Shown here one piece after another: positions 1-64,000 of a DNA stretch of 64,000 nt (positions are counted from its first letter, which is position 1; the number at the start of each line of letters is the position of its first letter). The notes under the pieces were generated by a model, which was not told the origin of the DNA, did not search any database, and saw only the letters and a program-made list of their open reading frames with translations. The DNA lies in IMG/VR virus record IMGVR_UViG_3300027983_001732, positions 1,035-65,034 of that record. One strand, 5' to 3'. The translations under genes and the position numbers were made by a program. The stretch is from a virus (taxonomy: Duplodnaviria > Caudoviricetes).

Positions 1-785
1 GAATAAACCGCATAAAAGATTATTTTATTAACCGCATCTACGGCAAAGTTATAAATATACTGGGAACTCAATAAAACTGAAGATCCATTAACAAGAACTT
101 TCTTTATTCCTACTTCATTTTGAGACAATGAGGCAACGTAAACATCCATAGGAACATGAGCCACTCCACCTACAACAATATTTCCAGATCCTTTCTCTAA
201 ATAAGGCATAGACTTAGCTATTCCGCCACATCTTACTCCGCCACTAGCCATGATGTTAATTGTGTAAATTATGCGAACTATAGAAGATCCTCTGACAACA
301 ACGCCACCATGTCCCGGCAAAAATTTAAGTACACTTGAAGATCCTCCAACTACAACACCACCTGTAGTAGTCTTAATGATCTTTCTAAGATACGCAGATG
401 TTCCCCCAGCTACAACACCACCTTTTGATTTTATCCTATGATAGCGTCTACAATTGAGTTGACTTTGCAAAGCAGGCAAGAACGAATCATCTTGTTCAAG
501 ATAAAGATCTACGATTTGATACAAATCATCAATTTCTGCAACTGCATTTGAATCCACGTTATAAACAGATCTTCCGTTTCTTGCGAAATCTATCTTAAAT
601 GTGGTTTTTAGGTAAGTAAGAGACACGTCATAGTGTCTATCTTCAACTTTCCAATGAGTCTTATAGACCGCTGGACGGATCTTATTCCAAACCACGGCAC
701 AGCCCTTGGTTTTTTCGATCAATTCAAGAATTAATATTCTTGGATAGAGATAATCTATGCTGTAAAGATTGTCAATCGTTTGCAT
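1..785 (-). CDS. Partial CDS running off the window start; Gly/Val-rich repeats, probable virion structural protein
   Basis: ATG at 785, frame read by hand as open to position 1 (MQTIDNLYSIDYLYPRIL...); repeated GGVVxGG motifs; CTAAATA 5 nt upstream. Confidence 0.6.
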   Translation of the reverse strand, partial: MQTIDNLYSIDYLYPRILILELIEKTKGCAVVWNKIRPAVYKTHWKVEDRHYDVSLTYLKTTFKIDFARNGRSVYNVDSNAVAEIDDLYQIVDLYLEQDDSFLPALQSQLNCRRYHRIKSKGGVVAGGTSAYLRKIIKTTTGGVVVGGSSSVLKFLPGHGGVVVRGSSIVRIIYTINIMASGGVRCGGIAKSMPYLEKGSGNIVVGGVAHVPMDVYVASLSQNEVGIKKVLVNGSSVLLSSQYIYNFAVDAVNKIIFYAVY

Positions 786-821
786 ACCTGTATTTAGGCA
801 CAGGATAATAAATTACACATT

Positions 822-1646
822 TCACATAATCTCTTTCATCGCTTTGAAATACATCAAGTCCATTTTTTCCTGATGATCTTTGTGATAACAAATAATGTCG
901 CTAGACACCATTGGCAAATCAGGATTATCTTTTTCTCTAAGTTCATCAATTGGATTATTAAAGAAATTGTCAGGATTGTAAAATTTAGCTCTGACTGTTC
1001 TGTATACGTATCCTAATTTTCTTATCGCTTCTGCGAGATTAGGCATGCTCCATGGCATTGATTCAATGAACATAATTGGCTTGAATTTCTCAATTGTGTT
1101 TTTTGATCCAATCAACGCCTTGAATTCATCTCCTTCGATGTCTAATTTAATAAAGTCGCATCTATCCAAATTTAGATCATCTATAGAAATCGTTTCTACT
1201 TGAAAATCGGATTCACATCTTGGCTCTTCTGTCAGATATACGCCACCATAGTGTTGCATAGGATCATCATAAAAAGAAATCCCATCTTTGTTTTTAAGCA
1301 ATGGCGATGGACAAAATAACTTCTTGCCGGACACATCTCCAACAGCCTTGCAATGTGCTCTGACATTGTAAAGATTGTTAGAAGCAATATTGCCGCACAT
1401 TGTGTAAAACAAAAATTCTTGAGGCTCAAACGCAATAACAATGCCAGCTTTTTTAGCCAAAGGAATTGTCATGTCGCCAATATTGGCTCCAGCGTCAATT
1501 ACAACATCGCCAGCATTGATGAATCTGAGCATTAAATCAATTTGCTTTTCGTAGCATTCTCCATAAAGATCAAATGATCTCCCAGTCCATTTATCATTGG
1601 ATAGGTACAACATAGGACCATGTTTGCAGTCCTTTATTTTGATCAA
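822..1646 (-). CDS. FkbM-family SAM methyltransferase
   Basis: VIDAGANIG, AFEPQ and FIKLDIEGDE motifs. Confidence 0.85.
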   Translation of the reverse strand: MIKIKDCKHGPMLYLSNDKWTGRSFDLYGECYEKQIDLMLRFINAGDVVIDAGANIGDMTIPLAKKAGIVIAFEPQEFLFYTMCGNIASNNLYNVRAHCKAVGDVSGKKLFCPSPLLKNKDGISFYDDPMQHYGGVYLTEEPRCESDFQVETISIDDLNLDRCDFIKLDIEGDEFKALIGSKNTIEKFKPIMFIESMPWSMPNLAEAIRKLGYVYRTVRAKFYNPDNFFNNPIDELREKDNPDLPMVSSDIICYHKDHQEKMDLMYFKAMKEIM

Positions 1647-2053
1647 GAGTCAACCTCATGGTCAACAACCAATTCTGTTGTTGTTCTATAACTATCTGAA
1701 TCAAAATGCTGTGTTGAGAATTCAAAAATTACAATATCTTCGATTGCTTGAATTTGATGTTTCAATCCGGGTTCCACATGAAAAGCAAATCCCGGCTTCA
1801 TTTCTACACAAGAGAAATCTTGCTCATTAGAACCATATGTCAACCAAGCGTGCCCAGTCTCTGTAAACAAAACCTCGTCCTTTAAATCATGCGAATGATA
1901 CGACAACCAATGTCCTTGTTTTATGAAAATTTTCTTTCCACAATATTTTTCGCCATTGCAAATCCAAAGTTCCCAACCCCATGGTTTACTTACAAAATTC
2001 ATGTCTTTTGGTTTTATTAATCCGCTCATGATGTCTTCTTCCGGCTTCTTCAT
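1643..2053 (-). CDS. Cupin-domain protein (mannose-6-phosphate isomerase-like)
   Basis: KPWGWE, SYHSH..KDE, PGLKH cupin motifs. Confidence 0.75.
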   Translation of the reverse strand: MKKPEEDIMSGLIKPKDMNFVSKPWGWELWICNGEKYCGKKIFIKQGHWLSYHSHDLKDEVLFTETGHAWLTYGSNEQDFSCVEMKPGFAFHVEPGLKHQIQAIEDIVIFEFSTQHFDSDSYRTTTELVVDHEVDS

Positions 2054-2056
2054 GGT

Positions 2057-2197
2057 TTATCTGGTGTGATGGACCAGTTCATGAAACACTGTTTCGTAAA
2101 AGTTGCCCATAGACACAAACTTACGTTTGTTTGGCACGGTGATCTCGTCTTTGTCCACTGAGTAAAATGCTCGATTTCCACGATAGTTGATCTTGGC
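2057..2197 (-). pseudogene. Remnant of an ArdC-like zincin metallopeptidase domain
   Basis: Hand translation AKINYRGNRAFYSVDKDEITVPNKRKFVSMGNFYETVFHELVHHTR* with HExxH; in-frame TGA just upstream and no start codon before the motif-bearing segment. Confidence 0.6.
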
Positions 2198-2280
2198 TGA
2201 AAGGCATCAAAAATAATTTAAGGCAGGTCTATATTGACGCATCAAATTGGGAATCTCATCCTGATAAGTTCCCTGATGTC

Positions 2281-2881
2281 CTATTCATTAAAATAAACGC
2301 CTTTTTTCCCTCGGATGCCCAAATATGGCTGGTTCGCTGCATTGTAAGCAGCCCACACATCATCATCATAGAATTCTGAGATCGCTTTTAAGAAAAAAGG
2401 AATCGCTTCATCCAAATTATGTGGCACAAAATGGTTGGCATCTACACCAACGTTCACCGAATTCAATTGATACTTCCATGCCCCATGGATATGCCCTACT
2501 AGATTGAACATACCATGAACTGCACGACTTGGATAATGTGTTAAATTACACTGAATCCCAGCCACGTCGAGTTCCAGACCTTTACCTTCGGGAATAACTT
2601 CCTGAAAATGCTTCAACAACTGATCGTCTGTAAAAACACGATCATGATTTCCACGCAAGACAATCTTTTTTGCCATTGAACCGATCAACTTCTTCAAGAA
2701 ATTCTGGATACTTCTGGTAGCAGACATCTCCTACCACGTAGACCAAATCATCCGGTCCAACAATTGCATTATGTCGTTCAACCAAAACTTCGATCATCTC
2801 ACGCTGATCTTTGAATGGTCTTTGCATGATTGCCATACGATCTTCGCCCAAATGCCAATCGGCTGTAATCCATCTTATCAT
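2281..2881 (-). pseudogene. Calcineurin-like metallophosphoesterase split by a frameshift
   Basis: ORF 2642-2881 has ADWHLG and VGD; ORF 2281-2727 has GNHD, THYP and GHIH; joined by removing one A from the A6 run at 2666-2671. Confidence 0.75.
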
Positions 2882-2901
2882 CTATATAAATCCTTAAAAA
2901 T

Positions 2902-3411
2902 TTATCGGTTAGAAGCAACTAAAAGTAGAGACTTCAGATCATTATAAATAACAACGGCGTCTTTATTTTCTTGACAAATTAACCAATCCAAATATCTATT
3001 ATTTGGAGCATCATTTGGTCGTCCATAAAGAACACGTTCTGGAGACTTAGCAACCCAATATCCAAATTCTATGTTGGTGGTCAAAGCAGGCATATCTTCC
3101 ATATGCCGAGGAACCCAAAATAGAATTGTTGACGCTAATTCCAGTCCTATACGTTCCCATTGAACTTGATCTGTATAATCAAATTGCACAGACCAATCTT
3201 TCCTTTCTGGAATTAAGACGGTTCCATCAAATCCAGCTTCTTTTAGAATCTCTATCGCTTTAGGTCGCCATGAAACAACATCAGATTTTCTTGGTGTTGG
3301 ACCAGCTAAAAAAATCGCCTTGCCACAACCATCGAAATGACCTTCATCTGAATACAAAACTTTCAACTTTATCTCCTTGTTTAAGAAATTTTTAAAGTGC
3401 CTGTATTCCAA
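2902..3411 (-). CDS. Nucleoside 2-deoxyribosyltransferase-like protein
   Basis: IFLAGPTPR..SWR, QVQWE, TTNIEFG motifs. Confidence 0.7.
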   Translation of the reverse strand: MEYRHFKNFLNKEIKLKVLYSDEGHFDGCGKAIFLAGPTPRKSDVVSWRPKAIEILKEAGFDGTVLIPERKDWSVQFDYTDQVQWERIGLELASTILFWVPRHMEDMPALTTNIEFGYWVAKSPERVLYGRPNDAPNNRYLDWLICQENKDAVVIYNDLKSLLLVASNR

Positions 3412-3971
3412 ATATCGCCATTTTCCATACGCTTTTCATCTTCGTAACACATTGTATTACGTCTGTAAGTTTCATGTTTAACATGATCAAGAACGCCTCG
3501 AATCACTAATTGGCGACGAAAAGCCATGGTTGCATCTTTGTTATTTCCCGAAACACTAAATGTCTCCATCTGACTGATGATCTTATCCAAAACACCATTC
3601 AGATATGCTCTAATCCCATAACCTGCTCTGGCAAATGCTGCGGCGTCTCCAAGAAAACCCCAATACACAGCACTTACAGCATAATTCATCTCTCCTGCTG
3701 CTGACATTGGATCAGATCGACTGAGCGAAGCAGCAATGCTATCAGCAGCATTTTCCAATGATTTTCTCTTGCTTTCATTAAAGAAAGTAGAGTTGAATGC
3801 AGGACTTGTATAGTCCGGTGTTCCTAAGAACTTTCTGAGCAAACGATTGACAAAAAATCCAAAAAACTCTCCTTTAAGATAAGGATTGTCGTTAGGGTCA
3901 TTAAGAATCCCTAATACGGATTCTATAAATCCTTGATATTTGTCTCTGTCTTCTGTTTTAATATATGGCAT
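3381..3971 (-). CDS. Hypothetical phage protein
   Basis: 196 aa ORF in operon; MPYIKxEDR start and YEDEKRxENGDI end. Confidence 0.6.
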   Translation of the reverse strand: MPYIKTEDRDKYQGFIESVLGILNDPNDNPYLKGEFFGFFVNRLLRKFLGTPDYTSPAFNSTFFNESKRKSLENAADSIAASLSRSDPMSAAGEMNYAVSAVYWGFLGDAAAFARAGYGIRAYLNGVLDKIISQMETFSVSGNNKDATMAFRRQLVIRGVLDHVKHETYRRNTMCYEDEKRMENGDIWNTGTLKIS

Positions 3972-3973
3972 TG

Positions 3974-4654
3974 TTATATTCCTTTAAATTCAAATACAAA
4001 ATGATCCACGAATTGGACCAATTTACTATCAATTGTTTCATAAAGTTCTTCAATCGTTCCATCATTCCTGACGAACGCATCAAACTGGTTCATGTATTCT
4101 GGTGGTTTGACAACTTCAGGCAAAATTTCATCCAATGTTGCATAGTCAATATCTCTCAAATCCACGAACTTTGTAGTGGGAGAAAATGCTTTAAGGCACC
4201 AATCGATATATGGTCGAATCTCTGCTTCTGACGCATTTGGATCATCATTAAGTCTGTCGGGTCTTCCTACAAGAATGTTAAGCCCTCCTTCGGACCTAAC
4301 ACGCCTGAACTCGTTGATATAGCGAACATCAGAAATTATTTTTGGCAATGTGTCACGGAAAGCAAGATCCATCCAAATCTTTGCCATGATTTTTCGAAAA
4401 CCATCACCAATAAATTGAAGAGCCTGTCGTACAGGCATATCAAATCCGGGAGGATTTTCTGGCTTAACTTTCCACTTTTCAACAAATTCAGAATCGACAC
4501 CAAACATCTCGCAAAAAACTCGTTTTACATTTGATGCAAATGCCCGTCTGTACCATTTTCCTTCAGACTTACTATTCAGTCTTTCGCACAGACGATCTGC
4601 CAAAGTGTCTTTGCCATGTTGTGCTTGAGAAGCAACGCCAATTACAAATGCCAT
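3974..4654 (-). CDS. Deoxynucleoside monophosphate kinase (T4 gp1-like)
   Basis: P-loop-like HGKDT, RQALQFIGD, IISDVRYINE, ASE, NDGT. Confidence 0.8.
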   Translation of the reverse strand: MAFVIGVASQAQHGKDTLADRLCERLNSKSEGKWYRRAFASNVKRVFCEMFGVDSEFVEKWKVKPENPPGFDMPVRQALQFIGDGFRKIMAKIWMDLAFRDTLPKIISDVRYINEFRRVRSEGGLNILVGRPDRLNDDPNASEAEIRPYIDWCLKAFSPTTKFVDLRDIDYATLDEILPEVVKPPEYMNQFDAFVRNDGTIEELYETIDSKLVQFVDHFVFEFKGI

Positions 4655-4671
4655 ATATTTCCTCCTTAAGT

Positions 4672-4968
4672 TTATTTCGACAAAGCATCTATCTTATTCT
4701 GGATAGTTTCTCTGCTAACAAGTCCTGTCAACTGATCAACTACCTGTCCGTCTTTCATAAACAGCAACTTTGGAATTGCCGATATGTTATACCTAGCTGC
4801 AATATTTGCATTTTGATCTGTATCAACCTTTGCAATTTTTGCACCAGTTACAGATTCCAATACTGGGGCAAGCATACGACAAGGACCACACCATGCAGCA
4901 TGAAAATCAACAAGAACCAATCCTGTGCTTGTTTCTGAATCAAAATTTGATTCATTAAGTTCTATCAT
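4672..4968 (-). CDS. trxA: Thioredoxin
   Basis: WCGPC active site, 98 aa. Confidence 0.92.
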   Translation of the reverse strand: MIELNESNFDSETSTGLVLVDFHAAWCGPCRMLAPVLESVTGAKIAKVDTDQNANIAARYNISAIPKLLFMKDGQVVDQLTGLVSRETIQNKIDALSK

Positions 4969-5080
4969 TTTTTCTTCCTTGTTTGAATTAATAGTTTAAG
5001 CAACTGTATTATAGTGTGATTCAGGATTTATTGAGTGTTCCTGTATTTCACCATTTTTTAAGAAGAGAGTCAACATCAAT

Positions 5081-5404
5081 ATGACTAAGAAAAAAATAAA
5101 ACGAATCTGTATGAACTGTAAGCTTTACAATTCAAAAGCTGAAGAATGCTCTGTTGTTGTTCTTCATGAAGGAAAGAGGCTTAAAGTGCCAATGTGGCCA
5201 GAAGATAGATGTATGTACGAATCCGAATATTTTGATCCAACTACAAAATCAATGGAAAACTTTACAGACGATATTCAAGAAGTGAAGTTCTGGGTTGAAA
5301 ACGAAAAAGGAGATAAAGTCAAAGGAGACGGCATTGTTAAAATTCAATATCCAAAAGGATTTTTTGGCAAAGAAAAAGAAATCAATGAAAACGAAGATGT
5401 CTAA
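5081..5404 (+). CDS. Hypothetical protein (CxxC)
   Basis: 107 aa ORF. Confidence 0.55.
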   Translation: MTKKKIKRICMNCKLYNSKAEECSVVVLHEGKRLKVPMWPEDRCMYESEYFDPTTKSMENFTDDIQEVKFWVENEKGDKVKGDGIVKIQYPKGFFGKEKEINENEDV

Positions 5405-5631
5405 AATCCATCTTTATTCCAATTTACAATATTTTCTTCTTTAACCACTTTTTTCTTATTCCAAATTTCGTCAAATAACAAACATTCAGAAGATCCAACT
5501 TTGCGAACGCTCATTCGAGCAGTGCCTTCTGGATCATATGTCTTAATGAAAAAAGCACATTTGATTAATGTAGAAAAATTATACAAAAAACGCAAATTTC
5601 CATCGCCTGTATCAATTAAAACTTCATACAT
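5401..5631 (-). CDS. Small hypothetical protein ending NWNKDGF
   Basis: 76 aa ORF coupled to upstream gene; shared C-terminal motif. Confidence 0.55.
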   Translation of the reverse strand: MYEVLIDTGDGNLRFLYNFSTLIKCAFFIKTYDPEGTARMSVRKVGSSECLLFDEIWNKKKVVKEENIVNWNKDGF

Positions 5632-6583
5632 CTATGTTTTCCTTAAGCTCTTCAAACAGTTTTTCTACTGTAACATTTCCAGTAAACTCAAGAACATGTT
5701 TCAATCTTTGATGAGTTATTTTTTTGATGTCAAAAATTGACAATACATCTTTATAATCTGTATCTCCGTAGATCATTTTGCAATGATCTATTGTCAAGAC
5801 ACGTTCTACAGCATCCTTTAATTCTTTCAACACCAAACAAATTCTACCTCTTTTGTTTCCAAGAACAGCACCAAGTCCATGTAAACACTTAATGCTGCTC
5901 AAATCTCCATTATCGCTTCTTAATCTATAAACAACGTAATTCTCTTCGTATCCAACAGGATTGTATAGTTCTGGATATTGAAGAATGAGATATCCAAATG
6001 CGACTTCATCTTGAAAGCATCGGTCATTAGCAGTTGGCACTTTGTCTCTTAGTTCATCAAAGAACTCTATGTCTCCAATTATCACACGAGCGATAATGTT
6101 TTTCCAAATACTGAACACTTCTTTAGAAACAGAAGTGGTTTTATCAAAGTACCAGACTCCAGTGTTTGAAGAACAATAGAACTTTGTGATATCTCCGTTG
6201 TCCTCTTGTTCGTTAAGAGGCAGAGGATTTTTAAGCCAGAAGATATCTGAATCAGTGAACAGTATTTTATTATATCCAATCTGATGAGCATATGCCCAGA
6301 CATCCCAAACACGGGAGCACAACTTTGATGATTTTGGCAAAGACAAATTAAGCAGAGGATTCCACTTCACAACTTTGAAGTTAAGCAATTCTGGGAATAC
6401 ACCCCAATCCTCTGTATCTCTTTGACTAAGATCTAAAACCGTCACAGGCACACTTTTATTGTGTTCCCGTAGAACGGCAATGGATAGAACAACTGGATTA
6501 GCCATATCTTGATATGGCTTAACTGTAGGTTCATCGCACCACCAATGATACAAAATCATTGGCTTTTGTTCTTTAATCATCAA
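5624..6583 (-). CDS. Putative GT-A glycosyltransferase
   Basis: FTDSDIFW DxD motif, NTGVWYF, QDE. Confidence 0.6.
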   Translation of the reverse strand: MMIKEQKPMILYHWWCDEPTVKPYQDMANPVVLSIAVLREHNKSVPVTVLDLSQRDTEDWGVFPELLNFKVVKWNPLLNLSLPKSSKLCSRVWDVWAYAHQIGYNKILFTDSDIFWLKNPLPLNEQEDNGDITKFYCSSNTGVWYFDKTTSVSKEVFSIWKNIIARVIIGDIEFFDELRDKVPTANDRCFQDEVAFGYLILQYPELYNPVGYEENYVVYRLRSDNGDLSSIKCLHGLGAVLGNKRGRICLVLKELKDAVERVLTIDHCKMIYGDTDYKDVLSIFDIKKITHQRLKHVLEFTGNVTVEKLFEELKENIDV

Positions 6584-8627
6584 TCGACGCTTTCAACTCT
6601 ATCAAACGAGCACCTTCCAGTGCTTCTTCAGCCAGCTTGGTGCTACATTTCATAATCTTGGCAATCGTGCCAACATCATAGTTTAAGAAGTCGCCAAGAC
6701 TTTTAATCTTCTTGTCTTTGAGTCTGTTTGCTCTAACGTGTCCAACATTTGGAATCTGGACCAATTCAACTAGATCGGCTTCAACTCCATATTGAAGACG
6801 CATCTTAAAAGTCTTAAACCAATTTTGTTTTTCCCACTTACAACTCATATTGTCGAGGGCATTAATGACCTGCATCGTTCGTTCCAGATCGACTAACATT
6901 GCTCCTTGAAGAGCAGCAAATACATCATTTTTCTTTCCCTTCAACATGTTGAAGTAAACGAACCCGTATTTAATTGCTCCCGGAAGAAATGTCGATTCAC
7001 CGAACATTCGTTCGACTTTTCCTTGGAATGTTGCCATCTGTTCTTTCTCATAACGATTAGCGATAGCCCACTTGTTCGTGTCCACATTGCCCATCGCCAT
7101 CGCCAAGGCATAATCATTATCTTCAAGCTTTTGGTCAAATACCTGTTTGAAGTTACGTCGCAGATCAGAAACATCAAAAGGACTGTAATAAAACATTGAG
7201 GCGACTTTTCCGACAGCGGTACATTTGTACTCGCCATCTTCGACAACGATCGCTCTGCACTGTTCCAGCATTTTAATTGTGCGGTCAACGACCGCATCAT
7301 TGAAGTCTTGGTCCTGATGATGTGCCAAGCTCTTGCGAAACCATTGATGAAACCCTTCTTTTGTTTTTATGCTTCCGTGATGAATTTCACTTACAACATG
7401 AAAAGCCAAGGTTTTATAATGTGGATTTTCATCTGTTCCAACATATTCCAACATCGTTGATCGAATTGGAGACTTCTTTTTCAATCTGGCAATATGTTCG
7501 TCTTTGCTGCTCTCAGGCACCAAAATATACGCATCGCCACGAGGATCATATTTTGGACGACCAGCACGACCAACTTCTTGCCAGATATCGTAATTTTCGA
7601 CTAACTGCAAGCCACGATGAACGCCAGTGACAATTACACGTCGAGCAGGAAGATTCAGTCCCCACGCCAAAGTTGAAGTCGCAACAACAACTCTGAAACT
7701 CGGATCATTCTTAAAACGATCCTCAAGATCACGTCGTTTTTTTAGACCTAAATCAGCATTGTGGAATTCAGCAATTACTCCATGATGGTCAAGCTCCTTA
7801 ACCATCAAATTTCCTGTACGCTTAGTATGAACAAAGATCAGGAATTTGTCATTTGGATAATAATCGACAATAGAGCACGCCGTACTTATCTTCTGATTCT
7901 CTTTGTCGTCATACATCTTATCGCCGTCGTAGTACGCTTCATAGTGAATGCTCAGCGGACAAGGACGATAATCTGATTCCAAGAAGTAAGTGTCTCTTCC
8001 AGTCAGGTTGGTAATCCAACCACAGATCTCATCAACATTCGGCATAGTAGCTGACAACAGAACAATCCTAACTTTAGGATTTATGTCCATCATCTTCATC
8101 AAAGCGACCTCGATGTGATCTCCTCGATTCGGAACAGTCAACAAGTGGCTTTCATCAAATACGATAGTTCCGACATCGGCCAAAAATTTACTCTTGTCTG
8201 ATTTACTGTTGCGACATCTGCTTGCCAACATTTCTGGAGTCATGACAATCAAATCAGATTTATCTAACTCAGATATTCTGCTGCCAGTGAATCTAAAGTC
8301 ACCAGTAACAATGGCTGTATTGACGTTGCTGAAGTGATGTTTGCTATCAGTCCAATCCTGTTCTTTTTCACTAGCAAGAGCTTTCAATGGTCCAACGTAG
8401 ATTCCCTTGCCACCACGCTTGCGAATTTCGTAAGCAAGATACATTTCAGAACAGATAGTTTTTCCTGCTGATGTTGCGGCTGCGATGGCAACATTGCTGT
8501 CTCCTGCAAAGGTGTCCATGAGACGACTTTGAACTGGATTAAAGTCATCAAACTCCCATGAGGCATACTCATAGTCTTTTGTTGGAACCAAAGCAGAACT
8601 ATCACTAATCCTAATCACTTCAGCCAT
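6573..8627 (-). CDS. Ski2/Hel308-like SF2 helicase
   Basis: TSAGKT, PLKALA, DESH, LSAT, ATSTLAWGLNLPA, QEVGRAGRP; C-terminal HhH-like IPNVGHVRA. Confidence 0.9.
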   Translation of the reverse strand: MAEVIRISDSSALVPTKDYEYASWEFDDFNPVQSRLMDTFAGDSNVAIAAATSAGKTICSEMYLAYEIRKRGGKGIYVGPLKALASEKEQDWTDSKHHFSNVNTAIVTGDFRFTGSRISELDKSDLIVMTPEMLASRCRNSKSDKSKFLADVGTIVFDESHLLTVPNRGDHIEVALMKMMDINPKVRIVLLSATMPNVDEICGWITNLTGRDTYFLESDYRPCPLSIHYEAYYDGDKMYDDKENQKISTACSIVDYYPNDKFLIFVHTKRTGNLMVKELDHHGVIAEFHNADLGLKKRRDLEDRFKNDPSFRVVVATSTLAWGLNLPARRVIVTGVHRGLQLVENYDIWQEVGRAGRPKYDPRGDAYILVPESSKDEHIARLKKKSPIRSTMLEYVGTDENPHYKTLAFHVVSEIHHGSIKTKEGFHQWFRKSLAHHQDQDFNDAVVDRTIKMLEQCRAIVVEDGEYKCTAVGKVASMFYYSPFDVSDLRRNFKQVFDQKLEDNDYALAMAMGNVDTNKWAIANRYEKEQMATFQGKVERMFGESTFLPGAIKYGFVYFNMLKGKKNDVFAALQGAMLVDLERTMQVINALDNMSCKWEKQNWFKTFKMRLQYGVEADLVELVQIPNVGHVRANRLKDKKIKSLGDFLNYDVGTIAKIMKCSTKLAEEALEGARLIELKASIDD

Positions 8628-8662
8628 TATTGCCGCTCCTATGATGTGGCTTGCAACTGTAT

Positions 8663-9250
8663 TTAATGAAATTGTTTATAACGAACACAACGCAAGACAT
8701 CAAGTGCATCTTCAACAGCAGTGTGTTCTACTGTTTTTTCAACTCTCGCTCTTCTTAAGCATTCTTCAAGATTAGGAGGAACAATGTCTTTGACAGAATC
8801 GTAGAACATGCTACCAACATCAAGAATTCTCCGATGAAAATTTGTAGAATTTCCAAACCCAATCTTCTGTAAAAATTTCAGGTCAAAATTTGCAAAGTTC
8901 TTTCCGATGATAACAATTTTATCCAATCCATGTTCTTTAAGCCATGAAGAAAAATTTTCATCAAGAATATCGGTCGGAATATAGTTGTAACCTTTTTCAC
9001 GGCTAGCAATTCTCTTAAAGATAGTGCCGTGCATAGCCATAGCGGCAATTTCTCCTTGATATCTGTTTTTGTCATTGGTTAAATAACAATGATATCTTGG
9101 AAGATCTTCCAGCGGAGTGTCCAAGTCATCTAATACTGCTCCAAATTCAATAATGTCGCAATAATTTTCATCGAGACCTAGTGTCTCGATATCAATGCTG
9201 ACAAACTTCCATTCTTTTGCTTTTGCTTTTACTAGCGATGGACCAAACAT
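8663..9250 (-). CDS. DEDDh 3'-5' exonuclease
   Basis: DIETLGL, NFANFDLKFL, HTAVEDA. Confidence 0.85.
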   Translation of the reverse strand: MFGPSLVKAKAKEWKFVSIDIETLGLDENYCDIIEFGAVLDDLDTPLEDLPRYHCYLTNDKNRYQGEIAAMAMHGTIFKRIASREKGYNYIPTDILDENFSSWLKEHGLDKIVIIGKNFANFDLKFLQKIGFGNSTNFHRRILDVGSMFYDSVKDIVPPNLEECLRRARVEKTVEHTAVEDALDVLRCVRYKQFH

Positions 9251-9278
9251 ACTTGTTTTCCTTATTGAATGACGTGAA

Positions 9279-9312
9279 AATAAGTAAGGCGGAACTACCC
9301 GCCTTACTTATT
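9279..9312 (-). terminator. Intrinsic terminator-like hairpin
   Basis: 14-bp inverted repeat AATAAGTAAGGCGG/CCGCCTTACTTATT. Confidence 0.6.
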
Positions 9313-9318
9313 TATTAA

Positions 9319-9585
9319 TTACCGACGTTCTGTTTGAACACCTCGTTTTTTGTACTCTTTTTGTAAAACTTCTGTGATCAAATCGCAGAAGTTATAAACT
9401 TCATCGGCTGATTTTGCAGACCCAAACATTGCATCCATCGCCTTGAAATGGCTGATAAAATCCAATGCTTCTGCAATATCACCCTGAAGTCTTTCATTCA
9501 ATCGAGTGTTGAGAAAGCGTAGATCTTCCTCAGAAATTGAGCCAACAAACTCTACTATTGTATTCCTGCTCATGGTATGCCTCAC
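9319..9585 (-). CDS. Hypothetical protein
   Basis: 88 aa ORF followed by hairpin. Confidence 0.6.
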   Translation of the reverse strand: MRHTMSRNTIVEFVGSISEEDLRFLNTRLNERLQGDIAEALDFISHFKAMDAMFGSAKSADEVYNFCDLITEVLQKEYKKRGVQTERR

Positions 9586-9984
9586 ATGAAAATATTGATT
9601 GCAGAAAAACTGGAACGGTTGCTCCAGTTGAACTGGACAGAATTCCTAGATCGCCAACAAATTGTACGGCTATGCTTAGAATACGCCCGTAATGCAGCTT
9701 ACAAAACGCTGCAACAAAAAGAAATCCCTAAAATACAATTCCGAGCGTCTGTAACAAAATTTATAGTTACAGAAATTACTCCAGAATTTGAAATTTGGAT
9801 TGAGTTCAGTGTGCCGAAGGACAATGGAGTCGTCATCGGCACGCATGTATTATCCCTGAGATTGTCCGGAGAGGTCAAACTTAAAGAATCACATGGAACC
9901 CATTTTTTAATGGAAACTACTAAACAACATCTAAAGTGCGGACAAGAGTTCCATGATTGCCCAGCACACGATCTTCACAAATAA
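9577..9984 (+). CDS. Hypothetical protein
   Basis: 135 aa ORF. Confidence 0.5.
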   Translation: MPHMKILIAEKLERLLQLNWTEFLDRQQIVRLCLEYARNAAYKTLQQKEIPKIQFRASVTKFIVTEITPEFEIWIEFSVPKDNGVVIGTHVLSLRLSGEVKLKESHGTHFLMETTKQHLKCGQEFHDCPAHDLHK

Positions 9985-10231
9985 TCGTATCGTCGCCGTC
10001 TTCAAACTGCAAGCCCAAATTAAATGAATCTAACATTGCTGAACGGCCATCTTTAGATGTTGAAACAACATAACAATAATCATCAACTTTCTTTAATTGA
10101 CCGTGCTTGTCTTCTTGTGTTATTCCAATTTCGAGGGTGATACCATCTGGTAACAAAAGAGAAACATGTCCATTTTCCAAAAGTTGCTGAATCATCATAT
10201 ACTGAAGTTTGAGTTCTTTAGCGTTTTTCAT
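9920..10231 (-). CDS. Hypothetical protein
   Basis: 103 aa ORF with GAGG RBS. Confidence 0.55.
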   Translation of the reverse strand: MKNAKELKLQYMMIQQLLENGHVSLLLPDGITLEIGITQEDKHGQLKKVDDYCYVVSTSKDGRSAMLDSFNLGLQFEDGDDTIICEDRVLGNHGTLVRTLDVV

Positions 10232-10288
10232 TGTGCTTGCCTCTCGATAAAACGACGTTGAATGTATTTATCCAAAAGCACATTCAAA

Positions 10289-10732
10289 TCAGAACAAATC
10301 TACAGTTCCGGGGTGTAATAAATGAAAATCAAAACCTTCATAACTTGTTGGGCTAGTCTTCTTTCCCGGAGACAAACGCTTTTCTTCTAAGGATTTTACA
10401 GCCCAACAATAAACTTTCCTATTGTGTCTAAAAAAATCAATATATGCCAAATTTTTTTTTCCCATAAAAAATTGCCCAACTTTACACACAATATTAAATG
10501 GAATAAACGGAACTTGTGGAGATTGTATTTGTAAAGTTTCTAAACAATACTGCTCATAATCAGCTTTACTGTAACAAACAATCAATTCATAACCATCAAC
10601 CATAATAATTCTTTGCTTAAAACACAAAATTTTCTGTTCTTCTTCAAAAGAAACTTTTGGAAATGTATAAGGAATTAAATGATCGGCCATCGCCTTCATA
10701 GAATCCACAGAATGTGTAATATCATCGTTCAT
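10289..10732 (-). CDS. Hypothetical protein
   Basis: 147 aa ORF. Confidence 0.55.
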   Translation of the reverse strand: MNDDITHSVDSMKAMADHLIPYTFPKVSFEEEQKILCFKQRIIMVDGYELIVCYSKADYEQYCLETLQIQSPQVPFIPFNIVCKVGQFFMGKKNLAYIDFFRHNRKVYCWAVKSLEEKRLSPGKKTSPTSYEGFDFHLLHPGTVDLF

Positions 10733-10849
10733 TATGGGTATGTACCAGTTGTCAATAAATTTACATAAATCTATGCAAATGCCAACAAAAAAAGGGTTTC
10801 AAGTGAAAAATGTTCCAAAAATTAGGTTTTTCTGAACGGCTTGTACCCA

Positions 10850-11875
10850 TCATGCGATCCACTTCTGTCCATAAAGATTGTCTTCAACATCATTGATCCT
10901 TGATAAATTTGAATCTATCTCTAAAAACTGCTTTCGACAAACAGAGCGGCCAGATTTAGACCATATTGCAGAATTTGCCGCATCCACTCCATTTCTTCTA
11001 ATTCTGTCCATAAACCACTGTCGAACCTGCTGCATTCCCGGAGACAACGGCTTGTCAAATTTCAGCAAACTATAAACTTCTTGGAAATCCAACCAAGCTA
11101 ATCCTGAATGTTGATTGCCGTAACTATATGGTCTTGGAAGTCTTTTGTATTTGGTAACTTCAACAAAATGAATCAATAACCTGATCCAATTCTTTACAAA
11201 ATATGGATCAAGACAAGCAGTATTCTCAGCAATTCTAAATTCTATTGTTTGACGACGATCATTCCCAGCAGAAAATCCGCCACCACGGATAAAATGAAAT
11301 GTGTTGATAGAACCATATTTTGATTGAGAAATACGAGTTACAAGCTCCATTGGTCGCATATCAAATTCTGTGCCAAACCAATCTGTCATGCTTATGCACT
11401 GACAATAACGATTCATCTTCCTTTGAGATGGAACAGAATCAAAAAATACATGTTCGCATTTAATATAATAGGCAATTACAGATGCCATCTGTTGTAAGTC
11501 TAAATCATTTACACTAACATGCACATGTAAAGAACAAAGATGATTAGCTTTTATTTTTGGGTCTTTAGAAAGTTCATCTACAACACGTATTAGATTATTT
11601 AGACCATACCACCCTTTTAACACAGGCGTGTTAATCTCAAAACCGCAACTCATATCATGTTTAATGATCCAGTTATTATTGTTGTGAACAAAATCCCATG
11701 GGGCTATTTCAACTTTTCCCTTAGATATTTTCTTTACAATGCAAGCCACATAGTCTGCACCGTTCGGTATTTCCCCAGCATCTGGATCTGGTCTTTTAAT
11801 AAGACCATCCAAAGTATTGAGTTCAATTTCTACGCCAAATCTTCTTAAAGATCGACAATCAATAGGTCTGTTCAT
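10850..11875 (-). CDS. Putative amidoligase (COOH-NH2 ligase type 2 family)
   Basis: FGVEIE, HDMSCGFEINTP, CSLHVHVS, TIEFR. Confidence 0.75.
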   Translation of the reverse strand: MNRPIDCRSLRRFGVEIELNTLDGLIKRPDPDAGEIPNGADYVACIVKKISKGKVEIAPWDFVHNNNNWIIKHDMSCGFEINTPVLKGWYGLNNLIRVVDELSKDPKIKANHLCSLHVHVSVNDLDLQQMASVIAYYIKCEHVFFDSVPSQRKMNRYCQCISMTDWFGTEFDMRPMELVTRISQSKYGSINTFHFIRGGGFSAGNDRRQTIEFRIAENTACLDPYFVKNWIRLLIHFVEVTKYKRLPRPYSYGNQHSGLAWLDFQEVYSLLKFDKPLSPGMQQVRQWFMDRIRRNGVDAANSAIWSKSGRSVCRKQFLEIDSNLSRINDVEDNLYGQKWIA

Positions 11876-11883
11876 ATCTTGAT

Positions 11884-11912
11884 ATTTTAGATATAATGTA
11901 ACTATCAGTCAA
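11884..11912 (-). promoter_or_regulatory. Sigma70-like promoter for the amidoligase gene
   Basis: TTGACT-N17-TAAAAT. Confidence 0.5.
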
Positions 11913-11931
11913 TCCATGTCAAGGGAGAATT

Positions 11932-12408
11932 ATGAATAACTGTTTGCTTGTAAAAACCCCGGACAAGAGGAAGTTTCTTGTCAATGAAAAAAATATGCCG
12001 TCTATTATTGAATTTGTAAAAACGTTCCATGCAGAAGTGTATCAAGTGGAAGTATTAAAAGGCGAAATCATAAACCATCTAAAAAATCTCGCCGGTGCAA
12101 TATGTAACCTTGATTACAACACAGAAATGGATATCAAGATTATTGAGAAGATTTATCCAAAAAGCCGCCCAAGAAGCTCTATTTTGAATAATGCCAAAAA
12201 AATTAGAGAGTATATTTACGAAAAATTGTCAGAAGGAAATCCGGTATCGTTGAAAGACCTTAAGAAAAAATACAAAAATTGTGAAATTACCGACGCTTGT
12301 CTGTGTAATCACTTATCTGCCGTTAGAAAACAAATGGTAAGAAGCGGAAAACAAGTCAAGAAAATCGGTCAGGGGAATTATTGCTTGGTGGAGGCGAAGC
12401 TTTCTTGA
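11932..12408 (+). CDS. Hypothetical protein, possible C-terminal winged helix
   Basis: 158 aa basic ORF, GGGAG RBS. Confidence 0.55.
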   Translation: MNNCLLVKTPDKRKFLVNEKNMPSIIEFVKTFHAEVYQVEVLKGEIINHLKNLAGAICNLDYNTEMDIKIIEKIYPKSRPRSSILNNAKKIREYIYEKLSEGNPVSLKDLKKKYKNCEITDACLCNHLSAVRKQMVRSGKQVKKIGQGNYCLVEAKLS

Positions 12409-12445
12409 TGAGGATGGTATCAAACTATATTTTTACTTACGAAAA

Positions 12446-12477
12446 AAGGCAGATGGTCAGTATTGACCATCTGCCTT
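12446..12477. terminator. Terminator hairpin between convergent genes
   Basis: 14-bp perfect stem AAGGCAGATGGTCA/TGACCATCTGCCTT, A-tract on left. Confidence 0.75.
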
Positions 12478-12496
12478 ACTATCGTAGAAAAGTATT

Positions 12497-13750
12497 TTAA
12501 TCTTCGCTTTCTTCGCTTTCTTCATCGTCATATCCACCAGTTTCAAATGGATTTCCATCAGCGTCGAATTGTACGTTCTTTTCTCCGTACTCTCCACTCT
12601 CAGTAGCCATTAATCCTCCGCCCCATCTATCAAGATACTCTTGAACTTCAGCTTCTGTTTCTGCGTCAATTAACTTTGGGCAATCAAGCAGAACTTGGAT
12701 AGGAACTCTATTATCTGACTTCTTTGCTTTAAACTTATATTCAGCCAGTCCTTCTGGCAAATAATTTTCTGCAACTGAATAGGTGCCTTTGCCTGTAATT
12801 CTCTCATCAGAAATTAAACAGTTAAGCAAACCACTCAATGGATCTACTCCATCATCGAAATACAACTTAATATCATCAGCTACAATGAATGGACGGCAAG
12901 AACGATTCTTTACATTTTTTACCTGCATGTTGATGCCAGAAAATTTCTCCAAGTTCTTGTGTTCAATCTTTTTCTTAGCTGATGTTCTCATTCTTAGAGA
13001 AGCATAAAACTTCACTGCATTTCCACCCGGCGTTGTTTCTGGGTTTCCGTACATAACGCCAATCTTATCACGAGTCTGATTAATGAGGTAAACTGTTACG
13101 TCGTTTTCAACAACCATTGCTTGTAATTTACGCATCTCTGCTGAAATTACTTTAGCTCTTTCTCCCGGCTGTTCTTGACGTCCTACAATCGTCTTCCATT
13201 GAGCAGGATTATAATCCATCGGAAGTTTATTTTCTCTCAGTTCACGTTCACAAGGCGGAACAGTTAAAGAGTCAAATACAAAAAGAATTGGTTTTCTTTC
13301 AATTCCTAATTCTTTTTCTTTATCACGAATTTCTTTCGTAGTAGTGTGAATCTGTCTGAATGCTCGCTCCAAAGATGATGGTGCGTAACGTATAACTCGT
13401 TTCAAATTCAGATGGCTGACTTTTTTCATGAAATCTGCATTTGTTGCATTTTCGCAATCCAAGATCACAGCCCATCCATCAATTTGTTGAACTCCAAACA
13501 AACAATTTGACGCAATAAGTGATTTTCCAGAAGCCTCTGGACCATATGCTTCTGTGATTCTGTTTCCCGGAATGCCGCCTTTAATAAACCTACCAGAGCA
13601 GGAATAATTGATCGAAAGATTTCCAGTGTCAATAAAAAATTTGATGTCTTCAAGACAATCAAGAGTGTCTCCACCAGTTTTTTCTGCAATAGCAGCATAT
13701 GCCGCATCCATGTCCACGACTGATGCGTCTGTTATTTTCTTCTTTGCCAT
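12497..13750 (-). CDS. uvsX: RecA/UvsX-like recombinase
   Basis: GPEASGKS Walker A, FVFDS, INQTRDKIGVMYGNPETTPGGNAVKFYAS; start taken at MAKKK. Confidence 0.92.
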   Translation of the reverse strand: MAKKKITDASVVDMDAAYAAIAEKTGGDTLDCLEDIKFFIDTGNLSINYSCSGRFIKGGIPGNRITEAYGPEASGKSLIASNCLFGVQQIDGWAVILDCENATNADFMKKVSHLNLKRVIRYAPSSLERAFRQIHTTTKEIRDKEKELGIERKPILFVFDSLTVPPCERELRENKLPMDYNPAQWKTIVGRQEQPGERAKVISAEMRKLQAMVVENDVTVYLINQTRDKIGVMYGNPETTPGGNAVKFYASLRMRTSAKKKIEHKNLEKFSGINMQVKNVKNRSCRPFIVADDIKLYFDDGVDPLSGLLNCLISDERITGKGTYSVAENYLPEGLAEYKFKAKKSDNRVPIQVLLDCPKLIDAETEAEVQEYLDRWGGGLMATESGEYGEKNVQFDADGNPFETGGYDDEESEESED

Positions 13751-13795
13751 AATAATAATAATATCCCTCTTAAAACAAGCTTTTAGTAAAAAAAT

Positions 13796-13822
13796 GAGGA
13801 GCGGACTACTCATCCGCTCCTC
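13796..13822 (-). terminator. Hairpin downstream of SSB gene
   Basis: GAGGAGCGGA/TCCGCTCCTC stem followed by T-tract on minus strand. Confidence 0.6.
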
Positions 13823-13834
13823 TTTAGAAAAGGT

Positions 13835-14839
13835 TTACTTTTCCATATCTTCAAGAGCACTTAAGAAATCCTCATCTTCGATGGGAATATCTTCGCTCTT
13901 TGTCGAGACGCTTGTTTCAGAGGCGACTGTTTCAGAGGCTGGAACTCCAGCAGGAACGGACACACCGCCCGGCTTGTGATCCATCAATTCTTGCACTTCT
14001 TCAGCAGCCTTCTTGCCCCACTTGGCATCAAAACTGTTAGTATCGAACTTCTCGAAATCATCAGGAATCAATCCACGATGGATCGCTAGTTCTTTTTCCA
14101 AAACTTCAAGATCACGAGGATTGCGAAGTTTTGTCAAGTCGTGAAGTGCTTCTGCCCACTTCTTAACTTCTTCTGGATTTCCAGCAGGAGAAGTGCTGCG
14201 AGCGAAACCAGACCGATCATACTTCGGAAAACCGTCTCCACTGGTGACTTCCTTTCGAATGATGAAGTCATAACCAGACTTGAGGTCTGTGAAGTTGCCC
14301 AGCTTAGAATCTGGATCACCTTCTTCTCCAACAATGGCACGAATAAGTTGCTTATGCAACAACTTGCCTACGCTAAGAATTCGTGGCCCGACGTTCGTCA
14401 GGATTGCTCCCCCATCACCCGGCATTGAACGGACGATTGCGTTGTAATAGTAACGCTCAACTGGCTTAATGTTACGAGCCTCTTCTTTTAGCTTATTGGC
14501 TTCATTAACATGACCAGCTTTCTCCAACTTGTCCGCTTGTGCCCACAGACCACTGTAATAATCACAAACAGGACAGGCAATGGATCGTTCCCATTTTCCA
14601 TTAACGAGCGGACGAGGGCAATGAATGCTGCGACCGTTCATTTTATGGGTTCTGTTATACTGATAAAGCTTCCCAGAACGCACTGGGGGCAAAATTCGTA
14701 TACAAAGAGTGCCTGTTTGTCCGGGCTTTACATCCGGCATTGGGACGAACTGGTCAAGAAAATTCGCTTGACCAGATTCACTGAGACGAGCGTCTTCGCC
14801 CATCATTTCTTCGAGATCGAGTGTTCCAAAATCTGACAT
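13835..14839 (-). CDS. gp32-like single-stranded DNA-binding protein
   Basis: IRILPP, CPVC, RYYYN, GYDFII, FPKYDRS, acidic C-terminus; adjacent to uvsX. Confidence 0.8.
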   Translation of the reverse strand: MSDFGTLDLEEMMGEDARLSESGQANFLDQFVPMPDVKPGQTGTLCIRILPPVRSGKLYQYNRTHKMNGRSIHCPRPLVNGKWERSIACPVCDYYSGLWAQADKLEKAGHVNEANKLKEEARNIKPVERYYYNAIVRSMPGDGGAILTNVGPRILSVGKLLHKQLIRAIVGEEGDPDSKLGNFTDLKSGYDFIIRKEVTSGDGFPKYDRSGFARSTSPAGNPEEVKKWAEALHDLTKLRNPRDLEVLEKELAIHRGLIPDDFEKFDTNSFDAKWGKKAAEEVQELMDHKPGGVSVPAGVPASETVASETSVSTKSEDIPIEDEDFLSALEDMEK

Positions 14840-14894
14840 GGTTTTTACTCCGTAAATAGAAAAGTATCTGTAACAATGTGTTTCAGATGTTTAT

Positions 14895-14923
14895 GTTATA
14901 GTTCTTTTCGCAAAACGGGTCAA
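14895..14923 (-). promoter_or_regulatory. Sigma70-like promoter for the SSB-uvsX genes
   Basis: TTGACC-N17-TATAAC. Confidence 0.6.
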
Positions 14924-14939
14924 TGGACTTTAGCATTGT

Positions 14940-15434
14940 TTAAGAAATTTCTGTAGATTCATTCGAAGGAGCTTTTATTACAGAAATTTCTGCCGTGTCT
15001 TTCATCGGTTTGTTTACAGAAAAACTCGCACCAGAAGATCCGCCGACACCCATATCTGATTCATAAAATTCACGAGCAGCATTCATTTTTTCTTCCAAAG
15101 TGTAGTATCCTTCAGATTCAAGCCTCTCATTGATCTTCTCTTTTTGTGTTATCTCTCGATTGTGTTCTTCTTCTAGTGCTTTAAGAATCGCAATATTCTT
15201 TTCAAGCTGACTCAAAGTATTGTCACTTGCTTCAAACATTTCACGATCTGTCATCACTTGATCAAACTGTTCCAAATCACGCTGAAGTTTTTTAACTCTC
15301 TTCTGGCGAAGAATCTCTTCTTTTTCTTTGCGAATTGGAGCACGTATTGCTTCTCGTCTTACGAGAATTTTCTTGCGTGTGTCTCTTTCACGAGACACAC
15401 GCTTCTGCAACTTTTTTTGTTGTTTAGATGTCAT
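14940..15434 (-). CDS. Hypothetical coiled-coil protein
   Basis: 164 aa ORF. Confidence 0.6.
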   Translation of the reverse strand: MTSKQQKKLQKRVSRERDTRKKILVRREAIRAPIRKEKEEILRQKRVKKLQRDLEQFDQVMTDREMFEASDNTLSQLEKNIAILKALEEEHNREITQKEKINERLESEGYYTLEEKMNAAREFYESDMGVGGSSGASFSVNKPMKDTAEISVIKAPSNESTEIS

Positions 15435-15446
15435 AATATTTCTTTC

Positions 15447-16385
15447 TTATCTTCTGTTAGGCCGCAAATCCGGCACTTGAAATAATTCTTCCGGTATGGT
15501 TCCATCATCTAACGGGACTCCAGCAGGAATATCCGTTTGATTAAGCCTCCGAACCTGCTTATAAGGCTGCGGCTGCCTTTCTTCTTGATGATTGCCAATT
15601 GTGAGTTCGTTTTCGTGCATAAGCTTTGGTCTTGAATCTCTTCTTCCGTTTGATCCTGAAAACCCCAATTGCTCATCTGCAATTAACCCCCTCCCAGCTA
15701 CAGTAAAGTATTTCTCATCAAGAATCATTACCTTGCCCTCATCATCAGTCAAAGCAATTTCTTGAGCATCTAACCTTATATCGCCAGTGGCAGTCTTCTT
15801 AGGAATTACAGCATGAACAGAATATTTCTTGTCTTCTGTAAATCTCAACTTGTTCTTTCTAGCTTCATTCGTCCATTGAAGCGGCTCAAAATACACATAA
15901 TAAATCACTTTGTTTTGATTAACCTGCGGTCTTGGATTTTGTTTTACTGGAACCCTACTGTTCCCGTCATATAGATTTGACATATCTGTAGAAGTTTTTT
16001 GTCTTTGCATCGCAGCGATTTCATGAGGTTGCATTCCGGGAGGAACAATCATTCCTTGAATTTGTGGCTGAATTTCTTCAATCAAATCTTCAGCCAACGC
16101 TTCAGCAGTGCTTCCCAAATTGTATTTTCTGTTCTTTAAGATTATCCCACGTCCATCAGCCGCCTCTTTAAAATTTATCTCGCTCTTGATGAGTTCATAA
16201 ACTTTAACATCCACAACCCAAACATCTCGACGAGCTAATTGAGCCATGATGGCAGCAGCACACTTCTCTAACGGCATATCGTCGAATGCTTTTCCGACTT
16301 TAACAGTCTTGTCTTCTTTGACATCTGTGTTATAGCCACCATCTTCTTTGCGTGGATGGAAAATATAATTGATTTCGTATCCCAT
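15447..16385 (-). CDS. Hypothetical protein
   Basis: 312 aa ORF, AGGAG RBS. Confidence 0.7.
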   Translation of the reverse strand: MGYEINYIFHPRKEDGGYNTDVKEDKTVKVGKAFDDMPLEKCAAAIMAQLARRDVWVVDVKVYELIKSEINFKEAADGRGIILKNRKYNLGSTAEALAEDLIEEIQPQIQGMIVPPGMQPHEIAAMQRQKTSTDMSNLYDGNSRVPVKQNPRPQVNQNKVIYYVYFEPLQWTNEARKNKLRFTEDKKYSVHAVIPKKTATGDIRLDAQEIALTDDEGKVMILDEKYFTVAGRGLIADEQLGFSGSNGRRDSRPKLMHENELTIGNHQEERQPQPYKQVRRLNQTDIPAGVPLDDGTIPEELFQVPDLRPNRR

Positions 16386-16401
16386 TTTTTCTCCTGTTAC
16401 C

Positions 16402-17019
16402 TTATTTCTGGATAATGCCTACACCATAACGAGTGTTAAAAATTATTGGTTCACGGTTTTTTACCCTGCAAAACTCGTGAAAAACATCATGTTCTGTTAT
16501 ATAGTCTGCGACTAATAATCCTTCTGGAACCAAAAATTTCCACAAGAAATTCAGATGTTTCAGATATTTTTCTTCTCCAAAGTTTTCTGTAAGAAACCCA
16601 AGATCGAATCCAGAAAATTTCTTTGCATTAGGAATCTCAGTTTCCAATATATCATCCGTAAATGATATACAAGAAATAGGACCGGGCATAATATCATTAA
16701 AATATTTCGTGTTTAACTTCAAATTGGCTGTAATTATTTGAACAGTAAATGTTTTGTCGTTGTTCATCGCCAGCCAACTTTCAACTGTCTTACAACTTTT
16801 AAGGAAACATGCTCCTACAAGTCCAAGTTTGGCTCCAATCTGATAAACATTTTTTGATTTAAGCTGTTTTCCAAGATGGTAATAAAACGGCAAGTAGTTG
16901 CCATCCTTGTAATCTCCAGCATTTCTTGAAGATTCGTCTATAAGCTTGGTCCCAGACAACAAAATATCTGGAGATATTAAGCCTAACTCAAGTTGTTTGC
17001 GAATTAATTCAGAGTCCAT
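16402..17019 (-). CDS. Degenerate class I SAM methyltransferase-like protein
   Basis: YQIGAKLG and LVPEGLLVAD motifs. Confidence 0.5.
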   Translation of the reverse strand: MDSELIRKQLELGLISPDILLSGTKLIDESSRNAGDYKDGNYLPFYYHLGKQLKSKNVYQIGAKLGLVGACFLKSCKTVESWLAMNNDKTFTVQIITANLKLNTKYFNDIMPGPISCISFTDDILETEIPNAKKFSGFDLGFLTENFGEEKYLKHLNFLWKFLVPEGLLVADYITEHDVFHEFCRVKNREPIIFNTRYGVGIIQK

Positions 17020-17027
17020 AAACAAAA

Positions 17028-17061
17028 AGAGTGTGACAGAAGTTTTCTTCTGTCACACTCT
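17028..17061 (-). terminator. Strong intrinsic terminator downstream of a solitary repeat
   Basis: 15-bp perfect stem AGAGTGTGACAGAAG/CTTCTGTCACACTCT followed by T-tract on minus strand. Confidence 0.75.
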
Positions 17062-17086
17062 CAGTTAGATGAAGGCACTTTCGAGA

Positions 17087-17122
17087 GTGCCTTGATACTA
17101 TCGTTACGAATAGCATAGGCAC
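17087..17122 (-). repeat. Solitary variant of the array repeat (family A)
   Basis: Minus strand GTGCCTATGCTATTCGTAACGATAGTATCAAGGCAC, 29/36 identical to the array repeat. Confidence 0.8.
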
Positions 17123-17265
17123 AAGTAATGACATCATGTCTAGCCGCAGTTGTGTCTAATTCTTGTCAATCAGACACATAACCCCCATCTTTCATACTAT
17201 AGTGACAACTATTCATATTATGTTTTAGTATTGAAATTTTCGACAAATTTTATTATACATAAGAT

Positions 17266-18054
17266 ATGGGAAATTTTAAAAAATTCATAGAATCAACTGG
17301 AATAGTCAGACACGATTTCAGCCATTTATCAAAAGATGAAAGATTAAAACAAGGAAAAGATATTGGAGAGAAATTTATTAAAGATGAACTTCTCAATCAC
17401 GGAATCAAAATCGTCACAGTCGATAACATGATGTCACTTGACACTAAGTTGAAAATTGACGGATACCTCAACGGAAATCCCAGCGAACCAGTTCAAATTA
17501 AATTGAGAAAAACTGGTCGAGGTAGTGATGATATAGCATATGAACTAATTCTTGGCTTTGATCCAAAACTGCCAGTTGCAGATCAATTAAACAATCCAAG
17601 AACACAAGGTCGTGATTACAAAGGACAATCTGTAAAACATTATTTTGTTATGAATCAAGATGAAACCCAAATATATCACATTCCAGCAGATATGCTAAAA
17701 ACAACAGCACTTGACGCTATAAAGCAAACTAGCGGAATAATCGACAGAGCGTTCAGAACGAAAAATGGTGTTGAAATAAGACCAACTACCGATAATAGTT
17801 CTGGCGTCTCAAAATTGATGGTTTTTATACCAGCAGAACGAGTCGCAAAAGAAGCATACACAGTGGGTCAAGGAAAAATCCAACCTACATTCGGTGCCAA
17901 CTCTGGACCTCACACATCAATGTCAAAGAAAGATTTCAATATAGCTGCCGCAGAAGAACGATTAAAGAATCTTCAAGCAAAACAAAAATTAGCTAATGAT
18001 TTTCGTAAACAAAAGCAGGCAACTCCTGCTCAAACTGATGTTGATATTTCATAA
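17266..18054 (+). CDS. Hypothetical protein, possible PD-(D/E)xK fold, with capsid-targeting-like N-terminus
   Basis: MGNFKKFIE start; KIDG...VQIK motif. Confidence 0.55.
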   Translation: MGNFKKFIESTGIVRHDFSHLSKDERLKQGKDIGEKFIKDELLNHGIKIVTVDNMMSLDTKLKIDGYLNGNPSEPVQIKLRKTGRGSDDIAYELILGFDPKLPVADQLNNPRTQGRDYKGQSVKHYFVMNQDETQIYHIPADMLKTTALDAIKQTSGIIDRAFRTKNGVEIRPTTDNSSGVSKLMVFIPAERVAKEAYTVGQGKIQPTFGANSGPHTSMSKKDFNIAAAEERLKNLQAKQKLANDFRKQKQATPAQTDVDIS

Positions 18055-18464
18055 TGCGTGTTCAAAATAGTTCGATAAACAGACATGTTCGGCACCTTTC
18101 TTTCGAACCAATAATTATCTTCTCCACGACCATGATAAATATTCTCAATTGCAGCAGCAACGGCTGGAGATCGTGACATGCCTGCATGACAATGAACTAA
18201 GAAACATTCTACCTGCGGCCACATCTCTTTGACAAAATCCAAAATTTGCTTAGCCTTCTGTGCGTCAAATATCAACTCAGGAGGCGTTGTTGGTCGAGGA
18301 AAATCAATGTCTTCAAATGACATGTTTAATAGACCAACCCGATTCTCTTTAGAAAGAATCGGGTTTTCGCCTACATTGTCAACAATGCTAATGCCTGCCC
18401 ATGGCACAGAACATACAAACTTGCGAGCATCCGAAAGTGATCTTACTTCAATGGACCTTCTCAT
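18030..18464 (-). CDS. Protein tyrosine/dual-specificity phosphatase-like protein
   Basis: VHCHAGMSRS (CX5R). Confidence 0.8.
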   Translation of the reverse strand: MRRSIEVRSLSDARKFVCSVPWAGISIVDNVGENPILSKENRVGLLNMSFEDIDFPRPTTPPELIFDAQKAKQILDFVKEMWPQVECFLVHCHAGMSRSPAVAAAIENIYHGRGEDNYWFERKVPNMSVYRTILNTHYEISTSV

Positions 18465-19009
18465 TATCTAAAATTTCTTTCTAGCATGTGTTGAAAGCCT
18501 TTTGCTGATTTTGTCAATTCCGGCTTTATTGTAATTGGCTTTGTGTTTCTAACACTAGCAGACAACTCAATCGTTATTTTTGATCCACCACGATATGGTT
18601 CAACTTTGATTACTGTTTTTTGGTCTTCAATCAATCCACTATGAACTTCAATAAGTTTTGAACTGTAATTGTAAGTGTCTCCAGAATCAGAAGAGGATTC
18701 ACGCACTGTGAATTCCATCATACCTTTTTGTGTATCTTGTCTTAATCGTATATTGTCTCCATCCTTAGAAATTATTTCTCCGCCAGTTGATCTAGCGACT
18801 TCCTTTGGATGAGCCTTTAGCCATGTTGAGACAACACTTGGTTTTTCTCTAACTTCAAATTCTTTTGCGTGCCATGATTCTCCACCAAACGATGTAGATG
18901 TCACAAAAAATACGGCTACTACTGTGATTATTCCTTTAAGCATTTTTGTACCTGTAATTTGAAAACGAAAAGAGACCATACTGTTAACACAACAAGCATA
19001 GTCTCTCAT
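18464..19009 (-). CDS. Hypothetical exported protein
   Basis: Signal-peptide-like MLKGIITVVAVFFVTSTSFG; true start may be this downstream Met. Confidence 0.55.
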   Translation of the reverse strand: MRDYACCVNSMVSFRFQITGTKMLKGIITVVAVFFVTSTSFGGESWHAKEFEVREKPSVVSTWLKAHPKEVARSTGGEIISKDGDNIRLRQDTQKGMMEFTVRESSSDSGDTYNYSSKLIEVHSGLIEDQKTVIKVEPYRGGSKITIELSASVRNTKPITIKPELTKSAKGFQHMLERNFR

Positions 19010-19049
19010 CTGGTTTTATTTGAGTTCGGCACAAGCTTTCACTCATACA

Positions 19050-19084
19050 GTGCATAAAAGCTGGGAATTCCCAGCGATTTGCAC
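19050..19084 (-). repeat. Solitary repeat-like unit, family B
   Basis: Minus strand GTGCAAATCGCTGGGAATTCCCAGCTTTTATGCAC; matches the 28788 and 41707 copies. Confidence 0.75.
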
Positions 19085-19225
19085 AAAGAATGAACAAACT
19101 TCCTCATTAGCCTTCCTCTCTGCAATCCAGCTTGAAACATCATTGAGGTTAGTCTCATAACTATTCGAATTGGCAGATGACGGACTTAAACATATCTACA
19201 CTTATGAATTACATAATTTAAGAAA

Positions 19226-19261
19226 GTGCCTTGATTCTATCCTATTGAATAGCATCAGTAC
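19226..19261 (-). repeat. Solitary near-perfect array repeat (family A) overlapping the uvsY stop codon
   Basis: 35/36 identity; TGA stop at 19255-19257 lies inside the repeat. Confidence 0.92.
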
Positions 19262-19797
19262 ATCGCAGAACGTAAGTCATCTGCGAATCCGCCTTTTTCA
19301 TCTTCACTATAAGACTTGATTGTTTCTGAAATCAAATCATCATTAACTCCGCTGTGCATGTAACCTTTGCCACCCATGATGTCACTATTGAGCTTATCCA
19401 TCATCTTGCGTTGCATGTGCCCCAAACTCTGAGCGTTGTCGTGATTCTTGTCCCAAGCACGCAAATGTTGCTTCAATCTATTGACAGCATATTTTGCATC
19501 ATTAACTTTCTCTTTAAAAGCCACAACATCTGGATCAGCCTTTGCCTTTGCTTCAGCTAACTTGTCACTGCCGCCAGACTCCTTTGCTTCAATAAATCGA
19601 TCAGCCGACAGTTTTTCATGGCGTAATTCGAAGTTCTGTAAATTCTTCTCAGCTAATGAGAGATAAGCTCCGAAATTGTCGTAGTAACCAGCTTCAGTCT
19701 GAATATATTGAGACAGATTGTTTTCATTGAAACGAAGGTTTTCTGGATCAATTTCAACAATAACTCCTGCAAACTCTAACTTCTCTTTTCTTGACAT
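19255..19797 (-). CDS. UvsY-like recombination mediator
   Basis: Helical protein with SDKLAEAKAKADPDV pattern, downstream of helicase in a UvsX/gp32 context. Confidence 0.55.
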   Translation of the reverse strand: MSRKEKLEFAGVIVEIDPENLRFNENNLSQYIQTEAGYYDNFGAYLSLAEKNLQNFELRHEKLSADRFIEAKESGGSDKLAEAKAKADPDVVAFKEKVNDAKYAVNRLKQHLRAWDKNHDNAQSLGHMQRKMMDKLNSDIMGGKGYMHSGVNDDLISETIKSYSEDEKGGFADDLRSAMY

Positions 19798-19880
19798 GAT
19801 TTACCTTTCTTTTTTGTATGTTTTATATATGCCTTAATGTAATTTTATCATTTTTTTGTCGGAAAAACAAGTACGATTCT

Positions 19881-21386
19881 TTAGTCTTCTTTTTCGTCAA
19901 CCGCTGGAAGGATTTCATCATCTTCTGGTGCAAACGGCTTAATGATGTGATCCATTTTTACATCATCAACTACACTTTCTTTATGAGAGTTAAGCAGTTG
20001 CATATATGTGGATTGATGTATTTCTGTAATTTTTAGATTTTGTTTATTGAAGCCAAGATAAATTTGGAAGCGACTCAAACCATCACGTTGCTTAATTACA
20101 TACATCCTTCCAATTCCAAGCAATTTTTCTCCATCATTCTGCATTATAGAAAAACATCCATCCAATGGTCGTATCTGACCAAATGAATCAGCCAAATGTT
20201 CATCATCAAGACGACCGCCCTGATTTTTCTGAACTTCTTTCGATCCACGATTAGGCTGCATAGCAGTTGCTACAAAGACATTTTCTTCTGTAGCCAAAGC
20301 ACGCAAATCACGAACAGTTTTTTCACGACTCTCGTAAGTCTTCATTCCGGGCATGTCGGCCATTTCGCCAACATAGTCCACAATCACAAAATCTGGATCA
20401 AATCCATGAAACCTGAGTTGTGAAATATAGGCTCTAACAGTGTTTACTGTAGCTGTGCCAGCCGGAAACTGCTTGATTACCAATGGCATTTTAGATTCAT
20501 AATCTACGCCTTCAATCTTTGCCAATTCTTCAAATATGGACTCACGATGCCCATATAAGTTTTGCACTGGAAAACCAGTAAGAATGGAATCCATGCGGTC
20601 TGCCACTTTAACTTCTGCAAGTTCCAAAGAAATGTACACGCCCTTTTTGCCACGCATTAAATTTGTAGCTGAAAGACACGCCAACATTACTGATTTTCCA
20701 ACCCCTGAACCAGCAACAAATGAGATGATTTCACCTCTGCCATAACCGCCACCATTGATTGATTTGTCAATGGATTCCAGCCCAGTTATAAACCGTTCTT
20801 TATCTTCTTCATCTGTAACCATATCAGCATATCTCTGCTGAATTGTCTTGAAATAATCAAGACCTACTTCAAAATTCTGATGCGTTGTCATCGCTGTACG
20901 CATCATTTCATATATTTTTGTCCAAGTTTCTTCCGATTCAGGACTCTTGTCAATTTCTTTCAGCGAATTAGTAAATGCTTGTTTTACTGATTGAATCTTT
21001 GCAAAGTATGTGATTTTGTCTTGCAAGTATTCACGAGCATCCAATCCCGGCTGAAAATAATCATAAAGAGTATTAATTTCACCAATGTAATAAGATAAAG
21101 CTTTATTGTCCTTAAGACTGCTTTTTATTTCTTGGACAATGAAATCTTTGCCCGGAAGTATTCGGTATTTCTTAAAGAAATTAAATGCTAAAAATGCGGC
21201 TTTTTGATGTGCTTTGTTTGTGAAATACGCTGGCTTTATAAGGTCTAAAGATTGCAACAGAAATTGTCTGTCACAAAGAACAAGAGCGATAATGTGTCTC
21301 TGAAACTCCTCATCCCAACTGTACTTAACATCAGTTCCGTCTTCGTCTGGATCAGATAATGTTGGATCGTCAAAAATATCACTCAT
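19881..21386 (-). CDS. Replicative DnaB/gp41-like helicase
   Basis: AGSGVGKS, ISLEL, IVDY, TAMQPNR, LADSFG, IKQRDG. Confidence 0.9.
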   Translation of the reverse strand: MSDIFDDPTLSDPDEDGTDVKYSWDEEFQRHIIALVLCDRQFLLQSLDLIKPAYFTNKAHQKAAFLAFNFFKKYRILPGKDFIVQEIKSSLKDNKALSYYIGEINTLYDYFQPGLDAREYLQDKITYFAKIQSVKQAFTNSLKEIDKSPESEETWTKIYEMMRTAMTTHQNFEVGLDYFKTIQQRYADMVTDEEDKERFITGLESIDKSINGGGYGRGEIISFVAGSGVGKSVMLACLSATNLMRGKKGVYISLELAEVKVADRMDSILTGFPVQNLYGHRESIFEELAKIEGVDYESKMPLVIKQFPAGTATVNTVRAYISQLRFHGFDPDFVIVDYVGEMADMPGMKTYESREKTVRDLRALATEENVFVATAMQPNRGSKEVQKNQGGRLDDEHLADSFGQIRPLDGCFSIMQNDGEKLLGIGRMYVIKQRDGLSRFQIYLGFNKQNLKITEIHQSTYMQLLNSHKESVVDDVKMDHIIKPFAPEDDEILPAVDEKED

Positions 21387-21486
21387 TTATACCTCTTCTT
21401 TAACTAGGCTTGTTAGCCGAGATATTACAGAAAAGTCTGAATTTCGTCTAGTCAGCTTGAATAAGAAATCTGAACTGTGCAGGCAA

Positions 21487-23355
21487 GTGCCTTGATTCTA
21501 TCCTATTGAATAGCATCAGCACAAGAAAAATCGGTCTTTTAGTGCCTTGATTCTATCCTATTGAATAGCATCAGCACTTGTTCTTTTTGTGGCTCTTCTG
21601 CCAACGTACTTTGCGTGCCTTGATTCTATCCTATTGAATAGCATCAGCACAGTAAGTCTGATTCGTGCCTTGATTCTATCCTATTGAATAGCATCAGCAC
21701 TTTTGACACTTGATGACTTACTGGTCTCTTGCTGGTGCCTTAATTCTATCCTATTGAATAGCATCAGCACGAGGATCAAAGACCTTTGTGAGATCAAAGG
21801 TTTCAAGTGCCTTGATTCTATCCTAGCAATTTGACCGCTGTCGTCGGTTGCTTTGTGCCTTGATTCTATCCTATTGAATAGCATCAGCACCAAACCCTTT
21901 TTTGACATCACTAACTGGTGCCTTGATTCTATCCTATTGAATAGCATCAGCACACCCGAGTCTTCAGTGGACACGTGCCTTGATTCTATCCTATTGAATA
22001 GCATCAGCACCGAGGGGCAATTTTTCACCGTTTGTCGGCAATCAAAGTGCCTTAATTCTATCCTATTGAATAGCATCAGCACCTGATTTCAAGATTCGAA
22101 TCTTGTCCAGTGAGTAACGTGCCTTGATTCTATCCTATTGAATAGCATCAGCACATGAATTTAACTGTTCTTGTCGTGTCATTGTGTCTAGTGCCTTGAT
22201 TCTATCCTATTGAATAGCATCAGCACAAAATAGAAGTGAGTTCCCCGACCTGTAGTGACTTCCGTGCCTTGATTATATCCCATTGAATAGCATCAGCACT
22301 TGTGAGGGAAGAAGACTCAAATCTTATCTGACAAGTGCCTTGATTCTATCCTATTGAATAGCATCAGCACTGTTACTAACCGACACTCAACAAGCGGAGT
22401 CAAATGTGCCTTGATTCTATCCTATTGAATAGCATCAGCACCTCATTGCCGCCGTCAGGGTGATAGGTGCCTTGATTCTATCCTATTGAATAGCATCAGC
22501 ACTGGTGTGTGTATTCCAGAAGAGAGAGGTTGAGAGGAGTGCCTTGATTCTATCCTATTGAATAGCATCAGCACCGTTGGTTCTATTTGTGTTTTTGACC
22601 AACTCAAGAGTGCCTTGATTCTATCCTATTGAATAGCATCAGCACGTGATCAATTGCTCAAAGTAGGCAGTTGGCTGTGAGTGCCTTGATTCTATCCTAT
22701 TGAATAGCATCAGCACTTTAGTGTCTGACCTTTCCAGTGTGTATATCTGCTGTGCCTTGATTCTATCCTATTGAATAGCATCAGCACACAATTCCGTTTC
22801 CGCACATCCACGCAAACCTGTTGGTGCCTTGATTCTATCCTATTGAATAGCATCAGCACGCTTGTCGCTCAAGTTCTCTGATCTCATCAGGATAGTGCCT
22901 TGATTCTATCCTATTGAATAGCATCAGCACGTGTATCCACCTGCTGATAAATCTCCAGTTTCTAGTGCCTTGATTCTATCCTATTGAATAGCATCAGCAC
23001 TTTTTCTGCTGGTGCGTCCGAAATTAACCCCCCAGTGCCTTGATTCTATCCTATTGAATAGCATCAGCACGTATACCCCCCAAAACTCAAAGCGTATGTC
23101 CTTTGTGCCTTGATTCTATCCTATTGAATAGCATCAGCACTGCTGGTCACACAGACAGCAGCAGTTAAGTTTGTGAGTGCCTTGATTCTATCCTATTGAA
23201 TAGCATCAGCACATCTTGACGATCGTTTTCTTTACGAGACGCTTGCTGTGCCTTGATTCTATCCTATTGAATAGCATCAGCACCTCTAAGACAGCAAAAC
23301 TTATCTTTCCTTCAGAGCCGTGCCTTGATTCTATCCTATTGAATAGCATCAGCAC
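21487..23355 (-). CRISPR. CRISPR array: 28 repeats (one truncated), 27 spacers; sense repeat GTGCTGATGCTATTCAATAGGATAGAATCAAGGCAC
   Basis: 36-nt repeats counted by hand; most spacers 34-37 nt; shortened spacers mostly at the cas-distal end; starts 65 nt after the cas12h stop. Confidence 0.98.
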
Positions 23356-23420
23356 TGCTGTCTTCGTAAGTCCAATCAGCCAAACAACATAAACATTCAA
23401 AAATCATGCACGTGGCACAA

Positions 23421-26186
23421 CTAAGCCGTATGATCTTTCAAAATCGTTTTAAAGTCAACGTCTTTTGTCGTAAGTGCTTTAGCACCAACATCTTTTGAAG
23501 AATCATGCACCTCTGGTAAGGCAAAATTGTTGTATCTTCCATCTGGATCACATGTTACGTCAAATTCTTGGCAATTCGGCTTCTCCACGGCTAATTGCTT
23601 GATTTTGTTTACCATCTCGTTGTGCAGTTCGCAAGTAACAATACAAGAGGAATGTGCATAAACAAACTGGTTAATCAATCGAGTTTGAGTGCTATCAATT
23701 TTTTTTGCAAATGTAACTCGACCTCTATCATCCGAAACAAATTTAGGGACAGAAGAACCGTACTTCAAATTGAAAAATCTCTTAATACGCTTGCCAATGG
23801 CTTCTTCAGGTTTCTTAATCGCATTGATGCTATCCTGAGTGGAATTCGGCTTATTTTCATATTCCTTGACATAGAATTTGTATGGACAAACAGAATGGTT
23901 TAAACCTTGAATCAAAATATTCATCGTGGCAGCCAGATCTGAATCAATCCAACCCAATTGTTTGTCTCTGACAACATACAACCTAGATTTGTTTTTGTCA
24001 TCACGCCATCCGGGATTGGAAGTAACAGGATCGCTTTGTGAAGTGCCATTCTTGGCGACTTTTACAAAACCAACTCCAATTTTTTCAAGAGCTTCTATAA
24101 TGTATTTTAATAATGTCGCCGCCGAAAACAAACGCAACAAAGCATTGTTGTTTTTGTCTGAATCAAATATGAAATCAAGATCTTCTCCAAACACAACATT
24201 ACAATCTTTCATTTCATTGGCAATCTTTGACGCAAGTTGTCTCAAAACAAAATTTCTGAAATTTGCTCTGCTTTTATCAAACTTTGCGACTTTTACCAGT
24301 TTTTCTCCCGATTTCAAATGAATTCTATTATAAGATTCAGCCATTGAAGCACACTGATCCATAGCCTCAATCAAACGAATATTATCTGCACAATCACGAT
24401 ATCCTCCAGAACGCATCTCAAACTTAATTTTTCTCAAGCGAGAATTGATTTTTTTAACCCATGACTGAATTAAATATCGAGTTGAAGAAGATTTTGTGTC
24501 TCCACATAAAATCAAAAAATCACGAGTGTCTTCACCCACATGTTCTTTAACTGCGTTAGAAACTTTAAATTCTCTGATTGCTCCAATAACACGTCTGGCA
24601 TCGTCTCTGATTTCTATCAAATTTTTGATTCTTGGACCATTTGCCACCAACATGAATGGTTTTTTAATGAGATTCCCTGAACCATAATCTAAAGCGTTTA
24701 ACTGTCCGCTTTTGTCGTCACGATAAACAACTGCTTTAACGGCAGCGACAGGATTTGACACATTCAGATCAATAGCTCCGACGACTATTTTGTCAGGAAG
24801 ATTCTCTACATTTTCTTTCTTTGGACAAGCCGACATAAAAAATTCTGCAATTTTGAAGTTTTTCTCGTCGTGATGAATCGAATAAGGGAGTGATACAAAA
24901 AACCCAGAATCTGTATTACGCAAACCAATCTCTTTAAGAACCCCAGAAATTTTATCTCCTGTATGAGATGCTGCTTTTACGGCCTTCTTGCCTTTACTTA
25001 TCGACTTATGACAGAAATTCAAAGAATAACCAGTACGACCATTTTTATTCCTAATTTCATCAAAAACAATACCGCTGAAATAACAAGATGCAGCACACCT
25101 TATGACTCCGACACCGACGATTTCAATAAGCACATCGCCAGAATCTTCAACTGACACAGTGAAGTTTCCTAGAGATCCCTGCCCTACAGGAACTTTATAG
25201 TCATTTCTATTTGGATCGAAACAAGGATACAATTTTCTTTTTTCTAACTGTTTCTTTGTCCTCCAGCAAGAATAAGCTGACATAATTTCTGAATATGATG
25301 ATTCAATCAGAATCCTGTATTTATTCTTCTTAAGTTCTTTAACAGCAAGTCTGATATCTGTTTTTTCTCCAGTTCCTTTTTTTACATGATCTATGCCTTT
25401 TGTCAAAACATACTTTGTGAGACCTGAATTTTTCGATTCTAATTCTGCTGCAAAACAACAAATAGAATCATAAACAGGCCCTTGTTTATCATTCATCGAC
25501 AGTTTAATCTTTTCTGTTTCCAACAAATGGTTGTTGTACTTCTCGAAAATGGACCTCAAATCCCTGCCAACCATCTCTATGAGAATGCGACAATAATTAC
25601 AATCTCTTGAACGAATGCAAGACAATCCAAATGCCAATCTGAGATCCACTCCTAGCGATCTTTCAATTGATGCCAATCTGGGAGACACTTCCGCCCAAAT
25701 TTCAGGCAGTGGTAAATTTTTAACTCCATATTCCAACCATTCTTCAATGCAAATTTGAGAAAGTTGTTCATCGGTCTTGAAGTATTCTTTAATCTTGTTT
25801 TCATCGAGCAAAGGCAAGGCTGACAAAAAATCATTCTTTTTTTGTGTTAATTTAGCCTTCCCCAGAGACTTGTAATTTCTATAGAAAACATTGTAACAAG
25901 AAGAAGCATTTTCACCTCCTTTAAGAAGAAGTTCAATAAAACTAACTGCCAACTGTTCTTTTTTGGCGTCACCGATTGTTAATGATCTCAATCTTTCGGA
26001 TTCTTCTTTAGATGTGTAAAACACTTCATCTTCGGCATTTGTGCCATAGCCAATTGCCATCCACCCAAAAAATAAATTCAAAAAAGAACGGTAGTCCGAC
26101 TGTAAATCTGCATACCACTGCATGACTTCTTCAGCAGTATTCTTTGCCTTAAGGTTTCCGGTTCGAATAAAAGATCTTGTAGCCAT
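23421..26186 (-). CDS. cas12h: Type V CRISPR effector, Cas12h-like (subtype V-H), about 921 aa
   Basis: RuvC motifs GAIDLN, VFGEDL, IDSDLAA; segments WYADLQ, LKGGxxxSSCY, ALDYGxG, GLNHSVCPY resemble Cas12h1 as recalled from memory; adjacent array with GTGCTG...GCAC repeat; start at MATRS after an AAAGGGA RBS. Confidence 0.85.
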   Translation of the reverse strand: MATRSFIRTGNLKAKNTAEEVMQWYADLQSDYRSFLNLFFGWMAIGYGTNAEDEVFYTSKEESERLRSLTIGDAKKEQLAVSFIELLLKGGENASSCYNVFYRNYKSLGKAKLTQKKNDFLSALPLLDENKIKEYFKTDEQLSQICIEEWLEYGVKNLPLPEIWAEVSPRLASIERSLGVDLRLAFGLSCIRSRDCNYCRILIEMVGRDLRSIFEKYNNHLLETEKIKLSMNDKQGPVYDSICCFAAELESKNSGLTKYVLTKGIDHVKKGTGEKTDIRLAVKELKKNKYRILIESSYSEIMSAYSCWRTKKQLEKRKLYPCFDPNRNDYKVPVGQGSLGNFTVSVEDSGDVLIEIVGVGVIRCAASCYFSGIVFDEIRNKNGRTGYSLNFCHKSISKGKKAVKAASHTGDKISGVLKEIGLRNTDSGFFVSLPYSIHHDEKNFKIAEFFMSACPKKENVENLPDKIVVGAIDLNVSNPVAAVKAVVYRDDKSGQLNALDYGSGNLIKKPFMLVANGPRIKNLIEIRDDARRVIGAIREFKVSNAVKEHVGEDTRDFLILCGDTKSSSTRYLIQSWVKKINSRLRKIKFEMRSGGYRDCADNIRLIEAMDQCASMAESYNRIHLKSGEKLVKVAKFDKSRANFRNFVLRQLASKIANEMKDCNVVFGEDLDFIFDSDKNNNALLRLFSAATLLKYIIEALEKIGVGFVKVAKNGTSQSDPVTSNPGWRDDKNKSRLYVVRDKQLGWIDSDLAATMNILIQGLNHSVCPYKFYVKEYENKPNSTQDSINAIKKPEEAIGKRIKRFFNLKYGSSVPKFVSDDRGRVTFAKKIDSTQTRLINQFVYAHSSCIVTCELHNEMVNKIKQLAVEKPNCQEFDVTCDPDGRYNNFALPEVHDSSKDVGAKALTTKDVDFKTILKDHTA

Positions 26187-26224
26187 TGATGTCCCTTTGA
26201 GTTGTTGATTGTAATCAAACAATC

Positions 26225-27505
26225 TTAAAGAACACAATCAATGTTGTCAACTCGAATCACATCAGAATTATCCTGTGTTAACTGAGCAAGGATTTCTGCA
26301 TATTTTAACCCAACATTTTGCCATGAGTTTTCTGTAACAAAGTTTTTTGATTTCTGTAACAATGAGTTCCTGTAATCTCCAGATGTGAATACTTTAGCGA
26401 TCTCATCAGCTAATTCTTCTGGATTGCTTGGTCGTGGAACAACTCCATCGAGATCATCAAACAAATGACAGTCACTAGCGATCACGGGAATGCCATTTGA
26501 CATCGCCTTGCGAATCGCACCAGATGCCCCATAAACCGTATTCTTCGGATCGTTCTTGTATGGGAAGACCGCCAACTTAGCAGTCCTCAAGAAGTTCTGC
26601 ATGTGCTGCTCAGACAAATAGCCACGCAACACAACTACGTTATCTTGTAACCCTTTCTTTTCAACTAGATCTCTAATCTCATTGTAATATCGAGCCTGAA
26701 TTGAACGTGTGTGATTGCTCTCGCTGCACAAGAAACAATAAAATATATCCTTAAACTCTTCTGATCTGTTCTTCAATATACTTACAGCCTCTATTGCACA
26801 ATCAAGACCTTTATAATCAAAACCAAACCCAAATTGAATAATCGTGCGTTCGTTTTGAAATATATTCCACAATTGCTGTGTGTTTTCATATAAGTTGCAA
26901 CCATGCGGCAAAACAAAAACTTCATTACGATGACCCAGCCTCTCCAAACATATTTTTCCATTTGGATTATGAGTAATGATGTTTTTGATATAAGAAGTGC
27001 AAATTGTTTTATCAAGATGCTCATAAACCGAATGCAAAGTAATCACATAAGGAATGTTATTAAACATTTCAAGTAATTTAAGGAAATGAGTGGCTTTTGG
27101 AAAAATTCCAAATTCATGTTGGATGAATATTATGTCTGGACCATAATCAATGATCTGTTGAGCTAAATCAATGCAACTCTGCCCACGTTTCCAACAGCGT
27201 TCAACATCATCATGAGCACCTTCCATAGTTTCTGCAAATATCTTGACTTCTTTGACATGTTTGCGAAGTTCTGGAATTAGTTGCTCGCTATAAGTTGCGA
27301 TTCCACATTGATCGCCCCAATTACAGATCCCGGCAACCTTCAGTTTACTCAACGGCTTTGCATTTCCTACAACAACCTTCTTTCCGACCAGAGACTTGTT
27401 TTCTTCCAAGCCCGGCACATAAATGGTTTTGTTGCCGCCGATACGAATGGCTTTATCTTTAGAAACCGCCTGTATCATTCCTGCTTGATTGATCGAAACG
27501 TACAT
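26225..27505 (-). CDS. GT4-like glycosyltransferase
   Basis: CGIATYS, IQHEFGIF, FGFGFDYKG, SGAIRKAMSNGIPVIAS. Confidence 0.85.
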   Translation of the reverse strand: MYVSINQAGMIQAVSKDKAIRIGGNKTIYVPGLEENKSLVGKKVVVGNAKPLSKLKVAGICNWGDQCGIATYSEQLIPELRKHVKEVKIFAETMEGAHDDVERCWKRGQSCIDLAQQIIDYGPDIIFIQHEFGIFPKATHFLKLLEMFNNIPYVITLHSVYEHLDKTICTSYIKNIITHNPNGKICLERLGHRNEVFVLPHGCNLYENTQQLWNIFQNERTIIQFGFGFDYKGLDCAIEAVSILKNRSEEFKDIFYCFLCSESNHTRSIQARYYNEIRDLVEKKGLQDNVVVLRGYLSEQHMQNFLRTAKLAVFPYKNDPKNTVYGASGAIRKAMSNGIPVIASDCHLFDDLDGVVPRPSNPEELADEIAKVFTSGDYRNSLLQKSKNFVTENSWQNVGLKYAEILAQLTQDNSDVIRVDNIDCVL

Positions 27506-28466
27506 ATTTTAGGCTTTCCCGCAATAACTTTTCTTGTGATTTTTTAGCTTGTATTAATTCTGGTTTTTTATCTGAAATCATTTCATTCACAAGAACTTTC
27601 AATTGAGAAGAGCCAAAACTCCAATAAGAAAGACCGAAATTTTCCAAGCCACAAGTATTTAGGAATGATTCATTTTTATCATGATGCAATAAATCAATAA
27701 AAGGTGTGTCGGATAAAATACTAAAAATTGTTGAGTGCAAACGAGTGCTAATTACAACATCACAAGCTGCAATGACATCAAGGGTCTGTTGGACAGACAA
27801 TCTTTCGTAAATTGAAAGGTTTTTCTTCCAAAACTTGCAACGACTTGAAATTAACCCGTTTGTTACCCTGTCGTCATAAGGAGCACCGGTAGACATGGGA
27901 AAAAATACAAAACTAGCTGGAGTCGAATCAGCTACCGCAGCAATATCTTGAGCAGCTTTATTCAATGTAAGAAAATCTCTGGCAAGCTGTGCGTCCTTAG
28001 CTTGCCCTAAATGCCCGTTAAGAACAACTCCTACGACTTTTGAATAAAGATCGATCTTGTTCTCTGAAAACATCGTCTGCAACAAATCTTTTCCTGCGGA
28101 TGGGTTTGGTTGAAGGCAAAAAGCCGAATCAGCCCCCAAATAACAAGGAACGTCATTATCTCTTAAAAGCTGATATGAGGATTTATCACGAACAACAATG
28201 CCGTCAAATTCTTTAAGAAGTGAGAATGGTGAGTGATTATTTGCAGATGCGGAAAAGACATATCTCTTTTCAACCTTAGCATCAAGTGCAATGCGAACAT
28301 AACTCTCAGATAAAATGTTTCCGCCGCCGAGAATACAAACATCAGCGGTCCCAGTATCATTGAACACAAAATCGTATTCAGGAAACAGCATTGGAAATGT
28401 AAGTTTGTAGCTTTCATCGCCAATATTGAATTTTCCATAAAAGCCAACTACCATTACTTTTTTCAT
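27459..28466 (-). CDS. Polysaccharide pyruvyl transferase family protein
   Basis: GFYGKFNIGD, LGGGNIL, VRDKSS, STRLHSTI. Confidence 0.85.
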   Translation of the reverse strand: MKKVMVVGFYGKFNIGDESYKLTFPMLFPEYDFVFNDTGTADVCILGGGNILSESYVRIALDAKVEKRYVFSASANNHSPFSLLKEFDGIVVRDKSSYQLLRDNDVPCYLGADSAFCLQPNPSAGKDLLQTMFSENKIDLYSKVVGVVLNGHLGQAKDAQLARDFLTLNKAAQDIAAVADSTPASFVFFPMSTGAPYDDRVTNGLISSRCKFWKKNLSIYERLSVQQTLDVIAACDVVISTRLHSTIFSILSDTPFIDLLHHDKNESFLNTCGLENFGLSYWSFGSSQLKVLVNEMISDKKPELIQAKKSQEKLLRESLKYVRFDQSSRNDTGGF

Positions 28467-28484
28467 GAAAACTCCGACGATTAA

Positions 28485-28775
28485 TCAAACAAACTCGGCG
28501 ATCCATTTCACATACGTACTTTCTGAGGTAATATTGGCAATCACGACAAAACCTTCTGGTGTGTTGTGTGTACTAATCATATTAACTTGACCAAGACAGC
28601 ACTGTATTCCCTCATGATTGTCTAGGTTTAACCATACATTACGTGGCTGTTGTGTTGTTGGAACAAACACCTCACTCCATCCATGACTAAGTTCCAAAGA
28701 TCCTTTTTCGTGCGGATAGTCTCGATATGGAACCATAACACGCACAATTTCAACCGGTCTTCTAATTCCGCCCAT
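28485..28775 (-). CDS. Hypothetical protein
   Basis: ATG at 28775 after a GGGGGA RBS; the ORF-track extension upstream is the family B repeat. Confidence 0.55.
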   Translation of the reverse strand: MGGIRRPVEIVRVMVPYRDYPHEKGSLELSHGWSEVFVPTTQQPRNVWLNLDNHEGIQCCLGQVNMISTHNTPEGFVVIANITSESTYVKWIAEFV

Positions 28776-28787
28776 CAGTCCCCCTAT

Positions 28788-28881
28788 GTGCCATAAAAGC
28801 CGGGAATGCCCAGCGATCTGCACTGTTTGTTATAGTTTAAAATTACTAAAAAAATAGTAATAAATGCCCAGCGATCTGCAC
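28788..28881 (-). repeat. Family B unit: full 36-nt copy (28788-28823) plus 5' half copy (28863-28881), 39 nt apart
   Basis: GTGCAGATCGCTGGGCATTCCCGGCTTTTATGGCAC; the first 19 nt are repeated exactly upstream. Confidence 0.8.
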
Positions 28882-28936
28882 TATTTTCTGCAATATACAA
28901 TCGAAATAATTCTTCTTGTTTTATATAAACATAGCA

Positions 28937-29512
28937 TTATATAGCATTATTGGCTAAATAATCATAGTCCGAAAGCGAAACCAATCCAGTTCTCCAAGAC
29001 TTTTCTCTCGTGATTTTTTTGCCTAGAGACTTTTGGGCATTCCAAATGATTTGTTTGCAATAAGTTGTAAATTTTAGATCCAAATTGAGGACTTTATCTC
29101 GCTTTGGTCGCTCTTTCTCTGGAACGTACTTATTAACTAATTGATCAAGAATGATTTGCTGATGCAGACCAAATTTCTGACGATTAGCTCCATGACGACG
29201 ACGATTTTCCCACAAAATTGTCAGCTCGATAAAAACTTTCATAATGAACTTATCTTTGATGTATTTGTTAAGAACATCAAAACAGCTTTCGATATATGTC
29301 TGCCTTTTGTAATAGCTGCCCGCCCTGACTAAGGCAATTCTTAGCTCTTGAACATCGTCATCTGGGTCATTGACATTGGCGTTATTGGCATTTTTTCTTT
29401 TGAGTTCCCATGCTGCATAATGCGCCAATTTTCCGAACTTTTTATCCAAAACCTCATATTCCGAATCTGTAATCGGAAATAAATTCATAATATTTTCAAG
29501 CGTTCCTAACAT
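28937..29512 (-). CDS. Sigma-factor-like protein (possible late sigma, gp55-like)
   Basis: Region-2-like DDDVQELRIALVRA and KFTTYCKQIIWN; no region 4 evident. Confidence 0.5.
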   Translation of the reverse strand: MLGTLENIMNLFPITDSEYEVLDKKFGKLAHYAAWELKRKNANNANVNDPDDDVQELRIALVRAGSYYKRQTYIESCFDVLNKYIKDKFIMKVFIELTILWENRRRHGANRQKFGLHQQIILDQLVNKYVPEKERPKRDKVLNLDLKFTTYCKQIIWNAQKSLGKKITREKSWRTGLVSLSDYDYLANNAI

Positions 29513-29549
29513 GTGCCTCCTTTAATTTGACCACTTTTTTCGAAAATTC

Positions 29550-30872
29550 CTAGTTGTTCCATAACACCCTCATATCATCGAGTCTAACTCCAAATTTGAT
29601 CTCGACGCTCATCTTCAAGCCGGGACAAAGCCGTGATTCTGCCTCTAATGTATCTTTCATTATTCTGTAGGTGTTTTTTGCTATTTGTGTAGAACAAATT
29701 ACGCCGTAACCGTCATGTATGCTGAAAGCTAATTGTGCTCCAGTGTTGTTTAATGCTCGCCAAAGTTCAATCAATTTCTCTTGACATACTGTGGCGGACA
29801 CAGACTGTACAACAAAATTGCGAGCTAAGTAGGCTTTATTGGATTCGTATTTTCTTGGTCTTCCAAAATGATCTTTAACTGTTCCTGTGTCGCATGCAAT
29901 TCTTTGTTTCTCTTTAACCCAATTAATAGCTGTCGAGAAAATAGAATTTATATTTTTTATTACGCTAACTGCCGCTGACTCTGGAACTCCTAACATATCT
30001 GCGAGAGATACAGGTCCAAGTCCATATACGACAGGTAGAAACATCTTCTTTGACATTTTGCGTTTAATCTCTGTGTCGCATGGCAAGCCAGTAACAACTT
30101 CATAGATCTTGCAATGTAAGTCTTCTCCTGAATCTAAAATTTCTTTGAGTTTATTGTCACCTGATAACCATTGCAAAACAACCACTTCGCAGAACCGAAA
30201 GTCAGCAGTTGCGAAACGAAGGCCGTAACCCTTTGTTTTCATAACTTTTTTAACATCTGGTCCCAAGTTGTGAGGCAGGTAGCATCGTGAAAATTTCTTA
30301 GAACAACTTAACCTTCCGTTCCTTTGTCCCTCAATTTCATAGTAGGGATGCTCGGTGCGTCTGGTCTCGCTGTTTAATAATCCTGTCGTTTCGATTGTTG
30401 GTAAAACTCGATAGGACAACGGAATGTGAATGGATTTGTATATATCTTTCCAATCATTGTTTTGAAAAACGATGTTAATTCGATTAGATGCTTCTACAAA
30501 ATTATCAGGGACATTTTTTTGAATGTCCAAAAAAGCTTCAATGACTTTTAGATCAAGAATATTGTTCTTTGGTGTTACAAATTTTGTAGTATGATATTTG
30601 CAAAAGCTTGCTAAAGATTTGAAGTTCCAAAAAAACACTCTAGGCACAAACTCTTTATTAAAAATTGTGGCGTCGAGAAGACCCATAACAGAAGCTGTGT
30701 TGCCTGATGAAATATCTAACTCCACTCGTGAGTTTTTACCACAAACAATAATCTTAAATAAAATACTGTCTGTAAAATCCAATGTTTCTGGTTCTGTTTT
30801 CACAAAAACCACTTCATTGGATTCCAGTAGTTCAGCCAGTAAAATTGATGTCTCTTCAAGATTCATACTCAA
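29550..30872 (-). CDS. Short family A DNA polymerase-like protein
   Basis: Motif A ADFRFCEVVVL, DLH, motif B RKMSKKMFLPVVYG, FGRPR, NFVVQS, motif C IHDG. Confidence 0.8.
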   Translation of the reverse strand: MSMNLEETSILLAELLESNEVVFVKTEPETLDFTDSILFKIIVCGKNSRVELDISSGNTASVMGLLDATIFNKEFVPRVFFWNFKSLASFCKYHTTKFVTPKNNILDLKVIEAFLDIQKNVPDNFVEASNRINIVFQNNDWKDIYKSIHIPLSYRVLPTIETTGLLNSETRRTEHPYYEIEGQRNGRLSCSKKFSRCYLPHNLGPDVKKVMKTKGYGLRFATADFRFCEVVVLQWLSGDNKLKEILDSGEDLHCKIYEVVTGLPCDTEIKRKMSKKMFLPVVYGLGPVSLADMLGVPESAAVSVIKNINSIFSTAINWVKEKQRIACDTGTVKDHFGRPRKYESNKAYLARNFVVQSVSATVCQEKLIELWRALNNTGAQLAFSIHDGYGVICSTQIAKNTYRIMKDTLEAESRLCPGLKMSVEIKFGVRLDDMRVLWNN

Positions 30873-30939
30873 ATCTTATCAGATCAGAGATTCCGAAACT
30901 ACCCTGAATCAATTAAATACTTTGTAACTTATCTCAGTC

Positions 30940-30976
30940 GTGCCTTGATCCTGATCCTGTTGAATGGCATAAGAAC
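30940..30976 (-). repeat. Solitary degenerate array repeat (family A) upstream of the polymerase gene
   Basis: Minus strand GTTCTTATGCCATTCAACAGGATCAGGATCAAGGCAC; 5 substitutions and 1 insertion relative to the array repeat. Confidence 0.75.
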
Positions 30977-31059
30977 CTTCAGTCCATAAGGGATGCCATG
31001 GTTGTGATCATAATAGATATAAAAAATAAAATCACTTTATATTTCCTTAAGTAATAAGG

Positions 31060-31432
31060 CGATTTACAAAGTGCGTGCATTCTCTACACCCAGTGAAAAT
31101 GACTCTCACTGCGTCTATTATGATACAACTTGAAGTTGTTTTAATTGATGGTAGTTGTGCTTCACACTTGGGTGATTCCCAAGTGATAATCACGAATCTC
31201 CTAACCAGATGACCTGCTCGTAGCCCCGGCAGCCGCTTTAAAAAGCAGAACGAGCATTCATGGCATCGCCGGGTTTAGTGATCTGGATTACCTAGATTCT
31301 TGACACAAGACGCTGAGTTCCCTAAACTCGTCCGGTTGCGGTAAGACCTACCCGCTGTCAAGGTTTTTCGCCGGATTTCAAGTGACCATCTGACCTGAAA
31401 TACCCGACCTGTTAATTTGAAAGTAGCTTCAA
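31060..31432 (-). ncRNA. Candidate structured non-coding RNA or long leader
   Basis: No ORF; many inverted repeats; GC-richer than flanks; downstream of a sigma70-like promoter. Confidence 0.4.
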
Positions 31433-31437
31433 CTCTA

Positions 31438-31466
31438 ATCTTATCAAGTTAACTTAAAGAAAGCAA
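31438..31466 (-). promoter_or_regulatory. Sigma70-like promoter with extended -10
   Basis: TTGCTT-N17-TAAGAT with TGn immediately before the -10. Confidence 0.55.
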
Positions 31467-31555
31467 GACCTTTTCTGTAAAAAGATCCATTGTTATAAAC
31501 TTTTAAAACAGATACAGTACATGCTCACAAGCATAAATATGAAAATTCTTTAATT

Positions 31556-31591
31556 GTGCTGATGTTATTCAGCAGGATTGCATTAATGCAC
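31556..31591 (+). repeat. Solitary array-repeat variant (family A) containing the RBS and start codon of the next gene
   Basis: GTGCTGATGTTATTCAGCAGGATTGCATTAATGCAC, 29/36 identity; ATG at 31586. Confidence 0.75.
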
Positions 31592-32314
31592 AGATACGAC
31601 GCTATTTTTGAATGGAATATGACTTCTCCAGAGACCGAAGCCTTTAAATTGGCTGTTCTTTATGAGCAAGAATTCTTAAGATTGTTCGAAGGAACAGAAG
31701 AAATTGATGGACAAGGGTTCAGAAGAAATACAATTCCAAAACGTGGAGACCCTCGAAAGTCAGATTTGTTTCGCCAATGCTGGAAACTCCGTCGAGAAAC
31801 AAGAGGTTTGTTAACAGGAGAGCAGTACGTTAATTATGTTAAGGCTAATTTGGCGATATTGAAGATCAACAAATCTCATGTTTCTCCCAATGCCATTTGC
31901 GGAGACAAAGCGTGGATTAGATGGAAGGTTTGGGAAAGATGGTACACTCAAAAAATGAGCGAAAAATCTTGTGTCGCACCACCACCATCTGTATCGACCA
32001 CAGATCCGAAGATCATTCGAGAAATTGATAGAACGAAAAAGTTTTTGTTCGAAAAATGTGATGGAGAACCATCATCTGAAAAAATTCGTGGATTCATGGA
32101 AAATGGATTTTTTAAACTTTGGATTGTTTCTGGCAAGGCTTCAATCTATTATGTTATGATGTCTCCATATGCCCAACCATTCATCAATGATTTAGCTCAA
32201 TCGTGTTCTTTTGACCCTCCAGTGTTTCGAGAAAAAATAACTTCTGAAGTAAGGGATTACTTTCATTATGAGTTCAATCACGAGTTTGACAGAATTCGGC
32301 TCCCTTCAAATTGA
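31586..32314 (+). CDS. Hypothetical phage protein
   Basis: 242 aa from ATG 31586; AGGA upstream within the repeat. Confidence 0.65.
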   Translation: MHRYDAIFEWNMTSPETEAFKLAVLYEQEFLRLFEGTEEIDGQGFRRNTIPKRGDPRKSDLFRQCWKLRRETRGLLTGEQYVNYVKANLAILKINKSHVSPNAICGDKAWIRWKVWERWYTQKMSEKSCVAPPPSVSTTDPKIIREIDRTKKFLFEKCDGEPSSEKIRGFMENGFFKLWIVSGKASIYYVMMSPYAQPFINDLAQSCSFDPPVFREKITSEVRDYFHYEFNHEFDRIRLPSN

Positions 32315-32621
32315 TGGAATAAAAATTCCAATTCACATTGGATTGGTTAAAAACATCTCAACTGAATCACAAGACTATAATTACCGTCCTGTTTTTTCTT
32401 CAGAATTATATGGAATTCTGCGGTCATCAAGAAATTATTTGACAAGTATAGTTTTTTATGAAGCAGGGGATCGTAATTACTTTGATATTTGTTATATTAA
32501 CTGGGAAATGAATGGAGAGGTCGAACATTTTGCATTAACAAAATATGAAAGTCATAGACTTTTTGACTTTTATTGCAATATGATTAAAACCACAATTGAC
32601 TGGAAGGAGTACGGATTCTAA
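32268..32621 (+). CDS. Small hypothetical protein ending IDWKEYGF
   Basis: 117 aa ORF; shared C-terminal motif. Confidence 0.55.
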   Translation: MSSITSLTEFGSLQIDGIKIPIHIGLVKNISTESQDYNYRPVFSSELYGILRSSRNYLTSIVFYEAGDRNYFDICYINWEMNGEVEHFALTKYESHRLFDFYCNMIKTTIDWKEYGF

Positions 32622-32721
32622 TGCAATTACTTGGAGTTATTTTATTGGTTTTGGCTATAAATATTTTAGTTCGTTCTATGTCACTTAAATGGCGTAATCA
32701 TGATGATTGCGATGATGATTA

Positions 32722-33276
32722 ATGACATGTATCATTGTAATGGGTTGTTTTCGTAGCGGAACCAGTGCAGTAGCTGGAGCCTTGCGACACATTGGAGTCT
32801 TTATGGGAGATCAATTCGAACAACCAAACAAGAACAACAAAAAAGGGTTTTGGGAAGATCTAGAATTTAAAAAAATCCTAAATCAATACGAAAATTGTGA
32901 TACATCCGCAAGTGAATTTTGCAAAGTTCTTGTTGAACAAAGAATTTCTCAACATGAAATTTGGGGATTCAAAGACCCGTTAATTTGCAATCATCTTGGG
33001 CAATTCAACTTCATCGATTCAAAATTGATTGTCTGTCGCAGACCAGTAGAAGATATTGCATCTAGCATGGGCAGAGCCATTGGCGTGAGTGCTAGAACTG
33101 TTTTCATTCCGCTTGCTGAGCACTATGTAAAAAAACTTAATCAGTCATTAAAAGAATACACTGGACCTATTTTGGAAGTTCATAAAACAGATTCGATGTT
33201 ACAAATTTTAGAACCGATTTGCGAGTTTGTTGGATTACCTTCAAATCAATCGGCTATTGATTTCTTAGTTTTGTGA
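32722..33276 (+). CDS. Sulfotransferase-family protein
   Basis: GCFRSGTS, NKKGFWED, WGFKDP, RRPVEDIASS. Confidence 0.75.
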   Translation: MTCIIVMGCFRSGTSAVAGALRHIGVFMGDQFEQPNKNNKKGFWEDLEFKKILNQYENCDTSASEFCKVLVEQRISQHEIWGFKDPLICNHLGQFNFIDSKLIVCRRPVEDIASSMGRAIGVSARTVFIPLAEHYVKKLNQSLKEYTGPILEVHKTDSMLQILEPICEFVGLPSNQSAIDFLVL

Positions 33277-33471
33277 TTTCCACTTTAATACCGCCACATC
33301 AAAATAAGCTCTTCCTATCTCTTTCCCTTGATGATCATCGATTATAAAAATTGGTCCTTTGTTTGAGTGTTGGCTCATCTTAACAGAATAACCAGTTCCA
33401 TTAAAGGTGTGCCATTCTCCTTGATTTATAGTGTTTTCCATCCAATTCTTGAAATTCATGATTTTATCCAT
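33265..33471 (-). CDS. Small hypothetical protein, putative internal head protein
   Basis: MNFKNWME motif. Confidence 0.45.
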   Translation of the reverse strand: MDKIMNFKNWMENTINQGEWHTFNGTGYSVKMSQHSNKGPIFIIDDHQGKEIGRAYFDVAVLKWKSQN

Positions 33472-34256
33472 TAGTAATATTTGTAATGTACGGCAGCAAG
33501 TTCACTGATTTCATCTCTTCCTTGAGATGGGAAGCAATACACATCAAGATCTGATGGATTAATTTTCCATGTGTGCGGACCACCAACTGGTGATTCGATG
33601 TTATAATTTGTCATTCGAATAGTACCACATTCTGGATCATAACTAATCATAGTTTGATTTTGTTCTACACGTCTTTGGCTTTTTCCTTCTAAGCCATGTC
33701 CACGCACGCCCATCTTGATAATATAAGCGTGATCATTCACTTTTCGAATTCCTTCTGGAATGAATATGTTCTTCATTACCTTTTTGACTTTCGTGTAGAT
33801 TTGCTGTGTAAGATGCTCAAGATCTGTATAATCTATGATTGGAGACTCAAGTGGGACTTCATATGCCTTTGAAAGTTCATTGTGAATTTCTTGAGAGACA
33901 ATCTCTTCTAATCCGCCGTAACCTTGTCGATTTAGCTGAAACATCTTTTTTGATAACCAGCGATTGTTACCTTGTTTGTCTTTGCCAAGTTTTTTAACAT
34001 AAAATGTGTACCCTGTATCGACTTCTAGTTTTATGGCTCCCGGTTCGCTTCCCCAACGAATTTCGTTCATAAAAGGCATTTGTGGCTTTAGGTTTCCAAT
34101 GGATTTCTTTGACAAGAGTTCCATCATCAATTCGACATTGAATTGATGAATTGGGCGATCAAGCATACTTTGGTCTGGAACCGTTTTATCTTTATTGCGG
34201 TCAAACCCAAATATATCTGTATTTTCTATAAATTTTTTGAATGTCAATTTTTCCAT
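33471..34256 (-). CDS. Hypothetical protein, putative internal head protein
   Basis: LTFKKFIE motif; GTAAATA upstream. Confidence 0.6.
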   Translation of the reverse strand: MEKLTFKKFIENTDIFGFDRNKDKTVPDQSMLDRPIHQFNVELMMELLSKKSIGNLKPQMPFMNEIRWGSEPGAIKLEVDTGYTFYVKKLGKDKQGNNRWLSKKMFQLNRQGYGGLEEIVSQEIHNELSKAYEVPLESPIIDYTDLEHLTQQIYTKVKKVMKNIFIPEGIRKVNDHAYIIKMGVRGHGLEGKSQRRVEQNQTMISYDPECGTIRMTNYNIESPVGGPHTWKINPSDLDVYCFPSQGRDEISELAAVHYKYY

Positions 34257-34340
34257 TGCATATTATTTACTGTGTATTGACTTAATTTTACAAGAAGGTT
34301 CTTTCTTTGTGAAATGGCTGTTGGAAAGCTAAATAATGAC

Positions 34341-34889
34341 ATGGGAAAATTTATCATTTGGTTAGAAGATAACGAAAGTCAAAAGAATCAACAGATGAGA
34401 GATATCTGGTCTGATACTTTCAAGGCTTTGGGCGTTAATGGGTTGTCTGATGAAGACGCTGCATATCAGTCTCTTGGCAAAATCACATATGGGCAGCGTG
34501 CTGCTACAGGAGCTTCTAGCACTTTCAAAGGAAAAAAAGCTGCTTACAAAAGATTGGAAAATGGACAAATCTTCAATCGACTGTTGCAACTTCAAGATCC
34601 TGAAATTGTCAAACAAGTTCAAGATGCTAAAGAATGGCTTGGAAAAAATGATGATGACCCCAAGACTCAAAACAATGGCGATACAACTATTGCCACATTA
34701 TTACAGAAAATCTTTGGTAAAACTTATCAGCAGTTGATTGATTCAGATTCTCCTACAGCAGATGATGTGTCTCTTAATAAGGCACCTCAAATGGCACCAA
34801 AAAACGACATGGGTCAAGGCGGTCCTGCTCCAGATATGCAACAGCCTGTTCAAAATCCGAATCAAATGCCTTCAAACTTAGCAATATGA
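34341..34889 (+). CDS. Hypothetical protein, putative internal head protein
   Basis: MGKFIIWLE start; CTAAATA 5 nt upstream. Confidence 0.6.
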   Translation: MGKFIIWLEDNESQKNQQMRDIWSDTFKALGVNGLSDEDAAYQSLGKITYGQRAATGASSTFKGKKAAYKRLENGQIFNRLLQLQDPEIVKQVQDAKEWLGKNDDDPKTQNNGDTTIATLLQKIFGKTYQQLIDSDSPTADDVSLNKAPQMAPKNDMGQGGPAPDMQQPVQNPNQMPSNLAI

Positions 34890-35455
34890 AAACATTTAAG
34901 CAATTTTTTCAAGAGACGACAATTATTAGCGATTTACAAAATACAGCTAAAGGGGAGGGGAGAGTCCCTATACACGGCAAACCATTTGAATTTCATTTCT
35001 TCAGGCACAATAAGTCTGCCGGAAATTATGGAAGTGTTTTTGGACAAGATATCGAGCCTCACGGGCGATATGTGACTCAAATCAATCCATTAAATTACAA
35101 CAAATCGCTGGTTTCGGACTTTCCTCACGAATACGAATCAGGAAAGATAAATTTCAAAAGACCTTATGTTTTGGAGTTTGGCGGCGGTTATGGAGCCGAT
35201 ACAAATTGGAAAATGACATTAAGCAAGCAATTCAATGGCAAGAAAGGCAAGAGGCTCAGTCAGGCTATTGTGGACGCAGGTTACGACGGCGTTGTGACAT
35301 ACACTAAGAGCACTGGTCCTAATCGTCCCGCACACACGGATGAAATCGTTGATTTAACAAGTTTTACTCCAAATATACAACAGTCTGTTCAACAGACAAA
35401 ACCTCAGACAAAACCTCAGACAAAACCAATGGAACTTCATCATGAAAACATTTAA
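34886..35455 (+). CDS. Putative internal head protein, possible ADP-ribosyltransferase-like fold
   Basis: MKTFKQFFQE start; GRYVT...AGYDGVV...EIV pattern. Confidence 0.5.
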   Translation: MKTFKQFFQETTIISDLQNTAKGEGRVPIHGKPFEFHFFRHNKSAGNYGSVFGQDIEPHGRYVTQINPLNYNKSLVSDFPHEYESGKINFKRPYVLEFGGGYGADTNWKMTLSKQFNGKKGKRLSQAIVDAGYDGVVTYTKSTGPNRPAHTDEIVDLTSFTPNIQQSVQQTKPQTKPQTKPMELHHENI

Positions 35456-36158
35456 ACAATTTTTGCAAGAGATGCCAATGAGCTTAAATTTTGCTGGCAA
35501 TAATTGGAATGATTTAGAACAAAATGCGAAAGCGGGACAAGCAACAGGTCGTTTCGACGCTGCATCTACAAGAATGTTATATTCTAATAAAGCTAAAGCA
35601 AAAATCGTAAAAAGACTTGAAAATGTTCCTTATGATTTTAATGTTTATTTTGTTAAAACTAAACGAGGAATATCCAATACTAAAATTGATAAATCACAAA
35701 TGAATTCGTATTACAATCAAATGGGCATAACTCCAGATGAAGCTCCGATCATTGATGGAAAAATTAATATGTTTATTTGTAGTTGGGAAAATGATCCTCC
35801 AACATCTTGGATGATTGTTCATAGATTTGCTCATTCTAACAACGAACTAACTCAATCCTTATACAAAATAATACACCAACATGGCAAAAATATGCACGGA
35901 ATTAGAAGTCAATATCCAGAGTTTGACATCATATCAAAATATGGAACCATGAAATCTGCAACAACTGGAAGATTAGGTGCTAATGACGAACCTATTCACG
36001 AAATTATCGCACAATTTATTATGAATGGAAAAGTTACATTTAAAACCTCTCCAAATTCAATAATAGACTCACAATTGAAAAACATTGAATCTATGATTAA
36101 TGTTACAATAAAAAGCGGTCTGGAAAATGCAGAACAATATGTTTATTTTTTATTCTAA
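35442..36158 (+). CDS. Putative internal head protein
   Basis: MKTFKQFLQE start; WMIVHRFAH motif. Confidence 0.55.
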   Translation: MKTFKQFLQEMPMSLNFAGNNWNDLEQNAKAGQATGRFDAASTRMLYSNKAKAKIVKRLENVPYDFNVYFVKTKRGISNTKIDKSQMNSYYNQMGITPDEAPIIDGKINMFICSWENDPPTSWMIVHRFAHSNNELTQSLYKIIHQHGKNMHGIRSQYPEFDIISKYGTMKSATTGRLGANDEPIHEIIAQFIMNGKVTFKTSPNSIIDSQLKNIESMINVTIKSGLENAEQYVYFLF

Positions 36159-36166
36159 GGAAATAA

Positions 36167-37012
36167 GTGGCTACAAGAAGATCTAAGACAGAACCAATAC
36201 CAGTCAAGTTAGAAGAAGTGTTCGGAGAACCAAAAGAATTGTTAGTGGGCACTGTCTTTTCAAAAGATGATTCTTTACAACGAGGTTGGTTAGATCTTCA
36301 GCTTAAATTTCTCAAAGCTACTACACACAATTTTGACCATGTTACAATCCTTTACAGCGATGAAGAATCTGAATATTTTTCTTCACAGACTGAGGTTGTT
36401 CGTTTAAAGCCATTTACTTCTAACAACAACAGTAAGGCTCATGTTACTGGATTGAATTTTCTTGCCGAGATATTTCGCAGTCGTCGGACGATCTATCGGA
36501 ATTTTTTGTTTTTGGACAGTGATGCTTTCCCAATCCGATGTGATTGGCAGAATGTTCTTGAACAAAAAATGCAAAACCATTCTGTTGCTCTTGCTATAAG
36601 AACAGAAGATTTAGAGACAAGATTTCACGCTTCTATCCTTTACTCAAAAGTCGATGCTTTAAGTAGATTAAACTTCAACATTGGACTTGTTGGAAAAGAT
36701 CTTCTTGGAGATCCAGAGTCTGACATCAATATCGGAAAATTTCAGAGCGAAGATAGCGGAGAAGTTTTTTCTTTAGTCCGCAGCAATCAAGTCAATTATC
36801 ATCCAGCACTTTTCGGCATTTATTATGATTGTTTTTATCATCATTGTTGCGGATCTGGAAGATCGTACAATTTGAGATCCAGAGACTATTGGGACATTTT
36901 CTGTGATAAAGATATTAACGTAAACTCTTATACCGAGGCATTAATGTCGAATCCAAATGATTTTATAAGAAAATTGGCCGGATGGTCTCAAGAAATGTAT
37001 GCAAAAATATGA
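36167..37012 (+). CDS. Putative GT-A glycosyltransferase
   Basis: FLFLDSDAFPI DxD motif, FYHHCCGS. Confidence 0.6.
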   Translation: MATRRSKTEPIPVKLEEVFGEPKELLVGTVFSKDDSLQRGWLDLQLKFLKATTHNFDHVTILYSDEESEYFSSQTEVVRLKPFTSNNNSKAHVTGLNFLAEIFRSRRTIYRNFLFLDSDAFPIRCDWQNVLEQKMQNHSVALAIRTEDLETRFHASILYSKVDALSRLNFNIGLVGKDLLGDPESDINIGKFQSEDSGEVFSLVRSNQVNYHPALFGIYYDCFYHHCCGSGRSYNLRSRDYWDIFCDKDINVNSYTEALMSNPNDFIRKLAGWSQEMYAKI

Positions 37013-37298
37013 TGAATTTTTTACAATTGGTCTATTTCTTACAATTGGTTGGAAATCATTTAAAAAAATCATAAATAAACAAGCTCAGCCACAAGCTCAG
37101 CCAATTAGTTTAAGTCAATATGCTGATAGAATCGGCGACATAAAGTGGCACCAAGTTTACAACACATTCGCAAGACAATATAAAGGATATCCAAATGATC
37201 CTAACGTCACAAAAATGGGACAAGCACTTCACCAAGCCGCAACAACTAACGATATGAATTTAATCGCACCTTTTTTGACAAATCAGAAAATAAATTAA
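36999..37298 (+). CDS. Hypothetical protein (start uncertain)
   Basis: 99 aa ORF. Confidence 0.4.
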   Translation: MQKYDEFFTIGLFLTIGWKSFKKIINKQAQPQAQPISLSQYADRIGDIKWHQVYNTFARQYKGYPNDPNVTKMGQALHQAATTNDMNLIAPFLTNQKIN

Positions 37299-37340
37299 GG
37301 AAAAATAATGACAACGCCAGACAGGGGTTAAAATAAAGGC

Positions 37341-39548
37341 ATGAGATTCTACGAATTCCACCAAATTGTTAAATCAGAAAATCCGCCAGCACTCAAGCTG
37401 CAATGGGACTATAACGCCGATACGTTCCGATCATGGCTTATGTCTGAAGTTACTAAGGATATTGTCAGGGAATTGGAATCGTGGAAAGATGAAAATCCAG
37501 ACGAACTGCCATTTCATGGACTATTTCCTGCTGAAAATGATGAGTCAATCACCCGGAAAGTCATTCCATTCACCGCTGATCCAAACGCAACAGGAATTTT
37601 AGATAAAATCAAAAACGCTGGACTCACTATCGACTTCAAAACAGGTACAGTGAGCAATGGACAACGTGCTAATCGCTTAGGTAAATTCGTATTAAACAAA
37701 AACTCTCCGTTCTCATCAGAAGAAAAGATTTGGTGGAACCGTAGCGGTGAACCGGTGCCAGAACTTCAAAGAACACAAAGCACTCACCAATACTCAATAG
37801 TTGTATCTCGCAATCCTGTTGATATTGCTCGCATGTCAGATCATGACGGATGGACATCATGTCATTCTCCAAGTCGTGAATATTTTCAATGTGCCTTAGC
37901 TGACGCTAAAGGTGGTGGGGCAGTAGCTTACGTCGTTAGAAAAGATGATCTAGCTGGCATTGACCTCCAAGAGCCAGAAATCTTTTCAGATAAAAGACGG
38001 GGAGTCAGTGGCGTAAACCCCATGTCCAGAGTGAGACTACGCAAATTCGTTCATAAAGAAGATGGATATGATCTCGCAGTTCCCGAAAATGTCGTTTATG
38101 GAGAAAAATTCCCCGGACTAGCCGATAGCGTAAGAGATTGGGCATTACAGTCTCAACAAGATATTCTAAAAGGTCAAAGAGTCCGTATGAAGGATTTCCG
38201 ATTAATGGGCGGCAGCTACCAAGACACAAGAGGAAGCCGTTTATTTAACTATCTATTTGACGATGAACTCGATACTGGAGATGCTGATTACGGCGGCGAG
38301 GATGAAGGACAAGGAATGTTTGACCAATACGAAGAAGAAGTCGAAATAATTGAACAAGAATACAGAGATAAATTCACTATTTGTTCCTTTTATGTAGAAG
38401 TACACGACTCCGAAGGTCAACCATATGTTGATTTCAGCGGCACTGCATACATCAAAATTCCAGAAGAACTACTTCTGACACCACCAGATGAAGCAGATAA
38501 ATGGGACCCAAAATCTAAGCGACGACAACTCGATGAAGGTCTCAAAAAATGGGCCAGAGAAAACGACATCTATAATGTCAATGAAATTAAATTACTTGAT
38601 GACGGAGTGCGTATCGACATTTATTCTGATGACGACGATGCCACGCCAGATGGTTTTAGAAACTTCCTCAGACACAAACTCAGCGATATTGACGGCAGGA
38701 AAGATGAACTCACAGCCAGCTTGTATCACAAATTGGTCGAACTCGGATTAGCAACTGCAAATAAAGTCTCAGAAATTAATCTGGATGACGACAAGACTGA
38801 TGAAGAACATATATTCCAAAACTTTGAATGGCAAGGCGAAAGCCCAGAAATCTCAATAGCACTCAAGCAACCAATGGAACTACCATCGCCGCCAACACCA
38901 AAATCTGGCGCTGCCCCTCAACACGAATATCCACATTGGCAAGATCAATTCAAAAACACAGTCACACAACAAATCAAAGCGTGGGCGAATAGAGTTTTTG
39001 TCAATCAGAAACAACAATTATCGCTCTTTCCAGATGCGAATGACCATAAAAAACCATTTGAACTGCATATCAAACCTGAGATCGAACTGAAGTCAAGTCA
39101 GAGAATATGGGAACAAGGACAACCATTATTAATGTATATGACGCTTAAATTCGAGACATTCTCAGATGATGAACATGTTGAAGAAGCAATTAATTTCGTT
39201 AAGTTTTTAGATAAGAGCTTCCCTAAATTTGAGAGTATGATACATCAGATATACATGAATTGGAGCAAAAATTTTTACAGGTCGATCATGAATCAGCAAC
39301 AGTGGCAGCCTCAGCAAACTGGTAACTGGAACTCCACTGGGTTCTGGAATTCACAACAAGATTCTCAGTCACAACAAGCTCAGTCACAACAACAAGCTCA
39401 GTCACAACAACAAGCTCAGTCACAACAAGCTCAGTCACAACAACAAGCTCAGTCACAACAAGATTCTCAGTCACAACAAGATTCTCAGTCACAACAAGAT
39501 TCTCAGTCGAAAGGTACGAAAAAACATGACAAACATTCCATTGTTTAA
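37341..39548 (+). CDS. Large hypothetical phage protein with Gln/Ser-rich tail
   Basis: 735 aa; SRNPVDIARMSD..WTSCH motif. Confidence 0.7.
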   Translation: MRFYEFHQIVKSENPPALKLQWDYNADTFRSWLMSEVTKDIVRELESWKDENPDELPFHGLFPAENDESITRKVIPFTADPNATGILDKIKNAGLTIDFKTGTVSNGQRANRLGKFVLNKNSPFSSEEKIWWNRSGEPVPELQRTQSTHQYSIVVSRNPVDIARMSDHDGWTSCHSPSREYFQCALADAKGGGAVAYVVRKDDLAGIDLQEPEIFSDKRRGVSGVNPMSRVRLRKFVHKEDGYDLAVPENVVYGEKFPGLADSVRDWALQSQQDILKGQRVRMKDFRLMGGSYQDTRGSRLFNYLFDDELDTGDADYGGEDEGQGMFDQYEEEVEIIEQEYRDKFTICSFYVEVHDSEGQPYVDFSGTAYIKIPEELLLTPPDEADKWDPKSKRRQLDEGLKKWARENDIYNVNEIKLLDDGVRIDIYSDDDDATPDGFRNFLRHKLSDIDGRKDELTASLYHKLVELGLATANKVSEINLDDDKTDEEHIFQNFEWQGESPEISIALKQPMELPSPPTPKSGAAPQHEYPHWQDQFKNTVTQQIKAWANRVFVNQKQQLSLFPDANDHKKPFELHIKPEIELKSSQRIWEQGQPLLMYMTLKFETFSDDEHVEEAINFVKFLDKSFPKFESMIHQIYMNWSKNFYRSIMNQQQWQPQQTGNWNSTGFWNSQQDSQSQQAQSQQQAQSQQQAQSQQAQSQQQAQSQQDSQSQQDSQSQQDSQSKGTKKHDKHSIV
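39351..39508 (+). repeat. Coding tandem repeat of 15/18-nt units (SQQ(Q)AQ / SQQDSQ)
   Basis: CACAACAAG(ATT)CTCAGT-type units. Confidence 0.9.
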
Positions 39549-40653
39549 AGTTTTCATGGCTGATACCGCCGCTAAAGAAACAGGGGAAATTCTTAAATCT
39601 GGGTATATTGGGCAAGGTCCAAAAGTTGATGAATTTGAGAGGTTATTAAAGAGACATTTCAATAATGACTATGTTGTGACAGTTAATTCTGGAACTTCAG
39701 CCTTGCAATTAGCTGTTCATTTGATAAAGCCGGAAAATGGATTTTCTAATAGCGATGAAATCATTGTTACTCCATTGACATGTTTTGCGTCAATATCTGC
39801 GATTATAGCAAATGGTTGTAAGGTCAGATGGGCTGATGTTGATCCAAAAACATGTAACATTGATTTGGTTGATGTTGAGAGAAAACTTGGCCCTAATACA
39901 AGGGCTGTGATGGTGGTTCATTGGGGCGGAACTCCTGTTGACATTGATGAATTGTCAAGGATCAAAAAGAGATATAAAGAAACTTATCAAAAAGATCTTC
40001 ATATCATTGAAGATTGTGCTCATTGCTGGGACTCTAAATATAAAAATCGGTTAATTGGCAATAGCGGAAATTTTTGTTGCTTTAGTTTTCAGGCTATAAA
40101 ATTTTTGACTACAGGAGATGGTGGACTGCTAATCACACCTGATGCCTCTCTGTACAAAAGAGCAAAAAATCTCAGATGGTTTGGATTAGACAGAGATTCT
40201 GGTGCATCTTTTCGTTGCATCCAAGATATAGAAGAAAGTGGTTTCAAATACCATCTTCATGATATTGGAGCTACTATTGGCATAGAAAATCTATATCACA
40301 TGTCGGAAGTTGTATCTAAGCATAAATCCAATGCGTCGTTTTTTAACAAAAATTTATCATCGGTTTATGGCGTTACTCTGCTTGAGGAAAGTCGGCATTC
40401 AGAATCAAGTTACTGGTTATTTACAATGCTTGTTGAAAGAAGAACTGAGTTTATTGCCAAGATGGAATTAAAAGGAATCATGTGTAGTCCTGTTCATGCT
40501 AGATGCGACAAACATAGCTGTGTTTCTGATTTTAGGTCATTTTTGCCCGGAATGGATTATTTACAAACACAACATGTTTCTATTCCTTGTGGATGGTGGG
40601 TCAGCGATAAAGATCGAAATTATATTGTCGATTGCATTAAAGAAGGTTGGTAA
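39526..40653 (+). CDS. DegT/DnrJ/EryC1/StrS sugar aminotransferase
   Basis: NSGTSALQLA, IIEDCAH, FSFQAIKFLTTGDGG. Confidence 0.92.
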   Translation: MTNIPLFKVFMADTAAKETGEILKSGYIGQGPKVDEFERLLKRHFNNDYVVTVNSGTSALQLAVHLIKPENGFSNSDEIIVTPLTCFASISAIIANGCKVRWADVDPKTCNIDLVDVERKLGPNTRAVMVVHWGGTPVDIDELSRIKKRYKETYQKDLHIIEDCAHCWDSKYKNRLIGNSGNFCCFSFQAIKFLTTGDGGLLITPDASLYKRAKNLRWFGLDRDSGASFRCIQDIEESGFKYHLHDIGATIGIENLYHMSEVVSKHKSNASFFNKNLSSVYGVTLLEESRHSESSYWLFTMLVERRTEFIAKMELKGIMCSPVHARCDKHSCVSDFRSFLPGMDYLQTQHVSIPCGWWVSDKDRNYIVDCIKEGW

Positions 40654-41189
40654 GAATGTTTAAGCACAATGGATTGAACTTAACAAAATTGCAAAGAGAA
40701 GATCTTTCTTTGTTGTTAGATCTGAAATCTGAGAGTTGGGAGACAACACATCATATTACAATTGCAACAATGGAAGATCAGGTTCGATGGTTCGAGTCTC
40801 TTGATAAAGATGTGCATTCACCTTGTAGCCTTGTTCTTATGGCTTGTGATAAAGAAAATTCAAAAATCGGAATATTCAAAATTTCCAGTGTTGATTGGGT
40901 GAATCGAACAGCGGACGTGGCATGGGATATTTTCAAGCCTCATCGTGGCAATGGATTCGGTAAATCATTAGTCGCCGCTGGGTCAACATTCTGTTTTCAG
41001 ATTTTGAATCTTTGGCGTTTGAATTGTGAAATCTTAGAAACAAATACCGTTTCTCAGAAGTGTGCATTTTCAGCCGGGTTCGAAAAAGAAGGTGTCAAAA
41101 AAGAATCGGTGATCAAGCTTGGATCTTATGTGGATTCAGGAATTTATGGATTGTTGGCAGAAAACTTCATCGCTTTACATCCATTGTAG
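40647..41189 (+). CDS. GNAT N-acetyltransferase (PseH/RimJ-like)
   Basis: HRGNGFGK, LETNTVS, GFEKEG; follows the aminotransferase. Confidence 0.8.
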   Translation: MVRMFKHNGLNLTKLQREDLSLLLDLKSESWETTHHITIATMEDQVRWFESLDKDVHSPCSLVLMACDKENSKIGIFKISSVDWVNRTADVAWDIFKPHRGNGFGKSLVAAGSTFCFQILNLWRLNCEILETNTVSQKCAFSAGFEKEGVKKESVIKLGSYVDSGIYGLLAENFIALHPL

Positions 41190-41224
41190 AATTAAGTATG
41201 ATGCAATATTTACTGGAGCCAGAA

Positions 41225-41704
41225 ATGATTGTTTTGAAAAAAATTATCTCGGGGGCACAGTCGGGGGCTGATTTAGCGGCATTAGAGGTCGCAAAGAAGT
41301 TTGGATATGAAACTGGCGGAGTCATGCCTTTTGGTTACAAAACTCTTGAAGGGTTTAAACCTCAGTATAAAGAGATGTACGGATTGACAGCCCATTCTTC
41401 CTCTAGTTATACCCCTCGTACTCGCCAGAATGTGAAGGATTCTGATGGCACTATCCGATTTGCATACAATTTTGAATCTCGTGGCGAGATTTGTACGTTG
41501 AAAGCCATAGAATATTACAAAAAACCTCATTTAAATGTGGATTTAAATGATGTTCTTCCGATTTTTACCGTTACAGACTGGATTTTGTGCCATAGAATAG
41601 AAGTGTTGAATATCGCAGGAAACTCCGAACAAACTTCTCCGGGCACTCATGAAGCCACAACTTGTTACTTAGAAAGTCTTTTTCAAGCTTTAAAGGACAA
41701 TTAA
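41225..41704 (+). CDS. SLOG-family (putative molybdenum carrier-like) protein
   Basis: IISGAQSGADLAAL, RTRQNVKDSDGT, LNIAGN. Confidence 0.75.
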   Translation: MIVLKKIISGAQSGADLAALEVAKKFGYETGGVMPFGYKTLEGFKPQYKEMYGLTAHSSSSYTPRTRQNVKDSDGTIRFAYNFESRGEICTLKAIEYYKKPHLNVDLNDVLPIFTVTDWILCHRIEVLNIAGNSEQTSPGTHEATTCYLESLFQALKDN

Positions 41705-41706
41705 CC

Positions 41707-41738
41707 CAGATCGCTGGGTATTCCCGGCTTTATGGCAC
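41707..41738 (+). repeat. Solitary repeat-like unit, family B
   Basis: CAGATCGCTGGGTATTCCCGGCTTTATGGCAC, at a gene junction in sense orientation. Confidence 0.75.
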
Positions 41739-42322
41739 ATGGAACACGGATGAATATGAACGAATTAGAAAAAAAATTGATTGTGTTAAGAGGGCTTCCG
41801 TGGACAGGCAAAAGTTATCGAGCAAAACAGTTGCTTGAAGAAGCTGCAAAGGATGGAATCCAAGGGTTGATTTTTTCAACTGATGATTATTGGCATCAGG
41901 TCAACTATCCTGACAAGCCTGATGAATATTCTTTCAACCCAAGATTTTTGGCTTATGCTCACAAGTGGAATCAACTTCGAGCACACCGTGCCATTGATAT
42001 TGGCGAAAAGCTCATCATTATTGACAACACTAATACTGTTGCTTCCGAGTTTTGTTGCGGATATGCAAAATATGCTCACTTTCAGGATTACAAAATTTGT
42101 ATTGAAGAGCCTACGTCAGAGCGGTGGCTTGAAATACGTGAAATATTGAAAAACAAACGAGCAAACAAAAAGTTGCTAAAAAATTGGGCTGTTACACTTG
42201 CTGAAGGAAGCAAGGGAATTCACAATGTTCCATTTTTTGCCATTGAACGAATGATGTGGAGATGGGAAAATAATTTAGATCCAGATTTTATATTAAACAA
42301 TTGCAAGGAACTGCATACATAA
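41732..42322 (+). CDS. P-loop kinase (AAA_33 / polynucleotide kinase-like)
   Basis: RGLPWTGKS, FSTDDYW, IIDNTN, HNVP. Confidence 0.8.
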   Translation: MAHGTRMNMNELEKKLIVLRGLPWTGKSYRAKQLLEEAAKDGIQGLIFSTDDYWHQVNYPDKPDEYSFNPRFLAYAHKWNQLRAHRAIDIGEKLIIIDNTNTVASEFCCGYAKYAHFQDYKICIEEPTSERWLEIREILKNKRANKKLLKNWAVTLAEGSKGIHNVPFFAIERMMWRWENNLDPDFILNNCKELHT

Positions 42323-43053
42323 TCAAAAACACCATTTACATGAAGTGTATGATTATGTCAGGAAAGCCTAAATATAAAATCACTAAAGAGTTTCTTCATA
42401 TAAATTATATTGATGAAAATAAATCAACTATTGATATTGCGTTGATGATCGGATGTTCTGTTAATACAGTAAATTTTTGGATTAAAAAACATGATCTGAA
42501 GATGCGAGGAAAAGGGACTCATCGGATAAAGAATATTGTTGGCAAAGAATTTAACAACTGGACTGTTTTAAGTCGTGTTGAAAGTGATCCAAAAACTAAA
42601 TGTTCAATATGGTTGTGTCGTTGTAAATGTGGTGTTGAAAAAACTGTCCATTATGGAGCTTTGACAACAGGACAACGTAAACAGTGTAGAAAATGTTCTG
42701 CACTATCTCAGAGATCAAAAGACGCACTAACTTTTACATTTTGGAACAAAATAATTCAAGGAGCACAACAACGTAACTTGTTGTTTGACATCACTCGTGA
42801 ATATGCTTATGATTTGTTTTTAGAACAAGGTGAAAAATGTTCACTAACTGGTTTGGATTTAACCTTTTCAGATACAACTATAAGTTTTAACGGAACTGCA
42901 TCTTTAGACAGAAAAGATTCTAAATTTGGATATACCAAAGACAATATCCAATGGGTGCATAAAGATGTAAATAGAATGAAGTGGAAGCATAAAGAATTGT
43001 ATTTTGTTGATTTGTGTAGAATTGTTGTTCAACATTATGACCAAAAGTTTTAG
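42301..43053 (+). CDS. HNH-like homing endonuclease
   Basis: WLCRCKCG, CSLTG, SLDRKDSKFGYTKDNIQWVHKDVNRMK. Confidence 0.75.
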   Translation: MQGTAYIIKNTIYMKCMIMSGKPKYKITKEFLHINYIDENKSTIDIALMIGCSVNTVNFWIKKHDLKMRGKGTHRIKNIVGKEFNNWTVLSRVESDPKTKCSIWLCRCKCGVEKTVHYGALTTGQRKQCRKCSALSQRSKDALTFTFWNKIIQGAQQRNLLFDITREYAYDLFLEQGEKCSLTGLDLTFSDTTISFNGTASLDRKDSKFGYTKDNIQWVHKDVNRMKWKHKELYFVDLCRIVVQHYDQKF

Positions 43054-43063
43054 GAGACATGAC

Positions 43064-44905
43064 ATGAAATTGCGTTTAACTCTGGCGGCTATTCTTGTGA
43101 TGGTCGTTTCGACCGTACAAGCTCAGCAACAAACATTTGAATCTTTGGTTGGCAAAGTTGATACAGGACCAGTGTCGCCTGATCCAATTGTACAAGTTCC
43201 GTTCATCACATGGGGCGGCGATGTTTCTACGTTCGTTGCCAACGGGGGACTGATTACAAATCCTAATTCCATTTATGGAAAATCAGGATTGAATTTCAAG
43301 CTGGTCCCCGGCGATGATTTTCAACAACAAGTGCGAGACTATATCTCAGGCAAAAGTCCATATCTTCGTGGCACATACCATATGGTGTCCTTGGCATCTG
43401 AAATAATGAACAAGGATGCTCGTACAAAACCTGTAATGATTATGCAGCTTACGTGGAGCCTTGGAGATCATCTTGTTTCTCGTGAAGGTATTAAAACAAT
43501 CAATGATCTCAAAGGAAAAAAGATTTGCCTTCAACAAGGCGGACCACACATAGGACTTATTGATGATTCTCTCAAAGCGGCGGCTTTGCAATGGTCTGAC
43601 ATTACTGTGGTTTGGGTTAAAAATTTGACTGGCGAAGAAAGCCCAGCGGCAATGTTTCGAAAAGATCAAAGTATTGATGCCTGCTGTGTTATTTCTCCTG
43701 ATATGATTGGTTTAACTTCTGGACTTGAATCTGTTGGTTCTGGAAGCGAAGGAACAATCAAAGGTGCTCACGTTGTGAATTCAACTGCATCTATGAGTCG
43801 TTCGATTGCGGATGTTTATATTGTTCGCAGCGATTATTTTGCCAGCAACAAGAATGATGTTGAAAAATTTGTTGTCGGCTATCTTAAAGCCACAGAAGAA
43901 CTGATGAAAGGCAAAGAAGCTTACGACAGCGGGCGTGGTCAATCTCCTTCATATGTTGCGTCTTTGAAAATGGCACAAACCATTTATGGAGCAGCAGTTC
44001 TTCCAACAATTGAAGAAGATGCTCATGGTCTGGTGTCTGATGCAAATTTTGTACGCATCCCCGGCAACGAAATTTTCTTCAACGATGAAAATAATTTGAC
44101 TGGTTTTGCATCACGTCAAACAGCAACGCTTGATTTGGCGGTTCAATTGGGATATGTGACTCAAAAGCTTGGATTTTCAAAAGCTGATTGGGATTACAAA
44201 AAGATTTCTGAAGAAGTCGGAGCTCCATATGTTTCACCAGTTTATTCAAAGGGTCGTATCAAAGCAGAAGTTACTGACTTCGGCGAAGACCTTGATAGCA
44301 GCACAATCTTTTCGTTTGAGATCCAGTTTAAACCAGAGCAGACAACTTTTCCTGCTGAAACATATGCTGCCGATTTCAAACGTTATCTGGAATCATCAGC
44401 AACATTTGCCAATGCGGCTGTTATAATTGAAGGACATTCTGATCCAACTTTGGCATTACAACATTTCTTTTGGGCGTCTAAAGCCAAAGGATTAATTACC
44501 GGCGAATCTGGAAATTACAAGTTCCGTGGTCAGAATCTTGATTTGGCTGATACTGGTTCTGTAGTTCAAGCCATTCAAAACGAAAATCTTGCTGGTCAAA
44601 AACGCAAAGATAACGGTGGTCAGATTGTTGAAATCCCTGACCCAAAGATCACTGTAGCAGCCGCACTGACATTGAGTCGCTCTCGTGCAGAGTCTGTTAA
44701 AAAGGCAATTGAAGATTTTGCTAAAGAAAGCAAAATCCAGTTTGATATTTCTCAGTCTTTGCCGAATGGCGTTGGAATTTCTTCGCCTGTCAATGCTCGT
44801 CCAAGAAACATGCAGCAAGCACAAGAGAACATGCGAGTCGTCTTCCGAGTGGTTCGGGTAAAGGCAGAAGCAATTTCCGCTGACGACTTCAATTTTGACA
44901 AGTAG
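43064..44905 (+). CDS. ABC-type substrate-binding protein with C-terminal OmpA-like domain
   Basis: Signal peptide; NMT1-like DLKGKKI; IEGHSDP, LSRSRAESVK, NMRVVFRV. Confidence 0.75.
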   Translation: MKLRLTLAAILVMVVSTVQAQQQTFESLVGKVDTGPVSPDPIVQVPFITWGGDVSTFVANGGLITNPNSIYGKSGLNFKLVPGDDFQQQVRDYISGKSPYLRGTYHMVSLASEIMNKDARTKPVMIMQLTWSLGDHLVSREGIKTINDLKGKKICLQQGGPHIGLIDDSLKAAALQWSDITVVWVKNLTGEESPAAMFRKDQSIDACCVISPDMIGLTSGLESVGSGSEGTIKGAHVVNSTASMSRSIADVYIVRSDYFASNKNDVEKFVVGYLKATEELMKGKEAYDSGRGQSPSYVASLKMAQTIYGAAVLPTIEEDAHGLVSDANFVRIPGNEIFFNDENNLTGFASRQTATLDLAVQLGYVTQKLGFSKADWDYKKISEEVGAPYVSPVYSKGRIKAEVTDFGEDLDSSTIFSFEIQFKPEQTTFPAETYAADFKRYLESSATFANAAVIIEGHSDPTLALQHFFWASKAKGLITGESGNYKFRGQNLDLADTGSVVQAIQNENLAGQKRKDNGGQIVEIPDPKITVAAALTLSRSRAESVKKAIEDFAKESKIQFDISQSLPNGVGISSPVNARPRNMQQAQENMRVVFRVVRVKAEAISADDFNFDK

Positions 44906-44987
44906 CAGTTATCTTCCCACCTCTATACCGACACTCTTGTCCGTCAATGAGAGACCGGTGTAGAGGTGTATTTTTTGGAGCAATCAA

Positions 44988-45365
44988 GTGAAGAAAAAAA
45001 AGTATATTCTCTATGGAATTGGAGTGTTGCTGTTTCTGTTGGTGTGTGTAAAAGGGTGCCTTTCAATTGGCAGCATTACTTACTCTGATGGAGAGCGAAC
45101 AGGAACTATTACTAAGTTCAGCCACAAAGGTCTTATTGTAAAGACTTGGGAAGGCGAACTGAATATGGGCGGATTGGAAGTTGGCGGAAAATCAACAACA
45201 TGGACATTTTCTGTAGATGATCAAGCAATCGTGGAAAAGATTCAAAAATCACAACGTATAGGCGGATACTGGACATTAAAGTACCGTCAGCAATTATTCC
45301 AGCAAAGCTGGAAAGGTTCTACGGAGTATTTCATCACCGATGTCATTAAAGCTGAAAAGGAATAA
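44988..45365 (+). CDS. Membrane-anchored hypothetical protein
   Basis: N-terminal TM; YSDGERTG...KTWEGEL. Confidence 0.65.
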   Translation: MKKKKYILYGIGVLLFLLVCVKGCLSIGSITYSDGERTGTITKFSHKGLIVKTWEGELNMGGLEVGGKSTTWTFSVDDQAIVEKIQKSQRIGGYWTLKYRQQLFQQSWKGSTEYFITDVIKAEKE

Positions 45366-45367
45366 TT

Positions 45368-46279
45368 ATGAATAAGTTCATTACATTTGTTCTGTTGACT
45401 CTCGCCTTTACGAGAACCGTTGTTGCTGATGATTATATCGTTATTGTGATTGATACATCCGGCAGCATGGAAGACAAAATGAGAAGTGTTGACAAAACAC
45501 GCATGAATGTCGCACAAGATGCTTTAATTGGTGTTTTGTCAAAGATTCCTTCTACAACAAAAGTTGGAATTCTGACTTTCAATGGATGGGTTTATGATAT
45601 TCAAAATGTTGATCGTGAAGAGTTAGTGACGGCAATCCGTTCAACAAGTCCAAGTGGCGGTACTCCTCTGTACCAATTCATAAGTGATGGTGCGACCAGA
45701 CTTTTGGAGGAACGTGAGAAACAAGGAAACATCGGAAGTTATAAGTTGCTGGTCGTAACTGATGGTGCTGCCAGCGACAACTATCTGAATGAAGATAGTT
45801 TTTTTGGGGATGACAGTGAAAAGCCCGGTGTGCTGAAAGATATTTTGAATAGATCAATTGCCGTTGATGCCATTGGTTTGGATATCGCCGAAGATCATGC
45901 TTTGGCAACTCAAATAAATGGAATTTACATGCGTGGTGATGATCCAGAATCATTGAGCAAGGCGATTACGAAATCTGTCGCTGAAGTTGGATTCGGAACA
46001 AATCAAGATGCTTCCGATGAATCATTCAAAGAGATTTCTGAATTGCCAGAAGGATTTGTATTGGCTTCTTTGAAAGGATTGACAACTTTCTCTAATCAGC
46101 CAATCGGACGAAAATCACCAGTAGAAGTTGTCCAAGAAGACGGAACAATAATTATTGTTCCTAATCCAGCAAATGTGGAAAAAGGTGGTTTTACATTTTT
46201 AATTATGTCTATCTTCTCTTTTGTTATTGTGCTTGTTTTGTTTGTAGCGTTTGTTGCTAACAAGTCTGGGGGTCGCTAA
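45368..46279 (+). CDS. vWA-domain membrane protein
   Basis: DTSGSM MIDAS, GGTPL, VTDG; signal peptide and C-terminal TM. Confidence 0.85.
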   Translation: MNKFITFVLLTLAFTRTVVADDYIVIVIDTSGSMEDKMRSVDKTRMNVAQDALIGVLSKIPSTTKVGILTFNGWVYDIQNVDREELVTAIRSTSPSGGTPLYQFISDGATRLLEEREKQGNIGSYKLLVVTDGAASDNYLNEDSFFGDDSEKPGVLKDILNRSIAVDAIGLDIAEDHALATQINGIYMRGDDPESLSKAITKSVAEVGFGTNQDASDESFKEISELPEGFVLASLKGLTTFSNQPIGRKSPVEVVQEDGTIIIVPNPANVEKGGFTFLIMSIFSFVIVLVLFVAFVANKSGGR

Positions 46280-46280
46280 A

Positions 46281-47831
46281 ATGGACGAAAAGACAGCGAT
46301 GACAAAAAGTCGCATTGCGGCGATGCTGTTTATTTGGTTTTCTCTTCTTGGTGTTGTATTGTTTGCTTGGAAATTTTGGGTTCATCCACAACAACAAGCT
46401 GCTAAACAACAAGCTGCTGAACAAGAACACAAAAATACCATTGAAAAAACAAGTGCTCCTTCACGTTTCAAACATACTGTTAATTTTGCTGTTGATTCAT
46501 TTTCTGGATATGCGGCGATTCGCAGTAGTGCGTTTCGAGATGAAAATGCAAAATTTGGAATCAAGATCGAGTTGACAGATGATGGAGCCAACTACCAGCA
46601 ACGCTTGAAAAAATTGGCAAGCGGCGAGTTGGACATGGCAGTGTTCACAATTGACGCCTTGATGAAGTCTTCCGCTGAATATAAAGATATTCCGGCGACC
46701 ATTGTGGCTTTAATTGACGAAACAAAAGGCGCCGATGCAATGGTTGCATCAAAACAAAAATTTCCGAACATCGACGCTTTGAATTCTAGTGGTTTAAAGA
46801 TTGTGTGTGCTCAAGACTCGCCTTCAGAAACATTGACACGAGTTATCATGACACACTTCAATTTAGATAATCTTCCAGAAAATCCATTTCAGTTTATGGA
46901 TAGTGTTGATGCGGTTTATCAAGAATACCAGAAAACAAAGCCCGGCGACAACAAGGTATTTGTTCTATGGGAACCATACGTCAGTAAAATAGTCGATAAT
47001 CCTGATTATCATGTTTTGGTTGACAGCAGTAAATTTCGAGGGTACATCGTTGATGTTATTGTGGCTCGTCGTGGCTTTCTTGTACAAAATGAAGCTCTCG
47101 TTGAAAACGTGGTCAAGTCGTATTTGAAGTCGATGTTTGATAGTCGCAACAACATGGTGGATCTTGTTTCTAATGATGCGAAACAAATTGGCACGCCTTT
47201 AAAGCCAGAACAAGCTCAAAAACTTGCTGAAAAAATTTGGTGGAAAAACACTCAAGAGAATTTTTCTCACTTCGGTTTAACAATTGGGAATAATATTCAA
47301 CACATCGAAGAGATGAATTCAAACATTATGGATGTGTTGCTAAAAACCAATGCGATCACTTCTGATCCAACTAATGGTCAGCCTAACTTATGGCATTACG
47401 ATGGCATTATGCGAAAATTATTTGACACATCGTGGCATCCGGGTTTTGGACCAGAAATTATCAGACAAGAGAAATCTCTGGCTGCTCTCTCTGACGAAGA
47501 GTGGAAAACATTAAAGCCAGTTGGCACACTTCAGGTTCCAAGGCTCGTGTTTGCTCGTGGCGGAAGCAAGCTAAATGATAGTAGTTTTTCTACTCTTGAT
47601 AAACTTGTGGAAAGCTTGAAATCGTGGCCGCAATTTTATTTGCTGGTTCAAGGCAATCATGCGTCAAATGGAGACGCTGAAGCGAATAAAATTCTGGCTG
47701 AATCAAGAGCTACAACGGCTGTGGATTATTTGGTTAGCAAGGGTGTTGATATTTCTAGGATTCACATTGAAATATCTAAACCAAATGGCTCAACAACTGT
47801 TGCATTTGTTCTTGGGGAACTTCCTTATTAA
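46281..47831 (+). CDS. Substrate-binding protein with OmpA-like C-terminal domain
   Basis: N-terminal TM; DSFSGY, LWEPY; NKILAESRATTAVDYLVSKGV. Confidence 0.75.
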   Translation: MDEKTAMTKSRIAAMLFIWFSLLGVVLFAWKFWVHPQQQAAKQQAAEQEHKNTIEKTSAPSRFKHTVNFAVDSFSGYAAIRSSAFRDENAKFGIKIELTDDGANYQQRLKKLASGELDMAVFTIDALMKSSAEYKDIPATIVALIDETKGADAMVASKQKFPNIDALNSSGLKIVCAQDSPSETLTRVIMTHFNLDNLPENPFQFMDSVDAVYQEYQKTKPGDNKVFVLWEPYVSKIVDNPDYHVLVDSSKFRGYIVDVIVARRGFLVQNEALVENVVKSYLKSMFDSRNNMVDLVSNDAKQIGTPLKPEQAQKLAEKIWWKNTQENFSHFGLTIGNNIQHIEEMNSNIMDVLLKTNAITSDPTNGQPNLWHYDGIMRKLFDTSWHPGFGPEIIRQEKSLAALSDEEWKTLKPVGTLQVPRLVFARGGSKLNDSSFSTLDKLVESLKSWPQFYLLVQGNHASNGDAEANKILAESRATTAVDYLVSKGVDISRIHIEISKPNGSTTVAFVLGELPY

Positions 47832-48614
47832 ATGTGGAAGAATTACGAAAACATCCTTCAGAATGATGGTCGGGATTCGTCAATGAAAGATTTGCAAAAA
47901 CAAATTTTGTTAGAATTGTTAATCACACCGGCTACTGTGTTGCCTACTTTGATTGGCGGCAGTATTCTGTTACTTTCTCCTATGTTTGGCGGATACACTG
48001 CTTTCTTTGGTTTTGTTGGGTTGCTTATTGGATTTGGTTCATTTCTCACAAATCTTGTATTTAACTTAAAAACAATAAGCAATCGTGCTCTGAATCAATG
48101 GAATGCACAACAAACCAAGGATCGTGAACGATTGCTTGATTCCCTCGACAGGAAGCTTCAGAAAACAGAAAGTGATCGTGACGAAAACGTCTTTCGTAAT
48201 TTGCGAGTTTTGTATAAGTCTTTCAGCGGAGATGTGGTTGGAGGCAAACTGAGTGATCATGTCCCTTCACAGATGTTGGATTCGATTGATGACATTTTCA
48301 AAACATGTATTGAAAAATTGCAAAGATCGTATGAGATACACAAAACTGCTAATACTATGACTGGCAAATTAAAAAAAGATTTGCAAAATCAGAGAGACAA
48401 TGTGGTCTCAGAAGTTGAGACAAGTGTTCTTGAACTGTCCAGTGTGATCAACGAAGTTCGGGCATTAAAATTTAAGAACGAAACAAACGATCTTCGTAGG
48501 TTGCAAAGCAGATTGTCATCTCAATTAGAAGTCGCCAAAGCGACAGAAGAGGGAATGGCTTCGATCATGCGTGATGATCAGCGAATTGAAGAAACGCTCA
48601 AGGAATACGAGTAA
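47832..48614 (+). CDS. Two-TM coiled-coil membrane protein
   Basis: Hydrophobic N-terminal pair followed by a helical domain. Confidence 0.6.
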   Translation: MWKNYENILQNDGRDSSMKDLQKQILLELLITPATVLPTLIGGSILLLSPMFGGYTAFFGFVGLLIGFGSFLTNLVFNLKTISNRALNQWNAQQTKDRERLLDSLDRKLQKTESDRDENVFRNLRVLYKSFSGDVVGGKLSDHVPSQMLDSIDDIFKTCIEKLQRSYEIHKTANTMTGKLKKDLQNQRDNVVSEVETSVLELSSVINEVRALKFKNETNDLRRLQSRLSSQLEVAKATEEGMASIMRDDQRIEETLKEYE

Positions 48615-48683
48615 ACAACCTTTACTAAACACGTTTTATGCCCTAAAATACAGTACTAAAACAATCCCTCAACTAAGGATAAA

Positions 48684-49481
48684 ATGATGTATCGATTGAT
48701 CAGAGCTTTCTGGTATCTGGTGACTGGTCGTTTTCAAGCAGCGGCAGATTCACTTCAAAGTAACAAACATGTCATGACTGCCACTTATGACAAATCAATC
48801 ACCAAAGGGGCCGAAAGATTCAACACTGTTCGCAACGCTGTCGCTCAGTTGATGGCGATTGAGAACACTCGCATTCAAGATATCAAAGATCTCAACGGCA
48901 CTTCTGAGAAGCTTGCGAAAATTAAAGCTGGTTCTCAAGTTGCGATGCAGAAGCGAATCGATGCCTTGAGGAATTCTGGAAAGACTAAAGAAGAAATCCA
49001 ACAAGATCCAGAATTCATCAAACACTCTGGAAATTACAAGGATGCTTCCAGTAGTCTTGATCAGACTACACAGCAGATTCACGACAAAGAAGAAGACCTC
49101 AAAGAGAGATCTAAGCAGATCGCTCAGTACAAGCTCGAACTTCAGGCGATGCAGAAGAATCAGGAAAAACTCAGGGAAGAGAAAAGCGAAGCTGTTGCCG
49201 ATGTCGCTATCGCTCAACAAGCTCAGCAAATCGCTGATGTTCTCGGTGGAATTGCAGAAGACACAACTGACAAAGATTTGCAGGCAGTGCGGGAAGCTCG
49301 CAAACAGGCACAAGCCAAAGCAAAAATTACAACTGAATTGTCTGGCAACGATGCACATCTCGCTGAAAACGAATACTTGCAACTCGCAAGCAGCAGTAAT
49401 ACAGATAAAGAGCTTGACAATTTGTTGAACTGGGGCGAAGAGACATCTTCAAAAATGGAAGATGCTAAGCTACACGAATAA
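48684..49481 (+). CDS. PspA/IM30-like coiled-coil protein
   Basis: Amphipathic N-terminus, long coiled coil, about 265 aa. Confidence 0.5.
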   Translation: MMYRLIRAFWYLVTGRFQAAADSLQSNKHVMTATYDKSITKGAERFNTVRNAVAQLMAIENTRIQDIKDLNGTSEKLAKIKAGSQVAMQKRIDALRNSGKTKEEIQQDPEFIKHSGNYKDASSSLDQTTQQIHDKEEDLKERSKQIAQYKLELQAMQKNQEKLREEKSEAVADVAIAQQAQQIADVLGGIAEDTTDKDLQAVREARKQAQAKAKITTELSGNDAHLAENEYLQLASSSNTDKELDNLLNWGEETSSKMEDAKLHE

Positions 49482-49530
49482 CTTGGCGATGTTCGCCAAG
49501 TTAATATTACTTAAATTTAGGAGAACTAAG

Positions 49531-50661
49531 ATGAAGAAAAATGCAATTTTTTCATTGTTATCCATGATGTTTGTTTTTACGTCTGGATGTGCCGAAAATA
49601 AGTCAACCAGTACCACTGCTGATGGCGGGACAGACACATCAATTGTAATACAAACTATGGCTCCTACTGGACCGATTCCAGTGTTCTCAGTGGCTTCGTC
49701 GGAATATCCGAGTTGGTCAACTCTGATGGTTGCTGCCAAAGCAGGACTCATTAATGGTGCCCAAGGTGGCGATCCGGGTACTCTTGAAACAAAATGGAAA
49801 GTCGATCTTGTCCTTGAAGTCAAAGACTACGATCCTTGTTTGTCTATGTTTGCTAATAATGTTGTTGATGCCGTTTGCATGACAAACATGGACGCACTCA
49901 ATCCATCCTTGGGTCGTCCATGCACTGCAATTTGTCCAACAAGTACATCAGTTGGTGCAGACAAGGTGATCGCTGTTGGTTACACTAAGCTGGAAGAATT
50001 GAAGGGTGTGAAGGTGTATGGACTCTCAAAAAGTGTTTCTCAGTTCTCATATGTTCGAGAACTCGAAATTAAAGGTTTGAATCCTGCGGAATTCCCTTTT
50101 GAAAATCTTGATCCAGCCGCCGCCGCCATCGCTCTTCAGAGCGGCAGCGGAGAAATCACTGCAATTTGTGTTTGGAATCCGTTTGCTTTGCAAACACTTC
50201 GCACAAATTCAAAAAGTACAACTATCACAGATTCATCGGTTATCCCTGAAGAGATCATTGATATGATAGTTGTAGGCAATGACAGTCTTGCAAAAGACGG
50301 CGGAGAAAACTTTGCTGCACTTCTGTGTGACACTTATTACGAGGTTTGTAATAATCTCAACAGTTCTGACAAAGCCAAGGCTGATGCTACTTTAACGGCT
50401 CTGGGAGAAGATTTCAGCAATCTCCCACTGGATGACATGCGAATCATCGTGAAAGAAACTCAGTTTTACGACACGACAGAAAAGGGCATCACTCTTTTCA
50501 AAAGCGATTCTTTCAAGAACACAATGAAAACGGTTGTCAGCACATGCCAGAGAATTGAAATTCTGGATGAGACAAAGGCGGAGCCAACTATTGGCTACAA
50601 CGACGATGGGAAACAGTTGAATTTTTCCACAAAGTACATGGAGAAGGTCGCTTCTAATTAG
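49531..50661 (+). CDS. ABC transporter substrate-binding lipoprotein
   Basis: Lipobox TSGC; SEYPSW, VWNPF, IPEEIID. Confidence 0.75.
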   Translation: MKKNAIFSLLSMMFVFTSGCAENKSTSTTADGGTDTSIVIQTMAPTGPIPVFSVASSEYPSWSTLMVAAKAGLINGAQGGDPGTLETKWKVDLVLEVKDYDPCLSMFANNVVDAVCMTNMDALNPSLGRPCTAICPTSTSVGADKVIAVGYTKLEELKGVKVYGLSKSVSQFSYVRELEIKGLNPAEFPFENLDPAAAAIALQSGSGEITAICVWNPFALQTLRTNSKSTTITDSSVIPEEIIDMIVVGNDSLAKDGGENFAALLCDTYYEVCNNLNSSDKAKADATLTALGEDFSNLPLDDMRIIVKETQFYDTTEKGITLFKSDSFKNTMKTVVSTCQRIEILDETKAEPTIGYNDDGKQLNFSTKYMEKVASN

Positions 50662-50675
50662 CCTTTTATCGGAGG

Positions 50676-50710
50676 AATCCCCGTCACGGCGAGAACGTGA
50701 CGGGGATTTT
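50676..50710 (+). terminator. Intrinsic terminator
   Basis: AATCCCCGTCACG/CGTGACGGGGATT stem plus T-tract. Confidence 0.7.
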
Positions 50711-50790
50711 GTTTGTGTAATCGTTAGGATCTTGTTTTTCAATGAGTTAAAAATTAAATCACGATCTATCAGAAATACGAAATTAATGTC

Positions 50791-51669
50791 ATGAGAATTA
50801 AACAGCCGATTAAAAAACGATGGAAAGTTTTGTTGGGCGTGATTGGAGTTGCGATTTTGTTGGGTTCATATAGTTATTTGTCTCGACTTCAACACGCAAA
50901 AAATCCAACAGACACAACGATGCCAAATTTGACTCAGTTGATGGATGGATTGAGATTAGTGACTACTCCTCGTGAAAATAGTATGCACGCTGCGTTTGGA
51001 GTCGTTGAAGAGAAATCAAGTAATCCGATCATCAGACTTTGGACTCAAGCATGGAAAACCATGCTTATTAAAGATGGCTGGGCAACATATAGTCGCCTTG
51101 CCAAAGGATTAGTCTGGGGTTGTGTAATATCTGTTGTGCTTGGCACATTGATGGGTTGTTTTGAGAGTTTGGCTGGCTTTATTTTGCCAACCCTCTCATT
51201 CTTGTCAAAAGTTCCCGGAACTGCTATGCTTGCTGTGTTCTTCGTGTTGGCTGGAACTGGCGAGACAATGTTTATTGCCATGATTGGATTCGGAGTTTTA
51301 CCAACACTAACACAATCTGTATATCTTTCAGCCAGAGACGATCTTCATCATGAAGAAATTGATAAAGCTTATACGTTGGGAGCGAGTAATCTTGAGGTGA
51401 TTTGGGAAGTTGTTTTTCCTCAAATTCTTCCAAAAGTTTTAGACAACATTCGATTGCAATTAGGTCCAGCGATGGTTTTTCTGATTGCTGGCGAGATGCT
51501 TGTTGGTCAAGTCGGAATGGGATACCAGATTCGTATGCAACAAAGATTATTGCACATGAACGTGGTTTATGATTACATCTTGATTCTTGGTGCTACTGGA
51601 CTGTTGTTGGACAAAGGGATGTTGTCCTTCCGTCAGTGGTGGTGCCCTTGGTATGATCGAAACAGATAA
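50791..51669 (+). CDS. ABC transporter permease (SsuC/TauC-like)
   Basis: Multiple TMs; EAA-like DKAYTLGAS..VVFPQILP. Confidence 0.88.
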   Translation: MRIKQPIKKRWKVLLGVIGVAILLGSYSYLSRLQHAKNPTDTTMPNLTQLMDGLRLVTTPRENSMHAAFGVVEEKSSNPIIRLWTQAWKTMLIKDGWATYSRLAKGLVWGCVISVVLGTLMGCFESLAGFILPTLSFLSKVPGTAMLAVFFVLAGTGETMFIAMIGFGVLPTLTQSVYLSARDDLHHEEIDKAYTLGASNLEVIWEVVFPQILPKVLDNIRLQLGPAMVFLIAGEMLVGQVGMGYQIRMQQRLLHMNVVYDYILILGATGLLLDKGMLSFRQWWCPWYDRNR

Positions 51670-51670
51670 C

Positions 51671-52639
51671 ATGAGTGGAAAAGTCGTCCTGAATATTGAA
51701 CACGTGAGTCAATGGTTCGGCAAAAACCGTGTCTTACATGACATAAATCTAAAAATTGTACAGGGTCAATTTGTTGCCCTTGTTGGTCCTAGTGGATGTG
51801 GCAAATCAACTTTGTTGAGAGCCATTCTTGGAACTCAACCACCAAAAGAAGGTGTGGTAGAGACAGATGGCGTTCGAGTTCTTGGACCAAATCGCAATGT
51901 TGGAATTGTGTATCAAAAATACGGATTGTATCGATTTTTGACCGTTCAAGAAAATGTAGCATTTGGTCCAAAGCTTGACAAAACTCAGATTCGTCATCGT
52001 GCGTTCATGCCTTGGCATTGGTTGCCGCTTAAAAAGAAACAGCATGAGGAGTCACAGGCGATGCTGGAAAAGCTTCGCTTAAAAGATTCTCATGATAAGT
52101 ATCCCGGCGAGCTTTCTGGCGGGATGCAACAGCGTGTTGCGATTGCACAAGCTCTTGTAATGAAGCCAAAAATATTGTTACTTGACGAACCATTTGGTGC
52201 TCTTGATGAATCAACTCGTGAAGAGTTACAGTTAATGCTGCTTAAACTTTATCAGGAAAATTTGATAGCCATTAAGAGCGGTGAAGATCCACCTTGGACT
52301 GTCATCATCATAACTCATGAGTTAAATGAAGCATTTTACGTTTCTGATCGAGTTATTGGGCTGTCAAGAAACTGGTATGAAAATCACGAATATATGAAAA
52401 AAATAAATTTTGGGGAAGAGCTAGGCTCAACTAAAGTTTGGGATAAAGCTGCTCCAACATTTCATCCAGACGAACCAAAAGATATTACACGATTTATCAC
52501 TATGCGTGACGAATTGAGAAATTCAGTTTTAAATGGGACTGACAATGTTGAGCGCAATGCTCATGTTAGTTTTTGGAATGACCTCGAAAACGGGGTCGGA
52601 ACTGGCGTTGCATTTACAAAAGGAATAAGTCATGAGTAA
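51671..52639 (+). CDS. ABC transporter ATP-binding protein (SsuB/TauB-like)
   Basis: GPSGCGKS, LSGGMQQR, LLLDEPFGALD, ITH. Confidence 0.92.
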   Translation: MSGKVVLNIEHVSQWFGKNRVLHDINLKIVQGQFVALVGPSGCGKSTLLRAILGTQPPKEGVVETDGVRVLGPNRNVGIVYQKYGLYRFLTVQENVAFGPKLDKTQIRHRAFMPWHWLPLKKKQHEESQAMLEKLRLKDSHDKYPGELSGGMQQRVAIAQALVMKPKILLLDEPFGALDESTREELQLMLLKLYQENLIAIKSGEDPPWTVIIITHELNEAFYVSDRVIGLSRNWYENHEYMKKINFGEELGSTKVWDKAAPTFHPDEPKDITRFITMRDELRNSVLNGTDNVERNAHVSFWNDLENGVGTGVAFTKGISHE

Positions 52640-53180
52640 TAAAGCTGTCGAACAACGATCAAATGAAACAAATGTCAGTCTTGCCAAAAGTATTCAACAA
52701 AGTCTTGTAGAACTCAATGACAAGGTAGTTTTTGCAGAAAGTTGCACTGGCGGAGAGATTTCGGCTACTCTGGCAAGTTTGCCCGGAATTTCACAAAATT
52801 TGTGTGGCTCATTTGTTTCTTATCGTTCTTATAGCAAGCAACAGTGGTTGGGAGTTGATTGCCGAACTATCGCAAAACACACAACTGAAAGCGAAGAAGT
52901 CGCCAATGAAATGGCTAAAGGAGCTTTACAGAAGACTCCAGAAGCGTCATGGGCTCTGTCTGTTGTCGGTCACTTTGGACCTGATACTCCTTCAGATAAA
53001 GATGGAGTAATTTACATCTGCGTCATGCGTAGAACGAGAAAAGGCAATTTGAAGATTCAAGAAAATGTAAAACATCATCTTAGTGTTGTTGATCGTTCTG
53101 TTCGTCAAAAGATAGCAACAGAAGTGTGTTTGAGTACGTTGGGTCGAATTTTGATTAAACGTAAATCAGATATAAAATAA
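52632..53180 (+). CDS. CinA C-terminal domain / PncC-like NMN deamidase
   Basis: AESCTGG, SEEVANEMAKGA. Confidence 0.82.
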   Translation: MSNKAVEQRSNETNVSLAKSIQQSLVELNDKVVFAESCTGGEISATLASLPGISQNLCGSFVSYRSYSKQQWLGVDCRTIAKHTTESEEVANEMAKGALQKTPEASWALSVVGHFGPDTPSDKDGVIYICVMRRTRKGNLKIQENVKHHLSVVDRSVRQKIATEVCLSTLGRILIKRKSDIK

Positions 53181-53280
53181 TTGATATTGCCGTTGAGAAG
53201 ATTGGACCTAAAGTCGTCACCGATTGATCCAGAAATTACTACTGCCACATGCGAAAAACTTTTCTTAGAACGGTGTAATA

Positions 53281-54210
53281 ATGGCTAAAGTTGTTTTGGT
53301 TATTGGCTATAACGCTTCTGGCAAAAGCACGCTTGTGAAAGAGTTTGTTGATGCTGGATACAAACGCATCAATCGTGATGAGATGGGAGGAACTCTTGAA
53401 AGTCAAGCAGAATATGCTCGTGTTTCTCTTGATCATGGAGATGATGTTGTTCTTGACAACACATATCCAACAATTGAAAGTCGGAAGTCGATAATTGCTG
53501 TAGCCAAATCATTCAATGCGTCTGTCACTTGTGTTTGGCTGACCACAAGTTTTGAAGATGCGCAATTTAATGCTTGTCTTCGCATGGTTGGCAAGTATGG
53601 AAAATTGATAGAGCCAGAAGGTTTCAAGAAAATCAAAGATCCAAACTGCTTTCCTCCAGCAGCACTTTTTAATTATAGAAAGATTTTTGAAAAGCCTGCT
53701 TTGACTGAAGGGTTTGATTCCATCGACAAACGTCAGTTTGTTCGTGTGTGGCCTGTTGATTACACTAACAAAGCTCTTCTGCTAGATTATGACGGAACAC
53801 TCCGTGTGAGCGTTGGTGAAAAAGAGTGGCCAGAAAAAACATCTGACGTGAAAGTTCTTCCGGGCCGCACAGAGCGGTTACAAAAATATGTCGATGAAGG
53901 ATATTTGCTACTTGGCATTTCAAACCAATCTGCTATCGCCAAAGGACTTGATGAACAGAAGGTGATTGATTGTTTTAAAAAGACGAATGAACTTTTGGGA
54001 CATGAAATTGAATTCATGTTTTGTCCTCACAACATCCCTCCTGTAAAGTGTTTTTGTAGGAAGCCACATACTGGCATTCCTGCATATTTTATCAACAAGT
54101 ACAAGCTAAATCCAGCAGATTGTATTCTTGTTGGTGATCAAACAACAGACCAAACTTGTTCTACAAGAGCAGGAATGAAATTTTCTTGGGCCAAAGATTT
54201 TTTCGCATAA
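53281..54210 (+). CDS. Bifunctional polynucleotide kinase / HAD-IIIA phosphatase
   Basis: GYNASGKS, DNTYP; DYDGTL, SNQS, RKPHTG, GDQTTD. Confidence 0.85.
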   Translation: MAKVVLVIGYNASGKSTLVKEFVDAGYKRINRDEMGGTLESQAEYARVSLDHGDDVVLDNTYPTIESRKSIIAVAKSFNASVTCVWLTTSFEDAQFNACLRMVGKYGKLIEPEGFKKIKDPNCFPPAALFNYRKIFEKPALTEGFDSIDKRQFVRVWPVDYTNKALLLDYDGTLRVSVGEKEWPEKTSDVKVLPGRTERLQKYVDEGYLLLGISNQSAIAKGLDEQKVIDCFKKTNELLGHEIEFMFCPHNIPPVKCFCRKPHTGIPAYFINKYKLNPADCILVGDQTTDQTCSTRAGMKFSWAKDFFA

Positions 54211-54291
54211 ATGGAACATTTATGAGCGATCGCAAAACAGAAAAAAGTCGCTTCGAAGCAAGAGAATTCATAATAAGAAGAAGATCAGAAC

Positions 54292-55971
54292 ATGAGTTTT
54301 GTTAAAGCCCTTAAAAAGATCATCAACAGCGGACAATCTAGGTCAATTATTTTGACCGGTAATGTACACGATCTTTTCTTCGATGGAAAAAAATATGTTC
54401 CTTTGATGCCTTTTTTATCTTCTCAGTGTAAAGCTGATCCAGATTCAAAAAGCAAGGGTATCACTCAAATTTTGTTTGAGTTAAATCATCCAATTGAAAT
54501 CGTTGGTCCATGTGCCGATGAATTCAAAGGAATTTGGTCTTCTTCAAATCAAAAATCATTAGATGATCGACTCAGCGAAAGTAATTCCAATGCGACTTTT
54601 GCATTAGAATTACTGCGTCAAATGGCAGAGTGTAATCGTCGCAGTAAGACTTCCAGAAACAATCTTCTGATGTTTATTGAATCAGCAGACATGTTGCTGC
54701 CAGAGGAAGAGATTAGTCGAATGTCGCTGTCTGATCGCAAGCGTGTTGCGATTATCCAAGATTGGTTCAGTGATCCTTTTTTTATGGAGGCTGGAGATAG
54801 CGTAGTTCTGATTTCAGAATCAAGGTCTGCTTTGCATAGTCGAGTCACTCGACTGCCACATGTACTTTCAGTTGATATACCGCTTCCAGATCATTCGGAA
54901 CGTCTGGATTTTATCAATTGGTTTAGAGAACTGCGTTTTGACGTACATACAATATTTTGTACCATCAACCCAACGATTGTCGCAGATCAAACATCTGGCT
55001 TGTCGATCCACGCAATTCGACAGCTTATTTTATCTGGAGATCTGTCTCCTTCAAACATCAGCGGAAAAGTCGAAGAATACATGATCGGACAGCTTGGAGA
55101 AGGGGTCGTTGAGTTTCAACGTCCTGTTCACAAATTGGATGATGTGATTGGGTTTAGTCGAGTTAAATCATTCATGAAGAATGAACTCATTCCCGGATTT
55201 ATGGATGGGTCAATTAGTGGTGCTGCTGTAGGTGGACCAATTGGTAGCGGAAAAACATTTATTTGTGAAGCTGTAGCTTCTGAACTTGGAATTCCAGTTA
55301 TTGTTCTTAAAGCTATTCGATCAAAATGGTTTGGAGAAACTGATCAAATTTTTGAGCGTCTGCGTCGTTTGTTAGAGACATTCCATAAGGCTGTTATTTT
55401 TGTGGATGAAGCTGACACTCAATTTGGAGATATACAAGATGACAGTGGAGGCGGCACAGAAAAACGTCTGACAGGCAAGATTCAAGCGATGATGAGTGAC
55501 GTTCGTCTTAAAGGAAGAGTAATTTGGTTCCTTATGACAGCAAGAATTCATCGTTTGTCTCCAGACATTAGACGACCGGGTCGTATGGATTTAATTATTC
55601 CGATTCTTGACCCAGAAGGACAAGACAAAATTGATTTTATTTCTTGGGCTTTTCGTGACATAGAATTAGAAAAAGATCTTTTTCTAATTCTTGCAGCAGT
55701 TGACGGCTATTCAGCCGCCACATTTTCTGCTCTTAGGTCTCGAATAAAATCAAAAGGATGTAAGACTGTTGAACAAGCACTTGAAGTTGCAGACGATATT
55801 CTCCAACCAGACATTGAGGACACACGTCGCTATCAAACACTTCAGGCACTGATGAACTGCACTCGAAAGAGTTTGTTGTTTGACAATTCAGTGACACCGT
55901 TGCAAGTCAAACAAGAACGAGCTAAGTGGAAAAATGAACTTGTTGAGTTAGAAAAAAAAGGGCTTAAATAA
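54292..55971 (+). CDS. AAA+ ATPase
   Basis: GPIGSGKT, FVDEAD, RRPGRMD. Confidence 0.85.
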   Translation: MSFVKALKKIINSGQSRSIILTGNVHDLFFDGKKYVPLMPFLSSQCKADPDSKSKGITQILFELNHPIEIVGPCADEFKGIWSSSNQKSLDDRLSESNSNATFALELLRQMAECNRRSKTSRNNLLMFIESADMLLPEEEISRMSLSDRKRVAIIQDWFSDPFFMEAGDSVVLISESRSALHSRVTRLPHVLSVDIPLPDHSERLDFINWFRELRFDVHTIFCTINPTIVADQTSGLSIHAIRQLILSGDLSPSNISGKVEEYMIGQLGEGVVEFQRPVHKLDDVIGFSRVKSFMKNELIPGFMDGSISGAAVGGPIGSGKTFICEAVASELGIPVIVLKAIRSKWFGETDQIFERLRRLLETFHKAVIFVDEADTQFGDIQDDSGGGTEKRLTGKIQAMMSDVRLKGRVIWFLMTARIHRLSPDIRRPGRMDLIIPILDPEGQDKIDFISWAFRDIELEKDLFLILAAVDGYSAATFSALRSRIKSKGCKTVEQALEVADDILQPDIEDTRRYQTLQALMNCTRKSLLFDNSVTPLQVKQERAKWKNELVELEKKGLK

Positions 55972-56050
55972 TAAATTTAGGAACAACACGGATTTGACTC
56001 TGTGTCATAAATTATTTGCAGTTTGATGTCCTCTGTTGCAATCAGTGAAC

Positions 56051-56090
56051 ATAAATTTCGAACGGCGATTTCCCGCCGTTCGAAATTTAT
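56051..56090. terminator. Bidirectional terminator between convergent genes
   Basis: 17-bp stem ATAAATTTCGAACGGCG/CGCCGTTCGAAATTTAT. Confidence 0.75.
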
Positions 56091-56100
56091 TCTAATGTTC

Positions 56101-57546
56101 TTAAAAATTTGTATTTTCTAACATTACAACATCGTGTCCTTCTCTCTTCAGAACTTCAATTCTCCATTCTGAATGTTTGCGAAGATAATCATTGATGTTA
56201 AACATAAAATCGTGATATCTCAGTTTCTCTTTATCGTTGGCTGTTCTCAATCCACGTCCCATCAACTGGATTACGTTGTGTGCTCCTTCGCCGCCAGCAG
56301 CGTTAATCAGGTCATGAATTTTAATATTGATCCCAGCAGTAATGATCTGTCTCATGACAATTGCAACTGATTTATCTCCTTCTTTCAAAGCGTTGATTAC
56401 CGGTTCTCTTTCTTTAAGAGAATTGTTTCCCTGAATAAATTTTGATCCCGGAATCAATTGTTCAAGATAATGCCCTTGTTCAATTCTTTCGACAACAATC
56501 AATGTTCTTCCCGGACAAGTAGCTGTAAGATTTTTTACTACATCATGAAAATGAAAGTTTTGTTCGATGCCAAGTTTAACCGCATCTTGATATGGTTCGT
56601 GAATTAGACTTGGATTGTTAATGGGATACACAAAGCAGTTGCTGTTTGACAAAATATTTCTTTCTTGAAGATCTTTTGTTGTAAGCAATCCACTTTCGGT
56701 TGTTGTTGTTTTAAATACAGGTCCAAAATATCCTTTTACACTGTATTTGTGGACTTGATCAATTTTCTTTTTATCCCATTTGAACGGAGTGGCCGAGAAT
56801 CCGATACGTATCGCCGCATTGGACATTTTCTTATAGCCACGAATTGGAACATCAGACATACAATCATGAACTTCATCCACGAGCAACACTTTGAATTTTG
56901 GCAACAAATTCTTTAATGATTCAAATGTTTGTTTGTGAACGGTGGCACACATGACAAAGTTTGGTTCTTTGTATTTGTCATACCATCTTCCAAGACCTTG
57001 CACTCCCCAATTATTCATTTCTTCCCAGTTCTGATGAACCAAGCTGGCGTTCTTTGTTAGAAATAAAACTGGAGTCTTTGGCGGCAATGACTTTAGAATA
57101 GAAACTAAAATGAACGTCTTTCCTGCTCCAGTTGGTGCCACAACAATTCCACGATTGTGCTTGAAACATTGATTTGCTAAGTCTGGCTGATAATCATGCA
57201 ACGTGATTGGATTCATTCCTGTAGGAAGACATTGATTAAGGAATTGATCGTCAATTGATTGATTGAGCCATTTTGTTGGCGTTCTATCGTCAATGAATGT
57301 GTATGGTTTTTTTAACACACGTAGAGCGCCCATGATCTCTGGCAGCAAACCGGTTAAAAACTTTCCGGTTTTGAGATCAAAAAACTCTTTCCATCCATCC
57401 CACTTCTTTTTCTTGTAAGCAATGTTGTGCCAATAATTGGGCGGACGAAACCTGAGATTTTCGTGAAGCGTGTTGAGAAGGTCTCGATCTGTCGAAACCA
57501 ATCGTCCGTATAGATTGTCTGCCTGTAACACCGTCGTGTGGTCCAT
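56101..57546 (-). CDS. uvsW: UvsW-like SF2 helicase
   Basis: KKWDGW, APTGAGKT, DEVH, SATP, QLMGRGLR. Confidence 0.85.
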   Translation of the reverse strand: MDHTTVLQADNLYGRLVSTDRDLLNTLHENLRFRPPNYWHNIAYKKKKWDGWKEFFDLKTGKFLTGLLPEIMGALRVLKKPYTFIDDRTPTKWLNQSIDDQFLNQCLPTGMNPITLHDYQPDLANQCFKHNRGIVVAPTGAGKTFILVSILKSLPPKTPVLFLTKNASLVHQNWEEMNNWGVQGLGRWYDKYKEPNFVMCATVHKQTFESLKNLLPKFKVLLVDEVHDCMSDVPIRGYKKMSNAAIRIGFSATPFKWDKKKIDQVHKYSVKGYFGPVFKTTTTESGLLTTKDLQERNILSNSNCFVYPINNPSLIHEPYQDAVKLGIEQNFHFHDVVKNLTATCPGRTLIVVERIEQGHYLEQLIPGSKFIQGNNSLKEREPVINALKEGDKSVAIVMRQIITAGINIKIHDLINAAGGEGAHNVIQLMGRGLRTANDKEKLRYHDFMFNINDYLRKHSEWRIEVLKREGHDVVMLENTNF

Positions 57547-57706
57547 TTTGCCCTTCCTTGGATATGTAGGATTATAGCCGATAACTCTTTAACCAGAAAC
57601 CTCAAATCTCAGGCTTTACATGTCGAATATCTCATCGTAAAATCTGTTTTTCAATTGACGATTGTACTGGTGACATCGGAATGTTCATGATTCAGAATGT
57701 GTGACA

Positions 57707-57735
57707 TTGACTCAGGGATTTTTCTAGTGTAAAAT
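57707..57735 (+). promoter_or_regulatory. Sigma70-like promoter
   Basis: TTGACT-N17-TAAAAT. Confidence 0.55.
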
Positions 57736-57789
57736 TTTGTGATCGTGTGTGCGGTGTGCTTCTTGATTTTTTAATGCCAGATTGGGGAA

Positions 57790-57990
57790 ATGAAAATGCC
57801 AAAGTCAAAAACAACTGTTGATTGTGATCTCAACAATACAATTTCTAAAACCTTCTCTTCAGAGCAGGTTCGGATTGCCGCTTATCTCAACTGGGAAAAG
57901 CAAACAGGTGGGAATCCTGTTGACGAAGATTCCACTCGCCAATTCTGGCTGGAAGCAGAACAGCAAGTGACATCACAGGACAATCAATAG
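57790..57990 (+). CDS. DUF2934-like small protein
   Basis: RIAAYLNWEK..G.P....FWLEAE. Confidence 0.6.
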   Translation: MKMPKSKTTVDCDLNNTISKTFSSEQVRIAAYLNWEKQTGGNPVDEDSTRQFWLEAEQQVTSQDNQ

Positions 57991-58024
57991 TCGAATTTGT
58001 CGCTAGCAACAAGGAATATGAAAT

Positions 58025-58735
58025 ATGTTATCAGCCAATGGTCGCAGTCGAACACTGTTTGAAGTTCTAGCTGGTCGGAATCAGAAAGACATGAGACCAT
58101 TAGAATTGCAGTATCATAACCCGCTCGAAGCCAAAGTTGGTTGTACAGTTACTTTTGAACATGAACCTGAAATCGCTGGTATCAAATTTGTTGTTGAAAG
58201 CATTTCTGTCTACAAGACAAGGATTGGTTCAAAAGACTTCTTTCATACAGACTATCACCTCAAAGGAATCAGTCTTTATCACGACGACCCAGTGTGTTTG
58301 AGATTGCGGCTTTTATCCGATGATAAAGCTGACAACGGAATGCGAGTGCAAAAGTTGTATTTGCACAATGAAATGGAATACGATGAGACGTTTTACAAAG
58401 ATCGTCTTGGCGATCCAAGCGGTGAAATTAAGCTTACGGAAGATGACGAAGGAAACGCTCTTGAGGAACCATATAAATATTGGCGTGTAGAAGATGTCAT
58501 CGATCCATACAATTCTCGTTTGACTGTCCTGCGGGACGTAGACGGGGATGGAACCATCGACGATGAAGAACTTGAACACAAAGATGTGATTTACTGGGAG
58601 TATTCTCGTCTAACAGACGATGTAGCAGGCAATGAAATTACTGAATTCCTGACCGTTGAGATGGATAAGTCAACTGGTTATTTCAGGCTTCTTTGTGGAA
58701 CATCTGTGATGCCGTCTCAAATTTCAGTGTTCTGA
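58025..58735 (+). CDS. Hypothetical acidic protein
   Basis: 236 aa ORF; DVDGDGTID EF-hand-like loop. Confidence 0.6.
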   Translation: MLSANGRSRTLFEVLAGRNQKDMRPLELQYHNPLEAKVGCTVTFEHEPEIAGIKFVVESISVYKTRIGSKDFFHTDYHLKGISLYHDDPVCLRLRLLSDDKADNGMRVQKLYLHNEMEYDETFYKDRLGDPSGEIKLTEDDEGNALEEPYKYWRVEDVIDPYNSRLTVLRDVDGDGTIDDEELEHKDVIYWEYSRLTDDVAGNEITEFLTVEMDKSTGYFRLLCGTSVMPSQISVF

Positions 58736-58804
58736 ATCGCAAATGAAAGGTCCGTTGCGACCTTTCGTTTTTATTTTTGTATGTCATTGGATTAGGATAA
58801 TTAC

Positions 58805-59890
58805 ATGTTTATATTGTTTTTGTTGCCGTTCGCCGTTGGATTTATCTCTTTCATTATTGTATCTCTGATCAAAAAAAATGGTCAGAAAAAATTTACTGCT
58901 GACAAGGATCATTGTCTTCCAATTTGTGAAGATTCAGAAAAGGTTTACAGCTTTGATAAGGCTGAAAATAAATTTAAACGGGGTTTCTCATGGTTGTGGC
59001 CGCTCTGGCCTCAGCTTCAGATCGATCCCACATCATCGAATGTAAATAAAGATTCAGAAAAAGATTTAGTAAAAGATTCAGAAAAGGTTTACAGCTTTGA
59101 TAAGGCTGAAAATAAATTTAAACATGTTGCTACTTTAGGTGGCGATCGGGGTTTCTCATGGGTTCAGGTGAAGGACGCTGGACTCTGTCCTCAGCTTCAC
59201 ATCACTGCCAGCACTCAAAATCATGTTTCAATTACATCAGATGAATGGAACGATATTAAAGAAAAGATGAAACATAGAGAGTTTGTTGGATCGACTTCTA
59301 AAGAAAATTTCTTTATGCCGGAAGTTGGTCTAAATGAGTTTCGGATTTTGCCAATTTTGAACAGTTCTAATATCCATATTTTACGTCGTCAACATTATGT
59401 AAATTGCAAAGTTGCTCAATGTGGAAAACATTTTGATACATCTATAAAAAATAGATGGTCAGGCGAGTGTCCCTTATGTGATGCTTTTGAAAATGGAGAT
59501 AACAAATCAAAGTATTTTAAGCCTACTGAAAAATTCTATTATAATGTCTTACATAATGGTGAAGTTAAGATGTTCTCCGCTGGCAGTGCTGTTCATCAGC
59601 AAATTGTACAAGGAATCGTTGGAAGCCTTGCAGAAGTTAACCCACTTGGAGACATCACAGATCCAGTAAATGGTAGAAATATAAAGATGACAACAAATAT
59701 GGTTACGACCTCTTCCGGTCTTAGTTACCCTAATCACAAAATCAGTTTTTGCCCGCCATCGTCAATGGGTACAAAAAAATTCGTAGAAGAATCCATGAAA
59801 AGTTCATACGATCTGAATTTTGTTGCAAAATCTTGGAGCAAAACATCAGATGAATTATTGTCATTCAAAGCACAAGTTTGCTTTACATAG
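58805..59890 (+). CDS. Second gp32-like SSB with N-terminal hydrophobic segment
   Basis: FRILP, CPLCD, KFYYNV, GDITDPVNGRNI, YPNH parallel the 13835 SSB. Confidence 0.6.
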   Translation: MFILFLLPFAVGFISFIIVSLIKKNGQKKFTADKDHCLPICEDSEKVYSFDKAENKFKRGFSWLWPLWPQLQIDPTSSNVNKDSEKDLVKDSEKVYSFDKAENKFKHVATLGGDRGFSWVQVKDAGLCPQLHITASTQNHVSITSDEWNDIKEKMKHREFVGSTSKENFFMPEVGLNEFRILPILNSSNIHILRRQHYVNCKVAQCGKHFDTSIKNRWSGECPLCDAFENGDNKSKYFKPTEKFYYNVLHNGEVKMFSAGSAVHQQIVQGIVGSLAEVNPLGDITDPVNGRNIKMTTNMVTTSSGLSYPNHKISFCPPSSMGTKKFVEESMKSSYDLNFVAKSWSKTSDELLSFKAQVCFT

Positions 59891-59914
59891 TTGCTCCAGT
59901 GACATACAATAAGT

Positions 59915-61018
59915 TTGTTTGGCAAAATTTCAACGCTGGAGAGTAACGTGAATCGTAATAAAGTTCGTGGAATGATCATCGGCGGAGCTATTGGCGATGC
60001 ACTCGGAATGGCTGTCGAAACTTGGAGTCCAGAAAAGATCCTTGAGGTTTATCCTCAAGGTATCAAACGATTTATTCCTCCAACAAATCACAAGTGGTTT
60101 GATCCAGAGAAAACTCCGGCTGGAAGCACGACAGACGACACACAACTCACGCTTGCTACAATGCGTGGTTTTGTGATTGGTCAAAATCAAAATAAGGCAA
60201 ATTCTGAACTAGATTTTGCTGACCATTACATGAAAGGCATAGCCGAGGCTCATTGTGATGCTATGAAAAAGACAACGGATGGCTGGGGACACACAACACG
60301 TGATGCCATCCGTCGTCTTTCCAATGGCGTTCACTGGACGCTCTCCGGAAAAACAACTGAAGCTAATCGTGGCACTGGCAATGGCGTGCCAATGAAATGC
60401 TCACCATTAGCGGCATGGTATGTATCTTCGATTGGAAAATCATTAATTGAATTTTTTGATTTTGACAAATTCTGTGTCGATTATTCAGCGATGACACATT
60501 ACTCAAAGATGTCCGCTAAAGCATGTTATTGCCATGTAAATGCTGTTCATGTATGTTTGATAAACACGCCTTCAATTTTTAATCCTTCTGACTTTGCCCA
60601 AATTGTTTCACAATGTGCAGAAGAATTAAATAATGATGTATCTCATCTCAACGACGCTCCTGATAGACTTGAAACAAGAATGATGGATTTAATTCGTCTT
60701 TGCGACGATCTTCCATCTATGTCTCAAGAACAAATCATTACAGAATTTGGTAACGGTTCATGTTATGTCTATGACAGCTTGCCGTTTTCATATGCGTGGT
60801 TTTTGAAAAACCCGTTTTCTTTCCAAATTTTGGAGCAGGTAGTTATGGCTGGTGGAGATACTGACACTAACGCAAAAATGGTTGGCGAAATGTTGGGAGC
60901 ATTGCATGGATTTGACGCCATTCAAACTTACATGCCATGGGCAATGGAAGAACTTATTGATTCCGATGAAATCTTGTCAGTAACTGATCAATTCTGCGAT
61001 GCTTTCGGGATTAATTAA
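59915..61018 (+). CDS. ADP-ribosylglycohydrolase
   Basis: AIGDALG, TTDDTQ, GNGVPM, GGDTDTNA. Confidence 0.9.
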   Translation: MFGKISTLESNVNRNKVRGMIIGGAIGDALGMAVETWSPEKILEVYPQGIKRFIPPTNHKWFDPEKTPAGSTTDDTQLTLATMRGFVIGQNQNKANSELDFADHYMKGIAEAHCDAMKKTTDGWGHTTRDAIRRLSNGVHWTLSGKTTEANRGTGNGVPMKCSPLAAWYVSSIGKSLIEFFDFDKFCVDYSAMTHYSKMSAKACYCHVNAVHVCLINTPSIFNPSDFAQIVSQCAEELNNDVSHLNDAPDRLETRMMDLIRLCDDLPSMSQEQIITEFGNGSCYVYDSLPFSYAWFLKNPFSFQILEQVVMAGGDTDTNAKMVGEMLGALHGFDAIQTYMPWAMEELIDSDEILSVTDQFCDAFGIN

Positions 61019-61089
61019 CATGGAAAACAATAACACGTCGGATGCTGATGATCGAAACAAGCTTGTAACTCCTTGTGAAATAACAAAAT

Positions 61090-61452
61090 TTGCATTATAA
61101 CATGAAAATCGGTAATATCCCGATCGTCATGTATTCATATACTTTCAACGAATATGTTGTCCCCAATTTCATGCTAAAAACTAGGAATGGAGATCAATGG
61201 ACTGTCGAATATGAGCCTTTGGATTCCACTCCTGTTATTCAAGGTTCTTTAGCAGGAACACTACATAATAACAGTGCTCCAGCCTCTGCTTTTATTTGTT
61301 TACGTGACGGAGGTGATTGGAAATTAAATGAACTTACAGGAGTGATAACTGCTGTGTTTGATGATGAGCCACATAGCGAACATTATCTTTATGTTAATTA
61401 CGAGGCTGGAAATAATCATCAAAAAATTAATTGGTTGCAGGAGGGGTTTTGA
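61090..61452 (+). CDS. Hypothetical protein ending INWLQEGF
   Basis: 120 aa ORF. Confidence 0.55.
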   Translation: MHYNMKIGNIPIVMYSYTFNEYVVPNFMLKTRNGDQWTVEYEPLDSTPVIQGSLAGTLHNNSAPASAFICLRDGGDWKLNELTGVITAVFDDEPHSEHYLYVNYEAGNNHQKINWLQEGF

Positions 61453-61970
61453 TTTCGACAAATGACACAACGATTTTGGCTATGCTAAGTCGCTATCCAG
61501 ATATTTCAGTCGCAGAACAAGATGAATATATTTCTAAAATTCAATATGAAGAAAATATTCCAATTTGTTTGGCAGTGGTTGGAAGAATTTCCAAAGAAGA
61601 ACTGACGCCTTCAGCAAGAGGCGTTTTTGATGAATTTTCAAGGTGGTCTGTAAATCGAACCAGAATGTTCAAAAACGAGCAAGTGTCAGATCGTTATCGC
61701 ATGAAAGAAAATAGAACTGCGATTCGGATGGCACAGCTTCATCAGCAAGGAAAAATTTCTGATCAAGTAATGATGTTGTATGGAATTTCTGGTGATTTGC
61801 CAGAAAGAATAGTTTATGCACAACTTACCGAAACAGAAAAGCGAGAATTGTGGGAGGAACGAATGGTCAGTCGTCTTGGACCTCAATGGAGAAGGCATGT
61901 CAGTAATTTACCTGCCATATTCTGCGAAATACAACATGGCACTCACAACTGGCTTCAGGAAGGATTTTAA
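61431..61970 (+). CDS. Hypothetical protein ending HNWLQEGF
   Basis: 179 aa ORF. Confidence 0.55.
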   Translation: MVAGGVLISTNDTTILAMLSRYPDISVAEQDEYISKIQYEENIPICLAVVGRISKEELTPSARGVFDEFSRWSVNRTRMFKNEQVSDRYRMKENRTAIRMAQLHQQGKISDQVMMLYGISGDLPERIVYAQLTETEKRELWEERMVSRLGPQWRRHVSNLPAIFCEIQHGTHNWLQEGF

Positions 61971-62043
61971 TTCAACATTGTGTCAAAACAGTGGACAAGC
62001 TTATTTAAAACACTATAATCGTGTAAATTTGGAGATTCTTTAA

Positions 62044-62313
62044 ATGAAGCTTTCAGACGCAGCGAAATCTGGAATCAGTAGATTGCGACGACCAATGTGG
62101 GCAAACAAAGACGCTTACTTAAAAATAGATCTCTTGGACGATGGCGTCATGGGACCGTGGTTCCATTTGTACGACCGAGGAATGCAAGAACTACTTGGTG
62201 AGCCAACTCCTCAAAGTTTTTTATCCACTCCAGACGCAGTACGTGATTATGTTGAATACTCCGGTGAATTAGACATGTCAGAAAAGATTTTGGTCGCAAA
62301 GTCTCAGGCATGA
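62044..62313 (+). CDS. Hypothetical protein
   Basis: 89 aa ORF with GGAG RBS. Confidence 0.55.
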   Translation: MKLSDAAKSGISRLRRPMWANKDAYLKIDLLDDGVMGPWFHLYDRGMQELLGEPTPQSFLSTPDAVRDYVEYSGELDMSEKILVAKSQA

Positions 62314-62341
62314 AACCTCTAAATTTTTAAGGAATTTCGTT

Positions 62342-63571
62342 ATGGACAATAAAATTGTTCACATCATTGGCGGCGGAACTGTCAGCCATCTGGCATCCCA
62401 TCTAGCAACTTGTGCTCCAGCTTATGGCGGCACTGCTCGTAGGCTCTATGAAATCTGCACTGGAAAGTTCTCCAAACTGGAGATCCGACTTCATCTTACA
62501 AAAATGGCAAACGCTGGTCGAGGCGATCTTGAAACAAATGGAGACATTGAGAGTCTGATCGACAAACTGATTGATGATGATCGAACTAGAATTATTATTT
62601 TGAATGCTGCGTTGGTTGATTTCGGCAGCACAGACGACAACAAGCACGGCGAGAGATATTCGACTCATAAAAACAAAGCCATCTCTTTAGAATTGTTTGC
62701 TCTTCCAAAAATTGTAATGAAGATTCGCAAGAAGCGAAAAGACATATTTTTAGTGGCATTTAAACAAACTTGCGGGCTGACTGAATCGGAGCAATATATT
62801 GCCGGACTCGATTTGTGTAAAAGAGCATCGTGTAATCTTGTTCTGGCAAATGATGAAAAGACACGATTGAATATGGTCATTACTCCTGAAGAGGCAAAAT
62901 ACCATGTGACTACCGATCGCATGGAGGCTCTTGTCGGTTTGGTTGAGATAGCAAAGTGTCGTAGTCATTTAATGTTCACTCGCTCAACAGTAGTGGCTGG
63001 CGATCCAATTCCGTGGAATTCTGAATTGGTTTATCCATCACTGCGTGCTGTGGTGGATTATTGCATCGCACAAAGAGCATACAAGCCATTCAATGGCTCT
63101 ACCGCTGGACATTTTGCTTGCAAATTAGATGAAGACACATTCCTTACATCTATTCGCAAAACTGATTTCAATGATCTTCCAAAGAATGGATTGGTGAAAG
63201 TCATTACTGATGGGCCCGACAGTGTAACTGCTTATGGTGCAAAACCATCTGTTGGAGGTCAGTCGCAACGTATTGTGTTCCATGATCATATCGACTATGA
63301 TTGCATCGTTCATTTTCACACCTTAATTAGACACGGCAGTCAAGTGCCCGTGGTTTCACAGCGTGAATTTGAGTGCGGGAGCCATGAATGTGGACGTAAT
63401 GTGTCAACAAACTTAAAACGGTTTGGAAATTTAAGTGCTGTTTATCTCGATCAACATGGACCAAATATTGTATTTCATCATTCTGTTGACCCCGCTGAGG
63501 TTATCTCGTTCATCGAGGAAAATTTTGATCTATCGACCAAAACAGGAGGTTTTGTCAGCTTGTCTTCCTAG
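62342..63571 (+). CDS. CoaB/DFP-like domain fused to a class II aldolase-like domain
   Basis: GGGT, NAALVDF, FLVAFK, NLVLAND; GHFA, KPSVG, IVHFH, HGP. Confidence 0.6.
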   Translation: MDNKIVHIIGGGTVSHLASHLATCAPAYGGTARRLYEICTGKFSKLEIRLHLTKMANAGRGDLETNGDIESLIDKLIDDDRTRIIILNAALVDFGSTDDNKHGERYSTHKNKAISLELFALPKIVMKIRKKRKDIFLVAFKQTCGLTESEQYIAGLDLCKRASCNLVLANDEKTRLNMVITPEEAKYHVTTDRMEALVGLVEIAKCRSHLMFTRSTVVAGDPIPWNSELVYPSLRAVVDYCIAQRAYKPFNGSTAGHFACKLDEDTFLTSIRKTDFNDLPKNGLVKVITDGPDSVTAYGAKPSVGGQSQRIVFHDHIDYDCIVHFHTLIRHGSQVPVVSQREFECGSHECGRNVSTNLKRFGNLSAVYLDQHGPNIVFHHSVDPAEVISFIEENFDLSTKTGGFVSLSS

Positions 63572-63621
63572 TCTGTAGATCATTTTCATTATTTTCTTTT
63601 TTCAACATTACGGAATTTAAA

Positions 63622-64000
63622 ATGTTTTGGTTAGCTTTGTTGGTTTTGTTTATTATTAGCATATTTGCATACATCTTTATTGCAATTATTACAATGAAAA
63701 CGAAACCACGATCGAAATATTCTGTTGTGCATTATGATGGATGGGGAGATTTTAGGATGGTTCATACATCTCAACTAAACCATGATGATGACAAATCTGT
63801 CGATGATGACAAATCTGTCGATGATGACAAATCTGTCGATGATGACAAATCTGTCGATGATGACAAATCTGTCGATGATGACAAATCTGTCGATGATGAC
63901 AAATCTGTCGATGATGACAAATCTGTCGATGATGACAAATCTGTCGATGATGACAAATCTGTCGATGATGACAAATCTGTCGATGATGACAAATCTGTCG
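63622..64000 (+). CDS. Partial membrane-anchored protein with DDDKSV repeats
   Basis: ATG 63622, N-terminal TM (MFWLALLVLFIISIFAYIFIAII), open to the window end. Confidence 0.6.
   Translation, partial: MFWLALLVLFIISIFAYIFIAIITMKTKPRSKYSVVHYDGWGDFRMVHTSQLNHDDDKSVDDDKSVDDDKSVDDDKSVDDDKSVDDDKSVDDDKSVDDDKSVDDDKSVDDDKSVDDDKSVDDDKSV
63784..64000 (+). repeat. Perfect 18-nt tandem repeat GATGATGACAAATCTGTC, at least 12 copies
   Basis: Directly visible; runs off the window end. Confidence 0.95.

Follow-up and report, generated by a model that had tools for sequence, protein, structure and literature searches.

Solitary CRISPR repeats carried by phages are bound by Cas proteins and act as RNA anti-CRISPRs, three of them against type V-A systems (Camara-Wilpert et al. 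2023, PMC10651486). The SRUFinder cut-off for such elements is 90% identity to a known CRISPR repeat (PMC10651486). Our comparison with solitary repeats and RNA anti-CRISPRs (SRU/Racr) draws on this paper and on Faure et al. 2019 as cited there. Type V-H loci have been published as an effector and an array without further cas genes (PMC10691335), and Cas12h is counted among the Cas12 subtypes regarded as self-processing (PMC11576732). Cas12h1 functions with crRNA alone, and its mature crRNA consists of the whole 36-nt repeat as an elongated stem-loop with no 5' flank, followed by a 26-nt spacer (PMC11830025). The 5' segment of this crRNA (-35 to -29) contacts Cas12h1, whose Q10 reads G(-35), and the Cas12h1 assays used an ATG PAM (PMC11830025).

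In this study, we analyzed a 64-kb stretch of phage DNA (the window), which is nearly the whole of a 65-kb IMG/VR record. CheckV estimated the completeness of the record at 13%, indicating that the window is a piece of a huge phage with a genome of ~500 kb. The replication genes in the window encode a gp32-like SSB, a DnaB-like helicase and a PolA-like polymerase. We conclude with high confidence that a methyltransferase-like gene of this phage has an older, conserved leader and terminator into which a solitary type V-H repeat was grafted. The same DNA carries a type V-H locus:

23421 to 26237, minus strand: cas12h, an ORF of 938 aa with homology to PDB 8y9l Cas12h1
21487 to 23355, minus strand: the Cas12h CRISPR array, with 27 full repeats and 26 spacers

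An earlier inspection of the letters (the sequence-only reading) had already invoked a Cas12h, and the PDB search identified the neighbouring effector as a Cas12h homolog, with an E value of 7.9e-191 to Cas12h1 (8y9l) over residues 25-887. A protein search yielded three proteins, and the RuvC D/E/D columns are invariant among the three Cas12h homologs. No Cas12h relative with genomic context was found in viral_contigs, metagenome_contigs or genome_contigs. The array adjoins cas12h directly downstream. Its 36-nt repeat reads GTGCTGATGCTATTCAATAGGATAGAATCAAGGCAC on the minus strand, and its spacers are 14-37 nt long, apart from one 84-nt interval that contains a truncated repeat. This is the type V-H layout, a Cas12h effector and an array with no additional cas genes; when the neighbouring ORFs were searched against PDB and Pfam, nothing useful was returned. 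Since Q10 of Cas12h1 aligns with Gly in the ortholog of this phage, the recognition rules of Cas12h1 are not transferable to it.

Related phage records were reached via homologs of the two genes that flank the leader. G001 and G002 are collinear with the window at ~74% nucleotide identity, and G004, at 88%, is the closest relative. The cas12h-array cassette stands in place of ~3.1 kb of G001, and Cas12h is not encoded in the compared parts of G001, G002 and G004. None of the array spacers (0/26) matches the window outside the array, or G001-G004, beyond chance matches of 12-18 nt.

The repeat variant that the sequence-only reading had picked out was recovered, together with a short upstream flank:

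17087 to 17122, minus strand: SRU1, a solitary repeat variant with a crRNA-handle hairpin, 29/36 identical to the array repeat
17123 to 17129, minus strand: ATTACTT, the 5' flank of the inserted segment by manual comparison; the relatives run GATGTCC/CGAAA without ATTACTT

SRU1 (GTGCCTATGCTATTCGTAACGATAGTATCAAGGCAC) is intergenic and has a single match in the window (0/100 shuffles); cas12h is encoded on the same strand at a distance of 6.3 kb. Within ~100 nt there is no second repeat, whether full or partial. The nearest other copy is 2.1 kb away, and close by only an 8-11-nt inverted piece in the tail resembles the repeat. With 29/36 identical positions (81%), SRU1 falls below the 90% rule of SRUFinder, which another solitary copy described below, SRU2 (35/36), would pass. 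A degenerate pattern covering SRU1 had one match in viral_contigs (an exact repeat in the phage fragment G003) and none in genome_contigs. Searching the literature for 10-mers of the repeat gave only unrelated primer matches. A look-up of sequencing runs for 16400-19400 returned no RNA run, and contigs from four DNA runs comprised only identical fragments of this phage at low depth and offered no informative variant, and no bridge, across 17020-17130. We also considered SRU1 as a degenerate terminal repeat of the array and rejected this, as five ORFs and 4.4 kb separate it from the end of the array, and its flanks are homologous to the leader of the relatives.

The variant differs from the array repeat at 7 of 36 positions (5, 6, 16, 17, 18, 20 and 26). 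At positions 5, 6 and 26, the changes turn U.G, G/A and G.A into C-G, U-A and G.U, and the remaining four lie in the apical loop region. SRU1 keeps the secondary structure of the cognate repeat with a stronger stem, the minimum free energy of the 36-mer being -14.4 kcal/mol versus -12.0 kcal/mol for the array repeat. None of 200 shuffles folded as well, and 1.1% of 20000 random 7-substitution variants did. The basal stem GUGCCU/AGGCAC is present in the minimum-energy fold. SRU1 probably forms a Cas12h-binding hairpin.

The surroundings of SRU1 are shared with the relatives. All three (3/3) carry a homologous leader of ~155 nt before the 205-aa gene, in the order GAUGG 5' strand, H1, linker, H2, H3, tail, terminator, U tract and ATG. 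The following elements were assigned in the window:

17181 to 17190, minus strand: P1 5' strand AGATGGGGGT; GATGG invariant in 4/4 leaders, pair probabilities 0.77-0.99
17152 to 17177, minus strand: H1 hairpin GTGTCTGATT-GACAAG-AATTAGACAC, in 4/4 leaders; helix 2, 97.5% of cells paired
17141 to 17151, minus strand: invariant single-stranded linker AACTGCGGCTA (leader RNA form AACUGCGGCUA)
17130 to 17140, minus strand: H3 hairpin GACATGATGTC, counterpart of the H3 of the relatives, loop AUGAK
17067 to 17076, minus strand: P1 3' strand GCCTTCATCT, overlapping the fold-back arm; CCATCT conserved; helix 1, 90.9% of cells paired
17027 to 17062, minus strand: intrinsic-terminator-like hairpin of 16 pairs, covarying in the relatives; T tract 17021-17028
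16402 to 17019, minus strand: downstream ORF of 205 aa, class I SAM-dependent methyltransferase-like (Methyltransf_24 clusters in the Atlas)

In the relatives, CCAUCU of the tail (CGAAWCACCUCCAUCUAA) pairs with the 5' strand, giving helix P1. RNAalifold on the three relatives predicted 46 pairs, 4 of them changed on both sides. When the window was added, P1, H1 and the terminator of the four-sequence alignment were 95.6% paired with 4 doubly changed pairs, while slid controls reached 38-52%. Three of the doubly changed pairs fall in the terminator (helix 3, 96.8% of cells paired), and H1 contains one compensatory pair (U-A / U.G / C-G; the form of the relatives is GUGYCUGAUU-GACAAG-AAUYAGRCAY). 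H1 also resembles the repeat ends (GUGCCUGAU.../...AAUCAGGCAC), with a chance of ~0.07 by a rough estimate, which we treated as not significant.

A covariance model of the relatives found one element per record. In the window it matched 17018-17202 with 85.6 bits (E 1.7e-20) and skipped the middle; thus, the host leader looks intact. Extra matches of the covariance model (R1) were reverse-strand echoes of the terminator and one 17-bit match with an E value of 0.035. Rfam contained no family for the leader in the window or the relatives, nor for 30800-31700, and L035-L040, which are distant homologs of the 205-aa gene at 30-35% identity, lack such a leader. The element is a structured leader that is conserved and runs into an intrinsic terminator ahead of an ORF. 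From four sequences, we describe it as an unclassified RNA element with covariation that precedes a methyltransferase-like gene.

No repeat-like sequence was found at up to 3 mismatches to the degenerate pattern in the compared parts of G001, G002 and G004, and a Hamming scan of these records at up to 12 mismatches gave one borderline match, equal to the control rate. By parsimony, with the window and G004 set against G001 and G002, the lineage of the window gained, between H3 and CGAAA, ~46 nt made up of ATTACTT, the repeat and TCT. It also lost H2, a small GNRA-type hairpin of the relatives that is missing in the window between 17141 and 17140. This placement rests on the 9-mer CATGATGTC shared by H3, and MAFFT puts the gaps elsewhere. 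SRU1 is therefore a lineage-specific ~46-nt insertion into an older leader and not a unit with its own terminator. Because the repeat-less relatives share the leader and the terminator, the repeat is younger than the terminator and than most of the tail. The sequence-only reading had joined the repeat and the terminator in one discrete small RNA; the terminator belongs to the older leader.

Such an insertion could be neutral or purely structural: recombination or repair would have pasted the repeat and removed H2, the new hairpin would be tolerated or serve as a substitute arm, and Cas12h would have no role. The pairing of H2 loss with the ~46-nt gain, the absence of SRU1 from 3/3 relatives and the 85.6 bits of the leader with the model of the relatives fit this explanation, as does a preserved number of junction arms. 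However, all stem changes in SRU1 improve pairing, for which the 1.1% given above is the chance expectation. We regard this explanation as the main rival of the reading favoured below and as somewhat less probable than that reading. The tail provides a second argument against a passive scar:

17072 to 17086, minus strand: start of the tail, the loop region TCTCGAA and AGTGCCTT, 3' arm of a fold-back onto 17086-17093

The stretch after SRU1 reads TCTCGAAAGTGCCTT. An 8-bp fold-back of this tail onto the repeat had been noticed in the sequence-only reading, and we confirmed it: AAGGCACT (17093-17086) pairs with AGTGCCTT (17079-17072) in 8 perfect pairs around a 6-nt loop. Counted as an anti-repeat, the stretch complements the repeat 3' end over 8 nt, or over 10 of 11 nt with one mismatch. 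Downstream pairing reaches only 2-5 pairs at the other 29 repeat copies in the window, versus 8 at SRU1. Shuffling the 30 nt downstream gave 8 pairs in 326 of 200000 cases (p about 0.0016), so the fold-back exceeds chance. A passive scar does not predict it.

Where the window has AGTGCCTT, the relatives carry (T/A)CACCTC, and the window tail AGUGCCUU is ~4 changes away from the ancestral (T/A)CACCUC. These changes create the perfect complement to the repeat 3' end and also duplicate the 5' hexamer of SRU1, GUGCCU. The P1 5' strand is altered as well (GGAG or GGCUUGG to GGGGGU), so that P1 is kept, and is even longer, despite the changes in the tail. Compared across the leaders, the tail and P1 changes look like an adjustment after insertion and not like passive decay. 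The sequence-only reading would have expected the fold-back to be conserved in relatives. It is not conserved there, because the relatives lack the whole insertion.

To describe the predicted RNA structures, the four leaders were folded separately, and the same architecture was predicted in each, with the same number of junction arms in the window and the relatives. For the repeat in the window, the prediction is a canonical handle that forms a new arm of the junction closed by P1, in which AGAUGGGGGU (17190-17181) pairs with GCCUUCAUCU (17076-17067). Pair probabilities in the 181-nt leader were 0.82-0.92 for the basal stem of the handle, 0.77-0.99 for P1 and 0.06-0.09 for the fold-back. The handle is favoured in the full leader because the tail pairs with the conserved P1 5' strand. 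For an RNA starting at the first base of the repeat, as Cas12h-type processing would leave it, the fold-back (0.40-0.54) and the handle stem (0.41-0.46) were about even. The alternative pairings form a four-strand chain of the P1 5' strand, the tail, the handle 3' strand and the handle 5' strand. Two mutually exclusive folds, as claimed in the sequence-only reading, were both found in these predictions, where they are close in energy and make no contact with the terminator. Its picture of a discrete small RNA that comes complete with anti-repeat and terminator did not survive, given the low fold-back probability in the full leader and the three relatives that carry the leader without a repeat.

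The terminator hairpin has a 4-nt loop and 16 pairs, 7 of them G-C. TTTTTGTTT follows it, and the ATG (17019-17017) lies 4 nt past the T5 run. A strong terminator before this gene was correctly called in the sequence-only reading, which had given it 15 bp and a distance of about 5 nt to the ATG. With the terminator ending 4 nt before the ATG, the gene would be expressible solely by read-through. Its 205-aa product fell into Methyltransf_24 clusters of the Atlas with a feature score of 0.95 and TM values of 0.72-0.79, a Pfam search gave no match, and the start of the protein (MDxELIR) is conserved.

The need for read-through favours a Cas12h-sensing attenuator, in which Cas12h on the handle would shift the pairing chain and alter termination or read-through into the methyltransferase-like operon. 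The two states are also nearly isoenergetic, with ensemble energies of -73.1 kcal/mol when P1 is enforced versus -71.6 kcal/mol when the fold-back is enforced. However, the terminator is predicted in either state and in all folds, partial as well as complete, and the sole antiterminator candidate, CACUCUC/GAGAGUG, has probability 0; the switch or attenuator of the sequence-only reading is therefore without structural support. The same leader and terminator also occur in relatives without any repeat. We consider this mechanism quite improbable.

One promoter-like site was found upstream on the minus strand:

17252 to 17280, minus strand: promoter-like site TTTAAA-17-TATAAT, 10/12, weak

This site sits 130 nt upstream of SRU1 and is no better than chance, as the region contains 26 promoter-like sites, fewer than its shuffles (mean 31.4). 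A TATAAG/T box is likewise present upstream in the three relatives. A plus-strand, tracrRNA-like transcript was considered and rejected: the T tract is present solely on the minus strand, and the sole plus-strand promoter-like site (17202-17231) is downstream of the repeat.

The tail of SRU1 measures 24-26 nt before the terminator stem, equal to the 26-nt spacer part of the mature Cas12h1 crRNA. This layout of 36 + ~26 nt followed by a terminator would suit a genuine orphan guide, in which the handle and TCTCGAAAGTGCCTTCATCTAACTGA would lead Cas12h to a fixed site, either in the host or in the remainder of the ~500-kb genome, and CAC at the PAM place would avoid self-cleavage. But the 26 nt after SRU1 have no match at up to 3 mismatches in the window and none in G001-G004. 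The seed of the tail next to RTR, which we take to be the Cas12h1 PAM, matched the window once, versus 0.53 matches for shuffled guides. Moreover, this guide would be mostly ancestral leader tail, and its positions 8-15 pair with the handle. An orphan guide is thus the least probable of the explanations that we weighed.

SRU1 is not the only solitary copy. A Hamming scan found two more in the window, and a fourth lies in the phage fragment G003:

19226 to 19261, minus strand: SRU2, a solitary repeat with 1 mismatch, covering the last codon and stop of ORF 19255-19797
31556 to 31591, plus strand: SRU3, a solitary repeat variant with 7 mismatches, overlapping the 5' end of the ORF that runs to 32314

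SRU2 has a broken basal pair and occupies the place of ~520 nt, including a 129-135-aa ORF, in G001 and G002. In SRU3 the canonical fold is lost, and the copy stands where G001 has a 5' UTR and first codons; the protein alignment resumes at RYDAIFEWNM. The exact repeat of G003 lies within a tRNA cluster, where its neighbour is a tRNA-like 3' half. Since PMC10651486 scanned IMG/VR3, its SRU lists may already include SRU2 or the G003 copy.

All solitary repeats (4/4) are located at indel or replacement junctions. This, together with the degeneration of SRU3, is what a scar left by recombination or repair would produce. On the other hand, all four are oriented in sense with the local genes or tRNAs, and this speaks against a scar.

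The distribution of the copies also raises a broader idea. The phage would have scattered Cas12h handles along its own genome at the borders of genes (at least 3 within the 64 kb, and another in the related fragment), and Cas12h might double as an RNA-binding and RNA-processing regulator of phage transcripts, and/or the solitary repeats might turn adjacent conserved gene sequence into guides against alleles that lack the repeat in co-infecting relatives. In the window, no target above chance was found for the guide-like tails of SRU1-3. The sole match of these tails in G001-G004 is that of SRU3 to the G001 allele, at 25/26 with GTG at the PAM place, where the copy of the phage itself has CAC. 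If true, the guide version would be a CRISPR-based allele-exclusion or homing device, and SRU1, with its tail masked, would be a gated or disarmed member. We consider this idea improbable.

The reading that we favour, at a tentative probability of about 40%, is that the SRU1 RNA is a Cas12h-bound, non-targeting crRNA mimic or decoy nested in an mRNA leader. The locus combines an insertion in a conserved leader, an intact and improved handle, a derived 8-nt self-complementarity, and Cas12h with its array 4.4-9 kb away. In the proposed model, the leader would be transcribed on the minus strand, and the repeat would fold as a crRNA handle, forming the new arm in the P1-closed junction. Cas12h would bind this handle and cut at its 5' edge (17122), severing the leader. 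The product would be a ~100-nt RNA made of the 36-nt handle, the 24-26-nt tail and the terminator hairpin. Its tail would be masked by P1 or, without the 5' part, by the fold-back on the handle. With a masked tail and no DNA target in the examined sequence, this RNA could act as a non-targeting Cas12h ligand, and Cas12h occupancy would be tied to the leader and operon instead of guiding cleavage. We prefer the crRNA mimic because the handle is intact, the tail length fits, Cas12h is classed as self-processing, the fold-back is beyond chance, and the family context and the Racr precedent agree with it. The decoy guide suggested in the sequence-only reading is a possible interpretation and is close to this model.

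Several observations weigh against the crRNA mimic. Positions 5 and 6 of SRU1 are altered, and both fall within the 5' segment (-35 to -29) that contacts Cas12h1. As SRU1 is absent from the closest relative (88% nucleotide identity), it has no conservation record. The fold loss of SRU3 and the broken basal pair of SRU2 are what decay would produce, and titrating its own effector brings the phage no obvious benefit. The hairpin could also have been selected solely as a structural arm in place of the lost H2.

A further point concerns the origin of SRU1. It diverges from the array repeat by 19%, versus ~8-12% for the flanking DNA from G004, and SRU1 may therefore derive from a different array, with an effector other than this Cas12h. 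That would suit an RNA anti-CRISPR against another Cas12h, belonging to a rival phage or to the host and served by an array with the SRU1 variant as its repeat: the hairpin is perfect despite the divergence, as if copied from another array, and Racr are documented against type V-A (PMC10651486). However, no array with the SRU1 variant was found in viral_contigs or genome_contigs, the protein search contained only three Cas12h homologs, and the phage's own Cas12h would be inhibited too. We consider an RNA anti-CRISPR of this kind very unlikely.

If Cas12h does bind these sites, a viral CRISPR effector would be wired into the expression of its own genes or into allele competition between phages, and a natural self-masked crRNA for a nickase-type Cas12 would be of biotechnological interest. 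If they are scars only, they document the spread of array repeats to recombination junctions in a system without Cas1 and Cas2. Beyond SRU1, the dispersed handles at gene boundaries of a Cas12h phage are the broader pattern of most note.

Compared with described systems, SRU1 resembles a canonical Cas12h crRNA, with a 36-nt full-repeat stem-loop without 5' flank followed by ~26 nt (PMC11830025). It differs in that these 26 nt belong to the leader and run into a terminator hairpin, and the handle is off at 7 positions.

tracrRNAs and scoutRNAs are transcribed separately, carry an anti-repeat and are needed by their effector. SRU1 shares a short stretch complementary to the repeat 3' end, but its anti-repeat works in cis, within one RNA, and on the plus strand neither a promoter nor a terminator was found that would delimit an antisense transcript. 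The host leader is like attenuator and riboswitch leaders in being multi-helix and P1-closed, with covarying helices and an intrinsic terminator directly before the start codon; unlike them, it has no Rfam match and no predicted antiterminator, and is represented by four sequences.

CreR/CreA, tracr-L and scaRNA are crRNA-like regulatory RNAs that partly match a promoter in the same genome. SRU1 differs from these regulators in that its tail has no match to a promoter or gene start with a PAM above the shuffled-guide rate in 64 kb. An off-array degenerate repeat with a short guide-like segment, loading the effector for a non-cleaving task, is the feature it shares with the crRNA-like regulators, including crlRNA (bioRxiv 10.1101/2024.12.27.630466).

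The nearest known class to SRU1 is the SRU / RNA anti-CRISPR. As in the SRU/Racr elements of PMC10651486, SRU1 is a single repeat-like hairpin in a viral intergenic region, off-array, in sense and behind a weak promoter-like site, and by analogy the cognate Cas protein would be expected to bind and process the RNA without a working guide. In contrast to these elements, the subtype is V-H, the identity is 81%, and SRU1 is nested in an older structured mRNA leader with a self-complementary tail and is not a stand-alone small-RNA gene. Viral solitary repeats have so far been understood as decoys against host CRISPR, whereas SRU1 occurs in a huge phage that itself owns the cognate effector and array.

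We found a conserved, structured leader directly 5' of a SAM-methyltransferase-like gene, with one leader in each record that carries it.

Window 17020-17200 (-); L032 112-267, L033 2845-3000 and L034 2845-3000 in other phage records: conserved structured leader of ~155 nt.

The leader is composed of P1, H1, an invariant AACUGCGGCUA, H2, H3 and a covarying terminator. A search of Rfam returned no match for it, and the leader may be a cis-regulatory RNA or small RNA that is as yet unclassified. The arms of H1 (GUGCCUGAU.../...AAUCAGGCAC; window 17152-17177 (-) and relatives) look like the Cas12h repeat at its two ends, a likeness that also holds for relatives in which no repeat is present. Such a resemblance would, by a rough estimate, arise by chance with a probability of ~0.07, so the likeness is not regarded as significant.

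Solitary copies of the array repeat were also examined at two other loci of the window and in another phage fragment, G003.

19226-19261 (-): SRU2, a near-exact solitary repeat, with GTAC where the array repeat reads GTGC.
31556-31591 (+): SRU3, solitary and degenerate, which overlaps the ORF ending at 32314 at that ORF's 5' end.
L026 6675-6710 (-), equal to G003:C1:26570-26605: solitary repeat identical to that of the array, between tRNA-Phe and tRNA-Ser.

ORF 19255-19797 ends within SRU2, whose first bases supply its last codon (Tyr) and its stop (TGA); TTTCTT lies directly 3' of the repeat. At the place taken by SRU2, the related phages G001 and G002 carry ~520 nt, including an ORF of 129-135 aa. 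For SRU3, the substitution G32T gives rise to an ATG in frame, located 8 nt 3' of the AGGA of the repeat. The 26 nt 3' of SRU3 were compared with the repeat-less G001 allele (L048 1460-1510) and found to be 25/26 identical; the PAM place of this stretch reads GTG in the G001 allele, whereas the phage's own copy reads CAC. In G003, a tRNA-like 3' half (GGTTCAAATCC) comes after the exact copy. This 36-kb fragment contains no Cas12h and, apart from the repeat, has no DNA in common with the window.

Three further features were recorded in the window.

30873-31555: non-coding stretch of ~680 nt, between a PolA-like gene and SRU3.
39351-39508: tandem array of 18-nt units, 9 copies, coding for SQQ-type repeats.
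63784-64000: tandem array of 18-nt units, 12 perfect copies, reaching the window end.

Blocks of the non-coding stretch are kept in G001 (e.g. GAGTTCCCTAA...GGTTGCGGTAAGACCTACCCGCTGTCAAG), and no Rfam match was found within it at E up to 1.

Identical short contigs of the phage, from within window 15400-32400 and at low depth, were observed in metagenome runs labelled estuary and microbial mat, as well as in freshwater runs, from which the phage may originate. The CRISPR array is irregular at its promoter-distal end (21487-21900), where spacers of 14, 19, 21, 25 and 27 nt occur and an 84-nt interval holds a truncated repeat (the 3' 19 nt, about 21808-21826). Compared with G001, the whole cas12h-array cassette (21397-26287) stands in place of ~3.1 kb.

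Follow-up and report, generated by a model that had tools for sequence, protein, structure and literature searches.

The phage Cas12h and its array

The DNA analysed here, a stretch of 64,000 nt (hereafter the window), comes from the genome of a giant (jumbo) freshwater phage that carries a CRISPR system within its replication module. Single copies of CRISPR repeats also lie outside the array, at gene junctions, and the question is what these solitary units are and what they might do for the phage. The system comprises the following features.

23421 to 26186, minus strand: cas12h, 921 aa (P0001), ATG at 26186, ribosome-binding site (RBS) AAAGGGA
21487 to 23355, minus strand: CRISPR array, 27 repeats of 36 nt (minus sense GTGCTGATGCTATTCAATAGGATAGAATCAAGGCAC), spacers mostly 34–37 nt

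The presence of a phage-borne Cas12h, proposed in the preliminary description, was borne out. The protein is a full-length Cas12h orthologue (phmmer against Cas12h1, 8y9l, E 7.9e-191, residues 25–887), and residues D465, E658 and D740 of Cas12h1 align with D, E and D in the phage protein. The RuvC triad is intact, and its columns show no variation across 22 Cas12h family members. The array lies directly downstream of cas12h, and its end distal to the gene is irregular, with spacers of 14–27 nt and a truncated repeat (21807–21825). The array repeat is predicted to fold into an elongated stem-loop (−12 kcal/mol, z −3.9). Neither Cas1 nor Cas2 was found in the phage record. No match to the 27 spacers, or to three spacers of the near-identical sister phage L010, was found in about 450 kb of fetched related phage DNA. 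All seven sequencing runs holding the sequence are DNA runs.

The locus resembles type V-H as described in the Cas12h1 study (PMC11830025), with an effector of about 900 aa homologous over its full length, an array just downstream, no Cas1 or Cas2 found in the record, and a 36-nt repeat forming an elongated stem-loop, the repeats being compared by length and fold. However, Cas12h1 comes from a metagenome of unknown origin, whereas the present gene belongs to a jumbo-phage replication module. According to the same study, the whole 36-nt repeat is retained as a stem-loop without 5′ flank (section 7), and the PAM motifs given are 5′-DHR and also RTR. Self-processing is assigned to Cas12h by subtype, having been seen only as mature crRNA from a co-expressed array.

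Solitary copies of two repeats

The units outside the array fall into two families.

17087 to 17122, minus strand: family 1 unit, 29/36 identical to the array repeat, fold kept (−14.4 kcal/mol)
17027 to 17062, minus strand: terminator-like hairpin, 16 bp and T run, directly after the 17087 unit
19226 to 19261, minus strand: family 1 unit, 35/36 identical to the array repeat (G3 to A)
30940 to 30976, minus strand: family 1 unit, 31/36 identical with a 1-nt insertion, fold lost
31556 to 31591, plus strand: family 1 unit, 29/36 identical to the array repeat, fold lost
19050 to 19084, minus strand: family 2 unit, 32/36 identical to the L010 array repeat, fold −16.9 kcal/mol
28788 to 28823, minus strand: family 2 unit, 36/36 identical to the L010 array repeat
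28864 to 28881, minus strand: family 2 half copy, equal to the first 18 nt of the 28788 unit
41707 to 41738, plus strand: family 2 unit, 5′ GTG missing, upper stem kept
31157 to 31193, ambiguous strand: family-2-like hairpin of 37 nt, GTG...GCAC ends, 8-bp stem, membership uncertain

All seven units reported previously proved real on repeat comparison; the half copy and the family-2-like unit are additions. By sequence, they are genuine solitary copies of CRISPR repeats of Cas12h type, of which there are two, each 36 nt long. Family 1 is the phage's own array repeat, for which a search allowing three mismatches has an expectation of 0 chance matches. The second family is also real and is a genuine CRISPR repeat, namely the array repeat of L010 at the same locus. 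There, four family 2 repeats (58–72 nt from start to start) lie between the same glycosyltransferase and helicase genes, with no effector gene adjacent. As a sister phage's array repeat, family 2 need not be a ligand of the phage's own Cas12h. The two families are isomorphic: they agree in length, in their GUGC.GAU...GGCAC ends and in upper-stem register, and 6/6 upper-stem pairs, although changed on both sides, remain paired.

A covariance-model scan of the whole window recovered the 27 array copies and the four solitary family 1 units at 49–62 bits. No further family 1 copy was found in the window, the best other score being 12.7 bits (E 0.59, unfiltered model); since the model was trained on the same copies, the scan shows only this absence. 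With a structure descriptor (GTGC...GCAC, 35–37 nt, 6-bp upper stem), 11 strand-hits at nine places were obtained outside the array, compared with a mean of 1.8 in 30 shuffles; the matches at 6286, 49287, 50168 and 60094 were chance-like. The 3′ GCAC is retained in all eight full-length units, as described earlier. The central hairpin, which had been called largely kept, is so in the 17087 unit, the 19226 unit (where it is weaker) and three family 2 units, and is lost in the 30940 and 31556 units.

Genomic context of the units

The 17087 unit occupies a divergent intergenic region, its 3′ end towards gene 16402–17019, which it faces. After about 24 nt comes the strong terminator hairpin at 17027–17062, which is conserved among sister phages with compensatory changes, so that the locus resembles a small-RNA gene. 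At the site of the unit itself, sister phages have a short, unrelated hairpin. Despite seven substitutions, the unit folds better than the array repeat; 1.0% of 5000 random seven-substitution variants folded as well, or 1.8% when only internal positions were mutated. In the 19226 unit, the first 7 nt form the final codons and TGA stop of ORF 19255–19797. The earlier uvsY label for this ORF was not supported (no UvsY match in Pfam at E ≤ 5). At this site the sister phages L001 and L002 have an additional gene of about 130 aa. L010 shows a decayed unit at that stop codon, and has neither cas12h nor an array of family 1 at the locus. The 30940 unit, missing from L002, lies about 67 nt upstream of ORF 29550–30872, which is indeed a polymerase gene (family A DNA polymerase). 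The 31556 unit contains the RBS AGGA (31574–31577) and the in-frame ATG (31586) of an ORF ending at 32314. A second phage contig, G006, carries an exact array-type unit within a tRNA cluster.

Among family 2 units, the one at 19050 precedes the start ATG of ORF 18464–19009 by 41 nt and is a clean insertion of 37–38 nt relative to L001, L002 and L010; a related contig in run X6 (about 88% identical) skips exactly 38 nt there. The 28788 unit is followed 3 nt later by the RBS AGGGGGA and then by the ATG of ORF 28485–28775. Its intergenic region cannot be aligned with that of L002, which has a terminator there, and the half copy lies upstream of the 28788 unit across 40 AT-rich nt. The 41707 unit, missing from the sister phage L006, starts 2 nt past the TAA of the cpYpsA/SLOG gene 41060–41704, and its 3′ part enters the start region of the kinase-like ORF 41732–42322. 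The family-2-like hairpin at 31157 is in a divergent region where L002 differs.

Apart from overlaps confined to a stop or start codon, all units are intergenic, in agreement with the gene-junction position first described. An intergenic location alone is expected under any model. The sense orientation was also confirmed, as all eight strand-assignable window units (six loci) are co-directional with the gene faced. The additional copy in G006 is not randomly oriented but again in sense, with the tRNAs. Sense orientation at 7/7 loci (six in the window and G006) has a chance probability of about 0.008, although the bias is weaker than it appears because four loci adjoin the array and are on its strand, the outcome expected of local copying.

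Distribution among related phages

Units are present in the window, G006 and L010. None was found in 203,814 bases from four Cas12h-less relatives, nor in 292,543 bases from another 27 loci of related jumbo phages, about 496 kb in total. At the sites compared with the Cas12h-less relatives (eight in the window, the half copy not being counted as a separate site, and the one in G006), all were empty. The preliminary description had taken such absence from relatives as a mark of neutral debris of old arrays. The absence is there, but the relatives also lack Cas12h and the array, so that the empty sites cannot separate debris from Cas12h-dependent units. The site between the glycosyltransferase and helicase genes is itself variable; cas12h and the array occupy it here, the mini-array does so in L010, and L002 has four other genes there.

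Possible function of the units

In the available sequence, the stretches following the units, or pseudo-spacers, have no matches other than their own locus and the corresponding sister-phage sites. As to the suggestion that the units make single or regulatory guides, nothing points to pseudo-spacers that were acquired or are regulatory. Each unit has CAC at its end, and this does not match the DHR PAM given for Cas12h1.

We tentatively favour, with slightly less than even confidence, the reading that the units are candidate RNA handles bound by Cas12h, working either in cis or as decoys. They would have entered intergenic DNA only in the lineage carrying the CRISPR cassette and would most likely act as RNA. 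Given that they are co-directional with the gene faced, they are probably transcribed within mRNAs and, once, within a tRNA precursor. Intact units are predicted to fold like the crRNA handle, with a GUGC/GCAC base, a 6-bp upper stem and a 4-nt loop. A Cas12h-family protein may bind this handle, cut just before nucleotide 1, as in the array, and remain clamped on the downstream RNA. Locally, cleavage at the 19226 unit would occur 4 nt short of the upstream gene's stop codon, and protein on the 28788 unit would cover the ribosome site starting 3 nt later. By titration, unit-derived complexes would be without target, as the only match to their "guide" is in the DNA of the phage itself, with the repeat's CAC at the PAM position. 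The sequence itself shows the units with their homology, fold, lineage-specific presence, orientation and context; transcription, binding, cutting and the downstream effects we infer.

Several observations argue for such handles. The units co-occur with the CRISPR cassette, they are in sense orientation, and the diverged 17087 unit retains its fold. The status of family 2 as a real CRISPR repeat isomorphic with family 1, the decayed unit at the 19226 site of L010, the intact RuvC triad and the misfit between the CAC ends and the DHR PAM point in the same direction. Against this reading, the lost folds (30940 and 31556), the 5′ truncation at 41707 and the half copy indicate that many copies are not selected as handles, a rival's protein bound to units at ribosome sites would be detrimental to genes of the phage itself, and neither a pseudo-spacer target elsewhere nor a spacer match in the fetched phages was found.

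Neutral or selfish spread is unlikely in our judgement, though a serious contender. Single repeats would have been copied from arrays by microhomology recombination or template switching during highly recombinogenic T4-like replication, and the harmless, functionless copies would persist and decay. The units do form a decay series (36/36, 35/36, 32/36, 31/36, 29/36, a half copy and a 5′-truncated copy), with the fold lost in two. Their presence differs between close relatives, as in the precise 38-nt skip, and several units lie where larger rearrangements set the sister phages apart (gene loss at 19226, exchange of the intergenic region at both 28788 and 41707). Between the glycosyltransferase and helicase genes lies a swap hotspot, and for none of the pseudo-spacers was a target found. 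Such spread leaves unexplained, however, the sense orientation at all seven loci and the kept or even improved fold of the 17087 unit. We know of no mechanism for the clean insertion of one spacer-less 36-nt repeat; neither Cas1 nor Cas2 was found in the record, and no transposase-family match was found among the ORFs scanned. The sense orientation would be accounted for if the units were Cas-independent hairpins, i.e. terminators, attenuators or mRNA-end stabilisers replacing the ordinary hairpins of sister phages, which we consider improbable. At 19050 and 28788 the core of family 2 (a GC-rich stem of 6 bp, then TTTTAT) was called terminator-like, L002 has a classical terminator at the 28788 site and a hairpin with a T run after the gene upstream of 19226, and sister phages have a shorter hairpin at 17087 in the same small-RNA-like locus. 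Nevertheless, family 1 units have no T run, and a terminator 3 nt before a ribosome site or in a 5′ UTR would silence the gene behind it. Neither the conservation of the GUGC.GAU and GGCAC ends, which are not part of the terminator-like core, nor the restriction to phages with a CRISPR cassette would be explained.

We give very little credence to the idea that the units turn adjacent conserved phage sequence into crRNAs against sister phages, the own copy being shielded by CAC at the PAM position and the sister's empty site exposing a real PAM. Directly behind the 31556 unit, 25/26 nt agree with L002, starting at position 1, and the L002 PAM position holds GTG, which fits both RTR and DHR; the DHR motif is so loose that about 28% of sites fit by chance. 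This is one case only, in a unit whose handle fold is lost. At 19050, sister phages have an early-nucleotide mismatch and TTC at the PAM position, and at 30940 their sequence is unrelated.

Relation to known systems

Cas RNases are used in engineered operons, where repeat hairpins cut by Csy4 or Cas12a separate the cistrons of an mRNA. We know of no described case of natural mRNA processing by a Cas12 effector, and literature searches returned none. REP/MITE-like elements are likewise short palindromic units dispersed intergenically and co-oriented with transcription; here, in contrast, no dedicated transposase was found among the ORFs scanned, and the units have a working CRISPR repeat as their homologue.

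In crlRNAs (CreA/CreR, viral Cracr; 10.1101/2024.10.29.618823; see also 10.1101/2023.03.10.532045 and 10.1101/2023.03.03.530964), a lone or degenerate repeat with a spacer-like stretch is loaded into a Cas effector for a non-defence task, with type V-A cases, and the 17087 unit, with about 24 nt and then a terminator behind it, is arranged in the same way. Their pseudo-spacers are, however, partly complementary to the promoter of a cas, toxin or defence gene, whereas those found here match only their own locus in the available phage sequence. Viral mini-arrays (PMC11656645) are linked to inter-virus competition. The four-repeat L010 array without adjacent effector gene resembles them, close phage relatives carry different repeat types in both cases, and the half and full family 2 pair (28788–28881) resembles a decayed mini-array. 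Yet they use host Cas proteins and mostly target related viruses, whereas the repeats here belong to a phage-borne Cas12h family and the 27 + 3 spacers have no match in the roughly 450 kb of related phage DNA.

The closest likeness in kind of element is to Racr RNAs (PMC10651486, PMC11656645), single array-external repeats in intergenic phage DNA that mimic the CRISPR repeat in sequence and fold and are proposed to form non-productive Cas complexes; a non-targeting crRNA was equally inhibitory (Camara-Wilpert et al. 2023, PMC10651486). Racr units match the host CRISPR, are described as lacking associated cas genes and as often lying just downstream of a promoter, form separate small-RNA genes, and occur as one unit. 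Here the effector and array are in the phage or its sister, most units are embedded in a UTR or extend over a stop or start codon, and there are at least nine units of two families in 62 kb. Two families of solitary repeats with an effector in the phage or a sister are thus a variant on the known solitary-repeat (Racr) theme, in which own-type (family 1) units may tune the phage's own Cas12h and family 2 units may, like Racr RNAs, soak up the effector of a rival phage.

Genome fragment and type V-H locus

The window is bases 1035-65034 of an IMG/VR record that is 65,034 bp long and was estimated by CheckV to be 13% complete, and relatives of one sister contig reach 370–620 kb. The record therefore represents a fragment of a jumbo phage genome. 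The region encodes a T4-like replication and recombination set, including a UvsX-like recombinase, SSB and helicases. The minus strand carries the genes as far as about 30.9 kb and the plus strand carries them beyond about 31.6 kb; the GC skew turns there too.

Main genes and the CRISPR array
19881-21386: DnaB-like helicase
21487-23355, minus sense: CRISPR array with 27 copies of a 36-nt repeat, starting 65 nt past the cas12h stop codon
23421-26186, minus strand: cas12h ORF, homologue of Cas12h1 (PDB 8y9l)
29550-30872: family A DNA polymerase

The Cas12h homologue aligned with the reference type V-H effector Cas12h1 almost end to end (phmmer, E = 7.9e-191; query residues 25-887 on chain residues 8-849 of 8y9l). 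The RuvC triad of Cas12h1 (D465, E658, D740) is matched by D, E and D at the aligned query positions, and these columns are unchanged across 22 aligned family members. The family is small: a search of 1.84 billion proteins gave 50 representatives at E<=1e-30. An identical Cas12h is encoded on a 108-kb contig, and another Cas12h (P0002) is 72% identical. Searches of IMG/VR with a single-protein query and two alignments found no further Cas12h loci. In the minus sense, the array repeat is predicted to fold into an elongated stem-loop (-12 kcal/mol, z = -3.9). This agrees with the stem-loop described in the available text on the Cas12h1 crRNA, in which the mature form keeps the entire 36-nt repeat without 5′ flank, followed by a 26-nt spacer (PMC11830025). 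At the array end distal to cas12h, the spacers are short (14-27 nt) and a repeat is truncated, which fits transcription on the minus strand from the cas12h side. No match to the array spacers was found in GenBank phages, relatives, the window or other loci. Pfam models of Cas1 and Cas2 had no match in the 65-kb record, while controls matched; as the record covers only about 13% of the estimated genome, this absence applies to the locus and not to the whole phage. The locus thus combines the features of type V-H, i.e. full-length homology to Cas12h1, the RuvC triad, an adjacent array of 36-nt stem-loop repeats and no adaptation module at the locus.

The window also contains several repeated or conserved segments. 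A block at 31200-31400, within the divergent region that separates the polymerase gene from the genes on the plus strand, showed 85-100% identity to the sister-phage locus L002, compared with about 72-78% for the flanking genes. This block is GC-rich and structured-looking, had no Rfam match at gathering score or at E<=1, and could represent a conserved non-coding RNA or an element for replication or regulation. The Rfam scan gave no hit at or above gathering score across the window, and only noise in 30900-31600. An 18-bp tandem repeat of at least 10 copies occupies 63730-63999 and continues past the window end. A CAA/CAG-rich coding repeat of 15/18 bp (39347-39532) lies at the end of ORF 37341-39548, and ORF 58805-59890 contains an exact 51-bp direct repeat (58929-58979 and 59073-59123, 144 bp apart).

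Solitary repeat units

The preliminary description listed seven solitary units in two families, namely copies of the window's own array repeat (family 1) and a second type (family 2). All seven were present, and we added a half copy and a family-2-like hairpin.

Solitary units, named by start coordinate (identities to the array repeat)
17087: family 1, 29/36; divergent intergenic region, followed after about 24 nt by a 16-bp terminator hairpin
19050: family 2; 41 nt upstream of the next ATG
19226: family 1, 35/36; spans the last codons and TGA of ORF 19255-19797
28788: family 2; ends 3 nt upstream of an AGGGGGA ribosome site
28864-28881: half copy, newly added; 40 nt upstream of the 28788 unit
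30940: family 1, 31/36 plus one inserted base; about 67 nt ahead of the polymerase ORF
31157-31193: family-2-like hairpin, newly added
31556: family 1, 29/36; includes the AGGA site and in-frame ATG (31586) of its gene
41707: family 2, without the 5′ GTG; begins 2 nt past a TAA

Covariance models were built separately for the two families; MAFFT misaligned them when they were taken together. As to the further copies that the description had proposed to look for, the models of both families gave none in the window, and one copy was found outside it, on the tRNA strand of a second phage contig (G006). Two segments with GTGC...GCAC ends, 35977-36012 (18/36) and 5522-5558 (14/36), were rejected as chance occurrences, being of low identity and inside ORFs. 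As single copies that resemble a known CRISPR repeat, outside the array and intergenic, the units are solitary repeat units (SRUs). Under the SRUFinder rule, as worded in the available part of PMC10651486, the 28788/28864 pair would count as a mini-array.

The 3′ GCAC end is kept in all full units, as had been claimed. The claim that the hairpin is largely kept holds for 17087, for 19226 (more weakly) and for the three family 2 units, but not for 30940 and 31556, in which it is lost. The fold of 17087 is retained despite seven changes, and only 1.0-1.8% of random seven-change variants matched it. An impression that family 1 is more decayed than family 2 was dropped, as identities to the respective repeat (35, 31, 29 and 29 of 36 against 36, 32 and 31) show no clear difference.

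The location of the units at gene junctions was borne out, as they are intergenic or lie on stop, ribosome-site or start positions. So was their sense orientation: every strand-assignable unit in the window (8/8) is co-oriented with the gene that it faces. Counted by locus, orientation follows transcription at 7/7, with a probability of about 0.008 if random. Four of these loci are near the array and on its strand, so local copying could explain their orientation, and the intergenic position is expected under any model.

Family 2 matches the array repeat of a sister phage

The core of family 2 was not found in IMG/VR. It was matched in one species genome and in a short metagenome contig, both times within bacterial coding sequence and without the repeat ends; these matches were attributed to chance, and family 2 was rejected as a host repeat. 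A 24.7-kb metagenome contig (Ga0163144_10007051; sister-phage locus L010) matched the core three times with 72-nt spacing.

Mini-array of the sister phage
L010 3343-3586: four family 2 repeats with spacers of 21, 36 and 36 nt

Three of the four repeats are identical to the 28788 unit. The mini-array is located between a glycosyltransferase gene and a DnaB-like helicase, the position that cas12h and its array occupy in the window. The glycosyltransferase ends of the two phages are 97.7% identical, and the similarity stops 17 nt past the stop codon, where the mini-array starts. There is no cas12h at this position in L010 and no effector gene beside the mini-array. Its three spacers had no match in relatives, the window or other loci. 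By these repeat matches, family 2 is the CRISPR repeat of a sister phage. The two families are isomorphic, with equal length, GUGC.GAU...GGCAC ends, an upper stem at 10-15/20-25 and a 4-nt loop, and all six pairs of the upper stem (6/6) differ on both sides between them.

The glycosyltransferase-helicase slot holds cas12h and the 27-repeat array in the window (21397-26287), four repeats alone in L010 (3343-3586), and four unrelated genes, including one for a NUDIX protein, in L002 (6846-9990). These different contents indicate that the slot is a hotspot for swapping. A contig from DNA run X1 matched 28788-28823 alone, with other flanks on both sides and an AAGGAG in the downstream flank (unit sense). 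The X1 sample therefore contains another family 2 copy, perhaps elsewhere in the same phage genome.

Empty sites in related phages

A query with the helicase retrieved four related IMG/VR contigs (89, 87, 69 and 64% amino-acid identity). Window positions 10359-46000 and L002 are collinear except for local replacements, chiefly the slot of cas12h and the array. Neither Cas12h nor units of either family were detected in the four whole records (203,814 bases), and neither covariance model found a unit in 27 more related loci (292,543 bases).

Individual sites can be compared between the phages. At the 17087 site, the sisters have a shorter, unrelated hairpin and share the downstream terminator, with compensatory changes in it. 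At the 19226 site, the sisters have an additional gene of about 130 aa, and L010 carries a decayed family-1-like unit on a stop codon matching that of 19226. The 19050 unit is a clean insertion of 37-38 nt relative to sister loci L001, L002 and L010, and a contig of about 88% identity from DNA run X6 skips exactly 38 nt there. The intergenic region at 28788 has been replaced, with a terminator in L002. L002 lacks the 30940 unit, differs in sequence at 31157, and has its own ribosome site at 31556. The 41707 unit is missing in sister phage L006. Homology links the units to working CRISPR repeats, and they were gained, or lost, as short and precise insertions or deletions. They were found only where the cassette occurs. 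The sister comparisons offer unusually clean before/after sites for studying single-repeat insertion.

Around 41707, L006 has about 0.8 kb extra (about 5600-6500, equivalent to window 41473-41864) inside or beside a cpYpsA/SLOG gene. This segment includes an ORF that, by eye, we take to resemble a UV-damage endonuclease. In the window, an HNH/endonuclease VII-like gene (42301-43053; PHROG, 1e-15 to 1e-19) comes directly after the kinase-like gene whose start is at the 41707 unit. It may be a homing endonuclease and could as such drive local gene conversion.

A unit in a tRNA cluster

A family 1 pattern search found one exact copy (36/36) in G006, a 36.4-kb IMG/VR contig that does not overlap the window and carries no Cas12h. 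The unit lies within a cluster of 11 tRNA genes, on the tRNA strand, 34 nt past tRNA-Phe. The clusters of G006 (L013 3043-9698; 11 genes) and of its sister locus L019 (21 genes) contain many Leu, Ser, Phe and Tyr tRNAs. Under relaxed ARAGORN settings, the G006 unit together with 51 nt downstream was called as a marginal tRNA-Leu. Between tRNA-Phe and tRNA-Ser, both phages have a tRNA-like remnant consisting of the variable arm, T arm and 3′ acceptor strand. In L019 this remnant is likewise uncalled and lacks the unit, having 13 other bases instead. The same remnant thus exists without the unit, and disruption of a functional tRNA gene by the unit is rejected.

The 17087 locus

Consensus scans around 17087 gave promoter-like sites 95-160 nt ahead of the unit and a strong terminator behind it; the other units lie inside UTRs. 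The phage is present at freshwater sites, and none of the seven sequencing runs listed as containing the stretch was an RNA run. Positions 17027-17160 and their equivalents in L001 and L002 consist of a 5′ hairpin, about 20 nt of single strand and a strong terminator with compensatory changes. The arrangement looks like a small-RNA locus conserved in three phages; the window alone has a CRISPR-repeat unit as its 5′ hairpin. The single strand of the sisters reads ...ACACCTCCATCTAA, resembling an anti-Shine-Dalgarno sequence. The window stretch downstream of the unit, AGTGCCTT, is able to pair with the 3′ end of the unit.

Possible functions of the units

We tentatively rank first the reading that intact units act in RNA as handles for Cas12h, which is possible at somewhat less than even chances. 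Cas12h1 retains the complete repeat and cleaves at nucleotide 1 of it (PMC11830025); for a unit in an mRNA, this would mean cleavage at the 5′ edge of the unit, with the protein staying on the downstream piece. At 19226 the cut would fall 4 nt ahead of the stop codon of the upstream gene, whereas protein bound at 28788 or 41707 would cover the start region. A unit-derived complex would have a guide that matches only the phage's own DNA, where the PAM position reads CAC, outside the Cas12h1 DHR motif. Such complexes would be harmless and would consume effector. Family 2 units, being identical to the sister's array repeat, could apply the logic of RNA anti-CRISPRs (Racrs) to a rival phage. The loss of the fold in two own-type units is a weakness of the handle reading.

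The preliminary description had also raised guides of the CreA type. The pseudo-spacers (30 nt after each of 10 units) matched only their own locus and the equivalent sister sites in the window and fetched loci, which speaks against that idea. Guide factories directed against sister phages have a single case, the 31556 unit, and appear very improbable. A neutral or selfish spread of repeats, which agrees with the decay series of copies and with the rearrangement junctions, is rather doubtful but the strongest of the alternatives. Hairpins acting independently of Cas, which we consider quite unlikely, fit the terminator-like core of family 2 and the hairpins that sisters have at the same places. 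Family 2 cores (19060-19075 and 28799-28814) were called by the terminator scan but none of the family 1 units was, and shuffled sequences likewise give 2-3 calls per region.

Comparison with known systems

The nearest kinds of element in the sources available to us are viral SRUs or Racrs (PMC10651486), crRNA-like regulators including viral Cracr, and viral mini-arrays (PMC11656645). Solitary CRISPR repeats of phages are described, in the available part of PMC10651486, as mimics of host repeats that poison host Cas proteins. As presented there, a Racr mimics the system with which the host attacks and has no like cas genes beside it; further traits of Racrs are high abundance as a small RNA with a promoter of its own, and binding of Cas protein that lowers interference. 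Family 1 differs in that the contig itself carries the matching cas12h and array, at a distance of 2-8 kb. The cognate array of family 2 is in a sister phage, which would be compatible with an anti-rival role. The crRNA-like regulators (CreA/CreR/Cracr), as far as described in the sources seen, have a pseudo-spacer partly complementary to a promoter or gene elsewhere, whereas the window units have no such match in the window and fetched loci. Compared with all three kinds, the effector here is phage-borne, the units are many and form two matched families, and most of them are built into UTRs or codon boundaries. No report of such a set of units was found in the literature searched (SRUFinder supplementary tables and the Cas12h1 repeat sequence aside), nor, supplements and figures aside, of any assignment of a Cas12h to an identified phage genome. 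The origin of Cas12h1 is given as unknown in the available text of PMC11830025, with phages suspected. Whatever the function of the units, the present locus puts a Cas12h system inside a jumbo phage genome.

The observation of solitary units is thus confirmed and extended. Their two families match in structure and are linked to two sister phages, and units occur at stop codons, at ribosome sites and in a tRNA operon; from the sequence, a functional reading is plausible. If Cas12h acts on the units, they would represent a natural use of Cas12 in RNA processing or regulation, or RNA decoys between competing phages. In its widest form, which we regard as unlikely, Cas12h would be both a DNA-targeting nuclease and a structure-specific factor that binds and cuts RNA, acting on genome-wide repeat hairpins in phage mRNAs and a tRNA precursor, i.e. 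a CRISPR-repeat regulon, and sister phages would carry each other's repeat types as decoys. If this regulon exists, a genome of roughly 500 kb could, at nine units in 62 kb, contain dozens, and insertions of single repeats as clean as those seen would point to a new mode of CRISPR-repeat movement.

Follow-up and report, generated by a model that had tools for sequence, protein, structure and literature searches.

A Cas12h effector and CRISPR array in the replication gene block of a putative T4-like phage, with solitary repeats outside the array

The Cas12h gene and its array

At 21487-26186 of the window, the 64,000-nucleotide stretch of DNA analyzed here, a cas12h gene and a CRISPR array follow one another on the minus strand between a glycosyltransferase gene and a replicative helicase gene. 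The features of this region are:

29550-30872: PolA gene, its place in the gene order confirmed
27459-28466, minus strand: pyruvyl transferase gene, a conserved upstream neighbor
26225-27505, minus strand: GT4 glycosyltransferase gene, a conserved upstream neighbor
26222-26250, minus strand: promoter-like site TTGACA-17-TAAGAT (10/12), just upstream of cas12h within the end of the GT4 gene; from a consensus scan only, in which promoter-like sites over 18000-31500 were no commoner than in shuffles
23421-26186, minus strand: cas12h coding sequence, full-length Cas12h, 921 aa from the ATG at 26186
23458-23430, minus strand: promoter-like site from the consensus scan, at the upstream edge of the 65-nt gap
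23356-23420, minus strand: 65-nt gap between the cas12h stop and the first repeat, a candidate leader
21487-23355, minus strand: CRISPR array of 27 full 36-nt repeats (GTGCTGATGCTATTCAATAGGATAGAATCAAGGCAC), 27 spacers and one truncated repeat
21807-21825, minus strand: truncated repeat within the array (3' 19 nt only)
21387-21486, minus strand: 100-nt trailer from the last repeat to the helicase ATG, with no terminator-like site
19881-21386, minus strand: DnaB/gp41-like replicative helicase gene (phrog_19, E 3e-59; Pfam DnaB_C)
19255-19797, minus strand: orf180, matching only phrog_2058, of unknown function
19226-19261, minus strand: solitary repeat, 35/36 identical to the array repeat
19060-19075, minus strand: terminator-like hairpin, the first one downstream of the array, helicase, orf180 and solitary repeat

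By sequence, the effector is a true Cas12h (type V-H). Started at the ATG at 26186, its product is identical to a database protein (P0002); the ORF as a whole (23421-26237, same strand) would give 938 aa from a TTG at 26237. The PADLOC Cas12h profile matched with 1508 bits (residues 18-930 against profile positions 1-838 of 838), and Cas12h1 (PDB 8y9l) aligned over the full length at 41% identity (E 8e-191, 640 bits). Among 1.84 billion proteins we found 50 Cas12h family representatives at E<=1e-30, and in the tree the window protein and Cas12h1 lay within one six-member subclade (98% support). The RuvC triad D473, E668 and D750 (921-aa numbering) is invariant in 20/20 aligned family members and aligns with D465, E658 and D740 of Cas12h1, which are named as catalytic residues in PMC11830025. 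These results bear out the sequence-only reading, which had described a Cas12h-like effector of about 921 aa with intact D/E/D residues and had proposed HMM, BLAST and phylogenetic checks of its placement. Membership of another subtype, or identity with the characterized Cas12h1, is ruled out by the 41% identity together with the shared, well-supported subclade; the two proteins have full-length homology and the same triad in common, whereas the window protein has a longer C-terminal tail (921 aa in all against 870 aa). Cas12h1 (type V-H), with structures 8y9l, 8y9m, 8y9n and 9l12, was reportedly first described from metagenomes.

With the end of the cas12h stop codon at 23421 and the array's first repeat beginning at 23355, the spacing agrees with the 65 nt read earlier from the letters; the 28 repeats counted then correspond to the 27 full copies plus the truncated one. 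The full repeats are identical in 23/27 cases and carry 1-2 mismatches in 4/27. Spacers measure 34-37 nt in 21/27 cases and are short in 6/27 (25, 21, 27, 29, 14 and 19 nt), 5/6 of the short ones falling in the last 8 of the array. An independent contig of run X1 repeats 21741-21880, truncated repeat included, with 0 differences. The predicted fold of the array repeat is a long stem-loop that lacks a 5' flank (-12 kcal/mol, z -3.9), the form described for Cas12h1 crRNA (PMC11830025). At a second Cas12h locus (L002) the repeat, also 36 nt long, has the same ends and lies on the strand of the effector there, with twenty copies at E<=0.002. In its 36-nt repeat with a long stem-loop and no 5' flank, in the array directly downstream on the same strand and in the lack of adaptation genes the window locus resembles that of Cas12h1, from which it differs in repeat sequence.

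Searches with Pfam Cas1, Cas2 and Cas4 found nothing at E<=1 anywhere in the 65,034-base record, with control genomes matching, so the absence of these genes noted earlier holds for the record. Because Cas1-Cas2 is lacking, the array would presumably not be renewed by the phage itself, and its far end, where the short spacers and the truncated repeat are seen, may be eroding. The available text of PMC7162821 describes CRISPR-Cas systems of huge phages (Cas-Phi/Cas12j, V-I, V-F, V-U and type II) that likewise pair a class 2 effector with an array, without Cas1, Cas2 or Cas4, in very large phages, and that have a proposed role against competing phages. V-H is not among the subtypes listed in that text, which gives a median of six repeats against the 27 of the window array, and the window locus differs further in sitting within a replication gene block.

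Phage setting and the variable site

The window belongs to an IMG/VR virus record of 13% estimated completeness, and by its CheckV completeness figures the whole genome would be near 0.5 Mb; the source of the phage contig is freshwater. The genes of the window are arranged as two long strand-coherent arms and include T4-like genes for UvsX, two gp32-like proteins, a UvsW-like and a gp41-like protein. The gene order recurs in four virus records, with amino-acid identities of 37-89% (64-89% for the helicase), and orf180 is also conserved in relatives. These features support the phage origin proposed earlier and point to a very large T4-like phage as the owner of the locus, whereas the Cas12h1 paper called the origin of Cas12h1 unknown and only suggested phages.

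The order PolA, pyruvyl transferase, GT4, cas12h, array and DnaB-like helicase, as set out in the sequence-only reading, stood, and two of its gene names did not: the 'sigma-like' ORF (28937-29512) had no Pfam or PHROG match, and 'uvsY', the present orf180, had no Pfam match at or above the curated cut-off in addition to its sole PHROG hit. A simple consensus scan found no terminator-like site on the minus strand from 23421 to 21386, as had been claimed for the stretch from array to helicase, and together with the same-strand gene block this agrees with a locus embedded in a replication operon. The hairpin at 19060-19075 lies in a 38-nt insert absent from relatives, and a contig of run X6 skips 19043-19082.

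The four syntenic records have no Cas12h and no repeat. Homology by tblastx to the related contig G003 ends at 21401 and resumes at 26273, and the last ~60 nt of the trailer are partly conserved in the relative L009. In L009 this slot is occupied by NUDIX and unknown ORFs, in L010 by an IS110 transposase and NUDIX. Because the four syntenic relatives without Cas12h hold other cargo there, we regard the Cas12h locus as cargo in a variable site between GT4 and helicase.

If the contig were cellular, a plasmid or a degraded prophage, the Cas12h locus would be an ordinary host defense locus, a reading that we consider very improbable. No structural gene (capsid, portal, terminase or tail) was found in the 64 kb, host-like genes are present (ABC ATPase, aminotransferase, OmpA-domain protein), and one relative (G002) is labeled 'provirus'. 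These points are outweighed by the virus record itself, by the T4-type genes in their two arms, by the lack of tRNA genes, of any Rfam match (rRNA covered) and of ribosomal-protein genes among the scanned ORFs, and by a module or repeat common to five independent virus records, one of which has tail sheath, sheath stabilizer, baseplate hub and gp46/47-like genes and 11 tRNAs. The tie of the window to a myovirus rests on another contig, G001, which is linked to it by the repeat, GC content (37.7% versus ~38%) and matching CheckV-implied genome size only; tblastx found no genes common to G001 and the kin contigs. G001 may be another part of the same phage.

Solitary repeats outside the array

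New here are solitary repeat copies dispersed outside the array. At <=3 mismatches the repeat matched 28 times in the window against 0 in 100 shuffles, one of these matches (19226-19261) lying outside the array; in all, four solitary copies occur in the window (19261, 17122, 30976 and 31556) and one on G001. Those beyond the region listed above are:

17027-17122, minus strand: stand-alone crRNA-like unit made of a repeat-like hairpin, 24 nt and an intrinsic terminator
30940-30976, minus strand: decayed solitary repeat, 37 nt with one indel, in the leader of a leftward operon, ~65 nt before polA
31556-31591, plus strand: decayed solitary repeat, 29/36 identical, at the start of the first rightward gene
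G001 (another myovirus contig): perfect copy, 36/36, in a tRNA cluster between tRNA-Phe and tRNA-Ser, on their strand

All copies (5/5) are oriented in sense with the neighboring genes and lie at the boundaries of genes or transcripts. Compared with kin, each marks the junction of an insertion or replacement; the relatives have no solitary repeat with E<0.1 in 203,814 bases. The 19226-19261 copy contains the TGA stop codon of orf180 at a site where relatives have ~470 nt with an extra small gene, and X1 contigs break exactly at this copy and at the array's last repeat, which leaves a piece of 2286 nt (19229-21514). Repeats lie on both sides of the helicase-orf180 pair, with the first terminator beyond the downstream repeat. 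In the 17027-17122 unit the repeat-like hairpin (17087-17122, 29/36 identical) has a folding energy of -14.4 kcal/mol and is followed, after 24 nt, by an intrinsic terminator of 16 bp (17027-17062); promoter-like sites lie 95-160 nt upstream. The relatives L008 and L009 conserve this small transcription unit, minus the ~25 nt making the repeat. The 30940-30976 and 31556-31591 copies have lost the repeat-type fold, the former being an insertion relative to L009 and the latter having a G-to-T change that creates an in-frame ATG at 31586. Homology to G003 resumes exactly after the 31556-31591 copy (25/26 first nt match), and G003 has GTG, an RTR PAM, where the window carries the repeat.

We propose that the solitary repeats arose when array units recombined with phage DNA, every event of this kind setting a repeat directly before the former protospacer. 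At least the well-folding copies (19261, 17122 and G001) would likely be bound by Cas12h and processed as crRNA-like RNAs with fixed guides, a side effect being that the helicase-orf180 message would be cut at both ends. That all copies are pure scars without present function, left by crossovers of repeat-spacer units with matching or microhomologous DNA during the highly recombinogenic replication of T4-like phages and since decayed, is a serious possibility to which we give somewhat less than even weight. The copies form a decay series from 36/36 (G001) through 35/36 (19261) and 29/36 (17122, 31556) to the indel copy (30976), with the hairpin lost in two; the stop overlap at 19261 and the start codon supplied by 31556 suggest insertions that were accommodated and not a design, every copy sits at an indel or replacement junction with kin, and the GTG in G003 is the remnant expected of a spacer-protospacer crossover. 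The uniform sense orientation speaks against scars alone, as do the changes in the 17122 copy, which strengthen its stem (-14.4 versus -12 kcal/mol) within its own promoter-terminator unit, and the surviving array spacers, none of which resembles the sequences adjoining solitary copies. Scars over a selected function are favored by the two copies that have lost the repeat-type fold, by the poor match of the guides of 3/4 window copies to the available relatives, and by the 19261 copy, where a cut at the 5' edge would take away the orf180 stop codon.

It is quite unlikely that the copies are RNA anti-CRISPRs, decoys of the Racr type against the Cas12h of a rival phage or host, with G001 a different phage that disarms Cas12h from its tRNA cluster. 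Viral solitary repeats are shown to bind Cas proteins as Racrs in the available text of PMC10651486, and the copies here share with those Racrs the repeat-like fold of single repeats in a viral genome, the promoter-like sites and terminator of the 17122 copy, and the tRNA-cluster position of the G001 copy, which is probably highly transcribed because it lies between tRNA-Phe and tRNA-Ser on their strand; G001 (36 kb) moreover has no array and no cas12h. Racrs as that text describes them, however, mimic host repeats and are not associated with cas genes, whereas the window copies are cognate to the effector and array of the same phage, whose own system a decoy would blunt; several of them run into the start or stop of a gene, and decay is seen in two. 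The 28-nt core of the repeat is absent from 185,579 species genomes, which leaves no known host system with such a repeat, and the resemblance of G001 to the window in GC content and implied size also argues against a different phage. The solitary copies further resemble the crRNA-like regulatory RNAs (crlRNAs) of cellular CRISPR systems, as presented in the available part of bioRxiv 10.1101/2024.12.27.630466, in having a degenerate repeat and then a fixed guide-like sequence away from the array; they differ in their phage rather than cellular setting and in that the five fixed guides have no partial target in the 100 kb available.

Processing, role and targets

We consider it very probable that 21487-26186 (minus strand) is an intact type V-H locus, an orthologue and array without adaptation genes, carried as cargo in a variable slot of a T4-like replication and recombination block, with solitary repeats derived by recombination and the well-folding ones likely processed. 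The locus is packed on one strand from the GT4 gene to the replicative helicase with no predicted terminator until 19060, and the array would be transcribed with cas12h and probably read through into helicase and orf180. By analogy with Cas12h1, each 36-nt repeat of the pre-crRNA would be cut at its 5' edge, giving a full-repeat handle and a guide of ~26 nt, and the complex would nick or cut DNA beside a 5'-RTR/DHR PAM. Sources disagree on self-cleavage of Cas12h pre-crRNA: one review table marks Cas12h 'No', PMC11576732 lists it among self-processors, and PMC11830025 reports mature crRNA from a co-expressed array, with 'processing sites'. The earlier suggestion that crRNA maturation could form the 5' end of the helicase mRNA has anatomical support only, in that helicase and orf180 are flanked by repeats on both sides and then by a terminator.

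Instead of serving against other phages, the locus might be directed at the host's chromosome or at the expression of phage genes (guide-directed repression or host takeover), or Cas12h might work mainly as an RNA-processing factor for the replication operon; we judge such roles unlikely. They would be in keeping with a position amid essential replication genes, with repeats around helicase-orf180, with the mainly nicking activity of Cas12h1, with the host-gene-targeting spacers of huge phages described in the available text of PMC7162821 and with the crRNA-like regulatory RNAs of cellular systems in that of 10.1101/2024.12.27.630466. However, neither the spacers nor the sequences beside solitary repeats have any further match above chance level in the window or on G001, the same replication genes are expressed by relatives that have no Cas12h, and the catalytic triad is intact.

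Inter-phage competition, as first suggested, is a plausible role, the targets presumably being competing mobile elements met within the same host. A search of viral databases with the spacers had been proposed: there was no match in 50,697 records of a reference phage collection or in the five related contigs (G001-G005), nor for a single spacer tried against IMG/VR and 185,579 species genomes. Candidate protospacers for spacers 1 and 14 were seen on two metagenome contigs, the one for spacer 1 differing from its guide at position 3. In both cases 5'-ATG-3' lies alongside: at the loose contig ends (X5 around 23284-23316, X6 around 22371-22405), ATG adjoins the first guide base in 2/2 cases. 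This candidate PAM fits the RTR/DHR of Cas12h1, in assays of which ATG was used.

Sequence, array and candidate PAM of a diverged Cas12h

The effector ORF (26237..23421, minus strand) encodes 938 amino acids from a TTG start, and initiation at the ATG at 26186 gives a protein of 921 amino acids identical to the public protein P0002, which is present on three contigs, the longest of 108,637 bases. Its best match in the PDB was Cas12h1 (8y9l; E 8e-191; query 25-887 against chain 8-849 of 870), to which it is 41% identical; the next-best structures, Cas12X and Cas12j19, scored only 27-40 bits and matched solely in the RuvC region. There was no Pfam family match, and NCBIfam returned TnpB at a sub-threshold 33 bits and nothing else. 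The PADLOC Cas12h profile aligned from end to end (profile 1-838 of 838) at 1508 bits; because this score far exceeds what 41% identity to Cas12h1 would lead one to expect, the seed of the profile probably contains a near relative of the window protein.

An exhaustive HMMER search over 1.84 billion cluster representatives recovered 90 proteins at E<=1e-3 and 50 at E<=1e-30, among them Cas12h1 itself (P0007; 2002 bits over 870 of 870 residues). For phylogeny by FastTree we used 47 rows, comprising 42 family members of at least 780 amino acids and five distant Cas12-like rows as outgroup, and left out matches shorter than 780 amino acids together with P0001 and P0005. The window protein was sister to the database protein P0003 (72% identical, support 100) and fell with Cas12h1 in a six-member subclade (support 98). 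The RuvC residues D473, E668 and D750, invariant in all 20 aligned members, align in the comparison with 8y9l with D465, E658 and D740, reported as the catalytic residues of Cas12h1 (PMC11830025). The sequence-only reading had described a Cas12h-like protein of about 921 residues with an intact D/E/D triad, and this was upheld at each point; profile and tree identify a full-length Cas12h grouped with Cas12h1 at 98% support rather than another Cas12 subtype, and at only 41% identity to Cas12h1 the protein is not simply a characterized effector encountered again.

The first repeat of the array lies 65 nt past the cas12h stop codon. The array (23355-21487) contains 27 full 36-nt repeats, of which 23 are identical and four diverge, three by one mismatch and one by two, and a single truncated repeat lies within it (21807-21825), which accounts for the 28 repeats counted originally. 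Shuffled sequence gave no match to the repeat, and the 28-nt repeat core had no match in the genomes of 185,579 species. The repeat is predicted to fold from its first base into a long stem-loop (-12 kcal/mol, z -3.9); the crRNA of Cas12h1 is described as a full 36-nt repeat with no 5' flank followed by a guide of about 26 nt (PMC11830025). Among the 27 spacers, 21 are 34-37 nt long and six are short (25, 21, 27, 29, 14 and 19 nt). Since five of the six short spacers fall among the last eight, the promoter-distal end of the array looks to be eroding, as though the array were no longer being renewed. Searches for Cas1, Cas2 and Cas4 gave no match at E<=1 across the 65,034-base record, itself an estimated 13% of the genome, in line with the absence of adaptation genes first noticed in the window. 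One published account (PMC10691335) traces Cas12h to Cas12b and points to the loss of its adaptation module. A 133-aa ORF at 21681-22082 (minus strand) was rejected as a gene, as it lies entirely inside the array, an artefactual frame that runs through the repeats.

The locus matches type V-H in having a full-length Cas12h, the RuvC triad, an adjacent array of 36-nt repeats and no adaptation genes in the record. Judged by its sequence, it is a new, diverged member of that type.

Spacer targets were sought in phage records and in public metagenome runs. The array had no blastn match in a reference phage collection; spacers matched the masked window, G001 (another virus record, bearing a perfect copy of the repeat), L002 (a metagenome contig with a second Cas12h locus) and the syntenic virus records G002-G005 only at chance level (<=18 nt); and a 24-nt piece of spacer 1, the one spacer tried, had no match in IMG/VR or in species genomes. 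In the metagenomes, contigs of run X1 (freshwater) cover the whole stretch with no differences, those of X4 (estuary) and X5 (microbial mat) contain near-identical pieces of the region, and those of X6 (freshwater) are mixed and include a relative at about 90% identity; X4-X6 were used only where their contigs cover the stretch. One X5 contig matches spacer 1 (23284-23316) with more than 255 letters of unrelated sequence on each side, and a short X6 contig matches spacer 14 (22371-22405). Among the matches listed, 5'-ATG-3' adjoins the first guide base on the guide-sense strand in both candidate protospacers (one contig, 30 letters each), which fixes the direction of the array. RTR is the PAM given for Cas12h1, with DHR as its broader form, and assays of that enzyme employed ATG (PMC11830025). 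The two ATG flanks are modest evidence and would fit an active system with the PAM of the family. The spacer-1 target has a mismatch at guide position 3, as would an escape variant. The system may serve competition between phages, as the sequence-only reading proposed.

A search of 50,697 phage records by tblastn with the effector gave no match, no related locus was found in viral contigs searched with the effector protein and with an alignment, and a metagenome scan found one, L002, whose Cas12h is 39% identical. At this second locus (L002:397-7848, on a 66.5-kb contig), a 1001-aa Cas9-like ORF with matches to HNH, RuvC_III and the Cas9 alpha-lobe precedes cas12h on its strand, separated from it by a 126-aa ORF, and a 20-repeat array begins at the cas12h stop codon, so that two class 2 effectors stand in tandem. 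The contig also carries a weak Gp23 capsid match (25 bits), a D12 methyltransferase and a sigma factor.

The carrier phage and its Cas12h-free relatives

The IMG/VR virus record of which the window makes up bases 1035-65034 has a CheckV completeness of 13%, and its genes are laid out in two divergent, strand-coherent arms. They encode a UvsX-like recombinase, two gp32-like proteins, a UvsW-like helicase and a gp41/DnaB-like helicase, as well as a family A polymerase, an amidoligase, an ADP-ribosylglycohydrolase and others; no structural gene and no tRNA was found in the window, and Rfam gave no family at gathering score and only chance-level matches at E<=1. The two gp32-like SSB genes are separate, one in each arm (13835-14839 and 58805-59890). 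Using the helicase as bait, we recovered four further virus records, G002-G005 (26-68 kb, CheckV 5-14%), which share with the window the order polA, orf191, orf112, pyruvyl transferase, the glycosyltransferase gene GT4, a slot, helicase, orf180 and onward to SSB and UvsX, with 37-89% amino-acid identity between shared genes. None of the four has a Cas12h match. By tblastx, homology to G003 ends at 21401 and restarts at 26273, exactly bounding the cas12h-array segment; at L009 the slot is occupied by two unknown ORFs plus a NUDIX gene, and at L010 by an IS110 transposase plus a NUDIX gene, both loci of Cas12h-free relatives. Relatives share the flanking replication block and carry other genes in this place without Cas12h; the block is therefore conserved, the slot variable, and the V-H locus a piece of cargo within it.

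The phage carrier and the embedding of the locus in an operon, both proposed from the sequence alone, were thus borne out, although the labels "sigma" and "uvsY" given to two of the genes were not. A phage rather than a cellular origin is indicated by the virus record, the T4-type UvsX, gp32, UvsW and gp41-like genes and the syntenic virus records. Dividing record size by CheckV completeness implies a genome of about 0.48-0.52 Mb for all six records, an estimate rather than a measurement. Structural genes are found only on G001, which is tied to the window by the repeat alone and has no gene in common with the kin contigs by tblastx. This 36-kb record (CheckV 7%, GC 37.7%) encodes a tail sheath, sheath stabiliser, baseplate hub, gp46/47-like nuclease subunits and ribonucleotide reductase. 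It also carries 11 tRNA genes on one strand in less than 7 kb (L006:3043-9698; five Leu, two Tyr, two Ser and two Phe), near a translation-elongation-factor-like gene and a homing HNH endonuclease. Such tRNA clusters with an elongation-factor-like gene and a homing endonuclease are typical of very large phages.

Two observations concern variation and non-coding sequence in this region. In X6 contigs, four of 768 positions differ from the window in cas12h and 12 of 687 at the cas12h/GT4 junction, as against 53 of 594 in the helicase and 44 of 530 at the pyruvyl transferase/GT4 overlap (range 20551-27948), a pattern that could reflect either mixed strains or a recent move of the cas12h cassette between diverged backbones. 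The divergent intergenic region at 31150-31450, GC-richer than its surroundings and seemingly structured, is kept at 74-80% nucleotide identity in G003, belongs to no Rfam family and could be an origin or a non-coding RNA.

A consensus scan found no terminator-like hairpin on the minus strand from the cas12h stop to the helicase start, as had first been noted for the interval between array and helicase; past the array the nearest such hairpin is 19075..19060, and there is another upstream (28814..28799). Promoter-like sites occur ahead of cas12h (26250..26222) and ahead of the array (23458..23430), and are no commoner than in shuffles. In L009 the NUDIX gene is the immediate neighbour ahead of the helicase, and the final 60 nt before the helicase ATG are conserved there in part. 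Given the lack of a terminator and this partial conservation, it is anatomically reasonable that the helicase message would start at a crRNA processing site.

According to PMC11830025 the origin of Cas12h1 is unknown and phages are only suggested, and the systems described for huge phages are types II, V-I, V-U, V-F and Cas-Phi, with a median of six repeats per array (PMC7162821). We found no report in the literature of Cas12h on an identified phage genome, and the supplements of surveys (Al-Shayeb 2022, PMC10651486) may list one. Genome editing has an interest in Cas12h as a compact nickase. The present contig assigns one Cas12h locus to a conserved slot in what is probably a giant T4-like phage, and Cas12h-free relatives allow comparison; the contig supplies a natural setting, a second data point for repeat and candidate PAM, and a diverged orthologue.

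Solitary copies of the repeat

The more unusual part of this genome, and the main source of interest, is a set of dispersed solitary repeats cognate to its own effector. Four lie in the roughly 62 kb of the window outside the array, and a fifth is on G001.

Solitary repeat copies (window positions unless stated)
Copy 1, 19261..19226, minus strand: 35 of 36 identical; overlaps the TGA stop of orf180, the gene directly after the helicase, about 150 nt before a terminator
Copy 2, 17122..17087, minus strand: 29 of 36 identical, with changes that strengthen the stem (-14.4 kcal/mol)
Copy 3, 30976..30940, minus strand: one indel; 37 nt inserted in the leader ahead of polA, by comparison with L009
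Copy 4, 31556..31591, plus strand: 29 of 36 identical; located where the first rightward gene begins
Copy 5, on G001, same strand as the tRNAs: perfect; between tRNA-Phe and tRNA-Ser in the cluster of 11 tRNA genes

Each of the five located copies reads in the same sense as the local genes, and none has a second repeat nearby, so each is solitary, outside any array or mini-array. Every copy sits at an indel or replacement junction, and together they form a series from perfect to decayed, the repeat-like fold being lost at 30976 and 31556. A covariance model found no match to the repeat with E<0.1 in 203,814 bases of kin sequence and, with filters off, no further copy in 1-21400; shorter repeat and conserved-site patterns in IMG/VR recovered only G001 and G003 again. 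Contigs of X1 show the repeat with unrelated flanks, which suggests at least two further solitary contexts.

At copy 19261, relatives have about 470 nt with an extra small gene, and homology restarts right after the repeat. The helicase-orf180 pair is consequently a 2.2-kb segment with repeats at both ends, and the X1 assembly graph breaks at exactly these bounding repeats to give a piece at 19229-21514. Copy 17122 is preceded by promoter-like sites and followed, after 24 nt, by a 16-bp intrinsic terminator; its small transcription unit is conserved at L008, another locus of a Cas12h-free relative, and at L009, minus the approximately 25 nt that make the repeat. The 24 nt after this copy had no match in IMG/VR. 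The intergenic unit itself (17027-17280; L008:4480-4695; L009:12510-12735), a conserved promoter-like block with TTGACA and the 16-bp terminator and no Rfam match, predates the repeat insertion, as it is conserved in Cas12h-free relatives. At copy 31556 a G-to-T change in the repeat creates an in-frame ATG, and homology to G003 restarts exactly after the repeat; G003 has GTG, an RTR PAM, in the repeat's place, and 25 of its next 26 nt match. For the other copies, the available relatives match the adjoining guides poorly.

Two ideas about flanking sequence were set aside. Auto-regulation of cas12h by solitary-repeat guides was dropped, as neither the window nor G001 (100 kb together) contains a second site for the adjacent sequences. 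The sequence after the G001 repeat resembles a tRNA remnant, an idea that gained no support, its best alignment score of 28 lying within the range of shuffles (mean 23.4, sd 3.0, maximum 33).

Origin and possible use of the solitary repeats

Decoys aimed at host systems are a known role of solitary repeats, described in a survey that covered IMG/VR3 (PMC10651486). Like these RNA anti-CRISPRs (Racrs), the window copies stand alone without an array or mini-array; unlike them, they share a contig with a cognate cas12h and array, whereas a Racr mimics the repeat of its host and its element is described as having no cas genes (PMC10651486). A decoy would suit the copy on G001 if that record comes from a different phage, but fits poorly for copies in the same genome as their own effector. 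The simplest account, as we read the junctions, is recombination between array units and phage DNA, since the copies occur only in the Cas12h genome, at junctions, and range from perfect to decayed. Such an event would leave a repeat directly before the former target, and at copy 31556 the GTG and the 25/26 match of G003 are exactly the pattern expected from a crossover between spacer and protospacer. If processed, the RNA of this copy would direct Cas12h against relatives without the insertion, and the carrier would be protected because the repeat ends in CAC.

Scars of recombination, some possibly co-opted, seem to us a better description than designed regulators, because relatives match most guides poorly, there is no second target in 100 kb and a cut at the 5' edge of copy 19261 would remove the orf180 stop codon. 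A more far-reaching reading, which we consider unlikely, is that Cas12h has spread its influence beyond the array, with planted repeats serving both as hard-wired guides against kin and as processing sites at transcript boundaries. Single repeats would land by recombination directly before conserved sequences, the resulting guides would cut relatives without the insertion while the repeat replaced the PAM in the carrier, and the cuts that make crRNA would also release the helicase-orf180 message from the pre-crRNA. CRISPR would then be a kin-exclusion device and an RNA-processing system for essential phage genes, and would also drive mosaicism in giant-phage genomes. In the literature we found no description of solitary repeats that are cognate to a phage's own effector, lie at gene boundaries and bracket an essential helicase, and supplements may list some. 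Should the repeats be processed, they would exemplify in nature a CRISPR effector that shapes mRNAs or bears fixed guides against kin; if, as we favor, they are scars, they are a record of spacer-mediated recombination in giant phages.

The window also contains other short repeated elements. A small terminator-like hairpin occurs twice, as GCTGGGAATTCCCAGC followed by a T-run (19050-19085) and as a variant at 28814..28799. A 38-nt insert that is missing from L008, L009 and one X6 contig contains the copy at 19060-19075, and an X1 contig matches 28788-28823 with unrelated flanks; the element looks like a small mobile hairpin. A Ser-Gln-Gln-rich 18/51-nt repeat (39351-39508) lies at the C-terminus of a 735-aa ORF, and twelve perfect copies of an 18-nt unit lie at the window end (63784-64000), inside an ORF that runs off it.
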